A stretch of DNA of 53,719 nt. Origin: Parcubacteria group bacterium (GTDB taxonomy: Bacteria; Patescibacteriota; Minisyncoccia; Phycocordibacterales; Phycocordibacteraceae). The position numbers and the translations under genes were made by a program. Below are positions 1 to 53,719 of this stretch, piece by piece; positions within the stretch are counted from its first letter, which is position 1, and every line of letters begins with the position of its first letter. The notes beneath the pieces are model-generated. The model was not told the origin of the DNA and did no database searches. It saw only the letters and a program-made list of their open reading frames with translations. The stretch covers positions 1 to 53,719 of the forward strand of contig JAQBRL010000021.1 of NCBI GenBank assembly GCA_028286525.1, in the 5' to 3' direction.

Positions 1-10
1 AGGTCGCCGC

Positions 11-808
11 TTAGGCGGCCGCGACCCTGGTGGAGCTGTTGGCCAGGCGCCGCTTGTTGGAGCGGAGCATGGTGCCGGCGACGCCGAAGCCCATGATCAT
101 CATGGCCCAGGACGCCGGTTCCGGCACGCCAGCGACCTCGAAGTTGTACTTGGTGCCGTTGGCGATGACGTCGTCGACATGCGCGAGGTAGCTGGACCCC
201 GCGCTGCTGCCGACACCGACGTAGAAGCCCCCCACGATGTCGTTGCTGAGACTGGGATTGGCGCCCAGCCAGCTCGAAATCGACATCGCGTGGTTCACAT
301 TGTTCTCGCTCTTCAGGTAGAAGAAGGAGTTCGAGTCGGTGACGTTCAGGCTGCCGATCGCGCCTTCGGAGGAGTAGCCGCCGGGCTGATAGGCGGCTTC
401 ATAGACGAGCTCGTCCTTGACCACGCCGTTCCAGAAGACCAGGCGAAGGGCGGGCGAGTACTTCGGGTCCAGCGCGCTGACCGACGTGGGGTCGATCTCG
501 TAGCTGAAGCTGAGGTCCGCGAACTGGCTCACCGTGCCCAGGTTGTTGCCGAAGACAGTCGGGTTGCCGAAGAGGCCGATCAGGCCGCCGTAGGCGACCC
601 GGCTGCGATCGCCGGTCACGGCCATGGAGCCGTTGCCGTCGATGGGCGTGGCGGTAATCGTCGCCGAACCGCCGCCGGTGTTCTCGCTGGGCGGACTGCT
701 CCAGCCTTGCGAGCCATCGAGGGTCGTCACCGTGACGGTGTTGGCTTGCGCCGCGCTGCCGAAGATCATCGTTGCCGCGATCGCGGCCGCAAAGAGAGTG
801 GTTTTCAA
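11..808 (-). CDS. Secreted protein with PEPxxWA-CTERM (PEP-CTERM type) sorting signal
   Basis: 265-aa ORF. Signal peptide MKTTLFAAAIAATMIFGSAAQA. C-terminus VPEPASWAMMIMGFGVAGTMLRSNKRR is a PEP motif, TM helix and basic tail. TTG start 8 nt after GAAGGGG SD. Very GC-rich. Confidence 0.8.
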   Translation of the reverse strand: MKTTLFAAAIAATMIFGSAAQANTVTVTTLDGSQGWSSPPSENTGGGSATITATPIDGNGSMAVTGDRSRVAYGGLIGLFGNPTVFGNNLGTVSQFADLSFSYEIDPTSVSALDPKYSPALRLVFWNGVVKDELVYEAAYQPGGYSSEGAIGSLNVTDSNSFFYLKSENNVNHAMSISSWLGANPSLSNDIVGGFYVGVGSSAGSSYLAHVDDVIANGTKYNFEVAGVPEPASWAMMIMGFGVAGTMLRSNKRRLANSSTRVAAA

Positions 809-1048
809 GGCGATAGCCCCTTCAGTTGCCCGGTGTTTCCAGATATTGGTATCACCGCAGCAAAAAATCCTCGAAACTCAAGGACTTGTGGCTGCGGAAA
901 ACCTATTTCGTAGCTAAAAAGAACTGAAACGTTACTTTAACACGTTATTTAATAGTTGCAAATATGGACGTGCGCTTTTCTCTGCACAGGGTCGCCCCGA
1001 GGAACTTGACGAGGTGCTACTCTAAAGGTATGAGAAAACTCGCATTCC

Positions 1049-1339
1049 ATGCCTGATCCAGAACTCCTGGCGCACGTCACCCGCATGCGGGCTTCCGGCA
1101 TCTCGGAAGAGGAAATACGGCGTACGCTGAGCGCCGACGGCAGGAGCCTGGAGAGCATTAATGGCGCACTTGCGCTCCTGAAGCTGCACGAAGCGCCCCC
1201 GCTGACGCGCGGAAGGCATCTGGACCCGTTGGACGTAGCGGTTCCGAGCACGCGATTGAGCGTCGTCCTCTGCGCCATCGGGACTGCCATCCTTATTGCT
1301 GGTGCATTGGCCTTCGTATATGCCTTTTTCAGGGTCTAG
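1049..1339 (+). CDS. Small membrane-anchored protein; N-domain paralogous to the next gene
   Basis: 96 aa. ELLAHVTRMRASGISEEEIRRTL..INGALALLKL aligns with DLIELVTRKLASGVSEEKVRADL..INGAFAILKL of the 1372 ORF. C-terminal TM helix. Confidence 0.55.
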   Translation: MPDPELLAHVTRMRASGISEEEIRRTLSADGRSLESINGALALLKLHEAPPLTRGRHLDPLDVAVPSTRLSVVLCAIGTAILIAGALAFVYAFFRV

Positions 1340-1371
1340 CCACCGATCCGTGAGAAGCAGGAGCGCATGGT

Positions 1372-3903
1372 ATGCTTGCTCCTATCAAGACGCGCTTCAT
1401 GGCTGATACCGATCTCATTGAACTCGTCACTCGCAAGCTTGCCTCCGGAGTTTCAGAGGAAAAGGTACGCGCGGATCTCATCACCAAGGGATACAGTGCT
1501 GGAGATATAAACGGCGCGTTCGCCATCCTCAAACTCGAGGCGAACCCGCTTACAGCCGGCAAATCCGAATTCGCCTCTCGAATGGAATCCTCCCCACCGC
1601 AAGGGGTGAATTGGTTCGTCGTGATACCGGTGCTGGGCCTTATCCTCATCGCGGGGGCAGCCTATCTGTATCTGCCGCAAATAAAAACATCGGCCTCCAC
1701 TATGCTCGCGCGGTCGCTTGGCACGTCGACTCCGCTTACTAAGGAGCCATTCGTGCCTTTCAATCCGGTACCGACCCAGACCCCGAGCGCCACCGTCGCC
1801 GTCAATACGACTCCTTCCTGGAGCGCACGTCTTTACAGTGCATTTACCGGTACGCCCGCACCTAGCCCAACTGCGCCAACCGGATCGGCTTCTCCTGCAG
1901 CTACGCCTACGACCTCCGGCCAAACCCTAGCCGCCGCTCCTTCGGTATCGCTTTCAGCCGATGCGGTTTCGATACGGGCGGGGCAGACGGTCACGCTTGC
2001 CTGGACTTCGGAGCATGCCAGCAGCTGCGAGTCCACGGGCGGCTTTCCTACGAACGACCGCACGCACGGGAACGCCACGGTTCATCCGGTACTCAGTACC
2101 TCGTATGTCGTTATCTGCACCGGCCCGGGGGGAACGGCAAAAGCCCCGCTATTCATCACGGTGACCCCTGACGTCCCGACACCGACACCGACTCCAGTAC
2201 CTCCAACCGGGCCTTCAAGCGTGAACCTTTCCGTGAACCCTGAATCCGTCCTTTCGGGAGGCAGCCTGACGCTCTCCTGGTCGACCGCTAACATTTCGTC
2301 CTGTACGGCAAGCGGGAATTGGACCGGCACGAAGGAACTTTCCGGCTCGCAAACCTTCACGAACATCACTACCGCTCAGTCCTTCACCCTCACGTGCAAG
2401 GCTCCACTCACTACGATCACTAAAAATATAACGGTACCGGTTACCACTCCGGCCACCGTGCCGCCAAGCCCTCCGCCCTCGCCACCCCCTCCCGCACCGG
2501 TCATCGTGCCGGTACCTCCTGTACCCCCTGGCAGCTACGCGGTATACCCGGGATGCCAAGCACCCGCTACCTCCTATGCCAATACGATATATGTGGACCC
2601 CGCGCATGGAAGCGATACGGGTGACGGCACGCAAGCGACTCCGTACAAGACGCTTGAAACTGTGCTTGCACAGAACAAGCTGAAGACGGACACCCATGTC
2701 GTGATGCTGCCGGGCGACCACGGATTCATCTTCGCTGATAGCTATTCGAACACCACGCTTTCGAATGCATCGAGCGGCTGGGTCTGGCTCGATTTCCAGC
2801 CAGGCGCGACTGCGGACTGGATGGACATACGCAGCATGCATCGCTGGCTCATAACCAACGCCGTGGTAAGTAGAGCACCTGCCGGGCGCACCCTTCTTTC
2901 AATGGGAAGTTCAGGAAATATGGTCATTGCTGATTCGCAGCTCTATACCGCAAAGGATTCTTCGGGATGGACGATAGACCAATGGCTGAATGACGCGAAT
3001 AGCGGTATTTCCGGAGATGATTCGGTGTGCGTTTCCCTATTGCGGAACCGTATTACGAACGTACGCTTCGGCATCGCCGTATTCAGCCGAGTGAATTCGC
3101 CGACACCATCAGACAACAGCATCAAGGTGCTTATGGAGGGGAACGTCATCAAGAATTTCTCTGCAGACGGCATACGCCCGAACGGCACCGATATCACTAT
3201 CCACAATAACGGCATATACGATGCCTATGTCAGCGGCCCGGATGGCGACTGGAATCATGATGACGGGATACAGGGCTTTGCGACCGGCGGAGCGGTGTAC
3301 GGCAATGTCATTATCGATCACAACTGGGTGCAGGAAAGCACGGGCGGTCCGAATCGCGCACTCTATTCGAGCTTGCAGGGAATCTCTTCCTTCGACGGGG
3401 TGTTTACGGATAGCCGCGTCACGAACAATGTCGTCCTGGTCTCGGCCCCTCATGGCATCTCCTGGTATAACGTCCGCAATTTCACCATCGACCATAACAC
3501 CATCGCGAATATAACGAATAACGGGAACCCCACGTGGGTACTCATGATCAATAGCGATTCCAGCGACGTGGTATCGAATAATACGGGGTCGAGCTTCTCG
3601 GGCGGACCTGGCTCTACCGTTACCCTCATCAATAACGTGGAAGTCCCCGATCCCGCAGCCGTCTACACCACCTTCGATCCTGCGAGCAATCAATACAACT
3701 TCACCCCGAAGCCGGGCTCCATCCTGGATGGCCTCGATGTCGGTGCGCAGCACACGAGTCCGGTTACGCTTAGGACGCCTATACGCGGCTCGGGGACGAC
3801 CCTTCTTGCGTCAGCGGCCGCAGCGCCGGTGAAGCTCGGACTCTGGGCGACCTTCCTCGCGATGATTCACTCGCTCCTGGAAGCGCTGCGTTCGGTTCTT
3901 TAG
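1372..3903 (+). CDS. Large membrane-anchored surface protein (N-domain, TM, P/T linkers, two Ig-like repeats, right-handed beta-helix domain)
   Basis: 843-aa ORF. AGGAG lies 8 nt before the 1372 ATG; an alternative start at 1399 fits the paralog alignment. Two ~70-aa repeats (LSADAVSIRAGQTVTLAWTS.. / LSVNPESVLSGGSLTLSWST..). PPSPPPSPPPP linker. Repetitive NN/IxN beta-helix-like region. Confidence 0.8.
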   Translation: MLAPIKTRFMADTDLIELVTRKLASGVSEEKVRADLITKGYSAGDINGAFAILKLEANPLTAGKSEFASRMESSPPQGVNWFVVIPVLGLILIAGAAYLYLPQIKTSASTMLARSLGTSTPLTKEPFVPFNPVPTQTPSATVAVNTTPSWSARLYSAFTGTPAPSPTAPTGSASPAATPTTSGQTLAAAPSVSLSADAVSIRAGQTVTLAWTSEHASSCESTGGFPTNDRTHGNATVHPVLSTSYVVICTGPGGTAKAPLFITVTPDVPTPTPTPVPPTGPSSVNLSVNPESVLSGGSLTLSWSTANISSCTASGNWTGTKELSGSQTFTNITTAQSFTLTCKAPLTTITKNITVPVTTPATVPPSPPPSPPPPAPVIVPVPPVPPGSYAVYPGCQAPATSYANTIYVDPAHGSDTGDGTQATPYKTLETVLAQNKLKTDTHVVMLPGDHGFIFADSYSNTTLSNASSGWVWLDFQPGATADWMDIRSMHRWLITNAVVSRAPAGRTLLSMGSSGNMVIADSQLYTAKDSSGWTIDQWLNDANSGISGDDSVCVSLLRNRITNVRFGIAVFSRVNSPTPSDNSIKVLMEGNVIKNFSADGIRPNGTDITIHNNGIYDAYVSGPDGDWNHDDGIQGFATGGAVYGNVIIDHNWVQESTGGPNRALYSSLQGISSFDGVFTDSRVTNNVVLVSAPHGISWYNVRNFTIDHNTIANITNNGNPTWVLMINSDSSDVVSNNTGSSFSGGPGSTVTLINNVEVPDPAAVYTTFDPASNQYNFTPKPGSILDGLDVGAQHTSPVTLRTPIRGSGTTLLASAAAAPVKLGLWATFLAMIHSLLEALRSVL

Positions 3904-4136
3904 CGTGCTGCCGCCGCAATGCGGGCGGGAAGCCAGTCCATCACTTTCTTGCGATGAACATCGAGCGACCAATCCTCGGTCTTGAAGAAAGACGCGTGGG
4001 TCTCCTTGAACTCCTCGAGGAGCGCTTTAGAAGCACGCGGAAAGGTGACCGGAAGATCGGCGTTATAGATTTTGAGGAAATCAGCGAGTGAGCAGGGCTT
4101 TTCGCTGCGCAGTCTATCGAGATCAGGAAGTTTCAT
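3900..4136 (-). CDS. Hypothetical protein (78 aa)
   Basis: ORF track 3900..4154. The internal ATG at 4136 is preceded by TATTAT plus 8 nt (leaderless-type pattern). No recognisable family. Confidence 0.5.
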   Translation of the reverse strand: MKLPDLDRLRSEKPCSLADFLKIYNADLPVTFPRASKALLEEFKETHASFFKTEDWSLDVHRKKVMDWLPARIAAAAR

Positions 4137-4202
4137 TCCTTTTGATAATACCACGAAGTTCGAAAGCTGTCAGCTCTCGCGGGGTGGGTCCCCGTACGGG
4201 GC

Positions 4203-4325
4203 TTAATTATCCTTCTTTCCGACCTTGGCAGCGAGCATGACACGCTTGGCAGCGCGGCGCTTCGCGGTCTTGCGCGTGCGGTTGGGGTTGTTCTTGGAGC
4301 TGACTCCGTGGCCGTTCTTTACCAT
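4203..4325 (-). CDS. Small basic protein, 40 aa (below the ORF-track cutoff)
   Basis: Own translation: MVKNGHGVSSKNNPNRTRKTAKRRAAKRVMLAAKVGKKDN. CCCCGTACGGGG hairpin just downstream. No clear SD. Confidence 0.3.
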   Translation of the reverse strand: MVKNGHGVSSKNNPNRTRKTAKRRAAKRVMLAAKVGKKDN

Positions 4326-4517
4326 AACGAAATATTACTTGTTCCCCGTAGAGTACTACGCAATGGCCGAAAAAGCCCGTCCCGCTTTATATCCATACGG
4401 GAGTGCCGTCTCGTATGCGGCGGGGGAGCGGTATACTTTTATCTATAGATCATGCACACCCTCCGTACCCTTTCCTCTGCTCCCTGCTAGTGATGAACGC
4501 TGCGGCATACCTCTATC

Positions 4518-5003
4518 GTGTTTTTCTTACTTAAAATAGTCCTCCTCGTTCTTGTCACGATAGGATCGATCCTCATGATCCGTACCTCGCAGGTGCTGTG
4601 GACCCATGACGAGGACCGATTCCTCTCCGGCACGGCCGCTCATCTTCCGGATGGCCTGTATGCGGGTTCCCTCGCGGGGCCGAGCGGTACCTGGAAAGGA
4701 AAGCGCTTCGACCGGGAAGCGCATAGGGGAGTGAATATCTTCGCTACGCCAAGCGGACTCGATGCGGAAAAATATCCGTTCACCGTTTCGGTGGGTCCGG
4801 GTACGCATGATTCGATCTCGGTGATACGGATCGACTACAATGTCGCGGCCAACCCCTTCTGGCTGCGTCCCGTGCTCGATGAGATCGTGGAAGTCGCGCC
4901 GGGCCAGTATCTGGGGAAATTGGAGCTCCGGGTGCTGCCGGGCTATCCCTTTACGCTTCTATTCTTCAATCTTTCCGCTACGACTAACGGAGTTCGCGCA
5001 TAA
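4518..5003 (+). CDS. Membrane-anchored protein, GXWXG/DUF4334-like
   Basis: 161 aa. N-terminal TM helix. GTWKGKRF..GVN resembles the GXWXG motif family as recalled. GTG start. Confidence 0.5.
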   Translation: MFFLLKIVLLVLVTIGSILMIRTSQVLWTHDEDRFLSGTAAHLPDGLYAGSLAGPSGTWKGKRFDREAHRGVNIFATPSGLDAEKYPFTVSVGPGTHDSISVIRIDYNVAANPFWLRPVLDEIVEVAPGQYLGKLELRVLPGYPFTLLFFNLSATTNGVRA

Positions 5004-5862
5004 GCGTCGCTAACTCGCCTTTGTCGCGTGCAAGTTCCGCGTTCAAGGCGCTTTTCTTCCGAGCGTGCTCCGCTTTGCGCGCGGTTGCCGCGCGACCCTG
5101 ATCGCTCCGAGTCCTCTCATCCTGCAGTTCGGAGTGTTCTTGCGCGCGCGCGGTTTCAAGTTCGTGCGTATGCGCAGCAAGCTCGCTTGCGAGCGTTCGT
5201 TCCTCTTCCTTCAGTCGCCGGGCTTTTTCCGTGAGTTCCTGTACGGTCTCTTCCTCGGTGCGTACTGCGTTCGTGCCGCCCTTGGCCCGAACCTCGGCAA
5301 GCTCGCGCTCGGTCGTTTCGAGGTCATGCGTGAGCGTCTGCAGACGTGCCTTCTTCTGCTCGAGCTGGCGTTCCAGCTCGTCGATGCTGCGGGTGAGGGT
5401 GCTCGCTTCCGCGCGTTCCTGCGCAAGCGTCGCGGTCGTTTCGCTCACGGTACGAGTGGCGTTCGCGCCCGCCTGGCGGCTCTCTTCGAGGCGTCGCGCG
5501 TGCGAGCGCAGCTCGGTGTCGGTAGTTTGCTCGTCGGTCTCCGTACGCTTGAGCTTGAGTGTGACTTCTCGAATGAGACGCTCGAGCGCAGAGACTTTAG
5601 TACCGGTACCGCGCGCGGAAGGGGCGCGAGACGCTCGTACGACGCGCTCAAGATGGCTCTCCTCGAGTTCGATGGCTCCGAGCGCGCGCTCCTTGATGCG
5701 GATGCGCTCCTCGACCTGACGGATCTTCACCTGGACGGCATTCTTTCGCTGCCGCTCCCGTTCCGCTTTCTGGCGTCCTTGCTCTTCGATCGCGAGTTTG
5801 GTCTCCCGTTTCGCCTCGTCGCGCAGTCGCGCGGTGTCATCCTGGAGGGGGTTATAGGCCAT
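4984..5862 (-). CDS. Coiled-coil protein (E/R/K/A/L/T-rich)
   Basis: 292 aa with heptad-like charged composition throughout. CATACT lies 7 nt upstream of the ATG. The long + strand ORF opposite looks like a GC shadow. Confidence 0.65.
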   Translation of the reverse strand: MAYNPLQDDTARLRDEAKRETKLAIEEQGRQKAERERQRKNAVQVKIRQVEERIRIKERALGAIELEESHLERVVRASRAPSARGTGTKVSALERLIREVTLKLKRTETDEQTTDTELRSHARRLEESRQAGANATRTVSETTATLAQERAEASTLTRSIDELERQLEQKKARLQTLTHDLETTERELAEVRAKGGTNAVRTEEETVQELTEKARRLKEEERTLASELAAHTHELETARAQEHSELQDERTRSDQGRAATARKAEHARKKSALNAELARDKGELATLMRELR

Positions 5863-5962
5863 ACGAATAAGTATGAATCACCCTGGCTGCGGAGGGAAGT
5901 CCCGAACCGGCGATTACCAGCATGGGGAGAGGAATGCATCCAGCGAGTGATACAGTGTCGCC

Positions 5963-6547
5963 ATGGACCCGACAGACCAAGAGGCCGTCGCGGCGACGCT
6001 CGCGGATCGCCACTCGTTCTCGCTCCTCGTGGAGCGCTATCAACTGCCGCTCTCGCGGTACGTCGCGCGGCTCGGGAACCTCGATCCCGATACGGTAAAA
6101 GACATCCTGCAAGAAGCGTTCATCAAGACGTACCTGAATCTGAATGATTACGACCCCGCCCTGCCGTTCAGTTCGTGGCTCTATCGCATCGCGCACAACG
6201 AGACCATGATGCATTTCCGCCGGCAGAAGAGCCGCCCGCAGGTGCTGAAGCATGAAAGCGACATGACCCTCTTCGAACAGATCCCCGACGAACTGAATAT
6301 CTTCGAGGAAGGGGACGCGCGGCTGCGGGGCGAGCGGATACAGCGTGCGCTCCAGGACCTCAAGCCGCAGCATCGCGATGTCCTTATCCTCAGGTTCTTC
6401 GAGGATAAGAGTTACGAGGAAATATCGGACATCCTCCGTATCCCGCAGGGTACGGTGGCGACGCACCTCGCGCGCGGCAAAACCGCCCTGGAACGGCGTT
6501 TACGCCAAGAACATATACGCGACGTATACTATGGAAACGATGGATGA
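5963..6547 (+). CDS. ECF-type RNA polymerase sigma factor
   Basis: Region 2 (DILQEAFIKTY..FSSWLYRIAHNE) and region 4 HTH (SYEEISDILRIPQGTVATHLARGKTAL). TACAGT lies 6 nt before the ATG. Confidence 0.9.
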   Translation: MDPTDQEAVAATLADRHSFSLLVERYQLPLSRYVARLGNLDPDTVKDILQEAFIKTYLNLNDYDPALPFSSWLYRIAHNETMMHFRRQKSRPQVLKHESDMTLFEQIPDELNIFEEGDARLRGERIQRALQDLKPQHRDVLILRFFEDKSYEEISDILRIPQGTVATHLARGKTALERRLRQEHIRDVYYGNDG

Positions 6548-7019
6548 TTTCTCGAAGCGGGTAGTGACGGAGATAGAGGCGCGCGGCGTGCTCCCGCGTT
6601 CGCGCTCGCATTTCCTTATCCAGAGGTCCGTATTCTGGACGCTTGCGATGCTTTCGGTGCTCGTGGGCGCGGTAGCGCTCTCGGTGGCCGATTATGTCTT
6701 CTTCGATAACGAAGGAGTGAGCGCGGCCATCATTCTCGAGTCGCCGGTGGAAGGCTTCATCCAAACGATCCCGTTCGTGTGGCTGCTTGTGTTCGGGCTC
6801 TTTGGCATAAGCGCCTATCTTAGCTTCCGTCACACGCAGACCGGATACCGGTATCGCGCCCTCGCCATCGTAGCGACGCTCGTCGTGGTCACGGTGGTGC
6901 TTGCGCTCCTCCTGAACACGTTCGATTTCGGCCAAGGAGTGCATTACTACTTGCTCAATCATACGAGTCTCTACGATGCCCTTATTCATTCGAGCGATGA
7001 CGTGCGCATTCCGTTCTGA
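6531..7019 (+). CDS. Putative anti-sigma factor / polytopic membrane protein
   Basis: Start METMDDFSKR overlaps the sigma stop codon, suggesting translational coupling. Several TM helices. Assignment is by position only. Confidence 0.55.
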   Translation: METMDDFSKRVVTEIEARGVLPRSRSHFLIQRSVFWTLAMLSVLVGAVALSVADYVFFDNEGVSAAIILESPVEGFIQTIPFVWLLVFGLFGISAYLSFRHTQTGYRYRALAIVATLVVVTVVLALLLNTFDFGQGVHYYLLNHTSLYDALIHSSDDVRIPF

Positions 7020-7083
7020 AAGGAAATGCCCTCGAACCGCATAGTAGAGGGGAAGGCAATTCAGCCTTCTTAGTACATACCAC

Positions 7084-7356
7084 ATGAATAAAAAGCTAGG
7101 TTTGGCCGTACTCGCAGGCCTCCCGCTCGCTCTTGTGGGCATGGCTGCGAGCGTCGCGCTTGCCGCTCCCGCCCCGCAAGCAACGACATCCGCTCCCGCG
7201 CAAACCGTAGCAGCGACTGCTGACACGGATACCGAGACCAATGACGACACGTCCGTTTCAGGTACCGCGTCCGCAAGTGCTGACACGGATACGACTGAAA
7301 CGCAGGACGATGCTACTGGTGCCCAGGAAGCTCCTGGTACCGAACAGGCAGATTAA
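7084..7356 (+). CDS. Secreted acidic Thr/Asp-rich protein
   Basis: 90 aa. Signal peptide MNKKLGLAVLAGLPLALVGMAASVALA, then a low-complexity TADTDTET region. Confidence 0.5.
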   Translation: MNKKLGLAVLAGLPLALVGMAASVALAAPAPQATTSAPAQTVAATADTDTETNDDTSVSGTASASADTDTTETQDDATGAQEAPGTEQAD

Positions 7357-7419
7357 TAGATCGGATACACGCACCGGCACTCCCGGTGTGTGTATCCATA
7401 CCCTCTAGTCCTGAATCAT

Positions 7420-8247
7420 ATGACGCCCGCACTGTCTGCAGATGAGCGCACCCAGAAATTTACGAAGATGCTGAGCAAGGTGCCGGAGGTAACCTTCTAC
7501 TTCTGGATGATCAAAGTGCTGTGCACCACGGTAGGAGAGACCGCAGCGGACTATCTCGCCACTACCCTTAATTTCGGGCTTACCGTCACCACGCTCATCA
7601 CTGCCGGGCTTCTTGCCATCGTCCTGTTCGTTCAGTTCAGGGCTCGTCGGTATGTGCCGGGGATCTATTGGCTCGCCGTCGTGCTCATTAGCGTTGTCGG
7701 CACGCAGATCACGGACAATCTCGTCGATAATTTCGGGGTGCCGCTCGAGGTTACGACGATCATATTCGCCCTCATCCTCGCAGGCGTATTTTTCTGGTGG
7801 TATCGCGTCGAACGCACGCTTTCCATACATTCCATACTTACCACCAGGCGCGAGGCGTTCTATTGGCTCGCCATCCTCTTCACGTTCGCGCTCGGCACGT
7901 CCGCGGGCGACCTCGCGGCAGAGAGCCTGAATCTCGGGTACCTCGTGTCCGCGCTCATATTCGCCGCTCTTATCGGTGTCACGGCTACCTTCCACTATGC
8001 GGGAAAGGCGATGAATGCATCGAAGCATCTCGCGGAATCCGCGAACACGGTCGCTGCGTTCTGGATAGCTTACATCCTGACGCGTCCTTTGGGCGCCTCG
8101 ATAGGCGATTACCTATCGCAGGCACCCGCTGACGGGGGACTCGGACTCGGTACTACGCTCACGAGTATTGTTTTCCTTGCGGCCATACTCGCGCTCGTCG
8201 TCTATCTCACGGTGACCAAGCGCGACACGATACGCACCCCGCGGTAG
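7420..8247 (+). CDS. Polytopic membrane protein (COG4705-like, repeated GET.AD motifs)
   Basis: VPEVTFYFWMIKVLCTTVGETAADYL and a later TSAGDLAAESL repeat. About 8 TM segments. Start chosen at MTPALSADE. Confidence 0.6.
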   Translation: MTPALSADERTQKFTKMLSKVPEVTFYFWMIKVLCTTVGETAADYLATTLNFGLTVTTLITAGLLAIVLFVQFRARRYVPGIYWLAVVLISVVGTQITDNLVDNFGVPLEVTTIIFALILAGVFFWWYRVERTLSIHSILTTRREAFYWLAILFTFALGTSAGDLAAESLNLGYLVSALIFAALIGVTATFHYAGKAMNASKHLAESANTVAAFWIAYILTRPLGASIGDYLSQAPADGGLGLGTTLTSIVFLAAILALVVYLTVTKRDTIRTPR

Positions 8248-8273
8248 TAGCGAAGGCCAGGAATGCCTACGGG

Positions 8274-8654
8274 TCATCTGCCGGCAACGCGGAAATTCAA
8301 ATAGAGATTCATAAGATAGTTCCAGCTTCCTTCCACGAGCGCGATGAGGATGCGGCTGACGAGGTAATTAAGAAGGAATACCTGCACGAGTATCCATATG
8401 GATACGGTCACCATCAGAAGGCCTACTCCGGCAATGATGAGAAAATATACGTATCCGAGACCCAAGGAGCGTTCTGAGCCGATGAAGACGAAGTGCCTGC
8501 TGAGCACGTAATTGGTCGTCGTCGCCACGATGAATGCGAACCCGGCAGCAAGTACGTATTGGACGTGGAAAATCTGCACCAGCAGGGTAAGGAGCCCGAG
8601 GTCAAAGAGAAAGGTGGGCAACGTCACCGCAATGTATTTCAGAAGCCGCGCCAT
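8274..8654 (-). CDS. GtrA-family membrane protein
   Basis: 126 aa with 4 TM helices and a typical GtrA-like layout (..NYVLSRHFVF..). TATAGT lies 6 nt upstream of the ATG. Confidence 0.75.
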   Translation of the reverse strand: MARLLKYIAVTLPTFLFDLGLLTLLVQIFHVQYVLAAGFAFIVATTTNYVLSRHFVFIGSERSLGLGYVYFLIIAGVGLLMVTVSIWILVQVFLLNYLVSRILIALVEGSWNYLMNLYLNFRVAGR

Positions 8655-8785
8655 GGGTGAACTATAGGTGAGATCCGCGTATCTATCTAGTTCGTGCGCA
8701 TGCTCGCTCCAGTACCCCGAAAAAAGAAGCTCTTGTTGCTAGCAGATATGCAGAGGTCCCCAGGATCGGGGACCTCGCGGTGAAA

Positions 8786-9025
8786 TCAATTGTTCACAGC
8801 CTTGAGCTTGAACGGCTCCAGCTTTTTGTTGATGCAGGCATAGAGCGCAGCTTGCGATGAACCCGCCTTCATTTCGGCAGAGCAGGTTTTCCATGCCTCC
8901 GCGAACTTTTCCTGGGCCTCTTTGGGGCCGAGGGAGCCGGTGTTCAAGACTTGGAGTTCAGCAGCTGCGCTTGTCGAGAGCAGGGAAAGCACCGCCGCGA
9001 ACATTGCCGCCCGTTTGTACTTCAT
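8786..9025 (-). CDS. Small secreted protein (2 Cys), GC-rich orphan
   Basis: MKYKRAAMFAAVLSLLSTSAAA signal peptide. AAGGAG lies 6 nt before the ATG at 9025. GAGGTCCCC..GGGGACCTC hairpin downstream. Confidence 0.6.
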   Translation of the reverse strand: MKYKRAAMFAAVLSLLSTSAAAELQVLNTGSLGPKEAQEKFAEAWKTCSAEMKAGSSQAALYACINKKLEPFKLKAVNN

Positions 9026-9179
9026 CTTCAACTCCTTGTCTCATTCCTCTCATCAGTAAATACCTCGCAAAGCCGATGTCAAATGCGTTGCTGGCTAGAG
9101 CATGTTCGAACCTGGCTCGTATAAGAAGACCGCCACGTCTGGGGACGTGGCGGTCTGAAGAACGGCGGGGAAGTAAGTA

Positions 9180-10349
9180 TTAATGCGAACCGAGATACAT
9201 ACGCGTTATCGGACCGAAGTTACCGATGGCAGGCGATATTCCCACATTCGCTTGATATTCAGCGAGGGCTGCACGCGTCAGCGCGCCGAAATAGCCGGTA
9301 GCGCCAGCTGAAGCGAGCCTGCCGGCTGCGGAGCCGGTGCTGCGGGATATCAAGAACTGCTGCAAGAAGGTCACCTGGCCGTTACGCATCCCTTGGCGCA
9401 GATCGATTCCAATGGTCTGGACTTGGGTACTGGGCGAAGAAACCATGCCGTTCGCGCCTGTGTTGGTGTTTACGGATGTGGTCACCGTAGTCGTGGTCGG
9501 AGACGGTGAAGCAGATGACGAGGAGGATGAAGTCGTGGTCGTATTGGTCGTGGTTGTAGGAACTGGCGGCGCGACCGTCACAGCCGCGCTCGATCCTGAA
9601 GGCGCGGTAACGGCATTCGAATCGAGCGTAACCGCGGTCTGGGCGAGCGCGCGTCCTTCGAGCGACGCGCCCGTATTCAAGACGATCGCGGTCTGGTCGA
9701 GGATATTTCCTTTGAAGCTCGCGGTCGTGCCGATGGTCGTTTGTCCGGCAACTACCCAGAAGACATTCTGCGCTTGCGCACCTCCGGCAAGCACGATGTG
9801 CACGCCCGAAGCTACGTTCAAGCCCTGCGCTATCTGAAGTATCCAGACATCGTTCGCGCTTCCGGAGAGCGTAACGTCGGTCGGCACGGTCACCCCTGTG
9901 CCCCATTTATATACGCCGGGAGCGAGCGTAAGGCCCCCGATATTGCCCGCCCCGAGTTCGGTCACGTTTGGCGCGCGGCCAGCTGCGTCCGTGTAGGCGG
10001 TCTGCATGTCGAGTACGGCGGTCGTAAGGGCGGAAGGGGTAGGGTTCGCGTAGTCGGACGCATAGAGCTTTCCAGTAACGAGCGCGGATGTGGAATAGGC
10101 GCCAGCTGCAGGAAGCGTCAGCGCGAAGCCGGTGAGGTAGCTTGCGGCGGCTGGACTAAGTCCGATGTCGCCCGTGACCGAGGTAGAGCCCGTGGTCGAG
10201 ACCCCGGTCTTCGTCAGGATGGCGTAATTGCCTGCGGTCCCGAGATTGACTGCCGCCGGTCCTGCCGCGAGCGCTAGAGTAGGGATAATGAGACTGAACG
10301 CTAAAGAGACAGCGACAAGCGCTGCCGAGGCAGTAGTATTGGTTTTCAT
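9180..10349 (-). CDS. Secreted DUF3494 (ice-binding-like beta-solenoid) protein with C-terminal peptidoglycan-binding domain
   Basis: LGTAGNYAILTKTGVSTTG..TGDIGLSPAA..GNILDQTAIVLNTGASLEGRALAQTAVTL is typical of DUF3494. T/S-rich linker. C-terminal GYFGALTRAALAEYQ is PG_binding_1-like. Start taken at MKTNTT. Confidence 0.8.
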   Translation of the reverse strand: MKTNTTASAALVAVSLAFSLIIPTLALAAGPAAVNLGTAGNYAILTKTGVSTTGSTSVTGDIGLSPAAASYLTGFALTLPAAGAYSTSALVTGKLYASDYANPTPSALTTAVLDMQTAYTDAAGRAPNVTELGAGNIGGLTLAPGVYKWGTGVTVPTDVTLSGSANDVWILQIAQGLNVASGVHIVLAGGAQAQNVFWVVAGQTTIGTTASFKGNILDQTAIVLNTGASLEGRALAQTAVTLDSNAVTAPSGSSAAVTVAPPVPTTTTNTTTTSSSSSSASPSPTTTTVTTSVNTNTGANGMVSSPSTQVQTIGIDLRQGMRNGQVTFLQQFLISRSTGSAAGRLASAGATGYFGALTRAALAEYQANVGISPAIGNFGPITRMYLGSH

Positions 10350-10479
10350 ATAGTTTTTATGGGCGGATAGTCGAGCGTGCTTGCAGAGGGCAAACACCGA
10401 AGCGATGTAAAGAGGAGGCCAACGACCTTTCAGTTCGATATATTCATAACGCGTTCATCATGAAGGTTTAATGAAGAGG

Positions 10480-11202
10480 CTAAAGCCTGTTTTGGGTAGC
10501 TTTGTATACAGGTCCCGCTGGATGAGACGTGCGGTATAGATACCGCAATCGTATACGGTTGGCGAGTACCACCACGGCACCGAATACCAGGAAGAAGGGT
10601 ATGAAACCGAGCGCGGCGCGGGCAACGCCGGCGTATCCTTGCAGCCGTGTCGGATCGACAAAGAAGTACGGGTAGCTATGGGTGAATACACCGAGCAGTT
10701 CCACATAGAGCAGGTAGAAGGCGGTCACCGCTATCCATACGAGAACGGCCCACCACCGTACCGGCTTCTTCGTCGGGAAGGCGACCCAGTCGATGGCCAT
10801 CACTATCGGCATGACGTAATGAAAGACGCTGTTTATCCATGGAATTGAATCCTGCAGCGTACCCTGATGCCCGGGGCCTCGCAGAAAGAGGGTATAGGTC
10901 ACTCCCGTGGCGATGATGCAGAAGGTAGCCAGCCCGCGCAGTCGCTCAAAGCGCGGCGAAAGCTCGTGGCCCATCAGGTCCGCTCGAGCTTCGGCACAGA
11001 GTACGACCGCGACAAGGATATTGCTCAATATCGTGAAGTAGCTCGCGAAGAGCCCTACGTAGGCGAGGGTTATGCCGCCCGCTACGATAATGCCGTACGC
11101 GAACTGAATGACGAGCGCCGCAACGATAAGAAGGGCGAAACCGAATTGATAGAGTGTGCGAAAACGCAGCACGTGCTGTTTCATGTATTCATATATACGC
11201 AT
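10480..11202 (-). CDS. Polytopic membrane protein (possibly Pr6Pr/FAR-17a-like)
   Basis: 240 aa with 6-7 TM helices and a YFTILSN motif. The family call is tentative. Confidence 0.6.
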   Translation of the reverse strand: MRIYEYMKQHVLRFRTLYQFGFALLIVAALVIQFAYGIIVAGGITLAYVGLFASYFTILSNILVAVVLCAEARADLMGHELSPRFERLRGLATFCIIATGVTYTLFLRGPGHQGTLQDSIPWINSVFHYVMPIVMAIDWVAFPTKKPVRWWAVLVWIAVTAFYLLYVELLGVFTHSYPYFFVDPTRLQGYAGVARAALGFIPFFLVFGAVVVLANRIRLRYLYRTSHPAGPVYKATQNRL

Positions 11203-11289
11203 ACGGTAGGATAATTCTTGCGTAGCAAGACAGAGAGCCCAAGCCTTTCGGAAAACGCTATACCTTCTTATCGCATTGCCAACTCGGCC

Positions 11290-11451
11290 TCATTTCAGGA
11301 ATCTCAAGCAAAAGGCAGCAAAAACCAGGACGATACCGATGTTTACGATGAGTCGCTCCCAGAACCGATCCCTAAAGAACAGTACATCGACACCGACGAT
11401 AATGGCTATCAGAACCACGACGCAAACGGCGATGAGTATCGGCCTTGTCAT
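11290..11451 (-). CDS. 53-aa hydrophobic peptide (last cassette; not in ORF track)
   Basis: Own translation: MTRPILIAVCVVVLIAIIVGVDVLFFRDRFWERLIVNIGIVLVFAAFCLRFLK. Lies 50 nt downstream of repeat copy R7, in the same orientation as the other cassettes. Confidence 0.35.
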   Translation of the reverse strand: MTRPILIAVCVVVLIAIIVGVDVLFFRDRFWERLIVNIGIVLVFAAFCLRFLK

Positions 11452-11500
11452 TGCTTAAAACCATACCACCCCGACCCTGATAAAAGCCTAAACGAAGTCA

Positions 11501-11533
11501 TCCGTTGGATGGAGGATGTTCGAACCTTGTATA
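11501..11533 (-). repeat. Cassette repeat R7
   Basis: Minus strand: TATACAAGGTTCGAACATCCTCCATCCAACGGA. Confidence 0.75.
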
Positions 11534-11744
11534 CTATTTGAATGAAAAGCCTGAAGTTGGATAAGTCGAGAAAGCTCTTCGTGCTAAGCGTATTAATTAT
11601 CTTGGTATCTCTCGGTAAAATCCTCTTCGATCTCCATAATCATTACCTGATTTGTACCGTCCGTGAGGGAATTAAAACCTGCTGGTAAAGATCGGCTCCG
11701 CGAGTAAGCGAAGCTTGTCGCACTCGCCTCATTTCGCTCACTCT

Positions 11745-11766
11745 GCTTCGCTGGGTGAAGTGTATA
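11745..11766 (-). repeat. Cassette repeat R6 (truncated copy)
   Basis: Minus strand: TATACACTTCACCCAGCGAAGC. It lacks the GGTTCGAACATC segment. Confidence 0.5.
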
Positions 11767-11807
11767 AAAGAAGCCACCCGACAGGGCCGGGCGGCTCCAT
11801 CGGGTGG
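11763..11807 (-). terminator. Intrinsic terminator after the methyltransferase cassette
   Basis: CCACCCGA..TCGGGTGG stem followed by CTTCTTTTATAC on the minus strand. Confidence 0.65.
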
Positions 11808-11816
11808 GGTTGACCC

Positions 11817-12524
11817 TCACCGTGGTACGCAGATGTGCACATAGTCGCCGTATCCGTTCGGACGACGGTGCGGCCAGAGCTGCTTCGTTGTGACTCGAAA
11901 GTGTCGCTCGAGGAGCGGCAATCTCTTCTTGAACGACGGCTTGTACTCGTGCCTCAGCACATCATTCATAAGGATATCGACCGTCCATCCGAGAACTTCA
12001 TCAGGCGCACCTGCTTCGATGGTGTACTTGAGATATTCGTAGCCGAGCTTTGCTGCTGCAAGGCAGCGCTCCTCTTCGTTCGTGTAATCGTCGACGTAGC
12101 AGTCGGAGATGACTGCAACTCCGTCCGGCTTTAGCATTCGGGCGATGTTGGCGATGGCGACTCCCTGGTCCTCATAGGGAACGTGATGCAGAGCGCCGGT
12201 GCACAGCACCATATCGAGACCATCACGCGGGACCGCACACCAGTACCGCACGTCGCCCTGATGGAACTCGATGGGAGCATAGCGTTTCCGTCCGAATTCC
12301 ACGTATCGCTCATCGATATCAACGCCCATGAGTGAAAGGTCAGGACGAGCCTTTCCGATCTCACCCAACAGGTAGCCTGTGCCGCACATGATGTCGAGCA
12401 CCTGACATCCTTCGGGAGCCTTGAGCGCATAGTTGAGAACGGTCTGAAGGGAATCGCGATAGGGCCAGTATCCCAGGCCCCGCTCATAGATTTCAGCTTC
12501 AGGAAGCGGTTTCATCTCGGTCAT
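11817..12524 (-). CDS. Class I SAM-dependent methyltransferase
   Basis: Motif I VLDIMCGTGYLLGEIG, plus VDIDERYVEF and a LKPDGVAVISD post-I region. GGGAGGG lies 9 nt before the ATG at 12524; the track start is a TTG at 12530. Confidence 0.85.
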   Translation of the reverse strand: MTEMKPLPEAEIYERGLGYWPYRDSLQTVLNYALKAPEGCQVLDIMCGTGYLLGEIGKARPDLSLMGVDIDERYVEFGRKRYAPIEFHQGDVRYWCAVPRDGLDMVLCTGALHHVPYEDQGVAIANIARMLKPDGVAVISDCYVDDYTNEEERCLAAAKLGYEYLKYTIEAGAPDEVLGWTVDILMNDVLRHEYKPSFKKRLPLLERHFRVTTKQLWPHRRPNGYGDYVHICVPR

Positions 12525-12599
12525 TTTCAATGGCCCTCCCGAGCCGGGTTGCTGGAAAAGAACTTCGGAAGCACCATACCATTTATATATAAAATGTCA

Positions 12600-12636
12600 G
12601 CTCCTGGCTGGAAGATATTCGAACCCGGTGTGTATA
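12600..12636 (-). repeat. Cassette repeat R5
   Basis: Minus strand: TATACACACCGGGTTCGAATATCTTCCAGCCAGGAGC, followed by CTGACA-16nt-TATGGT. Confidence 0.75.
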
Positions 12637-12719
12637 AAAAGAAGATGACCGCCCTCTGGGAGTGCGGCCATCGGGGGAGCGGCGAGGAAGTTTCTCCGCC
12701 AGGTGACCGCGAGTGGGTG

Positions 12720-12917
12720 TTATTTGCCAAGATGTTCATCACGACGGACCCACTGATATTGGCAACACCCGTGGTCAGCGGTTCTGTTTCGAGCGACATC
12801 CTGAGGCGCGTCGTGACAGCTACATCCGCACGTCGTAGGGTTTCCTATGGCGTAGTCTGGTCCCTGGGTCCGTTGCGATGTCGCCTCACGCCTAAATGGC
12901 CTAAAAAGGTCAAACAT
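12720..12917 (-). CDS. 65-aa Cys-rich protein (CGCSCHD..HGCCQY motif)
   Basis: ORF 67 nt downstream of R4 and a TTGACA box, with a hairpin plus T-tract after it. Shares a cysteine motif with the 13089 ORF. Confidence 0.5.
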   Translation of the reverse strand: MFDLFRPFRREATSQRTQGPDYAIGNPTTCGCSCHDAPQDVARNRTADHGCCQYQWVRRDEHLGK

Positions 12918-12983
12918 TCTGCTAGTTCCTAACTGGTGATTCCTAAATATAGGGTACGTTGAAAAAAGCTATTGTCAAGTTTT

Positions 12984-13022
12984 GCTCCGCTGGCTGGAGG
13001 ATGTACGAACCTCTTTTGTATA
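12984..13022 (-). repeat. Cassette repeat R4
   Basis: Minus strand: TATACAAAAGAGGTTCGTACATCCTCCAGCCAGCGGAGC. Confidence 0.8.
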
Positions 13023-13057
13023 AAAAAACCGCCCCTTCCGCACGAAACGAAAGGGGT
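13022..13057 (-). terminator. Intrinsic terminator after the 137-aa Cys-rich gene
   Basis: CCCCTT..AAGGGG stem followed by CGGTTTTTTTATAC on the minus strand. Confidence 0.65.
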
Positions 13058-13088
13058 TAGGATTTTCGTCTCGCGCGGAGGTGGGCGG

Positions 13089-13502
13089 CTAGATTGAACG
13101 CACAGTTGCTATGTGACGGAACTCCTCGCTTTGGTCGAGCAGAGACTGCATACGAGCAGCCGGAGCGCAGCATTCTAGAAGCGTGCGAACGGCGGGCATG
13201 AACTCTTCATTGATGCGTTCCTCGCAGTCAGGCGAAAGGTCAGTTGCCTTCATCAGCGTTTTGACGCCGTTGCCGTAGGTAAGGTCGGACAGCGCAACAA
13301 GATTGTGCTCGTGCCCGTCAATCTCGAGGATAGATTCGACCTGCTCGCCGGCCAGATGCTGCTTGCACACTTCTTCGGCCATCGACTCCGCCACTGTACG
13401 CATCACGGAGTGATAGTGACAGCAGTGAGTGGGGCACTCCGTGCCGTCCTTGTCATGGCAGGTACAAGAACAGGGTCCTGCGAAGGGACTCATGAGCTTC
13501 AT
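13089..13502 (-). CDS. 137-aa protein with N-terminal Cys-rich motif (CSCTCHD..HCCHYH)
   Basis: GGAGA lies 6 nt before the ATG at 13502; the track start is a TTG at 13508. Cys cluster at the N-terminus, then an acidic helical body with further Cys (CC at residue ~115). Confidence 0.65.
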   Translation of the reverse strand: MKLMSPFAGPCSCTCHDKDGTECPTHCCHYHSVMRTVAESMAEEVCKQHLAGEQVESILEIDGHEHNLVALSDLTYGNGVKTLMKATDLSPDCEERINEEFMPAVRTLLECCAPAARMQSLLDQSEEFRHIATVRSI

Positions 13503-13560
13503 TGTCAATCTCCACTATTGTTGGGCCGAAGTAGTTATATCACAAATCTAGAGAATGTCT

Positions 13561-13593
13561 GCTCCGCTGGCTGGAGGATGTTCGAACTCGTTA
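13561..13593 (-). repeat. Cassette repeat R3
   Basis: Minus strand: TAACGAGTTCGAACATCCTCCAGCCAGCGGAGC. Overlaps the stop codon of the 205-aa gene. Followed by CAGACA-16nt-TATAAC. Confidence 0.8.
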
Positions 13594-14208
13594 GAAAAGA
13601 ATCAGCGACAGGATAATCATCCAATAAAAGGCGAGAATACTATAAAAACCGCGCTGGTAACCCAATTCTTCTCGATCTGTAATTAATTTGGAGGTACATA
13701 CTCCTACAAGAAAGTAGAAGGGTATGACTTGCAGGCATGAGAGGTGGGAAAAGAAGCCGAGGTTGGCTGGTAAGTAATAGAACACATACGATCCAAACAG
13801 CAGAAGAAAGAGCCCGTTGTATGCAAGTTCAAGCACAACCGCCTCGGCACCCATGATGAGTCCGGGGCGCAGGTATTCCTTCGGACTAAAGTGATGTATG
13901 GCTGTATCGTTTAGATAGCGGTAGTAGCCCAGGCCACCCCAGATGAAAAAGAAAAAATAACTTATGTCACCGCCATGCGCGGGGAAGAGGTGGTAATTCC
14001 AAAGCGGTGTACTGAAGACTATTTGCCATAAGTTGTTGGTAAGAATCTCCCCGCTTACCCCGAACAAACAGAAAACAGTGATATAGAAAGTGAGCTTTCG
14101 TAGTTCGATCTCAATGATCCTTCGCGTATACAGACAAAGACCAATATAATAAATAAGACTAAACGCCAGGGTGTACGCAAGTGCACTTATCGGCGTAACT
14201 TCTATCAT
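13591..14208 (-). CDS. Polytopic membrane protein (about 6 TM), markedly AT-rich
   Basis: 205 aa, aromatic-rich TM segments. TATACT lies 7 nt before the ATG. GC is visibly lower than the flanks. Confidence 0.7.
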   Translation of the reverse strand: MIEVTPISALAYTLAFSLIYYIGLCLYTRRIIEIELRKLTFYITVFCLFGVSGEILTNNLWQIVFSTPLWNYHLFPAHGGDISYFFFFIWGGLGYYRYLNDTAIHHFSPKEYLRPGLIMGAEAVVLELAYNGLFLLLFGSYVFYYLPANLGFFSHLSCLQVIPFYFLVGVCTSKLITDREELGYQRGFYSILAFYWMIILSLILF

Positions 14209-14242
14209 TCATTCAAGTATATCTCTACCTAACCTGGTCTGG

Positions 14243-14280
14243 GCTCCGCTGGGTGGAGGATGTTCGAACTGTTTTGCATA
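14243..14280 (-). repeat. Cassette repeat R2
   Basis: Minus strand: TATGCAAAACAGTTCGAACATCCTCCACCCAGCGGAGC. Confidence 0.8.
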
Positions 14281-14329
14281 GAAATGAAGAAGCCCACCGA
14301 GAAGTAGTGGCCTGATGGGCGACTTCTTG
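14281..14329 (-). terminator. Hairpin terminator after the 82-aa gene
   Basis: AAGAAGTCGCCCA..TGGGCTTCTT stem followed by CATTTCTAT on the minus strand. Confidence 0.5.
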
Positions 14330-14354
14330 GCGGGCGTGCTGTTCCTTGTTTCTC

Positions 14355-14603
14355 TTAGGCAAGCGGTTGGATATTGAACTGGGTGAGGACTCGGGCGGCG
14401 ACAGTGCGCAGGGCGGTGGACTGTTCGAGCTCAATTCCACGCGCCTCAGTGATGCCTTCTTCGACCACTTCCATGCCGCCGTTCTGGCTAGCAATGAAAG
14501 TATCGAAGTCTTCCTTCGACGTCCAAGTATGCCAGGCGATGACACCCTCGAAGTGACCTGCTTTGGACGTGCCGCGGACTGCAGCGATGTACTGCTCGGC
14601 CAT
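14355..14603 (-). CDS. 82-aa hypothetical protein (first cassette)
   Basis: AAAGGGAG SD 4 nt before the ATG. Lies downstream of R1 plus CTGACA-17nt-TATAAC. No family recognised. Confidence 0.6.
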   Translation of the reverse strand: MAEQYIAAVRGTSKAGHFEGVIAWHTWTSKEDFDTFIASQNGGMEVVEEGITEARGIELEQSTALRTVAARVLTQFNIQPLA

Positions 14604-14656
14604 AGGACTCCCTTTCTGTAACCGTTATAGTTATATCACACTTCTAAAATATGTCA

Positions 14657-14695
14657 GCTCCGCTGGCTGGAGGATGTTTGAACCTGTTTTGTATA
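14657..14695 (-). repeat. Cassette repeat R1
   Basis: Minus strand: TATACAAAACAGGTTCAAACATCCTCCAGCCAGCGGAGC. Confidence 0.8.
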
Positions 14696-14723
14696 AAGCA
14701 GACACCGCTCGAGGCGGTGTCTG
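14691..14723 (-). terminator. Intrinsic terminator (perfect 11-bp stem)
   Basis: GCAGACACCGC-CTCGA-GCGGTGTCTGC followed by TTTATAC on the minus strand. Confidence 0.75.
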
Positions 14724-14766
14724 CTAGCCCAGAGTGTGGGGTCACCATCGCGGGAGGACGCGCACG

Positions 14767-14794
14767 TGTATAGTCGCTAAAACAAAGGTGTCAA
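14767..14794 (-). promoter_or_regulatory. Sigma-70-type promoter (TTGACA-16nt-TATACA)
   Basis: Perfect -35 hexamer at 14789-14794 (rc) and TATACA at 14767-14772 (rc). Only about 70 nt separates it from the terminator at 14691-14723. Confidence 0.5.
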
Positions 14795-14841
14795 TACAAA
14801 TCCACAGATAGGGACGATTTATACTCCCAAAATCCTATTCT

Positions 14842-14963
14842 GCTCCGCGGGCAGGACACTCGAGCTACACTCGCTGTCCACTCTGCGGATTTTGCTTCGC
14901 AAAATGCTCGCATGAGTTTCTTCGAATCCTACACGAACGCGTTCCAGGCGTACTCTGCGGAGC
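14842..14963 (-). pseudogene. Scrambled tRNA-Asn-derived segment (att-like duplication)
   Basis: Ends with the 15-nt GCTCCGCGGGCAGGA identical to the tRNA 3' end and starts with GCTCCGCAG (the tRNA 5' end with 1 change). Contains an inverted AGGATTCGAA and a 10-nt direct repeat ACTCTGCGGA. No cloverleaf. Confidence 0.5.
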
Positions 14964-14964
14964 T

Positions 14965-15002
14965 GAGAAACGCAAAATCGCCCGTTCAGGGCGATTGCGT
15001 TT
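14965..15002 (-). terminator. Intrinsic terminator after tRNA-Asn
   Basis: AAACGCAATCGCCC-TGAAC-GGGCGATTTTGCGTTT followed by CTC on the minus strand. Confidence 0.65.
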
Positions 15003-15050
15003 GAAAACTAAGCTCCGCGGGCAGGATTCGAACCTGCGACCGATCGATTA

Positions 15051-15605
15051 CACGTATCTAATCATTTCTGAAAAGGGTGGACTATATCATCGCCCGTTCC
15101 TAGGAACTGGGGCGGGAGGCGCTTCCGATCGCTTTCGCGACAGTACTCCCTTGCGGGATAGTCTCTGAACCTTCAATCCGATTCCTCGGAAAGCTTGGCT
15201 GCTGATTACCCTCGTCTTTCTCGTTAGGGCTTCCAGCAATTCACCTCCTTTTCATCCCTGAATTACTTCTAGGGAGCTGCGTAATGTTGTCGTGCACTTC
15301 GGCGTGGCAGTTAGCGCATAGGAGGACGCACTTTTCCAATTCGGCGCGCATCTTTTCCCACGATCTGGTGAGACCTCGAGAAGAAAGACCGAAATCCTTC
15401 TTTGAGGGATCAATATGATGGAAAACCATTGCGCGCCTGCATCGGGCGTATCCGCATACAATGCATTTGCCGCCGCCGTACTCGAGAGCCATGTCGCGAA
15501 GTTTCTTTCGTCGCTTCGCAACCGCTTTTTTCATGTACTCTGCACGATCAGCATAGGTTCGTGTCTCTGGCATATACACATGAGTATACCAGGGACACAC
15601 GTACC
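15051..15605 (-). mobile_element. Group I intron (IC3-like), 555 nt
   Basis: 5' exon ends in U and the intron ends in G. The core matches remembered Azoarcus/Tetrahymena cores: CAGCAGCCAAGCTT (15191-15204 rc), GAAGGTTCAGAGACTA (15159-15174 rc) and GATATAGTCC (15079-15088 rc). Confidence 0.8.
15241..15573 (-). CDS. HNH homing endonuclease encoded inside the intron
   Basis: CIVCGY..MVFHHIDP..LLCANCHAEVH gives the CxxC..HH..CxxCH HNH signature. Start taken at MPETRTY, 33 nt into the intron. Confidence 0.8.
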   Translation of the reverse strand: MPETRTYADRAEYMKKAVAKRRKKLRDMALEYGGGKCIVCGYARCRRAMVFHHIDPSKKDFGLSSRGLTRSWEKMRAELEKCVLLCANCHAEVHDNITQLPRSNSGMKRR

Positions 15606-15731
15606 ACAGTCGACTGCTCTACCGCTGAGCTACCGCGGAGCTTAGTTTTCAACCTCTGAACATGCCCTCCGATGAGGGCTTCCGTATTCTAGCTGAAAAG
15701 CACGAAACGGCAACGGGTATACTGCGAGGAT

Positions 15732-15974
15732 ATGATCACCCTCTACATCAATCCGGCCTGTCCGTTCTGTCAGAAAACGCTCGAAGTAGCGCGGGAGGTG
15801 GGAGCACCCCTTACGGTAAAGAATATCCATGATGAAGGCGTTGCTGACGAGCTGGTCCGCATCGGCGGCAAGAAGCAGATGCCGTTCATGGTGGACGACG
15901 AGGATGAGGTTTCCATGTACGAATCGGAGGACATCATGGCGTACCTTCACCAGAAGTACTCCCAAAAAACGTAA
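15732..15974 (+). CDS. Glutaredoxin-like protein
   Basis: 80 aa with a CPFC active site in a thioredoxin fold pattern (ITLYINPACPFCQK..MPFMV). TATACT lies 8 nt before the ATG. Confidence 0.8.
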   Translation: MITLYINPACPFCQKTLEVAREVGAPLTVKNIHDEGVADELVRIGGKKQMPFMVDDEDEVSMYESEDIMAYLHQKYSQKT

Positions 15975-16023
15975 CGTATACTGATAGGGTATCTACCTTC
16001 TTACGAGCGCTAACCCACGAAGT

Positions 16024-16392
16024 ATGCAAATACAATTCAAGGGAACCAATTATGAGCTCACTTCGGACATGACCGACCTTGCCACTCGCAAGGTCGAAGG
16101 ACTCCAAAAATACGTCGGGAAAACAGGAAGCGAGCCGCTCGCGTACGTCGACCTCGGCAAGCATACGGAAGCGCATCATACCGGAGCCATCTGGTATGCC
16201 GACTGCAATCTAGACGTGGAAGGGAAGCGCTACTACGCGAAAGCCGAAGCGGAAACCTTGCGCAGCGCTATCGACAAGATGGTGGCGGAGCTCGCTAAGG
16301 AATTGCACAGCGCCAAGAAAAAACATGAGACCATGATCCGCAAGGGAGGCGGACGCGTGAAAGCGTTCTTCAGGGATTTCAGGAACGCGTAA
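16024..16392 (+). CDS. hpf: Ribosome hibernation/modulation factor (RaiA/HPF family)
   Basis: MQIQFKGTNYELTSDMTDLATRKVEGLQKY.. is a typical S30AE/HPF N-domain. Confidence 0.8.
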   Translation: MQIQFKGTNYELTSDMTDLATRKVEGLQKYVGKTGSEPLAYVDLGKHTEAHHTGAIWYADCNLDVEGKRYYAKAEAETLRSAIDKMVAELAKELHSAKKKHETMIRKGGGRVKAFFRDFRNA

Positions 16393-17230
16393 GGATTTCG
16401 TAGTCGGTCTCGTTCTTGCCCTCCGGCACGACACGCAGCGGCATAAAGACCGTCCCGTCAAAGGAGGCGGTCTTTATCTTTACGCGGATGCGTTTCCCGT
16501 TCCGCTCCATATAAAAATAGGTACCGGGCGATTCCGCGTACGCCCGGTACTTGTTCCAATTCGTCCGTGCATCTCCTGCGAGGTCGAGCTCACCGTCTTT
16601 TTTATCAATCTTTCCGCATTTGGTGACCTGGCTCACGTCCTGAGGCGTGAAGGTAGCGGAACCGTCTATGAATGAAGGAAGGACTTCAGCAAGAAGCTCT
16701 GCTCCAAGCGTGATGAGACGCGGTCGCAGCTCGCGCGTGGTCTCGAGAGGTTCGATGGGAACTTCGCGCAGCGCAAGAATGTCCCCGGCATCCAACTCAT
16801 AGACCATTCGCTGTATCGCGACGCCAGTGACTGTGTCGCCCTGTAGAAGCGCTGACTCTACCGGAGACGCGCCACGGTATTTCGGCAACAGGGAGTAATG
16901 GATGTTCAGGATGCCTTTCGGGAATGCATTGATGAGCGATTGCGGCAGTATCTTGCCGTAGGCGACCACGATGGCGTATTCCATGCCGTAGGCTGCGAGG
17001 CTCTGGACGAAGTCCGGCGTTATCTTCTCGGGAGTAAGCACGGGAAGCTCATGCGCGAGCGCCCATTCCTTCACCTCGGTGGGAGCGAGCTGCATGCCGC
17101 GGCCGCTTGCCGCGTCCGGCGACGTGATAACGACTGCGGGGACGAAGCCGTGCTCGACCAGATACGCGAGCGTATCACGCGCGACATAGGGCGTTCCGAA
17201 GAATGCGAATTTCGGTTGTGAAGCTCCCAT
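16379..17230 (-). CDS. fmt: Methionyl-tRNA formyltransferase
   Basis: FFGTPYVARDTLAYL.., NIHYSLLPKYRGASPVESAL. Start at M29 (17230), 5 nt after the def stop. Confidence 0.9.
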   Translation of the reverse strand: MGASQPKFAFFGTPYVARDTLAYLVEHGFVPAVVITSPDAASGRGMQLAPTEVKEWALAHELPVLTPEKITPDFVQSLAAYGMEYAIVVAYGKILPQSLINAFPKGILNIHYSLLPKYRGASPVESALLQGDTVTGVAIQRMVYELDAGDILALREVPIEPLETTRELRPRLITLGAELLAEVLPSFIDGSATFTPQDVSQVTKCGKIDKKDGELDLAGDARTNWNKYRAYAESPGTYFYMERNGKRIRVKIKTASFDGTVFMPLRVVPEGKNETDYEILTRS

Positions 17231-17234
17231 GCTA

Positions 17235-17771
17235 TTAGGCAGGCTCGACAGCATGTTCTTCGCTCCGATTCTGTTCATGTATCTCCTCGGCATGATCGAT
17301 GAAAAGGATGCCATCGAGGTGGTCTATCTCGTGCTGGTAGGCCTGGGCGAGGATGCCGCCACCGCCGCGGGTGAACCAGGCACCATGCTCGTCCTGCGCC
17401 TTCACGGTCGCCTGCGCGTGGCGGACGGTCGTGCCGTAGATGGTGCGTATGGAGAGACAGCCCTCCTGCATCTCGAGGCGTTTACGGGAACTCTTCACGA
17501 ATTTTGGATTTATGAAAACCCCTAGCTGGGGGCCGAGTTCCGTCGTTTTCTCTTCGCCGCGTTCGGTCATGCGGTCATACCTCACGACGAAGATACGGTA
17601 GGAGATACCGACTTGAGGAGCCGCGAGCGCGACCCCATCGGGCTCCGCGTCGAGCGTCTCGGCCATGTCCGCAAGCATGGTCGCCAGTTCAGGAGTACCG
17701 AACAAGGCAGCAGGCACGCTCGCGGCGTGCGCACGCAGGACTGGATCTCCATTCTCACGTATGGGAAGCAT
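17235..17771 (-). CDS. def: Peptide deformylase
   Basis: AAPQVG, EGCLS and QHEIDHLDG motifs. Start at MLPIRENG. TATAGT lies 6 nt upstream and there is no SD. Confidence 0.9.
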   Translation of the reverse strand: MLPIRENGDPVLRAHAASVPAALFGTPELATMLADMAETLDAEPDGVALAAPQVGISYRIFVVRYDRMTERGEEKTTELGPQLGVFINPKFVKSSRKRLEMQEGCLSIRTIYGTTVRHAQATVKAQDEHGAWFTRGGGGILAQAYQHEIDHLDGILFIDHAEEIHEQNRSEEHAVEPA

Positions 17772-17780
17772 AGGGTGACT

Positions 17781-17810
17781 ATAACAAAAACGCCGCCTTT
17801 TTGGGCGGCG
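17781..17810 (-). terminator. Intrinsic terminator immediately upstream of def
   Basis: CGCCGCCC-AAAAA-GGCGGCG followed by TTTTTGTTAT on the minus strand. Confidence 0.7.
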
Positions 17811-18097
17811 CGGCATGTCACCAGCGCGTAGCCTCGCCCCTGGGGAAGGGGGCTGGAGGACGCGCTGGTGACACCGCTCGCGAGTATCTGTGGTTGTTCA
17901 CTCGCAAACGAGTCAGGCGGGTCCAAGGGGGGAAGGACCGACCTGACCAACGGCAATTCAAAAGATCGAAAGAATCATCGGTGTCGGGGTATTCACGAGC
18001 GAGGCGTCTCCTGATCAAGGCGATCCCTCACCTCCATGAATCCTTCTCCGACACCGTTGACCCCGGTGCTGAAGTCGAGCTGTCCTTCTCAGCAACC
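17811..18097 (-). ncRNA. Candidate structured RNA (def-fmt leader/attenuator or stand-alone ncRNA)
   Basis: No credible ORF. Four strong local helices: 17817-28/17861-72 (12 bp perfect), 17880-85/17900-05, 17912-24/17935-47 and 17979-87/18048-56 (9 bp). Bracketed by a promoter and a terminator. Confidence 0.45.
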
Positions 18098-18103
18098 ATA
18101 CAA

Positions 18104-18132
18104 TTTATACCACACCGATGTGAAATCCGCAA
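18104..18132 (-). promoter_or_regulatory. Extended -10 promoter (TTGCGG-17nt-TGGTATAAA)
   Basis: The -35-like hexamer directly follows the stop codon of the 95-aa gene. The TGn extended -10 is at 18104-18112 (rc). Confidence 0.45.
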
Positions 18133-18420
18133 TTAGAACGGATTCTCGTTCTCGTGCTTCTTCGGGTCTATTTCCCACCAGAATTTCTTGCTGAAGCTCT
18201 TCGCGCGGCTGCAGACGCTCTTCAGGTAATAGAGGTCATCCGTCGGAATGCCTTGGAGTATCTTTCCCATGCGGCTCATGGAAAGCATGGGCAGGCCATC
18301 GCGCGCGCGGGAGTAATTCAGATGCCGGCAGAAGAATTTCATCAGCTCGCCGCGCTGGGTCGCTTTGGATTTCTTCTGCGTGGCGAAGTCCTTGGGGAGA
18401 TAATCGCCGATGGGTCGCAT
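18133..18420 (-). CDS. Hypothetical basic protein (95 aa)
   Basis: Clean ORF. TAAAAT lies 6 nt before the ATG. No family recognised. Confidence 0.55.
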   Translation of the reverse strand: MRPIGDYLPKDFATQKKSKATQRGELMKFFCRHLNYSRARDGLPMLSMSRMGKILQGIPTDDLYYLKSVCSRAKSFSKKFWWEIDPKKHENENPF

Positions 18421-18441
18421 TGAAGTATTTTACCGTACGGA

Positions 18442-18606
18442 GCGAGCATAGCGAGAAAAGTCGCTTAACCGAGCGCAGAGTGATTTCGCACAGAGCCGAG
18501 CAGAAAACTCCCGTCTAGCGAAGCGCTTGAGGGAGTTTTCGCCACGAGGCGACTATGCGAAATACGACACGTGAGAACGTAGCTGCGACTTTCTCGCTAT
18601 GCGAGC
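18442..18606. other. 165-nt nested inverted repeat / long bulged hairpin (H1)
   Basis: Arms 18442-64/18585-606 (22-23 bp, 1 bulge), 18483-90/18556-63 (8 bp), 18503-12/18531-40 (10 bp), and an apical AGCG-AAG-CGCT. Two internal bubbles of about 18x21 and 12x15 nt. Confidence 0.6.
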
Positions 18607-18612
18607 GAAGAT

Positions 18613-19920
18613 TTATGCCTGTTCAATATGCCCCCCAATGCTTTGGATACGCGAAGCGAGCGCTTCGTAGCCGCGGTTCACGATGTACACGTTTCGGAGC
18701 AGGGACTGTCCTCGTGCAGCGAGCATGGCGATGATGAGGATGGAGGCAGGGCGAAGCGCCGGCGGCGCGACGATATCGGCGCCACGGAGCCGCTTCGGAC
18801 CGGTGATCTGGATGCGGTGCGGGTCCAGCAGGAGGGTGGTGGCACCGAGATTATCGAGCTCGGTGTAATAGATGGCGCGCTTCTCGTAGACCCAATCGTT
18901 GATGAGGGTGTCGCCCTTTGCCTGCGTCGCGATGACCGCGAAGAACGGAAGATTATCGATGTTGAGGCCTGGGTACGGGCGCGGGTGGATGCGCTCAGGA
19001 AAGGCAACGAGTTCGGAAGGGAATACGTGGATGTCGGCGAGCTTGGTAACACCATTCTCGGAAACTCCCGCATCCGTTACCGTGAAGCGCAGATTCATCT
19101 TCTCCAGTATGGAAAGCTCAATCTCGAGGAACTCGATAGGCGCGCGGGTGATGGTGAGCTCGGAGTTCGTGGTCGCGGCGGTGGCGATGAAGAACATCGC
19201 ATCGGTGGGGTCTTCAGCGACGGTGCATTCCACATCCATATTGATCTCTTGCACGCCAGTGACCGTGAGCGTGGTAGTGCCGATACCTTCTATAGTGACA
19301 CCGAGCTGCCGCAAGAAGGCGCAGACTTCTTGGACCTGATAATTGGCGGAGGCGTACTTGATGATAGAAGTGCCAGGAATGCGGGCCGCAGCGAACAGCG
19401 CGTTCTCGGTCGCGGTATCGCTCGATTCCTGCAGCACGATGGTGGCAGGAGTAAGGGCGCCGTGCGTGACGACGAAGCGGTCGGTAAGCGCTTCGATGGA
19501 CACGCCGAACCGCTCGAGCGCCCAGAGGTGCGGACGCACGCTTCTCGTACCGAAGTCGCATCCGCCGGACTGCGGGATGTCGAAGGAAGCGAAGTGATGC
19601 AGCAGCGGCCCGATGAACATGAGGATGCTGCGGGTGCGCACGGCAGCGTCGCGGTCGATAGTATCGAGGGAAAGCGTTTCGGGCGGCGTGATGACGATGG
19701 TGTGGTCCGTACGCTCTATCTTCACCCCGATGGATTCGAGTATCTCTATGAGCCGATTCACTTCCTCTATCTGCGGCACTTTCTTCAAGGTCGTCGTTCC
19801 CTTATTCAGAAGGGACGCGGCCAAGAGGGCGACGGCGCCGTTCTTCGAGCGATTGGTCTCGATAGTGCCTGAGAGGGGATGGCCGCCCTCTATCTTGAAA
19901 TTCATTTCCTGGCCTGGCAT
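18613..19920 (-). CDS. murA: UDP-N-acetylglucosamine 1-carboxyvinyltransferase
   Basis: MNFKIEGGHPLSGTIETNRSKNGAVALLAASLL.. is typical MurA. Start at MPGQEMNFK (TACAAT 7 nt upstream). The 100-aa N-extension in the track is rejected. Confidence 0.9.
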   Translation of the reverse strand: MPGQEMNFKIEGGHPLSGTIETNRSKNGAVALLAASLLNKGTTTLKKVPQIEEVNRLIEILESIGVKIERTDHTIVITPPETLSLDTIDRDAAVRTRSILMFIGPLLHHFASFDIPQSGGCDFGTRSVRPHLWALERFGVSIEALTDRFVVTHGALTPATIVLQESSDTATENALFAAARIPGTSIIKYASANYQVQEVCAFLRQLGVTIEGIGTTTLTVTGVQEINMDVECTVAEDPTDAMFFIATAATTNSELTITRAPIEFLEIELSILEKMNLRFTVTDAGVSENGVTKLADIHVFPSELVAFPERIHPRPYPGLNIDNLPFFAVIATQAKGDTLINDWVYEKRAIYYTELDNLGATTLLLDPHRIQITGPKRLRGADIVAPPALRPASILIIAMLAARGQSLLRNVYIVNRGYEALASRIQSIGGHIEQA

Positions 19921-20005
19921 GAAGGCAATTGTAGCCGAGTCGAGCCGTATTCCCAACACAGGATTTGGCGGCCTGTAACGATGCGCGGTATGATACGCCC
20001 ACGAT

Positions 20006-21019
20006 ATGAGCATGTTCTCCCCTAAACTCGGCATCGACCTCGGCACCACCAATGTGCTCGTGTTCCTGCCCGATAAGGGAGTGGTGCTCAACGAGCCGTC
20101 GGTGGTGGCGGTCTCGACCGATACGAATAAAGTCCTTGCGATAGGAGTGGAGGCGAAGGCCATGATAGGCCGCACCCCTGACGGTATCACCGCATACCGT
20201 CCTATGAAGGACGGGGTCATTGCCGACTATCGGGTCACCGAAGCCATGCTGCGCTACTTCATGAGAAAAGCGCTCGGAAAATACAATATGTTCAAGCCGA
20301 CCGTTCTTGTGTCGGTGCCCGCGGGCGTGACCTCCACCGAGAAGCGCGCGGTCATCGAAGCGGCAGTGAAAGCCGGCGCCAAGGATGCGTACGTGGTGAA
20401 AGAGCCCATCCTCGCTGCTATCGGTGCGGGCATTCCTATCCAAGAACCGATGGGTCGCATGGTCGCGGACCTCGGCGGCGGCACTATCGACGTTGCGGTG
20501 ATCTCGCTTGGCGGCATCGTCGCCTCGACCTCGGTCAAATGCGCAGGCAATAAACTCGACCGCGCCATCATCGATCATGTGAAAAAGCAGTACAACCTCG
20601 CTATCGGAGATAAGACCGCGGAGGAGGTGAAGATAACGATAGGGGCGGCCGTCCCGCTTTCGGTCGAGCTCACGATGGCGGTAAAAGGCCGTGACCTCGT
20701 GACGGGCTTGCCCCGCACGATAGAGCTCAAGACCAACGAGATAGTCCAGGCGATGAATAGGGAATTGCGCGAGATGATGGGCGCGGTGCGCAAGGTCTTG
20801 CAGGAGACGCCGCCAGAACTCGCCTCCGACATCATCGACAATGGCATCATCCTTACAGGAGGGACTTCGCAGCTGCGTCATCTTCCTGAACTCGTACTGC
20901 GTCGCACGGGCGTGCGCGCGGAACTCGCGGACGACGCGTACTTCTGCGTTGCGCGCGGCACCGGCGTCGCGCTGCGACACCTCGATACCTATAAGAAGAG
21001 CATCATCACGAAGAAGTAA
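20006..21019 (+). CDS. mreB: Rod-shape protein MreB (copy 1)
   Basis: GIDLGTTNVLVF..EPSVVAV..GRTP..RPMKDGVIADY..DLGGGT. Confidence 0.9.
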   Translation: MSMFSPKLGIDLGTTNVLVFLPDKGVVLNEPSVVAVSTDTNKVLAIGVEAKAMIGRTPDGITAYRPMKDGVIADYRVTEAMLRYFMRKALGKYNMFKPTVLVSVPAGVTSTEKRAVIEAAVKAGAKDAYVVKEPILAAIGAGIPIQEPMGRMVADLGGGTIDVAVISLGGIVASTSVKCAGNKLDRAIIDHVKKQYNLAIGDKTAEEVKITIGAAVPLSVELTMAVKGRDLVTGLPRTIELKTNEIVQAMNRELREMMGAVRKVLQETPPELASDIIDNGIILTGGTSQLRHLPELVLRRTGVRAELADDAYFCVARGTGVALRHLDTYKKSIITKK

Positions 21020-21041
21020 TTTTATAGAAATGAATTGAAAA

Positions 21042-21069
21042 GGGCCCCGCGCGAACGCGAGGCCCTTTC
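21042..21069. terminator. Bidirectional hairpin terminator
   Basis: GGGCCCCGCG-CGAA-CGCGAGGCCC flanked by an A-run and a T-run, between the convergent mreB and the OMP-like gene. Confidence 0.6.
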
Positions 21070-21088
21070 CTACGTAATCTTCAAAGCT

Positions 21089-21622
21089 TTACTTGAAGCG
21101 GTAGGTGGCGTTGAGCTCGAAAACCCAGGCGCCGGGGAAGCCCGGCAGGTGGCTATTGTCTAGCGAGCTCTTGTACCAGTTGGCTTCGCCGGCGACGCTG
21201 AAGTTCGGGCTCAGTTGCTTCATGACACCCGCGCCGTACATCTGACGATAGCGCTTGCCGGTGCCGAAGTCTCGCAAGCCATGGGCTTCGAGATCGAGCC
21301 CATTCATTCCGGGGATAAGGTTCACCAAGGGAATGTTGCCGACGGACGTGGTGAGCCTGCCGCCATACCGCCTGATCTCACGGATGTTCTGAAGGGAGCT
21401 CGAATAGGTCCCTGCGAACGGCGTGAAGATGACGATCGGAGCTCCTTCCAGGTACAGCCCGGTTGCCTTGCCCACATGCATGTCATAGGTGTCGGTCGGG
21501 GGATGGACGAAAATCGCAGCGTCGAGGACGGACAGCGAATCGGAAGTCTTCGTGGTCTCGGCCATCGCGGAGGACGCGAGGGCCACGCACGCAGCTGCAA
21601 GTGCGGTAAGAGCATAGCGCAT
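21089..21622 (-). CDS. Secreted beta-barrel outer-membrane-protein-like protein (177 aa)
   Basis: Signal peptide MRYALTALAAACVALASSAMA. Alternating-hydrophobic strands. C-terminal ..WVFELNATYRFK. GAGGG SD 7 nt before the ATG. Very GC-rich. Confidence 0.65.
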   Translation of the reverse strand: MRYALTALAAACVALASSAMAETTKTSDSLSVLDAAIFVHPPTDTYDMHVGKATGLYLEGAPIVIFTPFAGTYSSSLQNIREIRRYGGRLTTSVGNIPLVNLIPGMNGLDLEAHGLRDFGTGKRYRQMYGAGVMKQLSPNFSVAGEANWYKSSLDNSHLPGFPGAWVFELNATYRFK

Positions 21623-21726
21623 GGTTTAACCCTCAAGGGCGGGGAGGACCGGGATGGCGCTCACCTAGACAGAACACTATACCTGTCCTGTAGTAATGTC
21701 AAAGCTTTGGAGTGCACAACATACAA

Positions 21727-21761
21727 ATAGAAAAGGCCCCGCCGCTTGCGCGTACGGGGCC
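21727..21761 (-). terminator. Intrinsic terminator after the 254-aa OMP-like gene
   Basis: GGCCCCG..CGGGGCC followed by TTTTCTATTT on the minus strand. Confidence 0.65.
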
Positions 21762-21780
21762 CTCTCTGCTTTCCGGCTGA

Positions 21781-22545
21781 TCACCAGTTCAAGGCGAACG
21801 CCTTCGCGACCGAGACGCCGAAGAAGGCGGCGGGTTCACGACCGCCGAAGCCCTTCACGAAGGGTCGGACGTTGATGTCGTACGGGAGCGCGAAGCTCAC
21901 GCCGATCTCCGCGCCCGGGACCCATTGCTTGAAGTTCTCGCTGTGGGAGATCTGGAGCGCGCCGTCGATGGTGGCGTGCTCGGAGACCTTCCAGGAGCAT
22001 GAACCCTTCGCTTGGATGGCGTTCTCCTTGAAGCCGCCGCCATCCCATTCGTAGGAGCCGGCGATGGCGCAGGCCTTGCCGAGCGGGTGCGTCAGCGTCC
22101 AGGTCGTGTCCCAGACGTCCGGGCCGGCGAGTTCATAGTAGGCGCCCTTCACCTGGAGAGTGCTTGCGCCGACTTTGAAATCCTTCCAGACCTGGAAATC
22201 GGTCTCGTGCTCCTTGGCGAGCTTGGTGTCCGCGCGCCAGAGATCGAAGCACAGGCCGCCGGTGTTGCAGAGGGTCAGCTCCTTCTCGGTGACGGGGTTC
22301 TTGGTCAGGGTGAAACCCTGCTTTTCGAAGTCCCGTCCCGACTTGGCGGTGAAGCTCGTGTTGAGCGTCCACTGTGCAGTCGGGGAAGGAGCGGCGACGA
22401 GGGTCGTCGTTTCGCCGCCGGCAGGCCGACTGGTGTCGGTCGCCGCGGCGAGGGTGATCGGGGCCGTCTCCTGTGCCATCGCGGGAGCGACGGAAGCAAG
22501 AACGACGCCCGAGGAAAGCAGAATGGAAACGAGCATGGTGCGCAT
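21781..22545 (-). CDS. Secreted beta-barrel outer-membrane-protein-like protein (254 aa)
   Basis: Signal peptide ..VLASVAPAMAQE. Amphipathic beta-strand periodicity. Terminal ..SVAKAFALNW (aromatic C-terminus). AAAGGA SD. Very GC-rich. Confidence 0.65.
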   Translation of the reverse strand: MRTMLVSILLSSGVVLASVAPAMAQETAPITLAAATDTSRPAGGETTTLVAAPSPTAQWTLNTSFTAKSGRDFEKQGFTLTKNPVTEKELTLCNTGGLCFDLWRADTKLAKEHETDFQVWKDFKVGASTLQVKGAYYELAGPDVWDTTWTLTHPLGKACAIAGSYEWDGGGFKENAIQAKGSCSWKVSEHATIDGALQISHSENFKQWVPGAEIGVSFALPYDINVRPFVKGFGGREPAAFFGVSVAKAFALNW

Positions 22546-22677
22546 GTGCGCAGGTCCTTTCTATGGGAGGTACGGGTCAGACTTGCGTCATCGCACCGTC
22601 TGTTGTTTATTGTATAACAAATATAGTCCGAATGTCAAGTAGGGCGAAGCCATCAGAACGAGGCGTATACTGGCCCT

Positions 22678-23340
22678 ATGGCGCACCACGCGTATTTCTA
22701 TGCCGGGGAACGGGAAGCGGGTATTACTGCGGCGCTTGGGCACGCAAAAGAAACGCTCGGCCTCTCGCTCGAGAATAATCCGGACGTCGTCGTCTTTCGC
22801 TACGGCTTATTCTCGGTCGATGACGCGCGTCGGGTTATCCGCCTTGCTGAACAGTCCGCGCTAGGGGAGGCAAAGCTCATCGTCATCGCTGCCGAGCGTC
22901 TTTTCCATGAAGCGCAGAACGCGCTCTTGAAGCTGTTCGAGGAACCACCTCCAGCGACGACCCTCGTGCTCGTCGTTCCCTCGGCAGGAATTCTTCTTGC
23001 GACGCTGCGTTCCCGCATGCTTCCGCTACAAATAGCAAAGAATGCTGTTGTACATATTTTTGTAACCTCTTCACAAACCGAACGCGAAAGAATGGTTCAG
23101 AAAATTCTTGAGCAGGCTAAGTCCGATAAGGACGAAGAGAAGCAGGCCGCACGAGGGCAGGCGCTTCGTCTTGCGGAAGGCCTTCAAGAAGCGAGCTATG
23201 CTGCCTGGCAGAAAAAGCAGAATAAGGACGTGCAGGCATTCATGGAAGACCTGGACCGATTCATTCCTATACTGCATGAGCGCTCCGCGCCATTGAAGCT
23301 CATCTTCGAGCACATCCTACTGACTATTCCGAAGCTCTAG
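22678..23340 (+). CDS. holB: DNA polymerase III delta'-like clamp-loader subunit, no P-loop
   Basis: HAYFYAG.., LIVIAAERLFHEAQNALLKLFEEPP, TLRSRMLPL (SRC-like). No GxxGxGK[ST]. TATACT lies 6 nt before the ATG. Confidence 0.7.
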   Translation: MAHHAYFYAGEREAGITAALGHAKETLGLSLENNPDVVVFRYGLFSVDDARRVIRLAEQSALGEAKLIVIAAERLFHEAQNALLKLFEEPPPATTLVLVVPSAGILLATLRSRMLPLQIAKNAVVHIFVTSSQTERERMVQKILEQAKSDKDEEKQAARGQALRLAEGLQEASYAAWQKKQNKDVQAFMEDLDRFIPILHERSAPLKLIFEHILLTIPKL

Positions 23341-23397
23341 TGGTGCTAGACTTTACGTAGACTCGGCCGTGTCGGCACGGGCATAAGGGGAACCGCA

Positions 23398-23697
23398 ATG
23401 CGTTTTTCTTTTATCGGCGCGCTCCTGGCTCTTTCATGCGCGAGCTCCGCCATGAGTCAGACACAGTTCTTCCAGCCGTACTTGGAACGCTCACCTGAAC
23501 GAGAGGATGCAATGCATGATGCATACACGTGCGGTGAGCAGGTCAACGATCGCATCGCTGGCATCAAACAGATCCATGGGAGCTTCTTCGTGGAAGGGCG
23601 AATCACCTCAGAAGAGCGCTACCGGGTATGGGAGATGTCCGTCTGCCTGAAGACCATCACTCCTTCCCAGGGGCCGCCGGTCAAAGCTCGCACCTGA
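23398..23697 (+). CDS. Small secreted protein (99 aa), GC-rich orphan
   Basis: Signal peptide MRFSFIGALLALSCASSAMS. AAGGGGA SD. GCGCGCC..GGCGCGC hairpin plus TTCGTTTT downstream. Confidence 0.6.
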   Translation: MRFSFIGALLALSCASSAMSQTQFFQPYLERSPEREDAMHDAYTCGEQVNDRIAGIKQIHGSFFVEGRITSEERYRVWEMSVCLKTITPSQGPPVKART

Positions 23698-23768
23698 ACT
23701 ACGTCGCGCCCCGGCTTCCTGCCGAGGCGCGCTTCGTTTTATAAGGACTCATTTGCTACACTGTCCCC

Positions 23769-24320
23769 ATGGCATACGACTTTTCAAAATTGCAGCAGCA
23801 TATCAAGGAGACAGAGGAGTGGCTCCAGCGCGAATTCACGAGCGTGCGCACGGGGCGCGCGGCTCCCGCTATTCTCGACAATATCCGTCCTGAAGCGTAC
23901 GGCGTCGCCACACCCATGCAGCAGCTTGCGAGCATTACCATCGAGGACGCGCGTACGCTGCGCGTTATCCCGTGGGATAAGAGCGTGATAAAGAATATCG
24001 AGAAGGCGATCACTGACGCGAATTTAGGCGTGGGCGTCGGTTCGGACGATCAAGGCGTCCGCGTCTCGTTCCCCGAGCTCACGGCCGAGCGTCGCACCAT
24101 GCTGCAGAAGCTCGCCAAGGATAAGCATGAACAGGCGCGCGTGACGCTGCGCGGGCACCGCACCGACGCGATAAAGGCGCTCGAAGCTGCCGAGAAGGAA
24201 GGGGGCATGGGTCAAGACGACCTCAAGCGCTATAAGGAGGAGCTGCAGAAACTCATCGATAAAGCCAACGAATCACTCGACGCGCTCGCGAAGCGGAAGG
24301 AAACCGAGATTTCCGCATAA
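23769..24320 (+). CDS. frr: Ribosome recycling factor
   Basis: REFTSVRTGRAAPAILDNI..ITIEDARTLRVIPWDKS..PELTAERR. TACACT lies 6 nt before the ATG. Confidence 0.95.
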   Translation: MAYDFSKLQQHIKETEEWLQREFTSVRTGRAAPAILDNIRPEAYGVATPMQQLASITIEDARTLRVIPWDKSVIKNIEKAITDANLGVGVGSDDQGVRVSFPELTAERRTMLQKLAKDKHEQARVTLRGHRTDAIKALEAAEKEGGMGQDDLKRYKEELQKLIDKANESLDALAKRKETEISA

Positions 24321-24324
24321 CGCT

Positions 24325-25998
24325 ATGGCCGAAGGATATAAGCCTGGTTCTTCGAATAAAGCAGAAACGAACGAAGCCGCTCAGGTATCACCTGAACTCC
24401 TCAGCCTCCTAGGATCTGAAGATTCTCAGGCTATAGGACAAGCTCTGGCTACGCTTCGCAAAGAGATAGATGAGGCGCCCATAGTAGGACGTTCTTTAAC
24501 CGCCATACGCGGTAAAGAGCTTGTCATACCCATTACTACTGTTCCCCAGAAGCAGCGGGTACTCGAAGCGCTCTATGAGCTGGGTATCTTCCCATGGGAA
24601 GAGGAAGGCATGCTTATCGTGGATCATCACCGCGATATGGCGAAATTGCAGCTCACCGGCCTTACGAATGAAACGCCGTTAGTCGAAGAGGCCGTGCTGC
24701 CTCAAAATCTAGAGACATTGACCTTTCCGCTCGAACGGCACGATACGCTCTCGGAGCATCTAAAAAACCGTGAAGAGGTCATAAGAAACCTACCGAACGA
24801 GGAGAGGGGAACCCCGCCTTCGCGTCCGCGCATGCGGGAGCGCGATGTCAAAGACGAAGAAATGGAACCGGGACTCGATACAGAATTACAGGATCTTATT
24901 AATCGTTTCGATCAGGGCTTGATCGATGAAACGGATGAGGAATTTCAACGAAAAGTTGGCGTCTTTCCGACGTTAACGCTTTTCCCCCGCCAATATATAT
25001 GGCAGAAAGGCAATCCAATTGAAAAACGTACTGGCAAAATCATCACCAGAAAAGAGCGCGATACTATGTATGCACTCGCAAAAGAAGGAGACATATCGGC
25101 ACTCAATACATTAACCCGCATGCATACCGGACTCGTTATTGATGCGGTAGTGAGAGCTAAAGAAAAGTTTGGCGGGGATGCAGATGATCTCTTCCAGGAA
25201 GGAATGATGGGGATGGTGCGTTCTATACAGTTGTATGAGCAAGATGGAAAGGCTCAATTCTCGACGTACGCCATGTATGGGATTGAGCAGCGGATACGTC
25301 GCTTCGCATACCAGCACCGATTCCCAATCGTGCGGCCAGTGCATCTTAAAGAAAATCAACGAAAATTCCGGAAAGTTTCGAGTGTAGAGGACGCTACCGC
25401 AAGCGATCTTCCGTCTCGGGTGCGGGAACGCCTGGCTGATACCTTCAAGGAGGGGAACACGACCGCGGGATACGATCGTCTTGAACGTATGTACTTTCTG
25501 AATGCGCTGTTTGATCCCATATCTGATAATGAAAATAATGTTATCGATGCTAAGGGACGCGCTCAAGATGCATTCCTTCAAAACATGATCGATGGCGATA
25601 TTCCACCCGCAACATTCCATCGTGAACTTGAGGAATATGTAAAGACCATATTGCTTACTTTATCGCCACGGGAGGAGCGCATCCTTCGGCTTCGTTTTGG
25701 AATCGGTGACGATCAAGAGAATGGTTCAGGGCTTACGTTAGAAGAAATAGGAGAGAAGTTTTCTGTAACAGGATCTCGTATACGAGAAATAGAAGCAAAA
25801 GCGCTTCGTAAATTAAAGCATCCATCGCGCTCACGCAAGTTGAGATGGTTCATCGATTCCGCAGCGGATGAACCCTATCGATATGAGGAATGGAGCACTC
25901 GCCGAGCCCGATGGGATAAGGAACGGCGGATCCGTGACGAGAATATGGCGCATATCGAGAAGATGAAAAAAAGTCGCCTGCCTGACAACCTGGTATGA
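24325..25998 (+). CDS. Sigma-70 family sigma factor with ~250-aa unrecognised N-terminal extension
   Basis: Region 2 (DLFQEGMMGMVRSIQLYE..FSTYAMYGIEQRIRR) and region 4 (LSPREERILRLRFG..LTLEEIGEKFSVTGSRIREIEAKALRKLKH). Visibly lower GC than its neighbours. Confidence 0.85.
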   Translation: MAEGYKPGSSNKAETNEAAQVSPELLSLLGSEDSQAIGQALATLRKEIDEAPIVGRSLTAIRGKELVIPITTVPQKQRVLEALYELGIFPWEEEGMLIVDHHRDMAKLQLTGLTNETPLVEEAVLPQNLETLTFPLERHDTLSEHLKNREEVIRNLPNEERGTPPSRPRMRERDVKDEEMEPGLDTELQDLINRFDQGLIDETDEEFQRKVGVFPTLTLFPRQYIWQKGNPIEKRTGKIITRKERDTMYALAKEGDISALNTLTRMHTGLVIDAVVRAKEKFGGDADDLFQEGMMGMVRSIQLYEQDGKAQFSTYAMYGIEQRIRRFAYQHRFPIVRPVHLKENQRKFRKVSSVEDATASDLPSRVRERLADTFKEGNTTAGYDRLERMYFLNALFDPISDNENNVIDAKGRAQDAFLQNMIDGDIPPATFHRELEEYVKTILLTLSPREERILRLRFGIGDDQENGSGLTLEEIGEKFSVTGSRIREIEAKALRKLKHPSRSRKLRWFIDSAADEPYRYEEWSTRRARWDKERRIRDENMAHIEKMKKSRLPDNLV

Positions 25999-27101
25999 CC
26001 GTTGTCCTATTCATTCTCGTACTCGTCGCGCTCATCGTAGTGCATGAGTTCGGCCATTTCCTCGTCGCGAAGTGGTCGGGAATGAAAGTGGATGAATTCG
26101 GCATCGGGTACCCGCCGCGTGCCTGGGGTTTCAAAAAAGGGGAGACGGAGTACACGCTGAACTGGCTCCCGTTCGGCGGCTTCGTGCGCATCTATGGCGA
26201 GGACGAGCAGGACCGGGTAGAGGCGGCTCATGATTCCGCGCGAGCCTTTGGCTCACGCCCGCGCATCCTCCAAGCGCTCGTGCTTATCGCCGGCATCGCC
26301 ATGAACCTCATCTTCGCGTGGGTGCTGCTCACGACCACGCTTGCGCTCGGCACTCCGCAAGAGATCGACCCGAGCGACGTTGCGGGCGCTACGGACGTGG
26401 CGCTCCTCATCGCCGACGTGCTGCCCGGTTCTCCCGCGGCCGAGGCGGGCCTTAAGCCCGGCGACTCGATAACGCTCGCCACGATGGGCTCGCGCAACTA
26501 CACGACGCTCGACCCCCAAGCCTTCACGCAGTTCATCGCCGGGGACACCGATAACGAGCCGCTTACCATCCATGTGACGCGCGATGATAAGCCGCTCGTA
26601 CTCTTGGCACACCCGCGTGCAGGCATTCTTGCGAGCGCGCCCGCACGACCGGCGCTCGGCGTATCCGTTGCGCTGGTGGGTTCCGTGCCGGTTACCTGGT
26701 GGAAAGCGCCATGGGAAGGAGCGAAGCTCACGTGGGCGGTGACGAAACAAACCGCACAGGGTCTCTGGCACTTCTTCTACGGGCTCGCGACCTTCACTGC
26801 GGATCTTTCCCAAGTTTCCGGCCCCATCGGCATCGCGGGAGCGGTGGGTACCGCGTCCCGTCACGGCATCGCGGCGCTCCTCTCGCTTACGGCGGTCATT
26901 TCCATAAACCTGGCGCTCATAAACTTCTTGCCTATTCCTGCGCTCGACGGCGGACGGCTCCTCTTCGTCGTCATCGAAGCCATCATCCGCAGGCCGCTCC
27001 CCGCGTACGCAACGCGCGCGGTCAATACGGTCGGCTTCGGCTTGCTCATATTATTGATGCTGGTGGTGACCGCTCATGACGTGTTTAAAATATTCGGTTG
27101 A
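25995..27101 (+). CDS. rseP: RIP metalloprotease RseP (site-2 protease, M50)
   Basis: HEFGHFLVAK (HExxH), a PDZ-like middle region and NLALINFLPIPALDGG. ATGA overlap with the sigma gene. Confidence 0.9.
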   Translation: MTVVLFILVLVALIVVHEFGHFLVAKWSGMKVDEFGIGYPPRAWGFKKGETEYTLNWLPFGGFVRIYGEDEQDRVEAAHDSARAFGSRPRILQALVLIAGIAMNLIFAWVLLTTTLALGTPQEIDPSDVAGATDVALLIADVLPGSPAAEAGLKPGDSITLATMGSRNYTTLDPQAFTQFIAGDTDNEPLTIHVTRDDKPLVLLAHPRAGILASAPARPALGVSVALVGSVPVTWWKAPWEGAKLTWAVTKQTAQGLWHFFYGLATFTADLSQVSGPIGIAGAVGTASRHGIAALLSLTAVISINLALINFLPIPALDGGRLLFVVIEAIIRRPLPAYATRAVNTVGFGLLILLMLVVTAHDVFKIFG

Positions 27102-27709
27102 ATATGAAACAACTTGTATTCATTCATGGCGGCGAGACATTCGATACCTACGAAGCGTATCTAGATGCCCTCAAGAATGAGTACGTCTATGATCCTGAAG
27201 ACGAGAAGGGGAAGACTAAGCGCTGGAAGAATTCGCTTGCCGAGAAGCTTGGCGATAAGTGGGACGTGCATCTACCGCAGATGCCGTCAAAGTTCAACGC
27301 GAAATATTTGGAATGGTCCATTTGGTTCGAGAAAGTAATTCCGTATCTGCGTGATGAAATTATCCTTATTGGCCACTCGCTCGGAGGGATATTCCTTGCG
27401 AAATACCTTGCAGAGCACGAACTCCCGATACGCGTGAAGGCGACCTTCCTTATCGCAGCGCCGTTCGATACGCGCGATACAGACTATACGCTTTCAGACT
27501 TCACCTTGTCGGCCCTTGAGCCGCTTACGAAACATGCTGGAAAACTCTATCTCTATCACAGCAAGGACGACCCGGTCGTACCGTTCTCGGCGTTTGAGGC
27601 GTATCGCGAATTACTACCTACTGCTACTACGCGCGTCTTCGAGGACAGAGGGCATTTCATGCAGGAAAGCCTGCCAGAAATCCTGGAGGACATACGCTCA
27701 TTGGACTGA
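27098..27709 (+). CDS. Alpha/beta hydrolase (GHSLGG nucleophile elbow)
   Basis: 203 aa. VFIHGG.., LIGHSLGG, ..HSKDDPVVP.., GHF. YdeN/RBBP9-like layout. Confidence 0.7.
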   Translation: MNMKQLVFIHGGETFDTYEAYLDALKNEYVYDPEDEKGKTKRWKNSLAEKLGDKWDVHLPQMPSKFNAKYLEWSIWFEKVIPYLRDEIILIGHSLGGIFLAKYLAEHELPIRVKATFLIAAPFDTRDTDYTLSDFTLSALEPLTKHAGKLYLYHSKDDPVVPFSAFEAYRELLPTATTRVFEDRGHFMQESLPEILEDIRSLD

Positions 27710-27748
27710 TTTTGCCTTGCGTGGGCGGAGCCGTATACTCTAGGGGAC

Positions 27749-29038
27749 ATGCGGCAAAGCCAGCTTTTCACGAAGACGAGGAGGGAAGCTCCCAAAGACG
27801 AGGAGGCGAAGAACGCGCAGCTCCTTATCCGTGCCGGTTTCGTGCATAAGGAAATGGCGGGCGTCTATGCCTACTTGCCGCTCGGCCTGAAAGTACTCGA
27901 GAACCTCAAGCGCATCGTGCGCGAGGAGATGGATGCTATCGGCGGCCAGGAGCTCATCATGACCTCGCTTCAGCGCAAGGAACTCTGGGAAGTCACCGAT
28001 CGCTGGAACGACGAGAAGGTGGACGTGTGGTTCAAGTCCAAGCTTGCGAACGGCACCGAGGTCGGCTTCGGCTGGTCGCACGAGGAGCCCATCACCGACA
28101 TGATGAAGCGTTTCATCAACAGCTATCGCGACCTGCCTGCGTACGTCTATCAATTCCAAACGAAGCTGCGCAACGAGTTGCGGGCGAAGTCCGGCATCAT
28201 GCGCGGCCGCGAATTCGTAATGAAGGATATGTATTCCTACAACACGGACGAGGCGACCCACACGGCGTTCTATAATTCGGCTATCGAGGCATATAAGAAG
28301 GTATTCGCGCGTGTCGGCCTCGGGGACAAAACCTTCCTCACGGTCGCCTCGGGCGGTGCGTTCACGCAGTTCTCGCACGAGTTCCAGACTATTTCAGAGG
28401 TAGGAGAGGACACCATTTATGTACACCAAGAGAAGGGTATCGCTATCAATAAAGAGGTCATGACCGACGAGGTGCTCGCGCAGCTTACGGTGTCGCGCGA
28501 CGAACTCGAGGAGATGAAGTCGATCGAGGTCGGCAACATCTTCAACTTCGGCGGCATAAAATCGAAAGAGCTCGGCCTTTTCTATACGGACGAAGCGGGA
28601 GAGGAACTGCCGGTTCATCTGGGCTCCTACGGCATCGGCATCACGCGCTTGATGGGCGCCATGGTCGAACTGTTCGCGGACGAGAAGGGAATGGTATGGC
28701 CGGAAGCTGCAGCGCCCTTCCTCGTGCACCTGGTATCGGTAACCCCGAGCGACCCGGCAGCGGCCGCGTATGCGGACGCGCTGTATGACGACCTTATGAA
28801 GGCAGGCGTGGATGTGCTCTATGACGATCGCGACGCACGCGCAGGCGAGAAGCTTGCGGACGCGGACCTTATCGGCATTCCTGCGCGCGTTATAATCGGC
28901 AAGAATACGCTCGAAAGCGGAAAGATAGAATCGGTGTACCGCATGAACGGCGTGTCCACGCTGGTCACGCGCGAGGAACTCCTTGCGCTTGCGGCCGGCG
29001 CGCAGAAGCAGCATCGCTCGTCCCACGCGCATGGCTAA
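27749..29038 (+). CDS. proS: Prolyl-tRNA synthetase (short form)
   Basis: MRQSQLFTKTRREAP..AQLLIRAGFVHK..GVYAYLPLG. Class II motifs (FRNELR-like LRNELRAKSG, GIGITRL). TATACT lies 9 nt before the ATG. Confidence 0.9.
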   Translation: MRQSQLFTKTRREAPKDEEAKNAQLLIRAGFVHKEMAGVYAYLPLGLKVLENLKRIVREEMDAIGGQELIMTSLQRKELWEVTDRWNDEKVDVWFKSKLANGTEVGFGWSHEEPITDMMKRFINSYRDLPAYVYQFQTKLRNELRAKSGIMRGREFVMKDMYSYNTDEATHTAFYNSAIEAYKKVFARVGLGDKTFLTVASGGAFTQFSHEFQTISEVGEDTIYVHQEKGIAINKEVMTDEVLAQLTVSRDELEEMKSIEVGNIFNFGGIKSKELGLFYTDEAGEELPVHLGSYGIGITRLMGAMVELFADEKGMVWPEAAAPFLVHLVSVTPSDPAAAAYADALYDDLMKAGVDVLYDDRDARAGEKLADADLIGIPARVIIGKNTLESGKIESVYRMNGVSTLVTREELLALAAGAQKQHRSSHAHG

Positions 29039-30089
29039 GAAACGCTTCTCGCGCAACTCGCTCTTCTCAAGCGATATCGGTATCGATCTGGGCACCGCGA
29101 ACACGCTCGTGTACGTGCGCGGACGCGGCATCGTCATCGATGAACCCTCGGTCGTGACCCTCAACGAGAAGACGGGCCAGGTGGTCGCCGTAGGGAAGGA
29201 AGCGAAGGTCATGCTCGGAAAGACGCCCCCGCATATCCGCGCGGTGCGCCCTCTATCCCACGGCGTCATCTCGGACTTTGAAGTGACCGAGGAATTGCTC
29301 GCGTATCTCATCAATAAGGCGCAGGGCGGCCACTCGCGTCTGCTCGGGCCACGTGTGGTCATCGGCGTGCCTACCGGCGTCACGAACGTAGAGAGCCGCG
29401 CGGTGCGCGACGCAGCGCTTACCGCAGGAGCGCGCGAGGTGTACATCATGGAGGAGCCCATGGCAGGAGCCATAGGCGCGAAGCTTCCGGTCAACGAGCC
29501 CGTGGGCACCATGGTGCTCGACATCGGCGGTGGCACCACCGACATCGCAGTGCTCTCCCTGGGCGGCGCGGTGTCTTCGAAATCCTCTCATGTCGCGGGG
29601 GATCGCTTCAACGAGAACATCGCGGATTTCGTCCGCAGCGAATTCCAGCTCGCCATCGGAGAGAAGACCGCCGAGGAAACCAAGATAGCCATCGGAAGCG
29701 TGATACCGCTCGATGAGCCGCTCGAGCGCGCCGTGCGGGGTCGCGACCTCGCGACCGGCCTGCCGCGCGAAATAATCCTCACCGACGTGCACGTGCGCGA
29801 AGCGCTCGCTCCCTCTCTCGACAGTCTCATGGAGACGATGAAGGAAGTCATCGAGAACACGCCGCCGGAACTGCTTTCCGACGTGCTTGAGCGCGGCGTG
29901 ACGGTCTTCGGGGGTGGCGCGCTCCTGCGCGGCCTGCCGGAACTCCTCGCGAAGATGCTCGGCGTTCCCGTGCACGTCGCTCCGGACCCGCTTACCGCGG
30001 TGGTGCGCGGCACCGGCATCGTGACGGAGGACCCGCGTCCCTGGGCGGAAGTTTTCATGAACGAAGATGCCATTGTTTCGGAACGCTAA
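29031..30089 (+). CDS. mreB: Rod-shape protein MreB (copy 2, heads the mreBCD-mrdA cluster)
   Basis: Start MAKKRFSRN.. overlaps the proS stop by 8 nt. IGIDLGTANTLVYV..EPSVV..DIGGGTTD. Confidence 0.9.
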   Translation: MAKKRFSRNSLFSSDIGIDLGTANTLVYVRGRGIVIDEPSVVTLNEKTGQVVAVGKEAKVMLGKTPPHIRAVRPLSHGVISDFEVTEELLAYLINKAQGGHSRLLGPRVVIGVPTGVTNVESRAVRDAALTAGAREVYIMEEPMAGAIGAKLPVNEPVGTMVLDIGGGTTDIAVLSLGGAVSSKSSHVAGDRFNENIADFVRSEFQLAIGEKTAEETKIAIGSVIPLDEPLERAVRGRDLATGLPREIILTDVHVREALAPSLDSLMETMKEVIENTPPELLSDVLERGVTVFGGGALLRGLPELLAKMLGVPVHVAPDPLTAVVRGTGIVTEDPRPWAEVFMNEDAIVSER

Positions 30090-30867
30090 TCCCTATCGCA
30101 GGCGTACTGCCCTGATACCCGCAGGCGGTGTTTTTCTCATAGGTACCCTCATCGTGCTCGCGGTGCTCATGTTCCTGTTGCAGATCTTCGCGCCCGGACT
30201 TCTCGCGCGTGCCGCGGCTCCCGTGTGGCAGCTCGGTAACGGCATCGCCAGCGGATTCGCTGCAGGCACGAGCGTGTTCGGTAACGCCCCGGAACTGACG
30301 CGCGAGCGCGATACGCTCGCGGCGCAGAACCTCGCGCTTGCCGAAGATAATCGGACGCTTACCGCGAAGAACGCCGATCTCGAGGCGCTCATAGGCGCCG
30401 CGCCGCCTCCCGAGCACCGCATCCTTGCGGGCGTGCTCGCGCGACCGCCCGTCTCTCCCTATGACACCCTCGTCGTGGACGCTGGTTCCGGCAAAGGAGT
30501 CGTTGTCGGCGCGCTCGCATACGGTCCCGGCGGCGTGCCGCTCGGTACCGTCGCAAGCGCGTCGGACGTATCCGCTCATATCGCGCTTTTCTCCACGGGC
30601 GGCAGGGTTACGGAGGGGTGGGTAGGGGATACCCGCATTCCTATTACGCTTACGGGTCGCGGAGGCGGCGCGTTCGACGCAACGCTTCCGCGCAACAGCG
30701 GCATCGCAGTGAACGCGGTGGTATACGTGCCCGGCCCGGGCGCGCTTCCGGTCGGAACCGTCGTGCGCATCGACAGCAGTCCGTCTTCGCCGCGCGATAC
30801 CATCTACATCGCCCCGTACGTGAATCTCTATGCGCTGACCTGGGTCATGGTCGCATCGCATCCCTAG
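30067..30867 (+). CDS. mreC: Rod-shape protein MreC
   Basis: TM helix, coiled-coil (LTRERDTLAAQNLALAEDNRTL), then a beta-rich domain (VLARPPVSPYDTLVVDAGS..). Confidence 0.8.
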   Translation: MPLFRNANPYRRRTALIPAGGVFLIGTLIVLAVLMFLLQIFAPGLLARAAAPVWQLGNGIASGFAAGTSVFGNAPELTRERDTLAAQNLALAEDNRTLTAKNADLEALIGAAPPPEHRILAGVLARPPVSPYDTLVVDAGSGKGVVVGALAYGPGGVPLGTVASASDVSAHIALFSTGGRVTEGWVGDTRIPITLTGRGGGAFDATLPRNSGIAVNAVVYVPGPGALPVGTVVRIDSSPSSPRDTIYIAPYVNLYALTWVMVASHP

Positions 30868-30868
30868 C

Positions 30869-31120
30869 ATGCGCACGACTCTCGCCATCATTCTCGCGCT
30901 GGTAAGTCCGCTGGTCTTTCCGGCGGCGCTTACCCTCGTCGTCGTGCTCATCGCCTCCGTCCTCGTGCCGCCGGTAGGGCTCCTTGCAGGCGTGCTCACG
31001 GACGCGCTCTACTGGACGCCGAGCGTTTCGGTCCCGTACGCGACGATCGCCGGCCTATGCGCGAGCGTCCTCGGGTATGCCGTGCACCAGTTCATCAAAA
31101 CGCGTATTATAACCGGATGA
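30869..31120 (+). CDS. Small membrane protein in the MreD position
   Basis: 83 aa, 3 TM, between mreC and mrdA, with ATGA coupling to mrdA. Shorter than canonical MreD. Confidence 0.45.
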   Translation: MRTTLAIILALVSPLVFPAALTLVVVLIASVLVPPVGLLAGVLTDALYWTPSVSVPYATIAGLCASVLGYAVHQFIKTRIITG

Positions 31121-32787
31121 AGTTCGGCGGCAGACGCAGGCGGCGGGATCCGGAATTAGCGCCGGATGAGATATTCCTCGATTCCTCGAACCTGCCCGAT
31201 TTCGACCAGAGCCGCCTGGAAGGCCGCCTCGAACGCCCGATTTCCCAGAAGACGTTTGCCGGCGTGGCGGTCGTCGTAGGGCTCATGTTCATCGCGCTGG
31301 TCGCGCAGGCGGCGAACCTCGAAGTGATAAAAGGAAGCACGTATGCGCAGCAGAGCGAGAAGAACCGGCTTCGTCCGGGCATTCTTTTCGCCGAGCGCGG
31401 CGCCATCCTCGACCGCAACGGCGTACCGCTGGTCAGCAACGAAGCGACCGCGGACGGGAGCGTGCAGCGCGTATACAAGACACCCGGTTTCTCCCATCTG
31501 CTCGGGTACGTTTCCTATCCGCGGAAGGACTCGTCGGGGCATTACTACAACACCGACATCACCGGACTCGCCGGTATCGAAGCGGCTTTCAACAGCACGC
31601 TCGCGGGTATCAACGGCACGCTCCTGGTAGAGGAGAATGCGCTCGGCAAGACCACGTCCGAAGGTACGGTCAAGCCGCCGGTCAATGGCCAGAACCTGAC
31701 CCTTTCCATCGATTCTCGGGCGCAGGATGCGTTCTATCACGCGATATCGCAGCTTGCCGACAAGATCCCGTTCCAAGGCGGCTCCGGCATCCTGCTCGAT
31801 GTGAACACCGGCGAGATACGCGCGCTCGTCTCGTATCCTGAATACGATCCGAACGTCTTGTCTTCCGGCGGGCCGTCGGACGTCATCGCGTCCTATGCAA
31901 GCGACACGCGTCAGCCGTACCTCGACCGCGCGGTGACCGGATTGTATACGCCCGGCTCCATCGTGAAGCCCATAGAAGCGTCCGGCGCGCTTACGGACGG
32001 CATCATCACCCCCGAGTACACCATCAACGACCCAGGGTACCTCAGCATTCCGAATCCATACGACGCATCGCATCCAAATATCTTCAAGGACTGGAAAGCC
32101 ATCGGCGTCGAGGACCTCCGCAAGGCCATCGCGTTCTCGTCCGACGTGTATTTCTACACGGTGGGCGGCGGGTACGGGAGCCAGAAAGGGCTCGGTATCG
32201 AACGCCTGAAGTACTGGTACCAGACGTTCGGCTTCACGAAGCCGACCGGGGTCGAGCTGCCGCGGGAAGCATCGGGATTCGTGCCGGACCCGGCGTGGAA
32301 ACTCAAGACCTATAAGCAGCAATGGAATATCGGCGACACGTACCACACCGCCATCGGGCAGTACGCTATGCAGGTCACGCCTATCGAAGCGGCGCGTGCC
32401 ATCGCTGCGATAGCGAACGGCGGCAAGCTCATTAAGCCCACGGTCCTCGCGAATCAAAGTCCGCAAGGAGAATCCATCGCCGTGTCGCCCGCCGCGCTCC
32501 AGGTCGTGCGCGAAGGTATGCGGCAGGGCGCGCTCGAAGGTACATCCATCGGGCTATCCGACCTTTCGTTCGTGCATATAGCAGGGAAGACCGGTACTGC
32601 GCAGCTCGGGCTCCATAACGAGTACTACAACTCCTGGGCAGTCGGATTCTTTCCGTATGAAAATCCCAAGTATGTCTATGTCGTGGTGATGGAGCACGGA
32701 CCCTCCGGCAACGCGCTCGGCGGCATTTATGCGGTGCATCAGGCGCTCTCGGAACTTCACTCCACCGCTCCCGAATATTTCCAATAG
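31117..32787 (+). CDS. mrdA: Penicillin-binding protein 2 (elongasome transpeptidase)
   Basis: Start MKFGGRRRR. STVKP-type PGSIVKP (SxxK), SSDVYF (SxD/N) and KTGTA motifs. Confidence 0.9.
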   Translation: MKFGGRRRRRDPELAPDEIFLDSSNLPDFDQSRLEGRLERPISQKTFAGVAVVVGLMFIALVAQAANLEVIKGSTYAQQSEKNRLRPGILFAERGAILDRNGVPLVSNEATADGSVQRVYKTPGFSHLLGYVSYPRKDSSGHYYNTDITGLAGIEAAFNSTLAGINGTLLVEENALGKTTSEGTVKPPVNGQNLTLSIDSRAQDAFYHAISQLADKIPFQGGSGILLDVNTGEIRALVSYPEYDPNVLSSGGPSDVIASYASDTRQPYLDRAVTGLYTPGSIVKPIEASGALTDGIITPEYTINDPGYLSIPNPYDASHPNIFKDWKAIGVEDLRKAIAFSSDVYFYTVGGGYGSQKGLGIERLKYWYQTFGFTKPTGVELPREASGFVPDPAWKLKTYKQQWNIGDTYHTAIGQYAMQVTPIEAARAIAAIANGGKLIKPTVLANQSPQGESIAVSPAALQVVREGMRQGALEGTSIGLSDLSFVHIAGKTGTAQLGLHNEYYNSWAVGFFPYENPKYVYVVVMEHGPSGNALGGIYAVHQALSELHSTAPEYFQ

Positions 32788-33062
32788 AGAAGCCAAAGAG
32801 AAACGACGCCCGTGAGGACGCCGTCTGGGTGCATCTGCGCACCCGCTAGAAGATCCACCGTATGACCCAGGCGAGGAGCGTAGGACGCTCCTTCGTCCCG
32901 AACCAATAGCGGTGATTGCCTGTCGAGGTGATTCGCATGGGGGAGCCTTTCCCGTTCGAGGATCAGTTTTCACTATACGTATAGGTACCTGGCGCGCAAG
33001 TCATTGACGCGCCCTCGGGCTCCCGTACAATACCTACACGCATTAGTCAGAAGCATATTTAC

Positions 33063-33533
33063 ATGACCGACCAGGATACGATTGTGAGCCAGGAGAAGTT
33101 CGATGAGATGCTCGCCGAGCTCGACAACCTCAAGACCGTGCGCCGCACCGAGATAGCCAAGAATCTCGAATACGCCCGTTCCCTCGGTGACCTTTCCGAG
33201 AACGCGGAGTATCAGGAAGCCCGCGAATTGCAGGCGGCGACCGAGGAACGTATCCGCAAGCTCGAAGAGCTCGTGAAGCGCGCCCACATCATGACGGACG
33301 GGAAGAAGAAGGATGTCGTCGGATTCGGGTCCGCGGTCTCCATCAAGAAAGAGGACGGGGGAGACGTGCATGAGTACACCATCGTCGGTTCCGAGGAGGC
33401 CGATATGCGGGCGCATAAGCTCTCGCATGTATCGCCGCTTGGCGCCGCCATCATGGGCAAGAAGAAGGGCGAGGTCTTCACGTTCGAGACGCCCAACGGC
33501 AAGCAGACCTACTCCATCGAGAAAGTCTCCTAG
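33063..33533 (+). CDS. greA: Transcription elongation factor GreA
   Basis: ..LGDLSENAEYQEARE.. coiled-coil finger plus a C-terminal FKBP-like domain (..VSPLGAAIMGKKKGE). Confidence 0.9.
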   Translation: MTDQDTIVSQEKFDEMLAELDNLKTVRRTEIAKNLEYARSLGDLSENAEYQEARELQAATEERIRKLEELVKRAHIMTDGKKKDVVGFGSAVSIKKEDGGDVHEYTIVGSEEADMRAHKLSHVSPLGAAIMGKKKGEVFTFETPNGKQTYSIEKVS

Positions 33534-33534
33534 G

Positions 33535-33660
33535 CAGAAGTTCCAAAACTACTCCATCTGCGTTGTTACGAGTTCGTGCTCGTTCGTCACCGTACTGTTT
33601 GTACGGCTCCTCGCTCGCATTCCTCACGCCTAGCATCTGAAGCAGTTTTGATTCTTCTGG
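33535..33660. other. Imperfect long inverted repeat (H3) just after the greA stop
   Basis: Arms 33535-61 and 33633-60, about 20 of 27 positions complementary. Apical CCGTAC-TGTTT-GTACGG. Confidence 0.35.
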
Positions 33661-33712
33661 AGTTAAAAGATGAAAGGGCGGTCCGTGAGGACCGCCCTTT
33701 GCCGTACGCCCT

Positions 33713-34120
33713 CTACTGGACCGTACGTGATGCCTGTACGCAGATCTGATGCAGGCGCAAGAAGTAGTCAGTCAGGTGAACCCCCTCGAACCTGCCATTG
33801 ATCAGGCGGCGTGGATTCACGATGCAGACGGTATCGGCGCGCACCGTCCAGTTCATGTTCGCCATGAGCCAGTTCAAGAGGCGTTCGTCGAGGTCAGAGC
33901 CCATTTTTCCCTTGATGCAGAGCTCATGGACGTAGGGATGGCCGTAGCGCTCGCTGACGGCACCGAGCACCAGTAGATGGGAACCGGTAGGTGCGCACGG
34001 GTCACTACCGGTCAGGCGCCTGGTTTCGAAGTTAAGGTGCGCCATGTCCGATTCGATTAATTCCAGCCCTTGGATAGCCGGTACGCATTCTACGTGTGCA
34101 GCGATTACTTTCGTGTTCAT
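33713..34120 (-). CDS. Hypothetical protein (135 aa), orphan
   Basis: GGAGA SD 7 nt before the ATG (MNTKVIAAHVE..). AAAGGGCGGTCC..GGACCGCCCTTT hairpin downstream. No family recognised. Confidence 0.55.
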   Translation of the reverse strand: MNTKVIAAHVECVPAIQGLELIESDMAHLNFETRRLTGSDPCAPTGSHLLVLGAVSERYGHPYVHELCIKGKMGSDLDERLLNWLMANMNWTVRADTVCIVNPRRLINGRFEGVHLTDYFLRLHQICVQASRTVQ

Positions 34121-34160
34121 CAACGTTCTCCCCATACTTCAAAGATCTTTTTGCCGAAGC

Positions 34161-34200
34161 GACAAACGAAAATCCCGGCCATTTCTGGTCGGGATTTTCG
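34161..34200 (-). terminator. Intrinsic terminator after the 32-aa micro-ORF
   Basis: CGAAAATCCCG..CGGGATTTTCG followed by TTTGTCGC on the minus strand. Confidence 0.65.
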
Positions 34201-34218
34201 CTTCAAGTCTTCAACTGC

Positions 34219-34317
34219 TTACTTGGAGACCTCAAGCGAAACCCCGACCGGTCGAAGGAGACCGACGTAGACGAAGATTGCGAGAATCCAGCGGTTGAGG
34301 GTTGCTTGGGAAAACAT
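34219..34317 (-). CDS. 32-aa hydrophobic micro-protein, apparently leaderless
   Basis: Own translation: MFSQATLNRWILAIFVYVGLLRPVGVSLEVSK. The ATG lies 7 nt after the TATACT of a canonical promoter, and a terminator follows. Confidence 0.35.
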   Translation of the reverse strand: MFSQATLNRWILAIFVYVGLLRPVGVSLEVSK

Positions 34318-34324
34318 TAGTAGA

Positions 34325-34352
34325 AGTATATTACTGCATGAATTTCTGTCAA
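34325..34352 (-). promoter_or_regulatory. Canonical sigma-70 promoter TTGACA-16nt-TATACT
   Basis: The rc of 34347-52 is TTGACA and the rc of 34325-30 is TATACT. Confidence 0.55.
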
Positions 34353-34411
34353 AGCGGGACCATTGCGCAACCGGGTTCAGCGGCTCTTCATCCGGTGGGG
34401 ATAACATACGG

Positions 34412-34462
34412 GCTAGTGGGAGGAAGTGTCATATAATTCCATACTAGTGGGATGAAGTGGGA
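34412..34462 (+). promoter_or_regulatory. mraZ promoter region with three AGTGGGA (MraZ-box-like) repeats flanking TATAAT
   Basis: CTAGTGGGAGGAAGTG (34413-28) and CTAGTGGGATGAAGTGGGA (34444-62). AGTGGGA at 34415, 34446 and 34456. TATAAT at 34432-37. Confidence 0.55.
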
Positions 34463-34513
34463 AGAGCCGTTTTCTTCTTCTTTGCCGGTCCTTCTTAACC
34501 CTCACGCTTTTCT

Positions 34514-34948
34514 ATGTTCATCGGCGAATACCGTCACACGTTCGACAGCAAGAACCGCATATCGCTTCCCGCCAAGTTTCGAAAGGAACTCGGTTCTTCT
34601 GTCGTCGTCACGCGCGGACTCGACCGATGCCTCTTTGTCTATCCCAAGGCCGCCTGGAAAAAGCAGGCCGAACGCATCGCGGTGCACTCGACCGGAGGCG
34701 CCGCGGGCCGCGGGCTGTCGCGTCTTATGCTTGCGGGAGCCGTGGAAGCGGACGTCGATAGCGCCGGCCGCATCCTCGTGCCGGATTATCTTCGCTCCTT
34801 CGCTGCGCTCAAGGAGAAGAGCGTGGTCGCAGGCGTGAACGACCGCGTGGAAGTCTGGGACGAGCGTGCGTGGGCCGCCTACACCAAGGCCATCGAACGG
34901 GACGCCGACCAGTTCGCCGAGAGCCTCGGCTCCCAGGGAGCTCTCTAG
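34514..34948 (+). CDS. mraZ: Transcriptional regulator MraZ
   Basis: MFIGEYRHTFDSKNRISLPAKFR.. and a second SpoVT/AbrB-like repeat (DSAGRILVPDYLR). Confidence 0.95.
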   Translation: MFIGEYRHTFDSKNRISLPAKFRKELGSSVVVTRGLDRCLFVYPKAAWKKQAERIAVHSTGGAAGRGLSRLMLAGAVEADVDSAGRILVPDYLRSFAALKEKSVVAGVNDRVEVWDERAWAAYTKAIERDADQFAESLGSQGAL

Positions 34949-34952
34949 CGCT

Positions 34953-35903
34953 ATGGAAACCCGTCACGACAGCGTCCTTTTGCATGAAGCCATCGCGCAG
35001 CTGAATGTCCAGCCGGGCGACGTGGCGGTGGACGCGACGCTCGGAGGGGCAGGGCATTTCCGCGAGCTTGCGGTCGCGCTCGGGCATTCCGGCACCTTGG
35101 TGGGTATCGACGCCGATCAGGCGTCCATCGAGCGCGCGGAGACGGTAGTGAAGGAATTCGGTGACCAGGGTCCTACCGTCCATCTGGTGAAGGACAATTT
35201 CCGTGATCTCGCTCGTATTCTCGACGACCTCGATCTTCCGTGCCTCGATCGTGCGCTTTTCGACCTCGGCTGGAACTCCTTTCAGCTTTCGGCGGGCCGC
35301 GGGTTCTCATTCCGTGCGGACGAGCCGCTCCTGATGACCTACGGCGAGCCGGAGCAAGGGAAGACCGCTGCCGACTTGGTGAACTCCCTTCCGGAGGAAG
35401 AACTCGCCGACCTCATCTATACCTACGGCGAGGAGCGTTTCTCGCGCGGCATCGCGCGCTCCATCGTGGAGACCCGCAAGCACACGCGCATCCTGACCAC
35501 GCTCGCGCTTGCGGAAGCGGTGGAGCGCGGCACTCCCTCCTGGTACCAGAACCGGCGCTTGCATCCGGCCACCAAGACCTTCCAGGCGCTCCGTATCGCG
35601 ACCAACGACGAGCTCGGGGCACTTCGCGAGGGTCTCGCCGCTGCGCTCGAACGGCTTACGCAGGGAGGCCGCATCGCCGTCATCACCTTCCACAGCATCG
35701 AGGACCGCATCGTGAAGGGCGTGATGAAGGACGCGGCCTACGCGGGGCAGGGAAGCCTCGTGACCCGCAAGCCTATGGTCCCGTCCCCCGAGGAGCTCAC
35801 GGCGAACCCGCGTGCGCGCAGCGCGAAGCTACGCGTCTTCGAGCGGTGTAACGGTGAAGGCGTCTGCATTACTAAACCCACTAGCGTCCATATGTATGTC
35901 TAA
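34953..35903 (+). CDS. rsmH: 16S rRNA (cytosine1402-N4)-methyltransferase RsmH
   Basis: HDSVLLHEAI..VDATLGGAGH..DLGWNSFQL..RFSRGIA..ITFHSIEDRIVK. Confidence 0.95.
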   Translation: METRHDSVLLHEAIAQLNVQPGDVAVDATLGGAGHFRELAVALGHSGTLVGIDADQASIERAETVVKEFGDQGPTVHLVKDNFRDLARILDDLDLPCLDRALFDLGWNSFQLSAGRGFSFRADEPLLMTYGEPEQGKTAADLVNSLPEEELADLIYTYGEERFSRGIARSIVETRKHTRILTTLALAEAVERGTPSWYQNRRLHPATKTFQALRIATNDELGALREGLAAALERLTQGGRIAVITFHSIEDRIVKGVMKDAAYAGQGSLVTRKPMVPSPEELTANPRARSAKLRVFERCNGEGVCITKPTSVHMYV

Positions 35904-36252
35904 CTCCATGAAAAGCCGTTCGGTCCGTAGAAGTGCTCGTGGAGCACGGGCGCTTGCCATGCCGGAGATGCCGGACCGCACTATCGGTTTCCTGTCGATA
36001 GCCGCTGGCCTTATTTTCAGTACCTACATAGTTCTCGTGATAGTCACTATCTTCTTCGCGACGGTGCAGACCTCGCTCGCTGCCGAGGTGCGCACGACCG
36101 AAGGTTCCATTGCTACGCTTGAGACCACGTACTACGCATCGCTCGCACGTGAGAACGCGAGCACTCCCGCAAGCGCCGGACTGGTTGCACCGAGTGTCGT
36201 CGAGTACGCTATAGCGAAGCCCGCACAAGGTATTTCTTTCGCGGGGAAGTAG
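35896..36252 (+). CDS. FtsL-like single-pass cell-division protein
   Basis: Basic N-terminus, one TM and a short extracytoplasmic region. Sits in the position between rsmH and ftsI. Confidence 0.55.
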   Translation: MSNSMKSRSVRRSARGARALAMPEMPDRTIGFLSIAAGLIFSTYIVLVIVTIFFATVQTSLAAEVRTTEGSIATLETTYYASLARENASTPASAGLVAPSVVEYAIAKPAQGISFAGK

Positions 36253-36263
36253 AATAAGAGGAT

Positions 36264-37994
36264 ATGCGACGCGAAGTGAGGGGCCGGCTCCGTATCCTTT
36301 CTGCCGGACTGCTTGCGGTCGCCCTTCTGCTGGTCGTGCGTCTCTATTTCGTCCAGATAGTCCATGGACATGAGTTCTCCTTGCGCGCCGACCGGCAGTA
36401 CATAAGCTCGAGCCAAGCGCTGTTCGATCGGGGCAGCATCTATTTCACCGATAAGAGCGGGGCGCTCCTCTCGGCGGCCACGCTCGGGACCGGCTTCACC
36501 CTTTCCATAAACCCTTCCCAGATAACGGACGCCGAAGCCACGTACGCCAAGCTCGCGGCGTTCACGCCCATCGATAAGACTGCCTTCCTCGCGTCCGCCG
36601 CAAAGAAGACCGACCCCTATGAGGTGGTGGCTAAGGAGGTGCCCACGGACGCCGGAGCGGCCATACAAGCAGCGAAGATCACCGGCGTCACGGTGACGCT
36701 CGAACGCTGGCGCACCTATCCGGCCGCCAGCCGGGCCGCGCAGTCCGTGGGATTCATCGCATTCGATAACGACAACACGCTCGCCGGCCGCTTCGGGCTC
36801 GAACGGTACTACAACGATGTCTTGGACCGCGCCGCAGGCGGCCTCTTCGGGAATTTCTTCGCGGAGCTGTTCGCGAACCTCGATAATGTCGTGGTGGATG
36901 CGCGCCAGGCGCGCCAAGGCGACCTCATTACGACGATTGACCCGGTAGTCCAGGAGAAGCTCGATCAAGTCCTTGCGGCCACCAATGCGCAGTACTCGAG
37001 CCAGGAAACGGGAGGCATCATCATGAACCCGAAGACCGGAGAGATCATCGCCATGGATAGCTACCCTTCGTTCGACGCGAACGATTTCGCCCATGGCGAC
37101 CCGGCGCACTTCGGCAACCCGTTGGTCGAGCACCAGTATGAGTTCGGCTCCATCATGAAGCCGCTCACGATGACCGCAGGACTCGACGCGGGCGTTATCA
37201 TGCCGGACTCCACGTATACCGATACGGGATGCGTGACCGTGAATAAGCAGACCTTCTGCAACTACGACCTTAAAGCGCGCGGCCCGGGTACGCCCATGCA
37301 ACAGATACTCTCCCAGTCGCTCAACGTAGGCGCTGCGTTCATCGCGGGCAAGCTTGGCCATGAGCGTTTCCGCACCTATTTCGAGCATCTCGGCTTCGGG
37401 GTCGAGACCGGCATCGACCTGCCGAGCGAGGCGCGCGGGAACATCCAGAATATAAAGACCAGTCCGCGCGATATCGAATACGATACGGCATCCTTCGGTC
37501 AGGGCATCGCCGAGACGCCCGTGCAGATGATCAAGGCGCTCGGTGCGCTCGCTAATAATGGCGCGGTGGTAACGCCGCATCTGGTGAAGGCGATACGGCT
37601 GCAGAATGGCGTGACCAAGACGCTGTCCTGGGGCAAGCCGGAGCAGGTCTTCTCGCCCACGGCTGCGAGCGAGACGACCACCATGCTCGTGCAGGTCGTC
37701 GATACGAAACTCGCCAACGGCAAGGATAAGATCCCGGACCTCTCGGTCGCCGCCAAGACCGGTACCGCGCAGATCGCGGGCCCCGGCGGGAAGTACGCGC
37801 CCGGCCTCTATTTCCATTCATTCATGGGATATTTCCCGGCATCGGACCCGAAATACATCATCCTGCTCTACACCCGGCAGCCGCAGGGCGTGCAGTACGC
37901 TTCCGAGACCCTCACGGAGCCATTCATGACGCTCACGCATTTCCTGATAAACTACTATGTCGTCCCGCCCGATAGGGGAGGCGCACCCCACTAG
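36264..37994 (+). CDS. ftsI: Penicillin-binding protein FtsI (divisome transpeptidase)
   Basis: N-terminal TM. FGSIMKP (SxxK), SQSLN (SxN) and KTGTAQ motifs. Confidence 0.9.
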   Translation: MRREVRGRLRILSAGLLAVALLLVVRLYFVQIVHGHEFSLRADRQYISSSQALFDRGSIYFTDKSGALLSAATLGTGFTLSINPSQITDAEATYAKLAAFTPIDKTAFLASAAKKTDPYEVVAKEVPTDAGAAIQAAKITGVTVTLERWRTYPAASRAAQSVGFIAFDNDNTLAGRFGLERYYNDVLDRAAGGLFGNFFAELFANLDNVVVDARQARQGDLITTIDPVVQEKLDQVLAATNAQYSSQETGGIIMNPKTGEIIAMDSYPSFDANDFAHGDPAHFGNPLVEHQYEFGSIMKPLTMTAGLDAGVIMPDSTYTDTGCVTVNKQTFCNYDLKARGPGTPMQQILSQSLNVGAAFIAGKLGHERFRTYFEHLGFGVETGIDLPSEARGNIQNIKTSPRDIEYDTASFGQGIAETPVQMIKALGALANNGAVVTPHLVKAIRLQNGVTKTLSWGKPEQVFSPTAASETTTMLVQVVDTKLANGKDKIPDLSVAAKTGTAQIAGPGGKYAPGLYFHSFMGYFPASDPKYIILLYTRQPQGVQYASETLTEPFMTLTHFLINYYVVPPDRGGAPH

Positions 37995-37996
37995 AT

Positions 37997-39286
37997 ATGA
38001 AATCCGTACTCAAGGCACCCATAGCTGGCCTCCTCGCGCTTCTTTCGCGCGCCATTCTCCGCAAGTACAGGCCGCAGATCATCATGATCACGGGGAGCGT
38101 AGGCAAAACCAGTACCAAGGACGCGGTCGCCGCGATGCTTTCGGAACATACGAATATGCGCGCGAGCGAGAAAAGCTATAACAGCGAATTCGGGGTGCCG
38201 TTCACCATCATGGGGGTCAAGAACCCGTGGACCAGCCTCTTCGCCTGGGTCGATGTGTTCGCAGAGGCGCTTACGCTCCTTTTCTTCCCTGCGCACTATC
38301 CGAAAGTGCTTGTCCTTGAGGTGGGAGCGGATAGGCCGGGCGATCTTGCGCGGATCCTGCGTATCGCGACGCCGGACGCCGTCGTCGTTACGCGGCTTCC
38401 GGACGTTCCGGTGCATGTGGAAGCCTATGCGACGCCGGCTGCAGTGCGAGAGGAGGAATTCGCTCCCGCGTACGCGCTTGCGTCCGGCGCTCCGCTCATT
38501 CTCTCCTCGCGCGATACGTATGCGATTACCATGGCTGCCAACACGCAAGCGACCGTCACTCTATTCGGCTTCTCTCCAGAAGCCGATGTTCGTATCGGCG
38601 AACCGACGGTCATGCTCGAAGACGGCATGCCCGTCGGCATGGAAGCGACGGCCACGGTGCGCGGGCACGAATATACGCTCTATGCGCGCGGCGCGCTCGG
38701 CCGTCCCCAGATTCTCGCGCCCGCTGCAGCATTCGCCGCCGCGCTCGCGCTCGATATCCCGACGGAGGAAGCGCTCGGCGGTTTGGCGACGTATGTGCCG
38801 CCGGCGGGCCGCGGGCGTTTGCTGCGAGGCACCGATCGCTCGGTGCTCATAGATGAGTCCTACAATTCGTCGCCTGCGGCGACCGAAGAGGCGCTTCTCG
38901 CGCTTTCGCTGCTGACGAACGCGAAGCGGCGCATCGCGGTGCTCGGCGACATGCTCGAGCTCGGGCGCTATTCGAAGTTCGAGCATGAGCGCATCGGCAC
39001 GCTCGCAGCCTCGCAGGCGGATATGATCGTTGCGGTAGGCAGCCGCTCGAAAGCTACGTGCACGGCAGCGGTAGCGGCTGGGCTCGACGCGTCGCAGGTG
39101 AGGTGTTTCGAGAATGCACGCGACGCCGCTCATGCACTGCAGGATGAGATCCGTGAAGGGGATGCGATTTTAATAAAAGGCTCGCAGTCCATGCGCATGG
39201 AGCGCATCGTCGAAGCGCTTTTGGGCGACCCGACCGATGCGGTGTATCTGGTACGGCAAGATACGGAGTGGAAGAAGAAGAAATAG
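37997..39286 (+). CDS. murF: UDP-MurNAc-tripeptide--D-Ala-D-Ala ligase MurF (short N-terminus)
   Basis: ITGSVGKTSTKD, SYNSEFGVP, LIDESYNSSP and VLGDMLELG motifs. Confidence 0.9.
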   Translation: MKSVLKAPIAGLLALLSRAILRKYRPQIIMITGSVGKTSTKDAVAAMLSEHTNMRASEKSYNSEFGVPFTIMGVKNPWTSLFAWVDVFAEALTLLFFPAHYPKVLVLEVGADRPGDLARILRIATPDAVVVTRLPDVPVHVEAYATPAAVREEEFAPAYALASGAPLILSSRDTYAITMAANTQATVTLFGFSPEADVRIGEPTVMLEDGMPVGMEATATVRGHEYTLYARGALGRPQILAPAAAFAAALALDIPTEEALGGLATYVPPAGRGRLLRGTDRSVLIDESYNSSPAATEEALLALSLLTNAKRRIAVLGDMLELGRYSKFEHERIGTLAASQADMIVAVGSRSKATCTAAVAAGLDASQVRCFENARDAAHALQDEIREGDAILIKGSQSMRMERIVEALLGDPTDAVYLVRQDTEWKKKK

Positions 39287-39351
39287 GTCAATCCAAAAAT
39301 TATCCCCGTGAGAATTTTCAGTGAAAGGAGGATCTGTTCCATACTTAAGCT

Positions 39352-40314
39352 ATGAAATTTGCTCGCGGTTCGTTACTTCTCCTGACGGGGATTATTTTCA
39401 TTGGCGCATGCATCGCTGTAGCCGCCTTCTATATTCCGCACTCGAAAGTAATAGGCACGAATACGGTCGTTGAACACCAATCCGCGACTCTGTCTGCAAT
39501 TCAGGCAGAAACACATGCCGCAGGGCCCTACGATGGAACGTATGTGTACGATAGCGGAAGTCCTTTTACGGGAAGTGAAGTGGATATAAGCAGCAGCACC
39601 GAAACGCAGCTCGACTACCATATCAATACCGTACATTTGGCTCACACCGGAGACTTGGAAGGAGTCGCCCACCGGATTGCGAGCACGACGATTGCGTATA
39701 CAGACAAGACCTCTAATGAAGGTTGCGCAGTAACGATATCTTTTATAAATAAAGCCCAGATTATATATGCTCTCGAATCCATACCGGGTAGTGACTACGG
39801 GTGTGAGGGGTATCATGGAGCGCACGGTGAATTCCTGGATGGGGAAGTACATGTAAAGAATGGGTTAGTGACCCTCCCCTCACTCACCGATCGAGGCGTG
39901 TCTGACAGCGATAGAAAAGCGCTCGCACAGCTCGCGCCCGACATCTTTCCAAATATTGAAAGCTACATCGGGCTTGATATATCGACGACTGACCAAAACT
40001 CGGATGAGAACGTGATGCAGAGCGATAGTCCCCTTACCAGCACTGATATACCTGGATCCCATGGCTTTGCGATACAATCCCCCAATATATACAACGGATC
40101 TTTTGGATGCGGCGACTTTACTGAAACGGGTGGCTTTTGTTCGTACGGCGCATACTTAACTGATGGTCACGGTCACTATTGGATACTAAGCGGAGCCAAC
40201 GGCGAGCAGTTTACGTACATGACGAACAATCTAAATTGGAAAGCAAAAATCCCCGCAGCTTTTAAAGAGCAATTAAAGAAATTGGGCGTGACCAACGTGA
40301 AATTCGAAAAGTAG
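39352..40314 (+). CDS. Membrane-anchored extracytoplasmic protein (320 aa), low GC
   Basis: N-terminal TM anchor and a Cys-containing globular region. CATACT lies 6 nt before the ATG. No family recognised. Confidence 0.65.
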   Translation: MKFARGSLLLLTGIIFIGACIAVAAFYIPHSKVIGTNTVVEHQSATLSAIQAETHAAGPYDGTYVYDSGSPFTGSEVDISSSTETQLDYHINTVHLAHTGDLEGVAHRIASTTIAYTDKTSNEGCAVTISFINKAQIIYALESIPGSDYGCEGYHGAHGEFLDGEVHVKNGLVTLPSLTDRGVSDSDRKALAQLAPDIFPNIESYIGLDISTTDQNSDENVMQSDSPLTSTDIPGSHGFAIQSPNIYNGSFGCGDFTETGGFCSYGAYLTDGHGHYWILSGANGEQFTYMTNNLNWKAKIPAAFKEQLKKLGVTNVKFEK

Positions 40315-40360
40315 TTTACTTCAGTTTTTGCCGCCGAAGGCGGCTCCATGCAGTGCGTTG

Positions 40361-40432
40361 TGACCCCACGGGGAATCGAACCCCGATTTGATCCGTGAGA
40401 GGGATCTGTCCTAACCGTTAGACGATGAGGCC
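40361..40432 (-). tRNA. tRNA-Glu(CUC)
   Basis: GGCCTCA TC GTCT AACGGTTA GGAC A GATCC CTCTCAC GGATC AAAT CGGGG TTCGATT CCCCG TGGGGTC A. Full cloverleaf, no encoded CCA. Confidence 0.9.
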
Positions 40433-40451
40433 GTCGTTGTTTTTGTAACAC

Positions 40452-40515
40452 GAAAAAGAGAAAACGAAAACCGCTCGGCGAGCCAAGCGGAGTTCGCTTG
40501 CTCGCGTGAGCGGTT
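40452..40515 (-). terminator. Intrinsic terminator after the 67-aa gene
   Basis: AACCGCTC..(inner GCGAGC/GCTCGC)..GAGCGGTT followed by TTCGTTTTCTCTTTTT on the minus strand. Confidence 0.65.
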
Positions 40516-40719
40516 CTATTCGACCACATGATGGCCGACCACCTGCGCCACGTCTTTTTCCAGGTCCACATCCACCGTGAAGCGGAATTTAGTCGGTGAA
40601 CCGGAAATGGATGCGAACAGCATCTCCGGGCAGCCGGCCGAAACGATTCCCTGGGTTCCTTTGGCGGCCTCGAGCAGACACAGGCCGGCCATCTCCGCAG
40701 CTTGCAGCAATTTTGCCAT
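40516..40719 (-). CDS. 67-aa hypothetical protein divergent from the dnaA-like gene
   Basis: MAKLLQAAEMAGLCLLEAAKG... GGAGGG lies 4 nt before the ATG at 40719, with a strong terminator downstream. The longer track ORF (to 40905) is rejected. Confidence 0.5.
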   Translation of the reverse strand: MAKLLQAAEMAGLCLLEAAKGTQGIVSAGCPEMLFASISGSPTKFRFTVDVDLEKDVAQVVGHHVVE

Positions 40720-40921
40720 GACGCCCTCCTGCCCACACCTTACGGGTATCGGGTCCAAATGCAATGGCGGCGTTGCATTGACCCAAGTACGAGCAGGTAT
40801 ATAGTGCCTGGGCTGTTCTTTGAAAGTGCTTCGCCATAGCGAAAAGGGCCTGCATGGGCCTTCCTCGCCATGGCGAAGCGATATCCGCATAGCCCTCTGG
40901 CCCAACCGTTGGGGAATCGTT

Positions 40922-42283
40922 ATGAACGATCTACCACAAGCGGGCCAAGAGTCCGTTGAAGTAGTGTGGAAAAGGCTTTCGAGCTTTCTGAAGCGTGAAC
41001 TTGGAGAGGCGACATTCTCCTCGTGGCTCGGCCCAGTGAGTCTCCGCGAGACCCCGGAAGTCCTCTATATCGTAGCCAATACCGGAGTCGCGCGCGATTG
41101 GATTCACCGCCATGCCTGGCCTCGCGTCATCGACCTGTGGGCAAAGAACGACCCGCAGAATCGTCGTCTTACCCTTACGTCGAGGGCGGAACTCGATCCC
41201 TCTAACCCGAGCAAGGAAACCGTCATGACCGACGTTCAACCGGCGGGTTCAGACGGACTCGCTCATCAGACCCCGTTCACCCTTCGGCGAGGACACACCT
41301 TCGAGAACTTCGCGGTCGGGCCGGCTAACCAATTCGCCGTCCAAACCGGCAGGCGTATTGGCCAAGGATTACCGATTGCGGATATCGTCCTCATCACTGG
41401 TATCGCAAGCGTGGGGAAAACACATCTGCTCCAGGCTATCGCGCACGAATACGGAACGGTTATTTCTCCGACCGCGTGGGCATATCTGGACATGGATGAT
41501 GTCAATTCGCCCCATAAGCGCCAGATGGCACTCGAGCGAATAGTCGCTAATCCGCCTCTGTTGCTCATCGACGACGTTGAATACTACTGCGTTGAAAAAG
41601 CCAATGAAGACCTTCGGTACGCCATCTCGCTTCGTCTGAAGCGGGGCGGACATACGGTCTTCGCTGGTGACTTCTCGAATCTCAGCTCTGACACACTCAA
41701 CGATGCGTTCATGGCGCATATACGCTCCGGCGTAACCTGCACGATCGAGCCGCCGGACAGAGACTTGCGGCTCGCTATCCTGCGCAAGCATCTCCTGCTG
41801 GTCCCCCAGCAGGAAGCCGCACTTCTTATCGGTGACCGGGTGCTCGAGCTCGTCAGTTCACTCTTCGTGGGCTCGACGCGCGAGATGCTCGGGATGCTGC
41901 GTACCCTCGTGTCGCGGTGCGAGGGAAGTTCATGCCCGATGGCCGTCGACGAAGCCAAAGAGCTGCTCACGGAAACCTTCCCAAAATTAAGTAGGAAGGT
42001 GACCGTCGATGAGATCCAAAAGGCCGTGTGCGCATATTACGGCCTCAAGCAAATGGATCTCATCTCCGAACGTCGGGCGCGTGCTGTCGCTCGCCCGCGT
42101 CAGGTGGCCATGTGGATCTGCAAGCAGGTGACCGCTCGTTCTCTGCCTGATATCGGGCGCAGGTTCGGCGGACGGGACCACACCACGGTCCTGCACGCGG
42201 TGCGGCGCATCGATCAGCTTCGCATCGACGACCCCCAGATCCTGCGCGACTGCGAAGCATTGATACGCATATTCCGAGGCTAG
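40922..42283 (+). CDS. dnaA: Divergent DnaA-family initiator
   Basis: Walker A GIASVGKTHLLQAI, Walker B LLLIDDVEY, an R-finger region and sensor II GSTREMLGML. Domain IV: ISERRARAVARPRQVAMWICKQ..GGRDHTTVLHAVRRI. GGGGA SD. Start at MNDLPQAG. Confidence 0.8.
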   Translation: MNDLPQAGQESVEVVWKRLSSFLKRELGEATFSSWLGPVSLRETPEVLYIVANTGVARDWIHRHAWPRVIDLWAKNDPQNRRLTLTSRAELDPSNPSKETVMTDVQPAGSDGLAHQTPFTLRRGHTFENFAVGPANQFAVQTGRRIGQGLPIADIVLITGIASVGKTHLLQAIAHEYGTVISPTAWAYLDMDDVNSPHKRQMALERIVANPPLLLIDDVEYYCVEKANEDLRYAISLRLKRGGHTVFAGDFSNLSSDTLNDAFMAHIRSGVTCTIEPPDRDLRLAILRKHLLLVPQQEAALLIGDRVLELVSSLFVGSTREMLGMLRTLVSRCEGSSCPMAVDEAKELLTETFPKLSRKVTVDEIQKAVCAYYGLKQMDLISERRARAVARPRQVAMWICKQVTARSLPDIGRRFGGRDHTTVLHAVRRIDQLRIDDPQILRDCEALIRIFRG

Positions 42284-42292
42284 AGTGAACTT

Positions 42293-42333
42293 CGCCGCCG
42301 CGACCCCTTTCGGGTCGCGGCGGCTCTCTTTAT
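42293..42333 (+). terminator. Intrinsic terminator after the dnaA-like gene
   Basis: GCCGCCGCGACCC-CTTTC-GGGTCGCGGCGGC followed by TCTCTTTAT. Confidence 0.7.
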
Positions 42334-43094
42334 ATGCCGACTATCTTCGTGCGACGTATGGAAAGCGCGAGTGCCTTGGAGCCCAATGTTTCTCCGATGC
42401 GTCCAGCAAGCGCGCGCATGTAGGTGCCTGAGCCGCATGCGACCTTGAGTTTCAGTATTCGATAGGGACGGTCGTGCTCGAAAACCTCCTGCCAGCTCTT
42501 CTTCACTGCTTCGATGCGGAAATCAGCGCCAAGCGCCTTCGATGGCTGATCGCTTGTGGGGGCGAGCGCAAGCAGCGAAGCGATGCGCTGCTTTAGTTTC
42601 CGAGTTGAATACGGGGAGGAGCCACGATATCTGATGGAATGGATAGTCTCCTCGTGCATCGGTATCTCGATGGTATCGAGCGTACCCTCAAGCGCGTAGA
42701 GGAAAAGCGGTTTTCCTGCGACGGTCTTCGAGGAGTAGATAGGGTAAGGACGGGTATGGGTACCGACCTCCTCTCCGAGAATGCGTTTAATATCGCTCCT
42801 CGTCAGCATCGTTTCTTGCGGCGAGCGCGTCACGATACCAAGAATGTCTCCCGTGTCGCTCCCGACATCCAGCAGCACTTCTATCTCATACGTCTTATCG
42901 AGTCCTATGTACTCCTGCTGCCGCTTGCACTCCTCTCCCAGAAGCACCAAGAGTTTTCCGGAAGCCATCGGATCGAGCCGGCCCGCGTAGCTGGCCGCCA
43001 CGTTCGCGTAGTTCGGATGGTGCGCTTTCCATAGCTCGATAGCCTCGAGCGGCGTCTGGCCGATCTTCTTGTCGAGAAGCACGGTTTTCTTCAT
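42330..43094 (-). CDS. truB: tRNA pseudouridine(55) synthase
   Basis: ..AGRLDPMASGKLLVLLGE.. catalytic Asp motif. Start MKKTVLL. TATACT lies 6 nt before the ATG. Confidence 0.9.
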   Translation of the reverse strand: MKKTVLLDKKIGQTPLEAIELWKAHHPNYANVAASYAGRLDPMASGKLLVLLGEECKRQQEYIGLDKTYEIEVLLDVGSDTGDILGIVTRSPQETMLTRSDIKRILGEEVGTHTRPYPIYSSKTVAGKPLFLYALEGTLDTIEIPMHEETIHSIRYRGSSPYSTRKLKQRIASLLALAPTSDQPSKALGADFRIEAVKKSWQEVFEHDRPYRILKLKVACGSGTYMRALAGRIGETLGSKALALSIRRTKIVGI

Positions 43095-43154
43095 CAGGTA
43101 AGTATACAAAGACTTCACCCCGCAAGCGTTCTGCTGTGCGGGGTGCGTGCCTAT

Positions 43155-43526
43155 TCAGGCGTGAGCGATACGGGCAACGTTGGTCCAAAGACCGAGCACG
43201 CGCATCAGGAGGGAACGGAGGTCATGAGCTTGCTTGCAGGCGCTTTCTGCGCCGTGGGCGATGACCTGGCGGCTCATGCGGATATTGCCGCAGGAGAGCC
43301 GTTCGATATCGAGTTCGCCCTTGCAGTGCTTCTGCAGGCGGTCGAGCGCGAAGATGGGAAGCGCGGGTCCCACGCCAACGGAGAAGTTAGCGACGAGCTC
43401 GTGCTCCCAGCTTTTGGGGTGCGCGGGGCTTGGGCGAAAGGCAATCGTGCCGTCGAGGAACTGAAGCATCGGTGTAAAATCCTTGGTTGCGGTTGAATCC
43501 GCTTCCTTGAAGAACCCCACCATCAC
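43155..43526 (-). CDS. Hypothetical protein (123 aa), orphan
   Basis: Clean ORF between truB and the next orphan. No family recognised and no obvious SD. Confidence 0.45.
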   Translation of the reverse strand: MMVGFFKEADSTATKDFTPMLQFLDGTIAFRPSPAHPKSWEHELVANFSVGVGPALPIFALDRLQKHCKGELDIERLSCGNIRMSRQVIAHGAESACKQAHDLRSLLMRVLGLWTNVARIAHA

Positions 43527-43612
43527 CGACGTCCAAAAGTATTATAGCACACAATTCAGTAATTAAAATGTTCGGGCCGGACGACTCTAGGAGTCATCCG
43601 GCCCGGGAAGGT

Positions 43613-44158
43613 TCACAGCAGCGGTTGCTGCTGTGCGCGAAGGAGCTGCGCGGCTTTCCGACCGCGCTCCGTCGGGGTGAGCGGCTTGCGGGCTTTTTCC
43701 GCATTCTCCGCCTTCGTCTCTTGGCCTTTGCGGGCCCAGAGCCGTCGAAGCGCCTTGGTCAGGGCCTCCGGTTCGTAGTTGATGTTCCGGACGGTGCCCA
43801 GCCATTGGCTGGCGTAGCCGATCAACTGCTTATCGGTGAAGCGGTAACCAAGGCCAGCGTCGCCAAGGGTCCGTCCCAGCCAGGTATTGAAGAGAGAAAG
43901 GTGGACCTTCGAGACGTTCGCGATGGCGGACTCGAGCCGGAAGTGTTCCGCAGCTTTCGCCTGGGCATTCTGTAGCTGCCCGCGACCGATGTAGCGCTCG
44001 GGACTGATATCGGATTGCCGATGCGACGGAATTTCGATCGAGACGCGTTGCGCGGTGTCGTCCTCCATGCGGAGGAAGGTGACGCTGCAGCCCGCTCTCA
44101 ATTTCACCGTGACGCGATTGGGATCGCGCGGATGGACATAGAGTTCGCTTAGCTGCAC
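43613..44158 (-). CDS. Hypothetical protein (181 aa), orphan with basic C-terminal tail
   Basis: GTG start 7 nt after GGGAG. K/R/Q-rich C-terminus (KGQETKAENAEKARKPLTPTERGRKAAQLLRAQQ). No family recognised. Confidence 0.5.
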   Translation of the reverse strand: MQLSELYVHPRDPNRVTVKLRAGCSVTFLRMEDDTAQRVSIEIPSHRQSDISPERYIGRGQLQNAQAKAAEHFRLESAIANVSKVHLSLFNTWLGRTLGDAGLGYRFTDKQLIGYASQWLGTVRNINYEPEALTKALRRLWARKGQETKAENAEKARKPLTPTERGRKAAQLLRAQQQPLL

Positions 44159-44235
44159 GTGCTAGCTCCCACGTAATTACACAGAGCAAAATCGCTCTAT
44201 GTCAATAGTACAACAGAATTGTAGAAAAAGCAAGC

Positions 44236-44691
44236 CTAGGAGAGAAGGGAATCGACGACAGCCTTCACATCTCCGCCGTCCGCGCGGCCCTTCAGCTCCT
44301 GCATGAGTGCGCCCATGAATTTCCCCATACCTGACTTATCTATAGGCCCGGTCTCCGCTAATTTCGCTTTGGCGATGACCTCTATCTCGTCCCGCGTCAT
44401 CTGGGTCGGCAGAAGCGACTCGATGATGGAAAGCTCCTGCGCTTCCGGAAGCGCAAGCTCGGTACGCCCCGCGTTCGTGAATTGCTCGATGGAGTCCTTG
44501 CGCTGATTGGCTGCACGCTTGAGGACAGCGAGCGCGTCCTCGTCCGTGAGGAATTCGTCCGGTTTGCGCTTCTTGGCGACTACTTCGTTGGTCATCGCGG
44601 TAGAAAGGGAACGGTAGGTGCGCAGCTTCACTTCGTCCCGCGCCTTGAGCGCTTCAGGGATGCCGGCTTTTATCGTCTCGTGGATGCTCAT
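44236..44691 (-). CDS. GatB/YqeY domain protein
   Basis: ..LKARDEVKLRTYRSL..AVLKRAANQRKDSIEQF..GMGKFMGALMQELKGRADG. Confidence 0.85.
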   Translation of the reverse strand: MSIHETIKAGIPEALKARDEVKLRTYRSLSTAMTNEVVAKKRKPDEFLTDEDALAVLKRAANQRKDSIEQFTNAGRTELALPEAQELSIIESLLPTQMTRDEIEVIAKAKLAETGPIDKSGMGKFMGALMQELKGRADGGDVKAVVDSLLS

Positions 44692-44963
44692 GCGTCGTGC
44701 TTAGGCTGGATCTGATAATGCTTATGAAGATGGATGAGGTCTTGGCGGATATTCTCTATGACCTTCGCTTCGATAGGAGCGATGGTAAGGAATCCATTCT
44801 CGCAGGTACGGATGCTTTCTTCGAGGAAACCCATGACCGTGGCCAAAAGCGGAAAATAATCCCCGGTCTTTATATGGAACTCGAGTCGCTCGAGACGTAC
44901 GGGTTCGTCCGCGGTGTCCGTCTGCTGGGCATACGGCTCGGCAAAGGCGTTAGTGGGGCTCAT
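44688..44963 (-). CDS. Hypothetical protein (91 aa), coupled to the yqeY-like gene
   Basis: ATGA overlap with the downstream gene. TATAGT lies 6 nt before the ATG. Confidence 0.55.
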   Translation of the reverse strand: MSPTNAFAEPYAQQTDTADEPVRLERLEFHIKTGDYFPLLATVMGFLEESIRTCENGFLTIAPIEAKVIENIRQDLIHLHKHYQIQPKHDA

Positions 44964-45010
44964 GCCTCCACTATATCATCGCCTCCGCACCTCGCGGTAT
45001 ACTGGAGCAT

Positions 45011-46069
45011 ATGGATATGGTCTGGGTCGCTATCATCATCGGTATTCTAATCCTCATGCAGGGCGTGGGGCTCTATCTCATGATGCGCAAGCGCGAAAAG
45101 CCTTCAGGGGACGACGGCAGCGGACCTCTTCTCATGCAACGGCTTGAAGGGCTCGAGCGCACGCTCGATTCCCGCATGTCGGAGTCTGCTAAGCAGATGC
45201 ACGAGACGGTGCGTAGTCAGCTCGGAGAATCCTCGCGCCTCATCAAGGAAATCACTACGGAACTCACTTCCGTGAAGGAAATCGGCCGGCAGACCCAGAC
45301 GTACGCCGAGCAGCTGCAGTCGCTTCAGGATCTTCTCAAGAACCCGAAGCAGCGCGGCATCCTCGGCGAGTACTACCTCGAGACGGTGCTCAAGAACGTG
45401 CTGGCGCCCGGCATGTACCAGATGCAGTACGCCTTCAAGAATGGGGAGATAGTGGACGCTGCGGTATTCATTCAGGAGAAGATTGTTCCTATCGACTCGA
45501 AATTCTCGCTTGATAACTACAATCGCTTCGTCTCCACGCCTGTCGGCAGCATCGAGCGAGCCGCAGCGGAAAAAGCGTTCGTGAACGATCTCAAGCTCCG
45601 TATCACGGAAACGGCGAAATACATCCGGCCGGAAGAGAACACTATGGACTTCGCATTCATGTTCATTCCCTCTGAAGGCATCTATTACGACCTGTTGACG
45701 AATCAGGTGGGGGCAGGAGAAGAGGAGAACCTCATCCAGCGCGCAGCAGGGAAGTACAAGGTCATCATCGTCTCACCGACCTCGTTCCTTGCATATCTGC
45801 AGACCGTATTGCAAGGACTCAAGGCGATGCAGATAGAGCAACGTGCCGAAGAGATACAGAAACGGGTAGGGGAGCTCGGCAAGCACCTCGGAAGCTACGA
45901 AGATTTTTATAAGAAGCTGGGGAATGCCCTGGGCACCGCAGTCTCGCACTACAATAGCGGCTATAAGGAACTCGGCAAGATAGACAAGGATGTGTACCGT
46001 ATCGCGGAAGAAAAAATAGGTATCGAGCAGGAGCTGCTCGAGAAGCCTGGTGTGCTTGAACTGGACTAA
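45011..46069 (+). CDS. rmuC: DNA recombination protein RmuC
   Basis: N-terminal TM and coiled coil. ..QRGILGEYYLE..PIDSKF..FMFIPSEGIYY..VSPTSFLAYL. TATACT lies 7 nt before the ATG. Confidence 0.9.
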   Translation: MDMVWVAIIIGILILMQGVGLYLMMRKREKPSGDDGSGPLLMQRLEGLERTLDSRMSESAKQMHETVRSQLGESSRLIKEITTELTSVKEIGRQTQTYAEQLQSLQDLLKNPKQRGILGEYYLETVLKNVLAPGMYQMQYAFKNGEIVDAAVFIQEKIVPIDSKFSLDNYNRFVSTPVGSIERAAAEKAFVNDLKLRITETAKYIRPEENTMDFAFMFIPSEGIYYDLLTNQVGAGEEENLIQRAAGKYKVIIVSPTSFLAYLQTVLQGLKAMQIEQRAEEIQKRVGELGKHLGSYEDFYKKLGNALGTAVSHYNSGYKELGKIDKDVYRIAEEKIGIEQELLEKPGVLELD

Positions 46070-46152
46070 GCACGGTTTTCTGTTGTGAATGCATGGGTGC
46101 GGGTATACAGTGAAAATAGCGTTCGCGTTGTTTTCAGTCGGGGAGTAGTACT

Positions 46153-46368
46153 ATGCGGAAATTCGCTGTCGTCACCATCGTCGCCTCCGTCTGCCTGATA
46201 GCGGGAGCGGGAACCGGGTTCGCGCTCGTGCGGTTGTCGCAGCCAGAGCCCACCGTCGCTGACATCATCTATTCGCGTCTCCACACCACCGGGTCTCAAA
46301 TGCAGCAGACTGTACCACAGACAAAGGACCCATATTGGTGGAATTCGCGTCACTGGCTTCCGGCGTAG
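46153..46368 (+). CDS. Small membrane-anchored protein (71 aa)
   Basis: GGGGAG lies 7 nt before the ATG. One TM helix. Confidence 0.45.
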   Translation: MRKFAVVTIVASVCLIAGAGTGFALVRLSQPEPTVADIIYSRLHTTGSQMQQTVPQTKDPYWWNSRHWLPA

Positions 46369-46377
46369 GAGAGACTC

Positions 46378-46467
46378 ATGTTCCGTAAATATCCTGCGCT
46401 TCGGTTCTCTCTCATCGTTCTGGCGCTCCTGCTCGTCGCAATCGCTATCTGGCGATGGCCTCGGTAG
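46378..46467 (+). CDS. 29-aa hydrophobic peptide (not in ORF track)
   Basis: Own translation: MFRKYPALRFSLIVLALLLVAIAIWRWPR. GGAGA lies 6 nt before the ATG. GGCCGCG..CGCGGCC hairpin plus T-rich tail downstream. Confidence 0.3.
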   Translation: MFRKYPALRFSLIVLALLLVAIAIWRWPR

Positions 46468-46552
46468 ATCTGCACCATATACCAAGCGGCCGCGCCCCAT
46501 CCTGGGACGCGGCCTTGCTTTCTAGGGCCTAAACCCGTACTATACGGGAACT

Positions 46553-46885
46553 ATGGAATTCGCAGTTATAAAGACCGGAGGCAAGCAGTACGTGGTCGCC
46601 CCAGGCGATCTCGTCACTATCGAGAAGCTGGGTCGTGGCGCAGCCACCCTCGATCTCAAGAAAGGAGACCCTGTCACGTTCGAGGACGTGCTTCTTACGG
46701 ACGATGGAAAGGCGACGAACGTCGGCACCCCGATGATCTCAGGCGTGAAAGTCACCGCGACCGTTTTCTCGGTCGGACGCGCCAAGAAGGTGGAAGTCGT
46801 GAAGTACAAGGCGAAGAGCCGCTACCTCAAGCGCCGTGGCCACCGCCAACCGTTCGTGAAAGTGAAGATCGACGCAATCGCATAA
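46553..46885 (+). CDS. rplU: 50S ribosomal protein L21
   Basis: MEFAVIKTGGKQYVV..KYKAKSRYLKRRGHRQPF. Confidence 0.95.
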   Translation: MEFAVIKTGGKQYVVAPGDLVTIEKLGRGAATLDLKKGDPVTFEDVLLTDDGKATNVGTPMISGVKVTATVFSVGRAKKVEVVKYKAKSRYLKRRGHRQPFVKVKIDAIA

Positions 46886-46889
46886 AGAA

Positions 46890-46916
46890 AAGACCCGCCA
46901 GAAGGCGGGTCTTTTC
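46890..46916. terminator. Bidirectional terminator between rplU and recR
   Basis: AAGACCCGCC-AGAA-GGCGGGTCTT flanked by A- and T-runs. Confidence 0.75.
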
Positions 46917-46917
46917 T

Positions 46918-47523
46918 TTATGTTTCTTTTCGATTCTGAAGTGCGCTTGAGAGCGTCTGGGGGTCGGAGTATTCGAGCTCGCTGCCGGTTGCGAGCCCAC
47001 GTCCGAGCTGCGTAATACGGAGCGAGGCGCGCAACGGCTGCAGCAGCTCTCGCACACGGTCCGCCGTGTGTTCGCCTTCGTTGGTCGCCGAGAGGGCGAG
47101 CACGATTTCTACGAGACCATTCTTGCTTCTCGCTTCCACGACGCGAATGAGGTCGCGTTCGCGTATCGCTCCTTTGCCGGTGAGAGTGATGATGCCGCCC
47201 AGTATGAAGTAACGTCCTTTGTAGGCGTTCGCCCGCTCTACCGCGACCATATCCTGGTCCTTCTCCACGATCATCAGGAGCGCATCGTCCCTGCTCGTGT
47301 CGGCGCAGTAATTGCACAGGCTATCGCTATTGGTAGGGGCGAAGCGCATGCACATCGTGCACTGACGGATATCGTTGCCCAGCTTCGTTATGAGGTCGGC
47401 AAGGCGATTGCGGTCACCGGGAGCGGCAGAGAGAAGGTAGTACACGAAACGCCGCGCCTGGCGCGGACCGATGCCTGGGAAGCGCTCGAACGCTCGCCCC
47501 AATTCTTCGATACGATCGTGCAT
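46918..47523 (-). CDS. recR: Recombination protein RecR
   Basis: FPGIGPRQARR, a C4 zinc finger (CTMC..CNYC) and a Toprim region (LMIVEKDQD). Confidence 0.95.
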   Translation of the reverse strand: MHDRIEELGRAFERFPGIGPRQARRFVYYLLSAAPGDRNRLADLITKLGNDIRQCTMCMRFAPTNSDSLCNYCADTSRDDALLMIVEKDQDMVAVERANAYKGRYFILGGIITLTGKGAIRERDLIRVVEARSKNGLVEIVLALSATNEGEHTADRVRELLQPLRASLRITQLGRGLATGSELEYSDPQTLSSALQNRKET

Positions 47524-47526
47524 ACG

Positions 47527-47775
47527 TTATGAAAAAAAGAATATGCGCACGAGCGCGGCGAGCGCAACGACACTCCAGATAACATTCAGCCAGAAAGGTT
47601 GGAAGTCGCGCTTAGCAAACGCAACTGCAACAATTCCAAGCGCGCCAGTCAGATTTAGTACTTGGTACCACGCACTTGCGCTCGAGAGGATGCCGAAGGA
47701 GACGAGTGCGTATGCTCCTAGTATGGCGAGCAAACCGTACCAACCGAATGCTTGGATGAAAGGATTCGATTCCAT
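47527..47775 (-). CDS. Small 3-TM membrane protein (CBU_0592-like)
   Basis: Start MESNPFIQAFGWYG.. 1 nt after the dnaB stop. 82 aa. Confidence 0.55.
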   Translation of the reverse strand: MESNPFIQAFGWYGLLAILGAYALVSFGILSSASAWYQVLNLTGALGIVAVAFAKRDFQPFWLNVIWSVVALAALVRIFFFS

Positions 47776-47776
47776 A

Positions 47777-49141
47777 CTAAAACTCGCCGGCGAGGTCGCC
47801 ATATCCCGACTTATCGACGGGCATGAAGGTGGCGCGCTTCTCGTCGAAGTAGAGGTCGCATTTACCGACGGGACCATTACGGTGCTTCTCCACGAGTATT
47901 TCGGCGATATTCGGCCGGTCGCTATCCGGATTGCGCTTATCGTCGCGGTGGATGAACATCACCACGTCCGCATCCTGCTCGATGGAACCGGAATCGCGAA
48001 GGTCAGAAAGACGCGGCTTGCCGCCACGCTGCTCCACGGCACGCGAGAGCTGCGAGAGGGCGATGACCGGCACCTCGAGCTCGCGCGCCAGATGCTTGAG
48101 CGAGCGGGATATCTCCGTGACCTGCTGCACCATCGATGCGTCCGCTTTGGTATTCGTAGGCGCCATGAGCTGGAGGTAGTCGACGATGATCATGCCGATA
48201 CCGCGCTCGCGCTTCAGCCGTCGTGCGACCGCGCGCATGGCGAGGATGTTATTACCAGGCTTATCGTCGATATAAATAGGCGCTTTCGAAAGGGTTTCGA
48301 GCGCGTCGCGTATCTTATTGAAATCATCCTCGGCATGTATGGCGCCCGTGCGCATCTTCCAGGAGTTCACGTTACTTTCGGCCGCGAGCATGCGGTCTAC
48401 CAGCTGCTCAGAGCTCATTTCGAGGGAGAATATACCGACCGGGACGTTGTGCTTCACGGCGGCGTTGCGCGCGATGTCGAGCGCGAGCGAAGTCTTACCT
48501 ACGGACGGCCGCGCCGCGAGTATGACGAGATCGGAGGGATGGAATCCCGACAGGAGATTGTCGAGGTCCGGGAAACCGGAAGGAACGCCGCGGATGCTTC
48601 CGTCCGACTTAGAGAGCGCCTCGATACGTTCCCACGCACCTTCGACTTTTTCTGAAATGGCAACGAACTTGTGCGAAGCGGACGAGTTGCCGATGGCCAT
48701 TATCTTCTTCTCCGCATCGTCGAGCAGCTGCACGACATCCTGCGCGTCATCGTATGCGGATTCCGTTATCTCATACGAAGTGTCGATCAAGGAACGCATG
48801 ATGTGCTTGCGCGAGACGAGGTCGGCGTAGTGTGCGAAGTTGCCGGGAGCAGGGGCGGACCCCGCAAGCTCCGCGATGTAGGCGCGGCCGCCCATGCGCT
48901 CGAGCGTGCCGTTATTCGTCAGGCGCTCGGAGAGGGAAAGGATGTCGATGGGTTCGCCGCGTTCCGAAAGCTCACGCATGGCTTCGAAGATGATGCGGTG
49001 CTTCTCGGCGTAGAACGAGTCGCCATGAATGGTGTCCGAGACGTCATGGATAGCGTCGGGCTTCAGGAGGAGGGCGCCCAGCAGCGCACGCTCGGAATCG
49101 AGGCTTTGCGGAGGAACGCGGACAGCAGTGGAGTCGGCCAT
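47777..49141 (-). CDS. dnaB: Replicative DNA helicase DnaB
   Basis: PQSLDSERALLGALL.., Walker A ARPSVGKTS, IIVDYLQLM and SQLSRAVEQR. Confidence 0.95.
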   Translation of the reverse strand: MADSTAVRVPPQSLDSERALLGALLLKPDAIHDVSDTIHGDSFYAEKHRIIFEAMRELSERGEPIDILSLSERLTNNGTLERMGGRAYIAELAGSAPAPGNFAHYADLVSRKHIMRSLIDTSYEITESAYDDAQDVVQLLDDAEKKIMAIGNSSASHKFVAISEKVEGAWERIEALSKSDGSIRGVPSGFPDLDNLLSGFHPSDLVILAARPSVGKTSLALDIARNAAVKHNVPVGIFSLEMSSEQLVDRMLAAESNVNSWKMRTGAIHAEDDFNKIRDALETLSKAPIYIDDKPGNNILAMRAVARRLKRERGIGMIIVDYLQLMAPTNTKADASMVQQVTEISRSLKHLARELEVPVIALSQLSRAVEQRGGKPRLSDLRDSGSIEQDADVVMFIHRDDKRNPDSDRPNIAEILVEKHRNGPVGKCDLYFDEKRATFMPVDKSGYGDLAGEF

Positions 49142-50601
49142 TACTCCCGATTGTACGACGCGCGAGAGGGAGTGACTACCGTGCCGGAAGGGCCGTCGTC
49201 CACACGATATCCCCTGTACTCGAGTTCTTCGCGGATCTCGTCCGAAAGCTTGTATTCCTTGGCTTGCCGCGCCTCGTCTCGACGCAGTATCAACACCTGC
49301 ACCTCCTGGGGCAGGTCTTCGGTGGCCACCGGTCCCTCCACTTCAGGAGGGTTCACGAGCGCGAGGCCGAATATCGCGTCCGCAGCGGTGAGCACGCCGA
49401 GCTTCTCGGCCGCACTCATTTCCTCGTCGCGGAGCGTCTCCCACAGGAGCGCGAGCGCTGCGGGGGTCGCGAGATCGTCACGCACTACCGCTACCATGCG
49501 CCGCGCGGCTTCGGAGTCGGTACTCTTCTCCTTGGCTTCGTCCATGACCTCGCACGAAAGCCTCCAGAGGCGCTGCAGCGCTTCATGCGCCGCGGCAATC
49601 GCTTCCCATGAGAAGGAGACGGGCGTACGGAAACTTGCCTGATAGTAGAAATAGCGCAGGGAGAGCGGATGGAAGCCGCGCGCAGTGATATCGGAAAGCA
49701 GTATCTCGTTGCCAAGGGATTTCGATATCTTCTCGCCTTCGATGGTGATAAAGGCTTCGTGGAGCCAGTAGCGTGCAAGGGGTCTTCCGGTCGCTACCTC
49801 CGACTGGGCTATTTCGTTGTTGTGATGCACGGGAATGTGGTCCATGCCGCCGGTGTGGATGTCTATCTCGCGCCCGAGGATGGCGCGTATCATCGCGGAG
49901 CATTCGATATGCCAGCCCGGATTGCCCGAGCCCCAGGGACTCGGCCACTGCTGCAGGTCGCCGGGCTTGGCTTTGCGCCAGAGCGCGAAGTCATGGAGAT
50001 TGCGCTTGCCGGCTCCTACTTTGATGCGTGCGCCGCCCATGAGCTTGACCTGCGCGATGCCGCCGAGCTTTCCGTAGTCCGGAAGCTTCGCGGTGTCGAA
50101 ATACACGCCGTCGCTGGCTTGATAGGCATACCCCTTCTCCTCGATGCTTTCTATCATCGCTATCTGCTCCTGGATATATTCGGATGCGCGGGGGAACAGG
50201 ATGTGATTCGTATCGATATTGAGCGACTTGATGTCCGTGAGGTACTGCTTGGTGTATCGGTTCGCGATCTCTGCAGGCGAGACCTGCTCGCGCTCGGCCC
50301 CCACTTTCATCTTGTCCTCGCCCTCGTCCCCGTCGCCCACGAGGTGCCCGACGTCCGTGATGTTGATGACGCGGCGTACATGGAAGTCAGCGGCCAGAAG
50401 CACGCGCGCAATGGTGTCGGCAAAAAGCGCGGCGCGCAGGTTCCCGATGTGCTGCGGCCCGTAGACCGTCGGGCCGCAGGAATACATCGACGCGACTCCC
50501 GGCTTCAGCGATACGAACAGGTCCTTCTTACCGGTCAGGGTATTGGTAAAGAAGATGGGAGCCGCGCTCGGCGGGACGACGGGTTTCTTGAACGGCCACA
50601 T
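49141..50601 (-). CDS. cysS: Cysteinyl-tRNA synthetase
   Basis: CGPTVYGPQHIGN (HIGH-type), WHIECS and KISKSLGN (KMSKS). The stop overlaps the dnaB start (TAATG). Confidence 0.95.
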   Translation of the reverse strand: MWPFKKPVVPPSAAPIFFTNTLTGKKDLFVSLKPGVASMYSCGPTVYGPQHIGNLRAALFADTIARVLLAADFHVRRVINITDVGHLVGDGDEGEDKMKVGAEREQVSPAEIANRYTKQYLTDIKSLNIDTNHILFPRASEYIQEQIAMIESIEEKGYAYQASDGVYFDTAKLPDYGKLGGIAQVKLMGGARIKVGAGKRNLHDFALWRKAKPGDLQQWPSPWGSGNPGWHIECSAMIRAILGREIDIHTGGMDHIPVHHNNEIAQSEVATGRPLARYWLHEAFITIEGEKISKSLGNEILLSDITARGFHPLSLRYFYYQASFRTPVSFSWEAIAAAHEALQRLWRLSCEVMDEAKEKSTDSEAARRMVAVVRDDLATPAALALLWETLRDEEMSAAEKLGVLTAADAIFGLALVNPPEVEGPVATEDLPQEVQVLILRRDEARQAKEYKLSDEIREELEYRGYRVDDGPSGTVVTPSRASYNRE

Positions 50602-50638
50602 AATGAATGTACTTTACCATTTCATCCCGCGAGCGGCT

Positions 50639-51556
50639 CTAGAGCCACTTCCTGGATTTGAAGAACACGAATGCAGTAAGGCTTACCAGGAGCCCGAGAA
50701 CCACGATGATCCAAAAGGCGTGCGGATCTTCCTGGAAGGGAAGCGCGCGGAAGTTCATATTGAAAAGAGAGGAGAGCACGGTCATGGGGGTGACGAGGAA
50801 GGCCACGACCGTGAGCCGTTTGACGATCTCGTTCTGGGAGGCATTCAGGAGCGAGTCGTTCGTAGCGCGCAATTCGGTCGCGGCCGCTCGATACGAACGC
50901 ACGAGGTCGGCGACGTGCTCGCGTTCGCCCTCGATGTGCGCCGCATGCTCACTGAATTTCTTTCCGAAGAAGGCAGGCGCGGTCAGCCCTTGCAGGAATT
51001 GCGCGAGCGGCTCTTGATGGCGTGCGAGCGTGGTCTGGAAGCGCAGGAGCACGCGGCCCACGTCCGAAATGCCGTGGACCGTGTCGCGTTCCTTCCCGGC
51101 GAACATGTCGGTTTCGATGCGGTCGAGCACGCGCGCGGCATGCTCCATCTCTTCGCGTATCGCGCCGTACATACGGCGCATGAGACGTTCGAGCAGTTCG
51201 TCGGCATGCGCCGTGGCATGCGGAAGGCCGAGCAGCTCTTCGGCCTCGAAGACGCGGTGCAGGTTATGCAGGGTCTCGATTATCTCGTAGCGCGCGGTAA
51301 TGATGAAATGCTTGCCGACGATGAAATCGACTTCCTGCGTACGCGTGCCGCCCGCAGGGTCGGTAGTCGGGAAATGCAGTATCAAGTACTGATACTTGGG
51401 GAACGAGATGACGATGGGGTAGGGAGTGGGCGCGATTATCTCTTCCTCGATGCGTTCATCGATATTGAACTCGCGCATGACGCTATCGAGCTCCTCGTGC
51501 GACGGACTTTCGAGGTCCACCCACGTGATCTTTCCGCGCGTATGCCTCGTGACCAT
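50639..51556 (-). CDS. corA: CorA-family divalent cation transporter with NMN instead of GMN
   Basis: CorA layout with 2 C-terminal TM helices. The signature reads LFNMNF (codons 50753-50761) where YGMNF is expected. TATACT lies 6 nt before the ATG. Confidence 0.85.
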   Translation of the reverse strand: MVTRHTRGKITWVDLESPSHEELDSVMREFNIDERIEEEIIAPTPYPIVISFPKYQYLILHFPTTDPAGGTRTQEVDFIVGKHFIITARYEIIETLHNLHRVFEAEELLGLPHATAHADELLERLMRRMYGAIREEMEHAARVLDRIETDMFAGKERDTVHGISDVGRVLLRFQTTLARHQEPLAQFLQGLTAPAFFGKKFSEHAAHIEGEREHVADLVRSYRAAATELRATNDSLLNASQNEIVKRLTVVAFLVTPMTVLSSLFNMNFRALPFQEDPHAFWIIVVLGLLVSLTAFVFFKSRKWL

Positions 51557-51642
51557 TGCAGTAGTATACCGTCGCGCATGCGCGTACCGCGCGACTCGTT
51601 CCTCTATAAGTGGATAGAACGTGCGTGATATACTCCCGGGTA

Positions 51643-52908
51643 ATGGACGACGAATTGCAGATTCCCAAGGAGCGCACTCCGTTCGCGAGAACGGTGAAGC
51701 TCGGCATCGCGTTCGCGCTCGTGCTCGTCGTCGGGTTCGTGGGCGGCATGAGCGTGTCCGCTGCAGGCGGCACGAAGCTCCTCTCGAGCATCCCGCTCAT
51801 CGGCGACGGACTCGATGCCACGCCTTCGACCGATGCGAACTTCGAGGATTTCTGGAAAGTCTGGAATGCGCTGGGTAATCGCTTCGTCGAGACCCATGCC
51901 TCGAGCACGATACCGGATACCAAAGGCAAGATGTGGGGCGCGATACAGGGCCTCACGGCTTCCTATGGCGACCCGTACACCGTGTTCTTCCCGCCGACCC
52001 AGGCGAAAGCGTTCCAAGAAGAGGTGACCGGTAACTTCGGCGGCATTGGTGCCGAGCTGGGCGAGAGCAAGGACAACATCCTCACCATCATCGCGCCGCT
52101 CAAGGGCTCTCCGGCAGAGAAGGCGGGACTGCGCGCCGGTGATCTGGTCATCGCTATCGATGGTAAATCCACCGAAGGGCTTTCCACCGATGCGGCAGTG
52201 AGCAAGATACGCGGAACGGTAGGTACGGTCGTAAAGCTCACTATCGTACGGGACCAGAAGACGCAGGACATCAGCGTGACGCGCGATACGATCCAAGTGC
52301 CGACTATCGAGAATTCATACGACGCGAAGACCGGCGTGTACTACATCGCGCTCTACCAATTCACGGAGACGAGCGGCGCGCAGTTCGGCAAAGCCTTCAA
52401 GGAGTTCCAGGCGTCCGGCTCCAAGAAACTCATACTCGACCTACGCGGCGACCCGGGTGGCTACCTCGACCAAGCGACGCTCATCGCCGGGTACTTCCTT
52501 CCGAAGGGACAGACCGTCGTAACGGAAGACTATAAAGGGAAGCAGGAAAATATCGTGCATAAGAGCCCAGGGCAGGGCGGACTCCCCGCGGGCACGCAGA
52601 TAGCGGTACTCATCGACCAGGGCTCGGCCTCGGCAAGCGAGATCCTCGCAGGCGCGCTTCAGGACACGCACACGGCGACGCTCATCGGCACGCGCTCATT
52701 CGGCAAGGGTTCCGTACAGGAGCTCATCGATGTGGACGGCGGCTCGCTGAAGATTACGGTCGCGCGCTGGCTCACGCCGAACGGTCGCTCCATCAGCGAC
52801 GGTGGCCTTACCGCTGATATCAAGGCCGACCGTACCGCTGCTGATGCTGCTGCGGGGAAGGATCCTCAGAAGGACAGGGCCGTTCAGTTCCTCACCACCG
52901 GCAAATAA
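51643..52908 (+). CDS. Carboxy-terminal processing peptidase (S41)
   Basis: TM anchor, a PDZ domain (GSPAEKAGLRAGDLVIAIDG), GSASASEILAGAL and FGKGSVQ. TATACT lies 8 nt before the ATG. Confidence 0.9.
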   Translation: MDDELQIPKERTPFARTVKLGIAFALVLVVGFVGGMSVSAAGGTKLLSSIPLIGDGLDATPSTDANFEDFWKVWNALGNRFVETHASSTIPDTKGKMWGAIQGLTASYGDPYTVFFPPTQAKAFQEEVTGNFGGIGAELGESKDNILTIIAPLKGSPAEKAGLRAGDLVIAIDGKSTEGLSTDAAVSKIRGTVGTVVKLTIVRDQKTQDISVTRDTIQVPTIENSYDAKTGVYYIALYQFTETSGAQFGKAFKEFQASGSKKLILDLRGDPGGYLDQATLIAGYFLPKGQTVVTEDYKGKQENIVHKSPGQGGLPAGTQIAVLIDQGSASASEILAGALQDTHTATLIGTRSFGKGSVQELIDVDGGSLKITVARWLTPNGRSISDGGLTADIKADRTAADAAAGKDPQKDRAVQFLTTGK

Positions 52909-52916
52909 AGGCGCTC

Positions 52917-53092
52917 GGGTGTTCGATTCGAGGGTACGCGTCGGCGGCCTGCGTGCCGCCGCACTCGCGCTCGTTCGCGCAACCGGCATGGGGACATGCC
53001 GGACCATGCTTGCGTCCCGCGCAGACGCAGGACGGCCCTACTCGAGGACGATAGAGCCGCTCACTGTGCGAGCCCCTCGAATCGAATCACCC
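52917..53092. other. ~175-nt long imperfect hairpin (H2) between the S41 peptidase gene and rplI
   Basis: Outer arms GGGTGTTCGATTCGAGGG (52917-34) and CCCCTCGAATCGAATCACCC (53073-92). Apex CCGGCATG-GGGA-CATGCCGG (52983-53002). Partial pairing in between. Confidence 0.5.
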
Positions 53093-53170
53093 TCGCTTAG
53101 GGTAAAGCGTTTTGAACGCACTCCGTGAAAAGTTGCGTATTTAAGGCCTAGAAGCTAGGATAGGGGAACT

Positions 53171-53596
53171 ATGAAAGTCGTACTGCTGAAAGACGTTCGC
53201 GATACGGGCCGCGCCCACTCGGTAATCGAGGTGGCGGACGGGCACGCCCTTAACTTTCTTATCCCTCGCAAGCTCGCCGTGCCTGCAACCGCCACGAACC
53301 TCAAATTCGCTGAGGGTAAGCAGAAACAGGTTGCCGACCGCCGTGAGCTCGACCGCTCGCTCGTGGCCGAGCGCATCGCTGCGCTTGCAGAAGGGAAGGT
53401 GACCATCACCAAGAAGGCGAACGAACAGGGACATCTTTATGACGGCGTGGACGCTGCAGAAATCGCTGAAGCAGCGCAGCTGCCGGAAGACGCTATCAAG
53501 CTCGAGAAGCCCATCAAGGAAATCGGTACCCATGAGGTAGCGGTTGCCATAGGGGAGGAGTTCGGCAAGATCACTGTCGAGATCGTCGCTGAATAA
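53171..53596 (+). CDS. rplI: 50S ribosomal protein L9
   Basis: MKVVLLKDVRDTGRAHSVIEVADGHALNFLIPRKLA.. Confidence 0.95.
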   Translation: MKVVLLKDVRDTGRAHSVIEVADGHALNFLIPRKLAVPATATNLKFAEGKQKQVADRRELDRSLVAERIAALAEGKVTITKKANEQGHLYDGVDAAEIAEAAQLPEDAIKLEKPIKEIGTHEVAVAIGEEFGKITVEIVAE

Positions 53597-53615
53597 AGTT
53601 CGGGCGAGGTATATC

Positions 53616-53643
53616 AAAAGGCCGCGCATCGCTGCGCGGCCTT
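53616..53643. terminator. Hairpin between rplI and a convergent partial gene
   Basis: AAAAGGCCGCGC-ATCGCT-GCGCGGCCTT. Confidence 0.5.
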
Positions 53644-53650
53644 CGACGAT

Positions 53651-53719
53651 TTAGAACTTGCCTGGCGTGCGGGTCACCCATCCCCAGAACCGGATAGTCA
53701 TAAGCATGAGCGCGAACAC
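53651..53719 (-). CDS. C-terminal fragment of a gene running off the window
   Basis: The minus frame reads ..VFALMLMTIRFWGWVTRTPGKF*. Only 22 codons are visible. Confidence 0.25.
   Translation of the reverse strand: MFALMLMTIRFWGWVTRTPGKF

Follow-up and report, generated by a model that had tools for sequence, protein, structure and literature searches.

Promoter-type -10 boxes adjoining start codons suggest leaderless gene starts in a Patescibacteria contig

The window analyzed here, a 53,719-nt stretch of contig JAQBRL010000021.1 (assembly GCA_028286525.1), comes from the genome of a soil Patescibacteria (CPR) member that is Paceibacteria-like. Its genes, the names of which were confirmed by Pfam, include frr, proS, murA, holB, truB, dnaB, ftsI and the gene for PBP2, along with a def-fmt operon and several secreted orphans. 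Also present are a tRNA-Thr gene interrupted by an intron and, next to it, a cassette island bounded by repeats. Many genes begin a few nucleotides downstream of a hexamer, mostly of the form TANNNT and referred to below as the box (Table 1). The initial annotation had listed 18 such hexamer and spacer pairs, all of which are present in the sequence at the distances given; about 10 further box-led starts were added, including those of the 39-aa, anti-sigma-like, 95-aa, PBP2, ftsI and dnaB genes and of the intron HNH ORF, as well as weaker cases at cysS, L21, L9 and a 240-aa gene. The box precedes about half of the window genes and slightly more than half of operon first genes.

Table 1. Box-led starts, Shine-Dalgarno (SD)-like starts and related features, in window coordinates.
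Positions	Strand	Feature	Remarks
4134..4150	-	TATTAT, 8-nt spacer, ATG of 78-aa gene (3900-4136)	TGG extended -10
4323..4337	-	TAATAT, 6-nt spacer, ATG of 39-aa basic protein gene	
5860..5875	-	CATACT, 7-nt spacer, ATG of 292-aa coiled-coil gene	divergent from ECF sigma gene, 100-nt gap
5951..5965	+	TACAGT, 6-nt spacer, ATG of ECF sigma factor gene	TGA extended -10
6525..6542	+	TATACT, 9-nt spacer, ATG of anti-sigma-like 159-aa gene	box within sigma gene 3' end
8652..8666	-	TATAGT, 6-nt spacer, ATG of gtrA-like gene	
9023..9037	-	AAGGAG, 6 nt, ATG of 79-aa secreted orphan	SD-led, -8.8 kcal/mol
12522..12541	-	GGGAGGG, 10 nt, ATG of methyltransferase	SD-led, -10.8 kcal/mol
13500..13544	-	cassette promoter TGTGATATAACT, ~20-nt leader with GGAG, ATG of 137-aa orphan	
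14206..14221	-	TATACT, 7-nt spacer, ATG of 205-aa cassette gene	GC 0.44
14601..14640	-	cassette promoter TGTGATATAACT, leader with AAGGGAG, ATG of 82-aa orphan	
15571..15588	-	TATACT, 9-nt spacer, in-frame ATG of HNH-like ORF in tRNA-Thr group I intron	
15718..15734	+	TATACT, 8-nt spacer, ATG of glutaredoxin-like gene	conserved in L081
15977..16026	+	TATACT 41 nt 5' of HPF start	ordinary promoter, leadered gene
17769..17783	-	TATAGT, 6-nt spacer, ATG of def (def-fmt operon)	TGT extended -10
18418..18432	-	TAAAAT, 6-nt spacer, ATG of 95-aa gene	
19918..19933	-	TACAAT, 7-nt spacer, ATG of murA	MPGQEM...
21620..21636	-	TGAGGGT, 8 nt, ATG of 177-aa secreted orphan	motif conserved in L081
22543..22559	-	AAAGGA, 9 nt, ATG of 254-aa secreted orphan	AAAGGGGG at same place in L081
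22666..22680	+	TATACT, 6-nt spacer, ATG of holB	
23385..23400	+	AAGGGGA, 6 nt, ATG of 99-aa secreted orphan	conserved in L081
23757..23771	+	TACACT, 6-nt spacer, ATG of frr	TGC extended -10
27734..27751	+	TATACT, 9-nt spacer, ATG of proS	-35-like TTTTGCC ~18 nt upstream
31105..31119	+	TATTAT, 6-nt spacer, ATG of PBP2 (mrdA)	
34315..34352	-	TTGACA, 16 nt, TATACT, 7-nt spacer, ATG of 32-aa hydrophobic micro-ORF	upstream of 140-aa gene
36250..36266	+	TAGAAT, 8-nt spacer, ATG of ftsI	
39340..39354	+	CATACT, 6-nt spacer, ATG of 320-aa membrane-anchored gene	GC 0.48
40717..40730	-	AGGAGG, 5 nt, ATG of 67-aa ORF	
43092..43106	-	TATACT, 6-nt spacer, ATG of truB	
44156..44170	-	GGGAG, 7 nt, GTG of 181-aa orphan	
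44961..45013	-/+	back-to-back: TATAGT-6 of 91-aa/yqeY operon (-), TATACT-7 of rmuC (+)	47-nt divergent gap
46538..46555	+	weak: TACTAT-9, rplU (L21)	GGGAACT in spacer, SD reading possible
49139..49155	-	TACAAT, 8-nt spacer, ATG of dnaB	box within cysS 3' end
50599..50616	-	weak: TAAAGT-9, cysS	
51554..51645	-/+	divergent pair: TATACT-6 of corA (-), TATACT-8 of S41 peptidase (+)	86-nt gap
53156..53173	+	weak: TAGGAT-9, rplI (L9)	AGGGGAACT could be SD instead

TATACT occurs 16 times in the window, both strands counted, and is followed by ATG at a spacer of 5-9 nt in 12 of these. A gene-call-free null of 300 second-order Markov simulations gave 1.3 +/- 1.1 such pairs with a maximum of 6 (z ~9). 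Away from starts TATACT is depleted, with 4 occurrences seen, against ~16.6 expected in total; as the hexamer was picked post hoc from the same data, the p-value of this depletion is indicative only. TANNNT at a spacer of 5-9 nt precedes 26 of 59 curated starts, those without N-terminal homology having been curated with the motif already known, and 14 of 554 internal ATGs (2.5%; p ~5e-26), while every other 5-nt spacer bin before the starts holds 0-6 cases. Because the TATACT test is gene-call-free, it is unaffected by this motif-aware curation. The Pribnow-like TANNNT peak is tightly placed at spacers of 6-9 nt with its mode at 6: spacers of 6, 7, 8 and 9 nt account for 11, 6, 5 and 5 cases in the window, with almost none shorter than 6, and for 80, 27, 35 and 38 of 180 sites pooled from the window and relatives with a GC content of at least 0.5. 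Of the 38 pooled spacer-9 sites, 30 have a purine as the seventh base past the box. Across the window and 35 related loci, ATG is the sole start codon to peak next to the box, GTG, TTG and CTG being flat with no peak.

The view that box and start coincide by chance, or through a bias towards starts beside the motif, could draw on the partly motif-aware curation and on weak hexamers (TATCCT, TAGGAT, TACTAT, TAAAGT) that could be fortuitous. For the box class as a whole, this view is refuted by the gene-call-free test, by the decoy spacer (6% of 1133 genes in 68 related loci, vs 25% at the box spacer) and by conservation of the position at orthologous starts, and it is given next to no credence. 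The enrichment over simulated sequence and in related loci bears out the hexamer position that the initial annotation had singled out.

Among orthologues of first genes, the box recurs at the start of frr in 27 of 37 cases, of PBP2 in 13 of 14, of murA in 5 of 5, of holB in 10 of 15 and of def in 7 of 11; it is likewise found in 3 of 4 orthologues of the 95-aa gene and in 46 of 78 of proS at a spacer of 4-10 nt (42 of 78 at 5-9 nt). The contrast genes rsmH, fmt and mreB-2 yielded 0/18, 0/6 and 3/24, and a control spacer of 25-29 nt in orthologues ~0-17%. Flanking sequences diverge between orthologues from across Patescibacteria while the position of the box stays fixed, and the boxes of murA and the glutaredoxin-like gene are conserved in the syntenic relative L081. 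In the clade, TATACT is preferred over TACAAT and TACAAT over TATAGT, an extended -10 TGn is frequent and a recognisable -35 is usually absent. The proS start is independently backed by alignments that begin at residue 1 in nearly all loci, and those of def, grx, gtrA, corA, dnaB, L9 and L21 by Pfam domains whose first residue falls between 1 and 10.

These alignments also bear on the possibility that the promoters are real but that some genes start at a downstream codon, the first codons forming a short leader. A second ATG lies 5 codons into murA after CCAGGAA, the L081 gene has GGAGGAA there and the gene caller took that ATG, and tandem ATGs are present in rmuC, the mreB-1 gene and the anti-sigma-like gene. 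Few genes are concerned, however; orthologues of proS, frr, holB and def conserve residues from the box-adjacent ATG on, the in-frame MPxxEM of murA is conserved, and the SD-like motifs sit 1-2 nt from the downstream ATG, which is too close. Downstream initiation is considered unlikely.

Several features of the hexamer are those of a promoter. An extended -10 TGn lies 5' of the box in 7 of 28 window cases (p=5.5e-4), and G occupies position -14 in 59% of the pooled set. The micro-ORF promoter is canonical (TTGACA-16-TATACT), the -35-like TTTTGcc ~18 nt 5' of the box is conserved among proS orthologues, and an occasional -35 is seen at 16-18 nt from the box; the pooled -35 signal is weak, 25 of 186 sites agreeing with TTGACA at four or more of its six positions vs 9-16 in controls. 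The same box also lies 27-45 nt 5' of leadered genes, some with an SD-like motif of their own. Within operons, it precedes 26 of 48 first genes vs 2 of 11 internal genes, a contrast drawn from the window alone at p=0.045.

A different reading would make the hexamer an RNA-level element in the 5' UTR of ordinary leadered mRNAs, either a non-SD ribosome-binding site (RBS) or an A/U-rich enhancer, comparable to the Bacteroidetes-type group B motif or an S1 site. The hexamer does sit at the RBS position, and SD motifs are unenriched at starts in the window and its Paceibacteria-like relatives. Yet its invariant positions match a -10 box (T-A-n-n-n-T) exactly, it tends to follow a TGn, spacers shorter than 6 are sharply excluded, ATG is the only start codon tolerated, it is rare before internal genes, which would need an RBS most, and it recurs 27-45 nt upstream of genes with their own SD-like motif. 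An RNA element is judged very unlikely, and the hexamer probably acts as a sigma-70-type -10 box adjoining the start codon, which would yield leaderless mRNAs translated by the leaderless pathway.

From the position, statistics, promoter-like features and conservation of the box, we infer where transcription would start and how translation would proceed; in the RNA runs of the source study, a tRNA fragment was the only match to the organism. With a -10 box 6-9 nt from the ATG, the mRNAs are probably near leader-free. At spacers of 6-7 nt RNA polymerase would begin on the A of the ATG, and at 8-9 nt 1-3 nt before it, leaving no room for an SD site; the ribosome, with initiator tRNA, would then bind the 5'-terminal AUG. 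Operon-internal genes largely lack the box; with start codons that overlap or abut the preceding stop codon, they probably rely on translational coupling. A minority of genes, mainly secreted orphans and island cassettes, would carry a short leader with an SD-like motif. Among the cases with spacers of 8-9 nt, L9, L21, proS and dnaB have G-rich spacers and could instead be SD-led from an upstream promoter. The leaderless design proposed in the initial annotation is strongly supported by this sequence and comparative evidence (TGn, exclusive ATG, spacer, operon position and orthologues).

The box genes had also been described as devoid of a properly spaced SD, which agrees with only 2 of 28 reaching -6 kcal/mol or stronger in duplex energy with a generic anti-SD. 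SD-like motifs were present in 10 of 31 genes without a box vs 2 of 28 with one (p=0.023), and those of three orphan genes are conserved in L081; several SD-like genes are clade-specific secreted orphans. The proposal that several genes without a box use SD sites survives in weaker form, as a skew away from the box class and not as an overall enrichment: at the 59 starts SD-like motifs showed no excess over internal ATGs (p 0.13-0.4), a 5-mer SD occurred at 5 of 59 starts vs a 4.5% background, and in Paceibacteria-like loci SD was at or below decoy level. The window does not fit an SD-dominated ('group A') genome, SD complementarity not being enriched 5-10 nt 5' of most starts. About 20 window genes have neither box nor SD-like motif, which makes three classes of the two initiation regimes first described. 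The 135-aa ORF (43568, plus strand) that had been counted as an SD gene has no SD there and is unlikely to be a gene. The 181-aa ORF runs across it on the opposite strand, and the two cannot both be real.

Deinococcus and Actinobacteria are well-established cases of the leaderless -10 design (PMC4007540, PMC6028130), and no report of it in Patescibacteria was found in the literature searched. In Deinococcus the same pattern has been validated experimentally as the -10 box of leaderless genes, by dRNA-seq in D. deserti (PMC4007540) and in a -10-motif study of D. radiodurans and Thermus (PMC12340547). As here, TANNNT lies ~6-7 nt before the start in a third to 60% of Deinococcus-Thermus genes, there is no conserved -35, box-led genes coexist with genes bearing a GGAG-type RBS (SD-like motifs in the window) and with SD-less leadered genes, and leaderless small ORFs occur and starts are miscalled by gene callers. 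Conversely, Deinococcus-Thermus prefers a TATAAT-like box and the window (Patescibacteria/CPR) TATACT, GTG starts 17% of leaderless genes in D. deserti while the window uses ATG only, and transcription starts and -10 function, demonstrated by experiment in Deinococcus, are deduced from sequence here.

The predicted architecture is of the known leaderless 'group C' kind, here in Patescibacteria. Group C of GeneMarkS-2 comprises Actinobacteria and Deinococcus-Thermus, with 25-50% of operons predicted to be leaderless (PMC6028130); no statement on the GeneMarkS-2 classification of CPR genomes was found in the literature searched. Group C has a dual start model that resembles the window: a Pribnow box lies ~6-8 nt before operon first genes, and genes that are internal or leadered use different signals. 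For internal genes the group C model assumes an SD-type RBS, whereas those of the window mostly have neither SD nor box and overlap or abut the upstream gene. Mycobacteria use both ATG and GTG and have a much higher GC content and large genomes. At least a quarter of their transcripts are reported to begin at the start codon, downstream of a TANNNT -10 that lacks a clear -35, which resembles the design predicted for the window (Cortes 2013 and Shell 2015, as cited in PMC6028130 and PMC4007540). Bacteroidetes and Cyanobacteria (group B) share with the window a low use of SD, but there the mRNAs are leadered and one motif serves both the first and the internal genes of operons; the window departs from group B (Bacteroidetes-type non-SD RBS) in that its box is largely absent from internal genes.

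That AUG-only leaderless initiation is the default for first genes across Patescibacteria (CPR), with SD essentially unused in the Paceibacteria branch, is a generalization to which we give slightly less than even credence. If true, it would connect SD-independent, 70S-type initiation with two traits of these ultra-small bacteria, namely their reduced ribosome and initiation machinery and their very short intergenic regions, and many CPR gene starts in public annotations would be wrong.

The supposed coincidence of the initiation regimes with base composition did not hold up, mean GC being 0.570 in the -10 class vs 0.594 in the SD class (Mann-Whitney p=0.195), nor did GC3 differ between the classes (p=0.85). 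The two lowest-GC genes, encoding 205 and 320 aa, both belong to the -10 class.

A TANNNT hexamer of the -10 type, most often TATACT (the box), stands 6-9 nt ahead of many ATG start codons in the window, and all 18 hexamer and spacer pairs listed in the initial annotation were recovered from the sequence as described. Independently of gene calls, TATACT occurs 16 times on both strands of the window and is followed by an ATG at a spacer of 5-9 nt in 12 cases, against 1.3 ± 1.1 such pairs (maximum 6) in 300 second-order Markov simulations. Eleven of the twelve pairs open ORFs called as genes, and the twelfth opens a 48-aa ORF left outside the gene set. TANNNT at a spacer of 5-9 nt is found at 26 of 59 curated starts, with CATACT at two more (together the -10 class), compared with 2.5% of internal ATGs (n = 554; p about 5e-26), and the remaining 5-nt spacer bins at the 59 starts hold 0-6 each. 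Spacers of 6, 7, 8 and 9 nt number 11, 6, 5 and 5 in the window, and those below 6 are almost empty. Box genes additional to those first listed comprise a 39-aa gene, an anti-sigma-like gene, a 95-aa gene, PBP2, ftsI, dnaB and an intron-borne HNH ORF, along with four weak cases (cysS, L21, L9 and a 240-aa gene). The start positions are backed independently by proS alignments, which open at residue 1 in nearly all loci, and Pfam domains open at residues 1-10 in many box-gene proteins. The core observation of a box before the ATG is real and highly non-random. Only four TATACT hexamers in the window lie away from any start, where composition predicts about 16 in total, a depletion that suggests selection against stray boxes and whose p-value is indicative only, because TATACT was picked after inspection of the data.

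Several independent features mark the hexamer as a probable promoter -10 box and not an RNA signal. Of the 28 window boxes, 7 are preceded by an extended -10 TG, compared with a 5.4% background (p = 5.5e-4), and in 180 sites pooled across the window and those relatives that have GC >= 0.5, G occupies position -14 in 59% and TGn is present in 26%. The preferred hexamers among these pooled sites are TATACT (53), TACAAT (34), TATAGT (21) and TATAAT (10), and their spacers set in abruptly at 6 nt, with 80, 27, 35 and 38 sites at 6, 7, 8 and 9 nt. Only ATG follows the box as start codon, GTG, TTG and CTG giving no peak in the window and 564 kb of related DNA (GC >= 0.5). Within the window, 26 of 48 first genes carry the box vs 2 of 11 genes abutting or overlapping an upstream neighbour (p = 0.045). 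Some leadered genes have the box too, at the spacing of an ordinary promoter: HPF at 41 nt, and two genes with Shine-Dalgarno (SD)-like motifs in a repeat-bounded cassette island at about 27 nt. The proS box has a TTTTGcc element ~18 nt upstream that is kept in many relatives, and one box gene, a micro-ORF, carries the textbook promoter TTGACA-16-TATACT. Window boxes have a weak -35 element and the pooled sites no more than a marginal one, and so no two-box promoter is claimed; Deinococcus is likewise without a strong -35 (PMC4007540).

With a spacer of 6 nt, +1 coincides with the A of the start codon, and at a spacer of 7 nt this A is the eighth base after the box. At a spacer of 9 nt, 30 of 38 pooled sites have a purine as seventh base, so that 3-nt leaders are predicted. 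RNA polymerase would start on the ATG or 1-3 nt ahead of it, and the mRNAs of box genes would be leaderless in the operational sense, usually defined as a 5' UTR under 6 nt (PMC4007540), with translation beginning at a 5'-terminal AUG. This leaderless reading, in which we infer transcription start and mode of ribosome binding from sequence, is very probably right. The micro-ORF starts 7 nt past the best promoter of the window, and a 140-aa gene without its own start signal follows 83 nt downstream of the micro-ORF, which may encode either a small membrane protein on a leaderless mRNA or a leader peptide.

The box holds its position at orthologous starts while flanking bases diverge. It precedes orthologues of frr (27 of 37), PBP2 (13 of 14), murA (5 of 5), holB (10 of 15), def (7 of 11) and proS (42 of 78). 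At operon-internal orthologues the counts are 0 of 18 for rsmH, 0 of 6 for fmt and 3 of 24 for mreB-2, and a control spacer of 25-29 nt gives about 0-17%. In a survey of 1133 genes that a simple gene caller predicted around proS in 68 Patescibacteria loci, the box in strict form (TAnAnT, spacer 6-9, ATG) was found at 25% of genes vs 6% for a decoy spacer, at similar rates (15-29%) across all named Patescibacteria groups. SD motifs in the same survey were not enriched over decoy in Paceibacteria-like groups and were enriched in Saccharimonadia and Magasanik/Moranii loci (36-41% vs 22-24% for decoy), a comparison made only between groups because 4-mer SD counts per locus are indistinguishable from decoy at high GC. 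The two signals swap at single genes: proS and frr, which are preceded by the box in Paceibacteria-like loci, have an AGGAG-type SD instead in several Saccharimonadia-like ones. In a syntenic Patescibacteria relative (L081), the public gene call for murA (12343) opens at a second ATG with GGAGGAA ahead of it and omits conserved MPxxEM codons that begin 9 nt past a TACAAT box, likely a start mis-annotation caused by the box-at-ATG architecture.

The window has a GC content of 57.7% and contains ~60 genes and one tRNA that was detected directly. Pfam matches agree with the gene names assigned initially and support ECF sigma, gtrA, grx, HPF, def-fmt, murA, two mreB, mreC, PBP2, holB, frr, rseP, proS, greA, mraZ-rsmH-ftsI-murF, a dnaA-like gene, truB, yqeY, rmuC, L21, recR, dnaB, cysS, corA, S41 peptidase and L9. 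The nearest proS relatives are all Patescibacteria (CPR) metagenome-assembled genomes (MAGs), led by 'Parcubacteria bacterium C7867-004' (80% identity) and followed by Kaiserbacteria and Paceibacterota MAGs. An exact match to the proS product was absent from the contig index searched. Soil metagenomes contain the window sequence itself; sequencing runs found to match it were DNA runs only, and the one trace of the window organism in three small metatranscriptomes was a tRNA fragment.

The initial annotation had also set a second, SD-led class of genes apart by GC content. Most of the SD-like motifs that it cited are present; the 135-aa ORF has none. The generalisation fails, in that complementarity at the 59 starts is no better than at internal ATGs when measured against a generic anti-SD, which was assumed because an rRNA gene is absent from the window and from the 81 loci then at hand. 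Neither GC content (0.570 in the -10 class vs 0.594 in the SD class, p = 0.195) nor codon usage (GC3, p = 0.85) separates the classes, the two lowest-GC genes of the window both belong to the -10 class, and a GC-linked dichotomy is not supported. SD-like motifs of -6 kcal/mol or stronger precede 10 of 31 genes without a box vs 2 of 28 with one (p = 0.023), and proteins without a Pfam match number 8 of 11 in the SD class vs 10 of 28 (p = 0.07). The SD-like motifs of three secreted orphans are kept in L081 at a protein identity of about 53%. About 20 genes carry neither signal; nine of these, for which translational coupling is probable, directly adjoin or overlap the gene ahead of them, and the leaders of the others (mraZ, greA, recR, HPF, mreB-1 and more) seem to be short, AT-rich and free of SD.

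Coordinates of features in the window and SD-like motifs ahead of starts
Feature	Position (strand)	Details
PEP-CTERM-motif protein, window edge	11-808 (-)	GAAGGGG ahead of TTG start
Ice-binding-like secreted protein	9180-10349 (-)	Start with neither -10 box nor SD
Cassette island	11500-14700	GC about 0.50
Copies of ~45-nt repeat	11501, 12600, 12986, 13563, 14245, 14659 (-)	TATACAAAACAGGTTCGAACATCCTCCAGCCAGCGGAGC
48-aa ORF	11542	
Perfect inverted repeat, 20 nt	15001-15020 / 15633-15652	
tRNA-Thr(UGU) gene	15012-15639 (-)	
Rfam RF00028 match	15058-15305	66.5 bits
HNH-like intron ORF	15241-15573 (-)	Motif CVLLCANCHAEVHD
Counterpart of L081 murA start	19905-19920	
Sigma-70-like gene	24325-25998 (+)	557 aa; regions 2 and 4; GC 0.49
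a/b-hydrolase gene	27104	GC 0.50; homologues in 2 loci
Micro-ORF	34219-34352 (-)	32 aa, hydrophobic
67-aa ORF	40719	AGGAGG
135-aa ORF	43568-43975 (+)	
181-aa ORF	43613-44158 (-)	GGGAG, 7 nt ahead of GTG start
79-aa gene		AAGGAG
Methyltransferase gene		GGGAGGG
82-aa gene		AAGGGAG
99-aa gene		AAGGGGA
Two secreted 'OMP-like' orphans		TGAGGGT and AAAGGA
dnaA-like gene		GGGGA

The 135-aa and 181-aa ORFs overlap almost fully on opposite strands, and codon statistics score the latter higher. A foreign origin of the GC-rich 254-aa gene was rejected, its sole homologue being syntenic in a related Patescibacteria MAG, and the gene is a clade-specific orphan. The PEP-CTERM gene has a GC3 of 0.92 vs about 0.72 for the window and could be a recent acquisition; to our knowledge, PEP-CTERM sorting signals are unexpected in CPR genomes. 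The ice-binding-like domain of the secreted protein (PF11999, E = 2.6e-76) is accompanied by a weak peptidoglycan-binding domain.

The window pattern matches the bacterial 'group C' architecture of GeneMarkS-2, a class with leaderless first genes (PMC6028130). It agrees in detail with the mapped transcripts of Deinococcus deserti, 60% of which are leaderless with a -10 directly upstream and no -35, and in which SD precedes 62% of leadered genes (PMC4007540), and with the mutagenesis-validated design of D. radiodurans and Thermus, where a third of genes have a -10 motif ~6-7 bp ahead of the ORF (PMC12340547). The window differs from those systems in lineage, in its preferred hexamer (TATACT), in the restriction to ATG and in an SD signal nearly absent at operon-internal genes. 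Among the matches listed in the literature searched there was no report of leaderless architecture for CPR/Patescibacteria, which is not proof of novelty. Knowledge of CPR comes nearly all from metagenome annotation, the quality of which is set by start-codon and promoter models, and the main relevance of the pattern is to this annotation and to how translation initiation evolved. Should half of the genes be leaderless, SD-based gene callers would misplace starts, of which the L081 murA call is a likely example, small leaderless ORFs would be missed, and signal-peptide and N-terminal domain predictions would be poorer. A simple promoter model (TGn-TATACT, 6-9 nt, ATG) for a phylum with almost no genetics would help the design of expression constructs for its few cultivable members, and the debated question of whether leaderless initiation is an ancestral trait or arose through genome streamlining would gain a third large bacterial lineage.

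The tRNA-Thr gene is interrupted in its anticodon loop, after nucleotide 33, by a 555-nt group I intron and is detected by ARAGORN only with introns allowed; the inverted repeat extends its acceptor stem. The ORF within this intron has a weak Pfam HNH match (E = 0.0026, below the cut-off), and a TATACT box of its own precedes the in-frame ATG at a spacer of 9 nt, so that the box-abutting start design is used even by the homing-endonuclease gene of the intron. Downstream of the tRNA 3' end, the six ~45-nt repeats look like a tRNA T-arm and acceptor 3' end; most are followed by an orphan or accessory gene on the minus strand, and three by a -10-like box about 20 nt past the repeat. The arrangement resembles an island of tandem cassettes or of integration at a tRNA; no integrase was seen in it, and a Kaiserbacteria MAG (JARIGM010000035.1) has three copies of the repeat. 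The sigma-70-like gene, flanked by a 4-nt gap and a 4-nt overlap between frr and rseP, looks like an operon insertion without a promoter of its own, because rseP lies 2 nt downstream of frr in L081 and a homologue is present in only 1 of 80 loci. The a/b-hydrolase gene is a similar case.

Follow-up and report, generated by a model that had tools for sequence, protein, structure and literature searches.

A single-orientation cassette array beside a Patescibacteria tRNA-Asn gene, probably built at the half-site of a large serine recombinase

Our findings favor a model where the 27-base repeat GTTCGAACATCCTCCAGCCAGCGGAGC found downstream of tRNA-Asn is the P-type left half-site of a large serine recombinase (LSR), and the array that it punctuates is a recombinase-less row of serial insertions at a tRNA-Asn hot spot; we regard this explanation as likely. 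In the window (the whole stretch of DNA analysed, 53.7 kb), four near-perfect, two degenerate, and one truncated copies follow tRNA-Asn, all co-oriented on the minus strand and at the coordinates already given by an earlier, sequence-only reading. Copies 1 (14657–14683; GTTCAAACATCCTCCAGCCAGCGGAGC, the P-type half-site), 2 (14243–14269), and 4 (12984–13010) carry at most one mismatch, and copy 3 (13561–13587) matches the consensus used exactly; copy 5 (12600–12624) is degenerate, with a 1-nt deletion, and copy 7 (11499–11525; GTTCGAACATCCTCCATCCAACGGATG) is degenerate too. At up to three mismatches, 0.00 chance copies of the 27-mer are expected (100 shuffles), and all four occurrences of the octamer GTTCGAAC in the window fall within repeat copies. 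Each unit between them is read on the minus strand. Cassette 1 (14270–14656) comprises a CTGACA-16-TATAAC promoter, an 82-aa ORF (14603–14355), and a terminator-like hairpin; cassette 2 (13588–14242) encodes a 205-aa multi-pass membrane protein (14208–13591), whose homologues are scattered over core and island contexts elsewhere; cassette 3 (13011–13560) holds a CAGACA-16-TATAAC promoter, a Cys-rich ORF of 137/139 aa (13508–13089), and a terminator (13056–13032); cassette 4 (12625–12983) a 65-aa Cys-rich ORF (12917–12720) and a terminator; and cassette 5 (11767–12599) a CTGACA-16-TATGGT promoter, a SAM-dependent methyltransferase (12530–11817), and a terminator (11798–11770). A 53-aa transmembrane ORF (11290–11451) lies downstream of copy 7. 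The order of hairpin, repeat, and promoter described earlier holds in part: terminator-like hairpins with a T-run and an ATAC end do precede repeat copies, and the abutting sigma-70-like promoter is clear at copies 1, 3, and 5 (at 1 and 3 as CTGACA or CAGACA, 16 nt, and TATAAC with a TG extension), but weaker at 2 and 4. Across loci, promoter matches of at least 10/12 occur no more than 12 nt past the repeat end in 24 of 138 unique right flanks (shuffle mean 0.9). These matches at repeat ends support the view of self-contained cassettes with their own promoters, which presumably fire.

The tRNA-Asn(GUU) gene (15013–15639, minus strand; Rfam, sequence reading, and ARAGORN on the spliced exons) is divided into a 5′ exon (15639–15606) and a 3′ exon (15050–15013) by a 555-nt group I intron (15605–15051; Rfam RF00028, 66.5 bits), which was overlooked in the sequence-only reading and contains an HNH ORF (15600–15241; weak Pfam HNH match). 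Because the intron splits the gene, ARAGORN missed the unspliced tRNA; on the joined exons it reports tRNA-Asn(gtt). The tRNA 3′ end, GGTTCGAATCCTGCCCGCGGAGC, reads as the B-type (host) half-site, and the terminator hairpin of the gene (14976–14996, minus strand; terminator scan) as part of the ancestral right flank (B′); an equivalent flank of terminator plus X is found after the repeat in other loci. X (14842–14963, minus strand) is a conserved, structured, tRNA-like element, recognized by duplication, folding, and covariation: its 3′ end, TCCTGCCCGCGGAGC, duplicates 15 nt of the tRNA 3′ end exactly, its folding z-scores range from −2.9 to −6.1, and its covariation is 0.428 versus 0.168 in shuffles (0/500). 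Judged from this duplicate, the X end would be the B-type arm where the window array begins; a start after X, not at tRNA-Asn, had also been overlooked. The first unit (14684–14841, minus strand; sequence reading) consists of a promoter-like TTGACA...TATACA, about 70 nt, a terminator hairpin, and TTTATAC, with no ORF of at least 40 aa on the minus strand clear of X.

The link to LSRs lies in the repeat itself. Its reverse complement encodes ..(W)LRWVEDVRT, the C-terminal tail of an LSR, and the variable positions of the 27-mer track the codon phase of that tail; at the sequence level the repeat is thereby identified as an arm of an LSR site. Intact LSRs with this tail occur at locus L041 (583 aa) and in relatives, with Resolvase, Recombinase, and Zn_ribbon_recom domains, and match the PHROG 95 integrase. 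At loci L074 and L043 the LSR gene abuts tRNA-Asn and runs antiparallel to it, and the complement of the tRNA supplies the codons of the LSR tail (..LLRRQDSNLRPID); these elements, of 8–9 kb, are closed by the repeat, then the tRNA terminator and X. At L091 the same LSR 3′ end (..LLRWVEDVRTCVN) follows the repeat. Among the best 120 of more than 4000 LSR homologues, 25 tails are of the tRNA type and about 15 of the P type. The repeat had been aligned to the tRNA-Asn 3′ end with six inserted nucleotides; the two are indeed related, but the extra nucleotides number five (27 nt from GTTCGAA to GGAGC in the repeat, 22 nt in the tRNA). GTTCGAA occupies positions −27 to −21 in the repeat and −22 to −16 in the tRNA end, exactly 5 bp nearer the crossover in the latter. 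Between attP and attB of LSRs the zinc-ribbon-domain motif is shifted by the same 5 bp (Rutherford et al. 2013, PMC3783163), and repeat and tRNA end stand in exactly that relation. Whereas both half-sites are recognizable for the phage integrases studied (PMC3783163), only left arms are conserved at the CPR repeat sites, and right half-sites show almost no conservation; we infer that only the left arms are specific. That the repeat is a P-type half-site inside which the LSR gene ends had escaped the sequence-only reading, which did correctly state that the window lacks a recombinase: tblastn found no LSR gene or fragment in its 53.7 kb.

The 27-mer is present in about 100 Patescibacteria contigs, at one locus per genome, giving 222 copies over about 100 loci; within any one locus the copies all point the same way. 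tRNA-Asn lies upstream wherever that flank is present (about 25 related loci). On large contigs (380–620 kb) the 27-mer occurs at a single locus and nowhere else, which rejects a generic REP-like element, the alternative against which the earlier claim was to be measured. The same confinement bears on another early suggestion, a regulon of small genes coordinated by an operator or activator site abutting the −35 box. A −35 box does stand 0–6 nt past the motif in the window and at about a fifth of copies, and an LSR bound at the motif could incidentally affect the promoter; yet the motif-to-−35 distance varies, most copies elsewhere precede a terminator, the structured element X, or a recombinase 3′ end instead of a promoter, and the variable positions fit recombinase codons. 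We consider a shared operator very improbable, and this part of the earlier proposal fails.

Comparison of loci also bears on insertion. Repeats are spaced by a median of about 800 bp, with one ORF in 58% of intervals; the 161 cassette ORFs form 137 clusters, and contents include ORFans, toxin-antitoxin, NUDIX, and methyltransferase genes. Where homology between two loci breaks off, the break lies no more than 10 nt from a repeat in 11% of cases (1.4% expected), and cassettes common to different genomes have both boundaries at the crossover. Relatives differ in cassette content, and the breaks coincide precisely with the repeat, an outcome that favors the earlier claim. In each of four independent flank families, a single right flank occurs both behind the tRNA and behind the repeat, and one right flank is found after repeats with four different left flanks. 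The position of the crossover is shown, as is the exchangeability of tRNA end and repeat as left partners. Finally, in a related genome pair, the empty site (L035) reads tRNA, then terminator-X, and the filled site (L039) tRNA, TTGACA promoter, 133-aa ORF, terminator, repeat, then terminator-X, a 524-nt insert without recombinase. Shared right flanks and the empty/filled pair thus suggest that the array arose by serial site-specific insertion.

Breakpoints at the repeat would equally fit general homologous recombination, with related-strain DNA swapped in via 27-nt identities and no dedicated recombinase, and competence genes are common in CPR bacteria. However, 27 nt lies at the lower limit for RecA-dependent exchange, the repeat-tRNA end exchange also occurs with only the last ~7 nt contiguously identical, and the 5-bp shift and overlap with the LSR gene indicate site-specific recognition; we find this route improbable. 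Somewhat less so, though still unlikely, is that every repeat marks, as an attR scar, a full-size LSR element of its own (7–9 kb), from which ordinary deletions during genome streamlining later removed the recombinase and most cargo, so that cassettes never moved singly. Intact elements of such design exist, remnants of the LSR C terminus are still found next to the repeat in L006, L065, and L032 and at L074:10014, 23 copies are followed by a ~60–75 nt module (hairpin plus a second GTTCGAAC) with the spacing of the LSR 3′ coding region, and far copies in the window are decayed. Against it, the L039 insert starts exactly at the crossover with its −35 box, ends with the repeat, and holds no recombinase remnant, so random deletion would have to begin precisely at the tRNA end; moreover, strong promoters crowd the crossover far beyond expectation (24/138 flanks), and shared cassettes have both limits there.

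Under the preferred model of serial insertion, LSRs of the repeat family would be carried by small integrative elements of the ultra-small Patescibacteria/CPR, with the tRNA-Asn 3′ end, or its copy at the X 3′ end, as host-side B-type left half-site. Strand exchange would take place at or just past the shared ...CGGAGC, setting incoming DNA directly after the tRNA or X end, with the P arm ending up on the far side; if insertion recurred at that one site (accretion), the outcome would be a one-directional row of units, each ending in a terminator and a P arm. Since the window units are single genes without a recombinase, they would either depend for movement on an LSR acting in trans from another location or have become fixed; recombinase-less single cassettes would move as circles. 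Canonical LSR sites require both halves, which counts against a reaction on sites made of a repeat and an arbitrary flank, and once attL and attR have formed, canonical LSRs need a directionality factor to recombine them again; serial insertion at the same tRNA end would thus require looser rules, or a P′ arm that had already been lost. Neither intact element contains an internal repeat copy, so the two do not explain where mini-cassettes come from. No circular form of an excised cassette was found; the ends of L053 overlap by 120 nt, possibly an assembly effect.

The early view of an integron-like cassette array built by serial site-specific insertion survives in the junction role of the repeat and in the layout, which is integron-like with a recombinase of the serine type. 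As in integrons and CALINs, one hot spot holds co-oriented, mostly one-ORF cassettes of ~0.8 kb, very diverse and mostly of unknown function, toxin-antitoxin genes included, with the site at the cassette 3′ end. Integrons, by contrast, rely on the tyrosine recombinase IntI and on folded single-stranded attC sites, whose structure is conserved but whose sequence is not, and their promoterless cassettes depend on Pc, whereas window cassettes carry promoter and terminator and a conserved 27-mer for a serine recombinase. By eye, the 27-mer has no GTTRRRY/RYYYAAC core pair and the hairpins that precede it are not conserved in sequence, so an attC-like architecture is not seen; nor does an integrase appear among the best 25 of 65 Pfam families matching 137 cassette proteins, or beside the arrays. 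A literal integron or CALIN is therefore rejected, its chance being close to nil. LSRs are also at work in SCCmec and pseudo-SCC elements of staphylococci, where CcrAB or CcrC insert at the 3′ end of the conserved gene rlmH (orfX), tandem elements are separated by direct repeats, and recombinases provided in trans can mobilize elements that lack ccr; unlike the window array, these have a protein-coding target, span tens of kb, and show neither tRNA mimicry nor single-gene cassettes. Such composite islands are mentioned alongside the tmRNA islands of Chloroflexota (2011, PMC3146451), where attL likewise sits at the 3′ end of a tRNA-like gene and a ~540-aa LSR directly abuts it on the reverse strand, with several tandem islands downstream and short direct repeats between them; about half of these islands have no integration module and are interpreted as cis-mobilizable or accreted. 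There, however, the target is tmRNA instead of tRNA-Asn, the host Chloroflexota instead of CPR, the repeat a 20-bp copy of the target's 3′ end instead of an element P arm 5 nt longer, and units span many kb with a six-gene integration module, against mostly single genes of 0.4–1.1 kb in the window. Prochlorococcus tycheposons (Hackl et al., bioRxiv 10.1101/2020.12.28.424599) similarly place flexible genes of a streamlined genome in tRNA-adjacent islands, where new elements displace older ones inward and partial-tRNA remnants and degraded integrases lie scattered; unlike the CPR array, 910 of 937 elements use tyrosine recombinases, and they have true partial tRNAs, replication modules, and several target tRNA genes. 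Overall, we rate the array as belonging to a known kind, accretion islands.

In the window, copies near the tRNA are intact and distant ones degenerate, a gradient that is not general (absent in L004, L007, and L072). The truncated copy (11745–11766, minus strand), of which only the right half remains, is probably the oldest attR-type junction of the array. It is followed by a module, Z (11690–11744, minus strand), ending in ...CTTACTCGCGGAGC; by eye, Z recurs after the repeat in L005 and after X in L073, and therefore probably represents both the ancestral distal flank and another B-like end. Beyond the range of the earlier reading, an eighth, degenerate copy (9085–9111, minus strand) has a terminator before it and TTGACA with an 81-aa ORF after it, and the island therefore reaches at least as far as position ~8.7 kb. 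The GC content of the island is the lower one (0.50–0.55 vs 0.57–0.60).

Our comparison of the window with related loci (contigs L001-L106) shows that the repeat bounding the cassettes is the arm contributed by the element to a serine-recombinase site, that the end of tRNA-Asn or of element X, a structured tRNA-like element, provides the host arm, and that whole elements as well as a single cassette have been inserted exactly at the crossover, ..GGAGC. The feature is real and strongly non-random. On the minus strand of the window the 27-mer GTTCGAACATCCTCCAGCCAGCGGAGC occurs, with at most one mismatch, in four copies (14683-14657, 14269-14243, 13587-13561 and 13010-12984, numbered outward from tRNA-Asn); scanning with a profile recovered two degenerate copies (12624-12600 and 11525-11499), a truncated one (11766-11745) and, outside the range first reported, another degenerate copy at 9111-9085, all on the same strand. 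No match to the 27-mer is expected in shuffled window sequence, and the window holds four GTTCGAAC octamers, every one inside a repeat copy. All copies are confined to 9.0-14.7 kb, and the G+C content of the island is 0.50-0.55, against 0.57-0.60 around it. According to a terminator scan, most copies are preceded by a hairpin followed by a T-run and ATAC, and the ORFs between them are small and co-oriented (82, 205, 137/139, 65, 235/237 and 53 aa), the methyltransferase being the only one with a Pfam match. Repeat quality declines with distance along the array, a gradient that is not general in other arrays and was given no weight. The unit directly after element X (14841-14684, minus strand) combines a promoter-like TTGACA-16-TATACA with a strong terminator hairpin but lacks an ORF; it may represent an emptied cassette or encode a small RNA. 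Directly after the truncated repeat lies a short module, Z (11744-11690, minus strand, ...GAGGCGAGTGCGACAAGCTTCGCTTACTCGCGGAGC), which resembles sequence following the repeat in L005 and following element X in L073, and which terminates in one more tRNA-end-like CGCGGAGC. In the distal island, between degenerate copies, a secreted 405-aa protein is encoded (10397-9180, minus strand); by Pfam it contains an ice-binding-like domain (E=2.9e-76) and weakly matches a peptidoglycan-binding one.

The tRNA-Asn gene that the sequence-only reading had placed beside the repeats is real. ARAGORN reported no tRNA at this site of the window, the gene being split by an intron, and called tRNA-Asn(gtt) on the joined exons. 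As read from the sequence, the 5' exon (15639-15606) and the 3' exon (15050-15013), both on the minus strand, flank a 555-nt group I intron with an HNH endonuclease ORF (15605-15051, same strand), for which Rfam gives a group I match at 15305-15058. The intron lies in the anticodon loop of tRNA-Asn(GUU), between 35 and 36, and homologous HNH ORFs or introns are found at tRNA-Asn in L002, L005, L016, L018, L052, L059, L070 and L086. In unitigs of the same sample, breaks coincide precisely with both exon-intron junctions (L001 begins at 15050, L106 at 15606), which suggests that intron-plus and intron-minus alleles coexist within the population. Element X (122 nt; 14963-14842, minus strand) follows the tRNA terminator, and the window array begins after it rather than after the tRNA. 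Its last 15 nt are an exact copy of the tRNA 3' end, of which there is no other exact copy. Across loci (also L003, L013, L015, L031, L039, L046, L048, L063, L071, L073, L076 and L087) it spans 120-145 nt downstream of tRNA-Asn and folds into seven helices, with 92.5% of cells paired and a covariation of 0.428 versus 0.168 in shuffles (0/500; slid controls at most 0.11). In shape it approximates a tRNA-Asn acceptor stem and T-arm whose T-loop contains two inserted hairpins, a single hairpin replacing the D and anticodon arms; a conserved xUGUAAx loop is present on one hairpin. Rfam, in E-value mode, has no match to element X. A tmRNA origin of element X or of the repeat was rejected, given that ARAGORN finds no tmRNA in the ~100 loci and Rfam nothing for X, and so was the repeat as 3' end of a separate RNA gene, since the sequence upstream is not conserved and coding regions reach the motif.

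The architecture of the repeat is that of one half of an attachment site. A logo of 138 unique copies reveals a conserved block of exactly 27 nt with sharp edges; counted from the crossover, the variable positions (-28, -19, -13) are mostly third codon positions or conservative in the recombinase frame, with -11 specifying V, L or M. The heptamer GTTCGAA lies at -27 to -21 in the repeat and at -22 to -16 in the tRNA end. Serine integrases have been shown to recognize a 7-8 bp zinc-ribbon-domain motif that occurs in both attP and attB, placed 5 bp nearer the centre in attB (Rutherford et al. 2013; PMC3783163). By this rule the repeat is a P-type (element-side) half-site and the tRNA end a B-type (host-side) half-site, with the 3' end of element X serving as a second B-type arm. 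The likeness of the repeat to a tRNA end with extra bases is accounted for by this relation: the repeat exceeds the tRNA segment by 5 nt and differs from it at internal bases. An adjacent recombinase (in the related loci L041, L074 and L043), the motif shift and reciprocal junctions were each found, as expected of attachment sites for large serine recombinases (LSRs). A right half-site forming an imperfect dyad is not recognizable, positions +1 to +45 carrying at most 0.44 bit each, and only the left arms are conserved. A symmetric right half-site, that is a second GTTCGAAC at about +20 to +27, is absent; in 21 of 23 copies the second GTTCGAAC lies at +47 to +69 and coincides with the LSR's FEP codons or with what remains of them.

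The enzyme surfaced when all ORFs in the loci were clustered. A 583-aa protein of L041 ends in ...PDWLRWVEDVRTYCGETVTSSI, where LRWVEDVRT is an in-frame reading of the repeat's reverse complement; together with its relatives in L074 and L043 it contains the Resolvase, Recombinase and zinc-ribbon domains typical of LSRs and matches the PHROG 95 integrase. In the window itself tblastn found no match to the recombinase. In L074 the 3' end of the LSR gene, which is encoded on the opposite strand, runs into tRNA-Asn, so that the LSR tail, ...ILLRRQDSNLRPID, derives from the tRNA complement, and L091 carries a fragment of the same gene ending in ...ILLRWVEDVRTCVN, with DNA to the right of GGAGC identical to that of L074. 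At the far end, the 8-9 kb element of L074 and L043 is closed by the repeat and followed by the tRNA terminator and element X, which in the window directly follow the tRNA. Thus, one recombination site has two alternative left partners, the tRNA end and the repeat; strand exchange would take place at or beside the shared CGGAGC, and junction breakpoints map to ..GGAGC within a few nt. The LSR family exceeds 4000 proteins at E<=1e-20, and among the best 120 of these homologues 25 have the tRNA-type tail and ~15 P-type tails, including variants such as LLRLYDEIRT. The LSR ORF reads through its own attachment site (L074 78-1691, L091 33-389 and the best 120 homologues, P0001-P0120), so that the last ~10 residues depend on its state: ..RQDSNLRPID beside the tRNA versus ..WVEDVRTCVN beside the repeat. 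Many homologues stop right at ..LLRG/E/R, and the change of tail may be a switch tied to integration. A conserved gene set adjoins the LSR in the intact elements (L074 1693-3910, L043 4636-6853, L091 4189-5642). It encodes proteins of ~183 aa, of which there are two in L074 and L043 and one in L091, as well as proteins of 267-289 aa and, exclusively in L074 and L043, of 83 aa. Pfam and PHROGs gave no informative matches for this set, which may be a replication or regulation module.

Exchange at the site is documented by the junctions. Four right-flank families follow the tRNA in some loci and the repeat in others, single right flanks are joined to as many as four different repeat-bearing left flanks, and polymorphic bases within the repeat travel together with the left flank. 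Homology between loci ends within 10 nt of the repeat in 11% of internal ends, versus 1.4% expected, and cassettes common to unrelated contexts (78-96% identity) are bounded at the crossover. The clearest case is the pair of an empty (L035) and a filled (L039) locus, syntenic for the upstream gene, the tRNA (100% identical) and element X, in which L039 has 524 extra bases precisely between the tRNA end and its terminator. This insert comprises a TTGACA-18-TAATAC promoter, a 133-aa ORF, a terminator and a repeat; it has no recombinase and is built like the cassettes of the window. Serial insertion at a tRNA-derived site, proposed from the window sequence, is therefore essentially right, given the shared flanks, the L035-L039 comparison and the breakpoints at the repeat.

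Across 185,579 species genomes the motif was detected in 10 contigs, nine labelled Patescibacteria or subgroups thereof and one, a short contig, labelled cyanobacterium; a metagenome scan yielded 89 further stretches. A scan of viral contigs with a 22-mer gave no match, and no free phage with the site was found. In total, 222 copies are spread over ~100 loci, with up to 10 per locus and the same orientation within every locus, and ~25 loci have tRNA-Asn(GTT) on the same strand upstream of the copies, other tRNAs being almost absent. Contigs of 380, 528 and 623 kb each hold one single stretch of the motif, so a dispersed repeat of REP or MITE type was rejected, as the confinement of the window copies also indicates. 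The 161 cassette ORFs fall into 137 clusters, with NUDIX proteins, methyltransferases, YafQ toxin and CopG antitoxin among their content; no integrase figures among the top 25 of the 65 Pfam families of cassette proteins. Arrays like that of the window (terminator, TTTATAC, repeat, TTGACA...TATAAT, ORF) recur in L007 and L008, and tandem units at one target with direct repeats between them, some without a recombinase, are seen in the window (8 copies), L004, L007, L012, L072 and L093. The proteins of the window cassettes have no homologues in other arrays, and exact look-ups of the 82-aa protein, the glutaredoxin and the methyltransferase returned only unitigs of the same sample (SRR13312994), with no sister strain carrying a different array; these unitigs end at repeats and at intron junctions. 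In four loci (L025, L057, L082 and L088) a 424-aa reverse transcriptase (RVT_1; L025 1658-2932) immediately precedes the repeat. A 120-nt terminal direct overlap in L053 (1-5124) may indicate a 5.0 kb circle, with five or six repeat copies in promoter-ORF-terminator units like those of the window and opposite-strand ORFs of 259 and 83 aa without a match in Pfam or PHROGs; an excised circle of several cassettes, a small plasmid and an assembly effect are possible explanations.

Promoters are also associated with the repeat. A sigma-70-like site (at least 10 of 12 matches) lies no more than 12 nt from the crossover in 24 of the 138 unique flanks, compared with 0.9 on average and at most 4 in shuffles; in the window such sites follow copies 1, 3 and 5, with weaker ones at copies 2 and 4. 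The distance from crossover to -35 ranges from -1 to +6, arguing for promoter proximity instead of a fixed protein-binding arrangement, and elsewhere most copies are followed by a terminator, element X or the recombinase 3' end. An operator as primary function is therefore rejected, and the regulon with a shared operator abutting the -35, once offered as a possibility, proved wrong. The promoter enrichment and the L039 insert also bear on an alternative in which the units are scars of decayed full-size elements. In its support, recombinase fragments adjoin some repeats, and 23 copies have a module of 60-75 nt that corresponds to the 3' region of the recombinase. Scars fit poorly both with that insert and with the enrichment. 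Under serial insertion, older units would be displaced outward by repeated events beside the tRNA or X end, a single P arm remaining with each, and the window array would be such a row, with the truncated copy and its conserved Z flank as an old distal junction.

The closest known system is the ssrA islands of Dehalococcoides, where an LSR gene lies against attL at a tRNA-like gene and tandem islands are separated by direct repeats, half of them without an integrase (PMC3146451). Tandem units at a single target, some lacking a recombinase, are likewise found here. SCC composite islands work like ssrA islands. The arrays described here differ from islands of this type in that they occur in CPR bacteria and have tRNA-Asn as target. 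Their repeat is a P arm and does not duplicate the 3' end of the target gene, the recombinase gene extends through its site, and the units, each about one gene in size, bring a promoter and a terminator of their own. Tycheposons, tRNA-flanked islands in streamlined genomes, share a common ecology. A tyrosine-integrase tRNA island was rejected, the recombinase beside the tRNA being of the serine type and the far-end repeat not an exact tRNA copy. The likeness to integrons held for the layout, with one-directional, mostly single-ORF cassettes (for the 100 inter-repeat intervals, a median spacing of 797 bp and a single ORF in 58%), whereas enzyme and site differ and neither IntI nor attC was found. 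ORF translations and Pfam labels of the window flanks (fmt, def, murA, glutaredoxin, hpf) revealed no IntI or attI, and IntI is not among the families most widely shared in the flanks of the ~100 loci. Judged by eye, attC sites were discarded as well: the 27-mer is conserved in sequence and its GTTCGAA does not fit GTTRRRY. Hairpins near the repeat are terminator-like and lie outside the conserved block.

An integron-like reading in a stricter sense would take each cassette as a promoter-gene-terminator unit ending in a 27-nt P-type arm, and an LSR acting in trans would need left arms only, telling B from P by the 5-bp shift. Canonical serine integrases do not reuse attL and attR without a directionality factor. 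If left arms alone sufficed, each product would again contain a B-type and a P-type site, and capture and release would thus be repeatable without such a factor. That the CPR possess a serine-recombinase counterpart of the integron in this full sense, with a tRNA-Asn or X capture site, self-expressing cassettes with P arms, an LSR in trans, left arms that suffice and iteration free of a directionality factor, is a tentative proposal that we hold to be rather doubtful. In the literature searched, the repeat-and-recombinase system described here did not turn up for the CPR.

In CPR bacteria (Patescibacteria) genomes are tiny, few mobile elements have been recognized, and genetic tools are almost lacking. 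A single insertion hot spot conserved over much of the phylum, with arms, crossover and recombinase family now defined, would explain where their flexible genes are located and how these are exchanged. The natural attB (tRNA-Asn end), attP (27-mer) and integrase form a set that might be turned into a genetic tool for the CPR, and the hundreds of natural sites fit the 5-bp-shift model of attP/attB discrimination by serine integrases. Should cassettes move singly, they would represent an independent evolutionary route to the integron idea with a different class of recombinase, while a recombinase tail altered by integration offers a possible state switch. Homologues of the 205-aa membrane protein of the window number ~50 and occur in mixed contexts, including one within an array that has a variant motif. 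Near a homologue of this protein, L101 (4460-6545) bears a variant repeat family (GTTCGAACATCCTCCCAAACTACGAGC and relatives) between small genes, which suggests that other recombinase subfamilies have P arms of their own.

Follow-up and report, generated by a model that had tools for sequence, protein, structure and literature searches.

Can a tRNA gene still be of use when its anticodon is interrupted by an insertion of 555 nt that carries a reading frame of its own? The question is raised by a locus on the minus strand of a contig from a Parcubacteria group bacterium (JAQBRL010000021.1), of which a stretch of 53,719 nt, referred to here as the window, was analyzed. A first-pass annotation had read the locus as a tRNA-Asn(GUU) gene split by a group I intron that carries an HNH endonuclease. 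Very likely, in my view, this is a tRNA-Asn(GUU) gene that still functions, into which a mobile group I intron has inserted between positions 35 and 36 of the anticodon, the P1 loop of that intron housing a gene for a homing-type HNH nuclease. The intron belongs to a large family on which the accessible literature has little to say.

The first exon (34 nt, TCCGCGGTAGCTCAGCGGTAGAGCAGTCGACTGT, 15639-15606, minus strand) comprises tRNA positions 1-35 and ends in C32 U33 G34 U35. The second (38 nt, TAATCGATCGGTCGCAGGTTCGAATCCTGCCCGCGGAG, 15050-15013, minus strand) runs from U36 to G73, with no CCA encoded. Joined, they make the 72-nt cloverleaf that had been proposed, which ARAGORN, when given the joined exons, recognizes as tRNA-Asn(gtt). 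Both U1-A72 and G73 are found in the join, CUGUUAA forms its anticodon loop, and anticodon GUU together with U1-A72 and G73 is the pattern typical of bacterial tRNA-Asn. The insert (15051-15605, minus strand) was also described correctly, being 555 nt in length, following immediately after a U, and ending in G. It begins GGUAC (its first G pairing with C15281) and ends ACGUG, the terminal omega G lying at 15051. The tRNA gene is missed both by ARAGORN in its plain mode and by the Rfam tRNA model. The intron mode of ARAGORN does find a gene at this place, but calls it tRNA-Thr(tgt).

That call amounts to moving both junctions 2 nt upstream (ACU/GU...ACG/UGUAA, slashes marking the junctions), which gives tRNA-Thr(UGU) with an intron between positions 33 and 34. 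Within the window there is something to be said for it, since the shifted junctions likewise follow U and G and the length of the intron is the same, and ARAGORN prefers the same reading in about half of the related loci. Because the window by itself leaves the choice between the two sets of junctions undecided, relatives were brought in.

Relatives are plentiful. In the protein collection, the product of the reading frame within the insert finds more than 1000 relatives, those with names coming from Kaiserbacteria, Nomurabacteria, and other Patescibacteria. When one genome was scanned for each species, at least 589 species genomes, mostly Patescibacteria, proved to encode the HNH family. (The protein encoded by the window's fmt gene also has relatives from Patescibacteria/Parcubacteria, which places the window in that phylum.) Eighty loci were sampled from the species-genome scan and one more (L001) was taken from a syntenic contig, making 81. 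A complete tRNA-Asn, split at CUGU/UAA and possessing U1-A72 and G73, was found in 77 of these, and the remaining four are truncated by contig ends. Five loci bear Acidobacteriota or Deltaproteobacteria labels. The tRNA-Asn host and the insertion site had been thought unusual, and they do differ from the classical cases: the bacterial tRNA hosts known for group I introns are tRNA-Leu, fMet, Ile2, and Arg, with insertion at 34/35 for tRNA-Leu, while in the other three the known sites lie just 3' of the anticodon. Nonetheless, with the HNH family in at least 589 species genomes, the arrangement must be called common in public genomes.

The comparison decides between the junctions. In the relatives, the shifted 3' site is preceded by A, C, or T as often as by G. 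Since the base before the terminal G varies, the tRNA-Thr reading would produce anticodons of UGU, CGU, or AGU and introns whose final base is not G, while with the tRNA-Asn junctions the intron ends in G every time (78 of 78 sequences). Equally invariant (78 of 78) is the GCAG found just 3' of the reading frame or, in introns that lack one, 6-9 nt into the intron. Its pairing with CUGU puts a U.G wobble at U35, and the neighboring pair beside the splice site (+1/-1), formed by intron base +1 and the base just before GCAG, covaries: it is kept in 73 of 78 sequences, as G-C in 54, A-U in 13, C-G in 4, and a wobble pair in 2. U1-A72 and G73, present in all sequences, also speak against tRNA-Thr, as do the uninterrupted genes at syntenic places, which read CTGTTAA. 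There is hardly any chance left for the junctions chosen by ARAGORN, which comparison with relatives rules out. The junctions first proposed for tRNA-Asn stand, on the strength of comparison, though not as the only ones that the window would allow, and the interruption between positions 35 and 36 by a group I intron is borne out by a covariance-model match, the covariation of the ribozyme and the exon stems, the invariant guide sequence and terminal G, and the uninterrupted syntenic alleles.

The exons evolve as though they were one molecule. Sixty-four distinct exon joins all fit the bacterial tRNA-Asn pattern, with U1-A72, G73, and CUGUUAA, and exon 1 is kept amongst them with compensatory changes. 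Over the whole set, 99.2% of the cells in the cloverleaf are paired and compensatory changes appear in 15 of the 21 tRNA pairs, including all five of the anticodon stem and five of the seven in the acceptor stem. The two strands of each of these stems lie on opposite sides of the intron, and covariation across the intron implies splicing. As judged from the alignments, this constraint argues strongly that the spliced tRNA is under selection as a single molecule, and strongly against a pseudogene.

A scan of metagenomes turned up the uninterrupted tRNA-Asn genes mentioned above. One of them (L134) is identical at 72 of 72 positions to the exon join of the window. Four others (L195, L187, L104, and L095) stand in the same order of genes as in the window, def-fmt-hpf-grx-tRNA-Asn, without the intron, and the fmt of L195 is 70% identical to that of the window. 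L001 is syntenic with the window and has the intron. By this comparison of gene order, the intron is shown to be optional at an orthologous locus, a polymorphism of presence and absence.

What sort of intron is it? The Rfam group I model (Intron_gpI, RF00028) matches 15305-15058 on the minus strand over the full length of the model (positions 1-253), at 66.5 bits (E = 9.9e-15), as against a curated cut-off of 50 bits, so that the check by covariance model comes out in favor of a group I intron. To this may be added an alignment of 46 cores, each taken from GCAG to the terminal G and folded by RNAalifold, with P7 (GACUA/UAGUC) entered into the structure by hand. The fold comprises P2, P3, P4, P5, P6/P6a, P8, and two hairpins between the 5' strand of P7 and the 3' strand of P3, and the core helices from P3 to P9, including the P3/P7 pseudoknot, are present in the alignment. 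In the window (all on the minus strand) P2 is a hairpin at 15257-15273, with a loop of GNRA type in relatives and compensatory changes in six of six pairs. It is followed by the 5' strand of P3 (15248-15242), P4 (15238-15233 with 15205-15200; compensatory changes in five of six pairs), P5 (15229-15227 with 15211-15209), and P6 and P6a (15199-15169; seven of seven pairs in P6a). The 5' strand of P7, GACUA at 15159-15163, pairs with UAGUC at 15084-15080, and both are invariant and complementary in 46 of 46 cores; the helix holds the guanosine-binding site. After the two extra hairpins (15126-15158) come the 3' strand of P3 (15121-15115), P8 (15114-15091), J8/7, and the 3' strand of P7 (15084-15080), and then P9 (15058-15075), a hairpin with a GAAA loop in the window and a GNRA loop in 42 of 46 relatives.

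Over the ten helices of the core, 95.9% of cells are paired in the 46 relatives, compared to 75.2% in shuffles, and compensatory changes are found in 37 of 51 pairs. The covariation score is 0.53, whereas shifting the partners by one to three columns leaves no more than 0.106. The comparative evidence thus shows a group I fold, and the features of intron and tRNA described here are far beyond chance.

Pairings were also proposed at the junctions, and here P1 and P10 fare differently. The internal guide sequence C-GCAG, the 3' strand of P1 (15277-15281, minus strand), pairs with C32 U33 G34 U35 and intron position +1, U35 forming the wobble, and CUGU/GCAG is found in 78 of 78 sequences. P1 is a short helix (four pairs with the exon plus one), and some 320 nt of coding sequence come between its strands, which counts against the explanation I favor. 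P10 is weak and not conserved, which also counts against it. The bases just 5' of GCAG, AUUA in the window, could pair with UAAU of exon 2, but as they do not follow variable base 39 in the relatives, any P10 would be limited to UAA/UUA and would not occur everywhere. A conserved P10 was rejected on this ground.

The intron had also been likened to the IC3 introns of tRNA genes, on the basis of three core motifs. All three, AGCCAAGCTT, GAAGGTTCAGAGACTA, and GATATAGTCC, are present in the intron; I take them to be generic, two representing R and S and one the P4'/P6 junction, elements common to most group I introns. The location in the anticodon loop, between U35 and U36, does agree with IC3 introns of tRNA genes. 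The minimal core that Michel and Westhof are said to have ascribed to IC3 in 1990, with nothing between P7 and P3', does not, for it is there that the hairpins at 15158-15126 lie, at the position where P7.1/P7.2 occur in subgroup IA. These make up an insertion of 35 nt relative to the Rfam consensus and show compensatory changes in three of four pairs and six of six pairs. In Azoarcus-type introns, the GNRA loops of P2 and P9 dock into receptors in P8 and P5. The core in the window is compact, like those introns, with GNRA-capped P2 and P9. GNRA loops are frequent on both helices in the family, and motifs resembling CCUAAG...UAUGG are found in P5 or P8 of several relatives, though not distinctly in the window. 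The IC3 label fits in part, the two extra hairpins going against it, and is not established.

The region between P7 and P3' varies within the family. Four relatives (L032, L044, L074, and L080) have the minimal form, without the two extra hairpins, and others have one long hairpin in their place. The scores of relatives against the Rfam model range from 58 to 94 bits, with those of minimal-core L032, L074, and L080 lower, at 34-46.5 bits, below the threshold. The minimal core of L044 gave no match to this model.

The reading frame is where it was said to be, in the 5' part of the intron. It occupies 15241-15573 on the minus strand as an intact frame of 110 codons, from an ATG at 15573 (the 33rd base of the intron) to a TGA at 15243-15241. 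An in-frame GTG at 15579 could serve as an alternative. The start (MPETRTYADR) was set by the alignment of the HNH family. The frame sits in the loop of P1, reads through the guide sequence and P2, and has its stop codon in P3. The predicted motif (CxxC..HH..CxxCH) is there: 36 sequences agree without exception on C37, C40, H52, H53, C86, N88, C89, H90, and H94, which make up two CxxC pairs and HH...N...H. Against the Pfam HNH model (PF01844) the protein of the window scores 17.7 bits, below the cut-off of 21.4, while a precomputed match to the same model is on record for many members of the family. A profile of the family matches a group II intron maturase in its HNH domain (6me0; E = 0.0034). 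The AlphaFold model (pLDDT 83.8) has strand-strand-helix elements, and Foldseek places HNH nucleases, and nothing else, at the top of its matches, none of them significant (E of 0.059 or greater). The dN/dS ratio is 0.045-0.057 relative to the three nearest relatives. Such strong purifying selection, as estimated from codon comparisons, shows that the protein is functional, and selection so strong and lasting is unlike what a simple selfish homing cycle predicts, a point against the preferred explanation.

The overlap between reading frame and ribozyme can be seen in the protein. Its conserved C-terminal ITQLP is encoded by AUU ACG CAG CUN CCN, the bases of the guide sequence and of the 5' strand of P2. 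In free-standing copies of the gene ITQLP is lost, and the copy in L035 ends ...LINIPR within exon 1.

At the other end of the reading frame there is a hairpin (15561-15598, minus strand), with the ATG at 15573 buried in its 3' strand. Its predicted stability is -18.5 kcal/mol (z = -4.78), and none of 200 shuffles folds as well. The hairpin includes TGGTATACT (15591-15583, minus strand), which resembles an extended -10 element. A similar motif with an inverted repeat precedes the gene in 44 of 82 loci by a strict pattern, and also in phage S-WAM2, so that the design is found before intronic and free-standing copies alike. By analogy, I infer an internal promoter that would give rise to a nearly leaderless HNH mRNA, while on the long precursor the hairpin may block translation, as hairpins do for the intron nucleases of phage T4.

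The HNH gene is not always inside the intron. It is in 68 of the 77 complete loci, but six have it immediately upstream of exon 1, in the same orientation as the tRNA, next to an ORF-less intron of 193-242 nt, and in three it is divergent and adjoins a tRNA whose intron, of 232-344 nt, is ORF-less. The free-standing bacterial copies are each closest to a different intronic copy (69-81% identical) and not to one another, which suggests that the gene has moved repeatedly between free-standing and intronic positions. Such switches would fit an idea attributed to Bonocora and Shub (2009), by which mobile introns reportedly arise when a free-standing nuclease that targets the site of intron insertion enters the intron. 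A pathway of intron invasion, or collaborative homing, which invites comparison, is attributed to Bonocora and Shub (2009) and to Zeng, Bonocora and Shub (2009).

Relatives of the protein are also found in phages, in 476 records, at 43-63% identity. The one from Synechococcus phage S-WAM2 (45% identity over 102 aligned residues, E = 2e-24) is encoded by a free-standing gene that lies directly upstream of an uninterrupted tRNA-Asn(GTT) and abuts it, its stop codon being U8-A9-G10 of the tRNA, and a hairpin precedes its start codon as in the window. The patescibacterial locus L035 has the same abutment of HNH gene and tRNA-Asn, except that the tRNA contains an ORF-less intron. ORF44 of Salmonella phage Felix O1, 43% identical to the protein of the window, overlaps a tRNA-Ile gene in the way that the S-WAM2 gene overlaps tRNA-Asn. 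In these phages the tRNA beside the free-standing gene has no intron, whereas in the window the gene is lodged in the P1 loop of one.

The closest annotated relative of the ribozyme is not a tRNA intron at all, but the intron in thyX of Alteromonas phages vB_AmaP_AD45-P1 to P4, where the annotation goes no further than a split thymidylate synthase plus HNH and GIY-YIG genes. Its core is 74.7% identical to that of the window over 85% of the length, P5 being nearly the same and the two extra hairpins both present, its Rfam score is 105.7 bits, and its reading frame likewise lies 5' of the core. It differs in its host, a protein-coding phage gene, and in its guide sequence. The HNH protein of the thyX intron was considered as a homolog of that in the window, and no homology was found beyond the motif. 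As the cores are similar and the HNH proteins unrelated, the ribozyme and the nuclease have separate histories.

With the introns of tRNA-Leu, fMet, Ile, and Arg, the intron of the window shares its nature (a group I ribozyme that interrupts a bacterial tRNA gene in the anticodon loop), a 5' splice site after a U that is wobble-paired with G in a short anticodon-loop P1, and a compact core without P5abc, with GNRA loops on P2 and P9. The tRNA-fMet intron of Synechocystis also bears a homing nuclease. Unlike these classical introns, that of the window resides in tRNA-Asn at 35/36, possesses the two extra hairpins at the P7.1/P7.2 position, has a nuclease of the HNH type in the P1 loop, overlapping the guide sequence, and is found in Patescibacteria, plus some genomes labelled Acidobacteriota.

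How the locus would work can be put together from these parts. A precursor would be transcribed from the promoter of the tRNA, and the ribozyme would fold with P1 formed by C32-U35 of the exon and the GCAG about 320 nt downstream. External guanosine would attack after U35, and the freed 3'-OH of U35 would then attack after the terminal G (15051), with the anticodon stem and a weak P10 probably holding the exon halves together. This would yield the 72-nt tRNA, to which CCA would be added later. The P1 loop would constitute an independent cassette, encoding a small zinc-binding HNH nuclease with its own hairpin and -10-like signal. Most likely the nuclease cuts uninterrupted tRNA-Asn genes near the site of insertion, and repair copies the intron in (homing), while self-splicing would render the insertion harmless to the host.

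Two other accounts of the locus accept the intron but deny part of this. By one, the insertion is selfish and the tRNA gene that it disrupted is dead, the work being done by another, intact tRNA-Asn. The evidence regarding gene content is confined to the window, where the sole other tRNA found by ARAGORN is a tRNA-Glu, and to that extent a second gene may be imagined. A dead gene, however, accounts poorly for the perfect covariation, over 64 distinct sequences, of exon halves that the intron keeps apart, for a ribozyme core conserved with compensatory changes, or for a split gene in the syntenic place where relatives have an uninterrupted one. Furthermore, the tRNA sets of CPR bacteria needed their intron-containing tRNAs (Lui et al. 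2021, PMC8172020). I judge a dead gene to be very improbable.

The second account, that the intron is removed in vivo only with the help of a protein and that the HNH protein is kept as a splicing cofactor or for some other benefit to the host, and not mainly as a homing nuclease, is somewhat less so, yet still improbable. It would make sense of a dN/dS ratio near 0.05 across deep divergence and of retention of the gene in at least 589 species genomes, as well as of a frame that physically overlaps the guide sequence, P2, and P3 and a P1 that has to form across some 320 nt. Against this, the catalytic and zinc-binding residues of HNH are all invariant, phage relatives of the protein adjoin tRNA genes that have no intron to splice, and maturase activity has been described, to my knowledge, for LAGLIDADG proteins and not for HNH proteins. 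Moreover, ORF-less introns (193-344 nt) occupy the same site, which means that the ribozyme has no need of the frame in cis. I therefore retain the reading of a functional gene with a mobile intron and a homing-type nuclease.

Group I introns in the tRNAs of CPR bacteria, and the difficulty they pose for detection, have been noted before, and in circularised CPR genomes the tRNA sets were complete only when intron-containing tRNAs were counted (Lui et al. 2021, PMC8172020). The supplements to that work leave the tRNAs concerned unnamed. No paper on a group I intron in tRNA-Asn was found in the accessible literature. A 2025 preprint by Nakagawa et al. reportedly deals with group I introns that interrupt patescibacterial tRNA genes, and as the tRNA-Asn intron is so common, it may well be described there already.

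As standard tRNA finders either miss the gene or call it tRNA-Thr, genomes that carry it appear to lack tRNA-Asn, an appearance that distorts estimates of completeness and claims regarding the coding capacity of bacteria with small genomes. I would raise, tentatively and with rather more doubt than belief, a broader idea: that the interrupted gene is the only tRNA-Asn in hundreds of species of Patescibacteria, and that the family preserves both stages in the birth of a mobile intron. If the gene is single-copy, then an essential tRNA would depend on self-splicing, and the decoding of every Asn codon on a ribozyme. The two stages would be represented by the HNH gene as it is found, in phage and some bacteria, free-standing against the 5' end of tRNA-Asn, and by the gene in the P1 loop, with repeated switches between them, and from the unusually strong selection on the nuclease one might read either that homing continues or that the host has come to depend on the protein in some role. 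Copies outside the intron, inside it, and beside intron-free phage tRNA genes make up a natural series on how nuclease and ribozyme join into mobile introns.

Some features flanking the tRNA gene remain to be mentioned. No integrase that would explain the repeats downstream of the tRNA was found between 6.4 and 13.5 kb. Upstream of the tRNA, a consensus scan picks out a promoter-like TTGCCG-16-TAGAAT (15686-15713, minus strand), though such sites are no more frequent in this region than in shuffles; it may be the promoter used. The 5' leader (15640-15652, minus strand) is complementary to the 3' trailer (15012-15001), which lengthens the acceptor stem to 20 bp. A general processing stem of leader and trailer was rejected, since the 13-bp extension is confined to the window and absent in 77 relatives. 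A similar consensus scan finds, 17 nt past the tRNA, a terminator-like hairpin followed by a run of T's (14976-14996, minus strand).

The split tRNA-Asn gene of the window (minus strand, 15013-15639) was detected neither by ARAGORN at its default settings nor by the Rfam tRNA model, and when ARAGORN was run with introns allowed, about half of the related loci were called tRNA-Thr, with a few called His, Leu or Ser. Genomes that carry the tRNA-Asn/HNH intron will seem to be without tRNA-Asn.

The same intron in tRNA-Asn, with its HNH gene, is also found in five loci (L056, L063, L070, L073 and L072) from genomes with the labels Pyrinomonadaceae, Blastocatellia, Acidobacteriota and Deltaproteobacteria. 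The introns of these five have a single long hairpin at the place of the two extra hairpins between P7 and P3' of the window's ribozyme. A related ribozyme lies in Alteromonas phage AD45-P1 (L204), where thyX is split and the gap contains a group I ribozyme (1440-1730 of the locus; 67.5-67.8 kb of the phage) that scores 105.7 bits with Rfam and is about 75% identical to the core of the window's ribozyme. The gap also contains HNH and GIY-YIG genes, and the phage record annotates no intron.

In three loci, the 3' end of a free-standing HNH gene falls within the 5' portion of a tRNA gene: L035 (3001-3303), a Patescibacteria locus whose neighboring tRNA-Asn has an ORF-less intron, cyanophage S-WAM2 (L202, 1498-1809) and Salmonella phage Felix O1 (L203, 1312-1797). 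The stop codon of the HNH gene in L035 and S-WAM2 is the TAG formed by U8-A9-G10 of the tRNA itself, and the start of tRNA-Ile is overlapped likewise by ORF44 of Felix O1. The S-WAM2 ORF has an ATG at 1498, not at the annotated 1555, and is therefore longer than the record has it. In L032, the sequence immediately upstream of the free-standing HNH gene (GGGCGGGTGGCGCAATGGCTAGCGTAC...; 2890-2950) is similar to the 5' half of a further tRNA.

Around the window's tRNA-Asn, a perfect 20-bp inverted repeat (15633-15652 and 15001-15020) joins the acceptor stem to 13 bp from the 5' leader and 3' trailer, and is absent from the 77 relatives compared, including the closest. A segment like the tRNA-Asn 3' end occurs five times within 13532-15026, the genuine end included: there is an exact 15-nt copy (14839-14856) and a 61-nt family of three resembling copies (14628-14688, 14214-14274 and 13532-13592), with small ORFs between the copies. 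These look like remnants of repeated integration beside the tRNA; the neighboring stretch from 6.4 to 13.5 kb yielded no integrase.

In the syntenic contig L001, which has the same split tRNA-Asn, the genes found downstream in the window are replaced by a Gabija-like defence pair (10929-14770), made up of a UvrD-type helicase and an ATPase whose TOPRIM domain is OLD-like. Since the gene content differs between the two, the tRNA flank is a variable island. Elsewhere in the window, a gene on the minus strand (9180-10397) encodes a protein of 405 amino acids that matches an ice-binding-like domain at 256 bits and, weakly, a peptidoglycan-binding domain.
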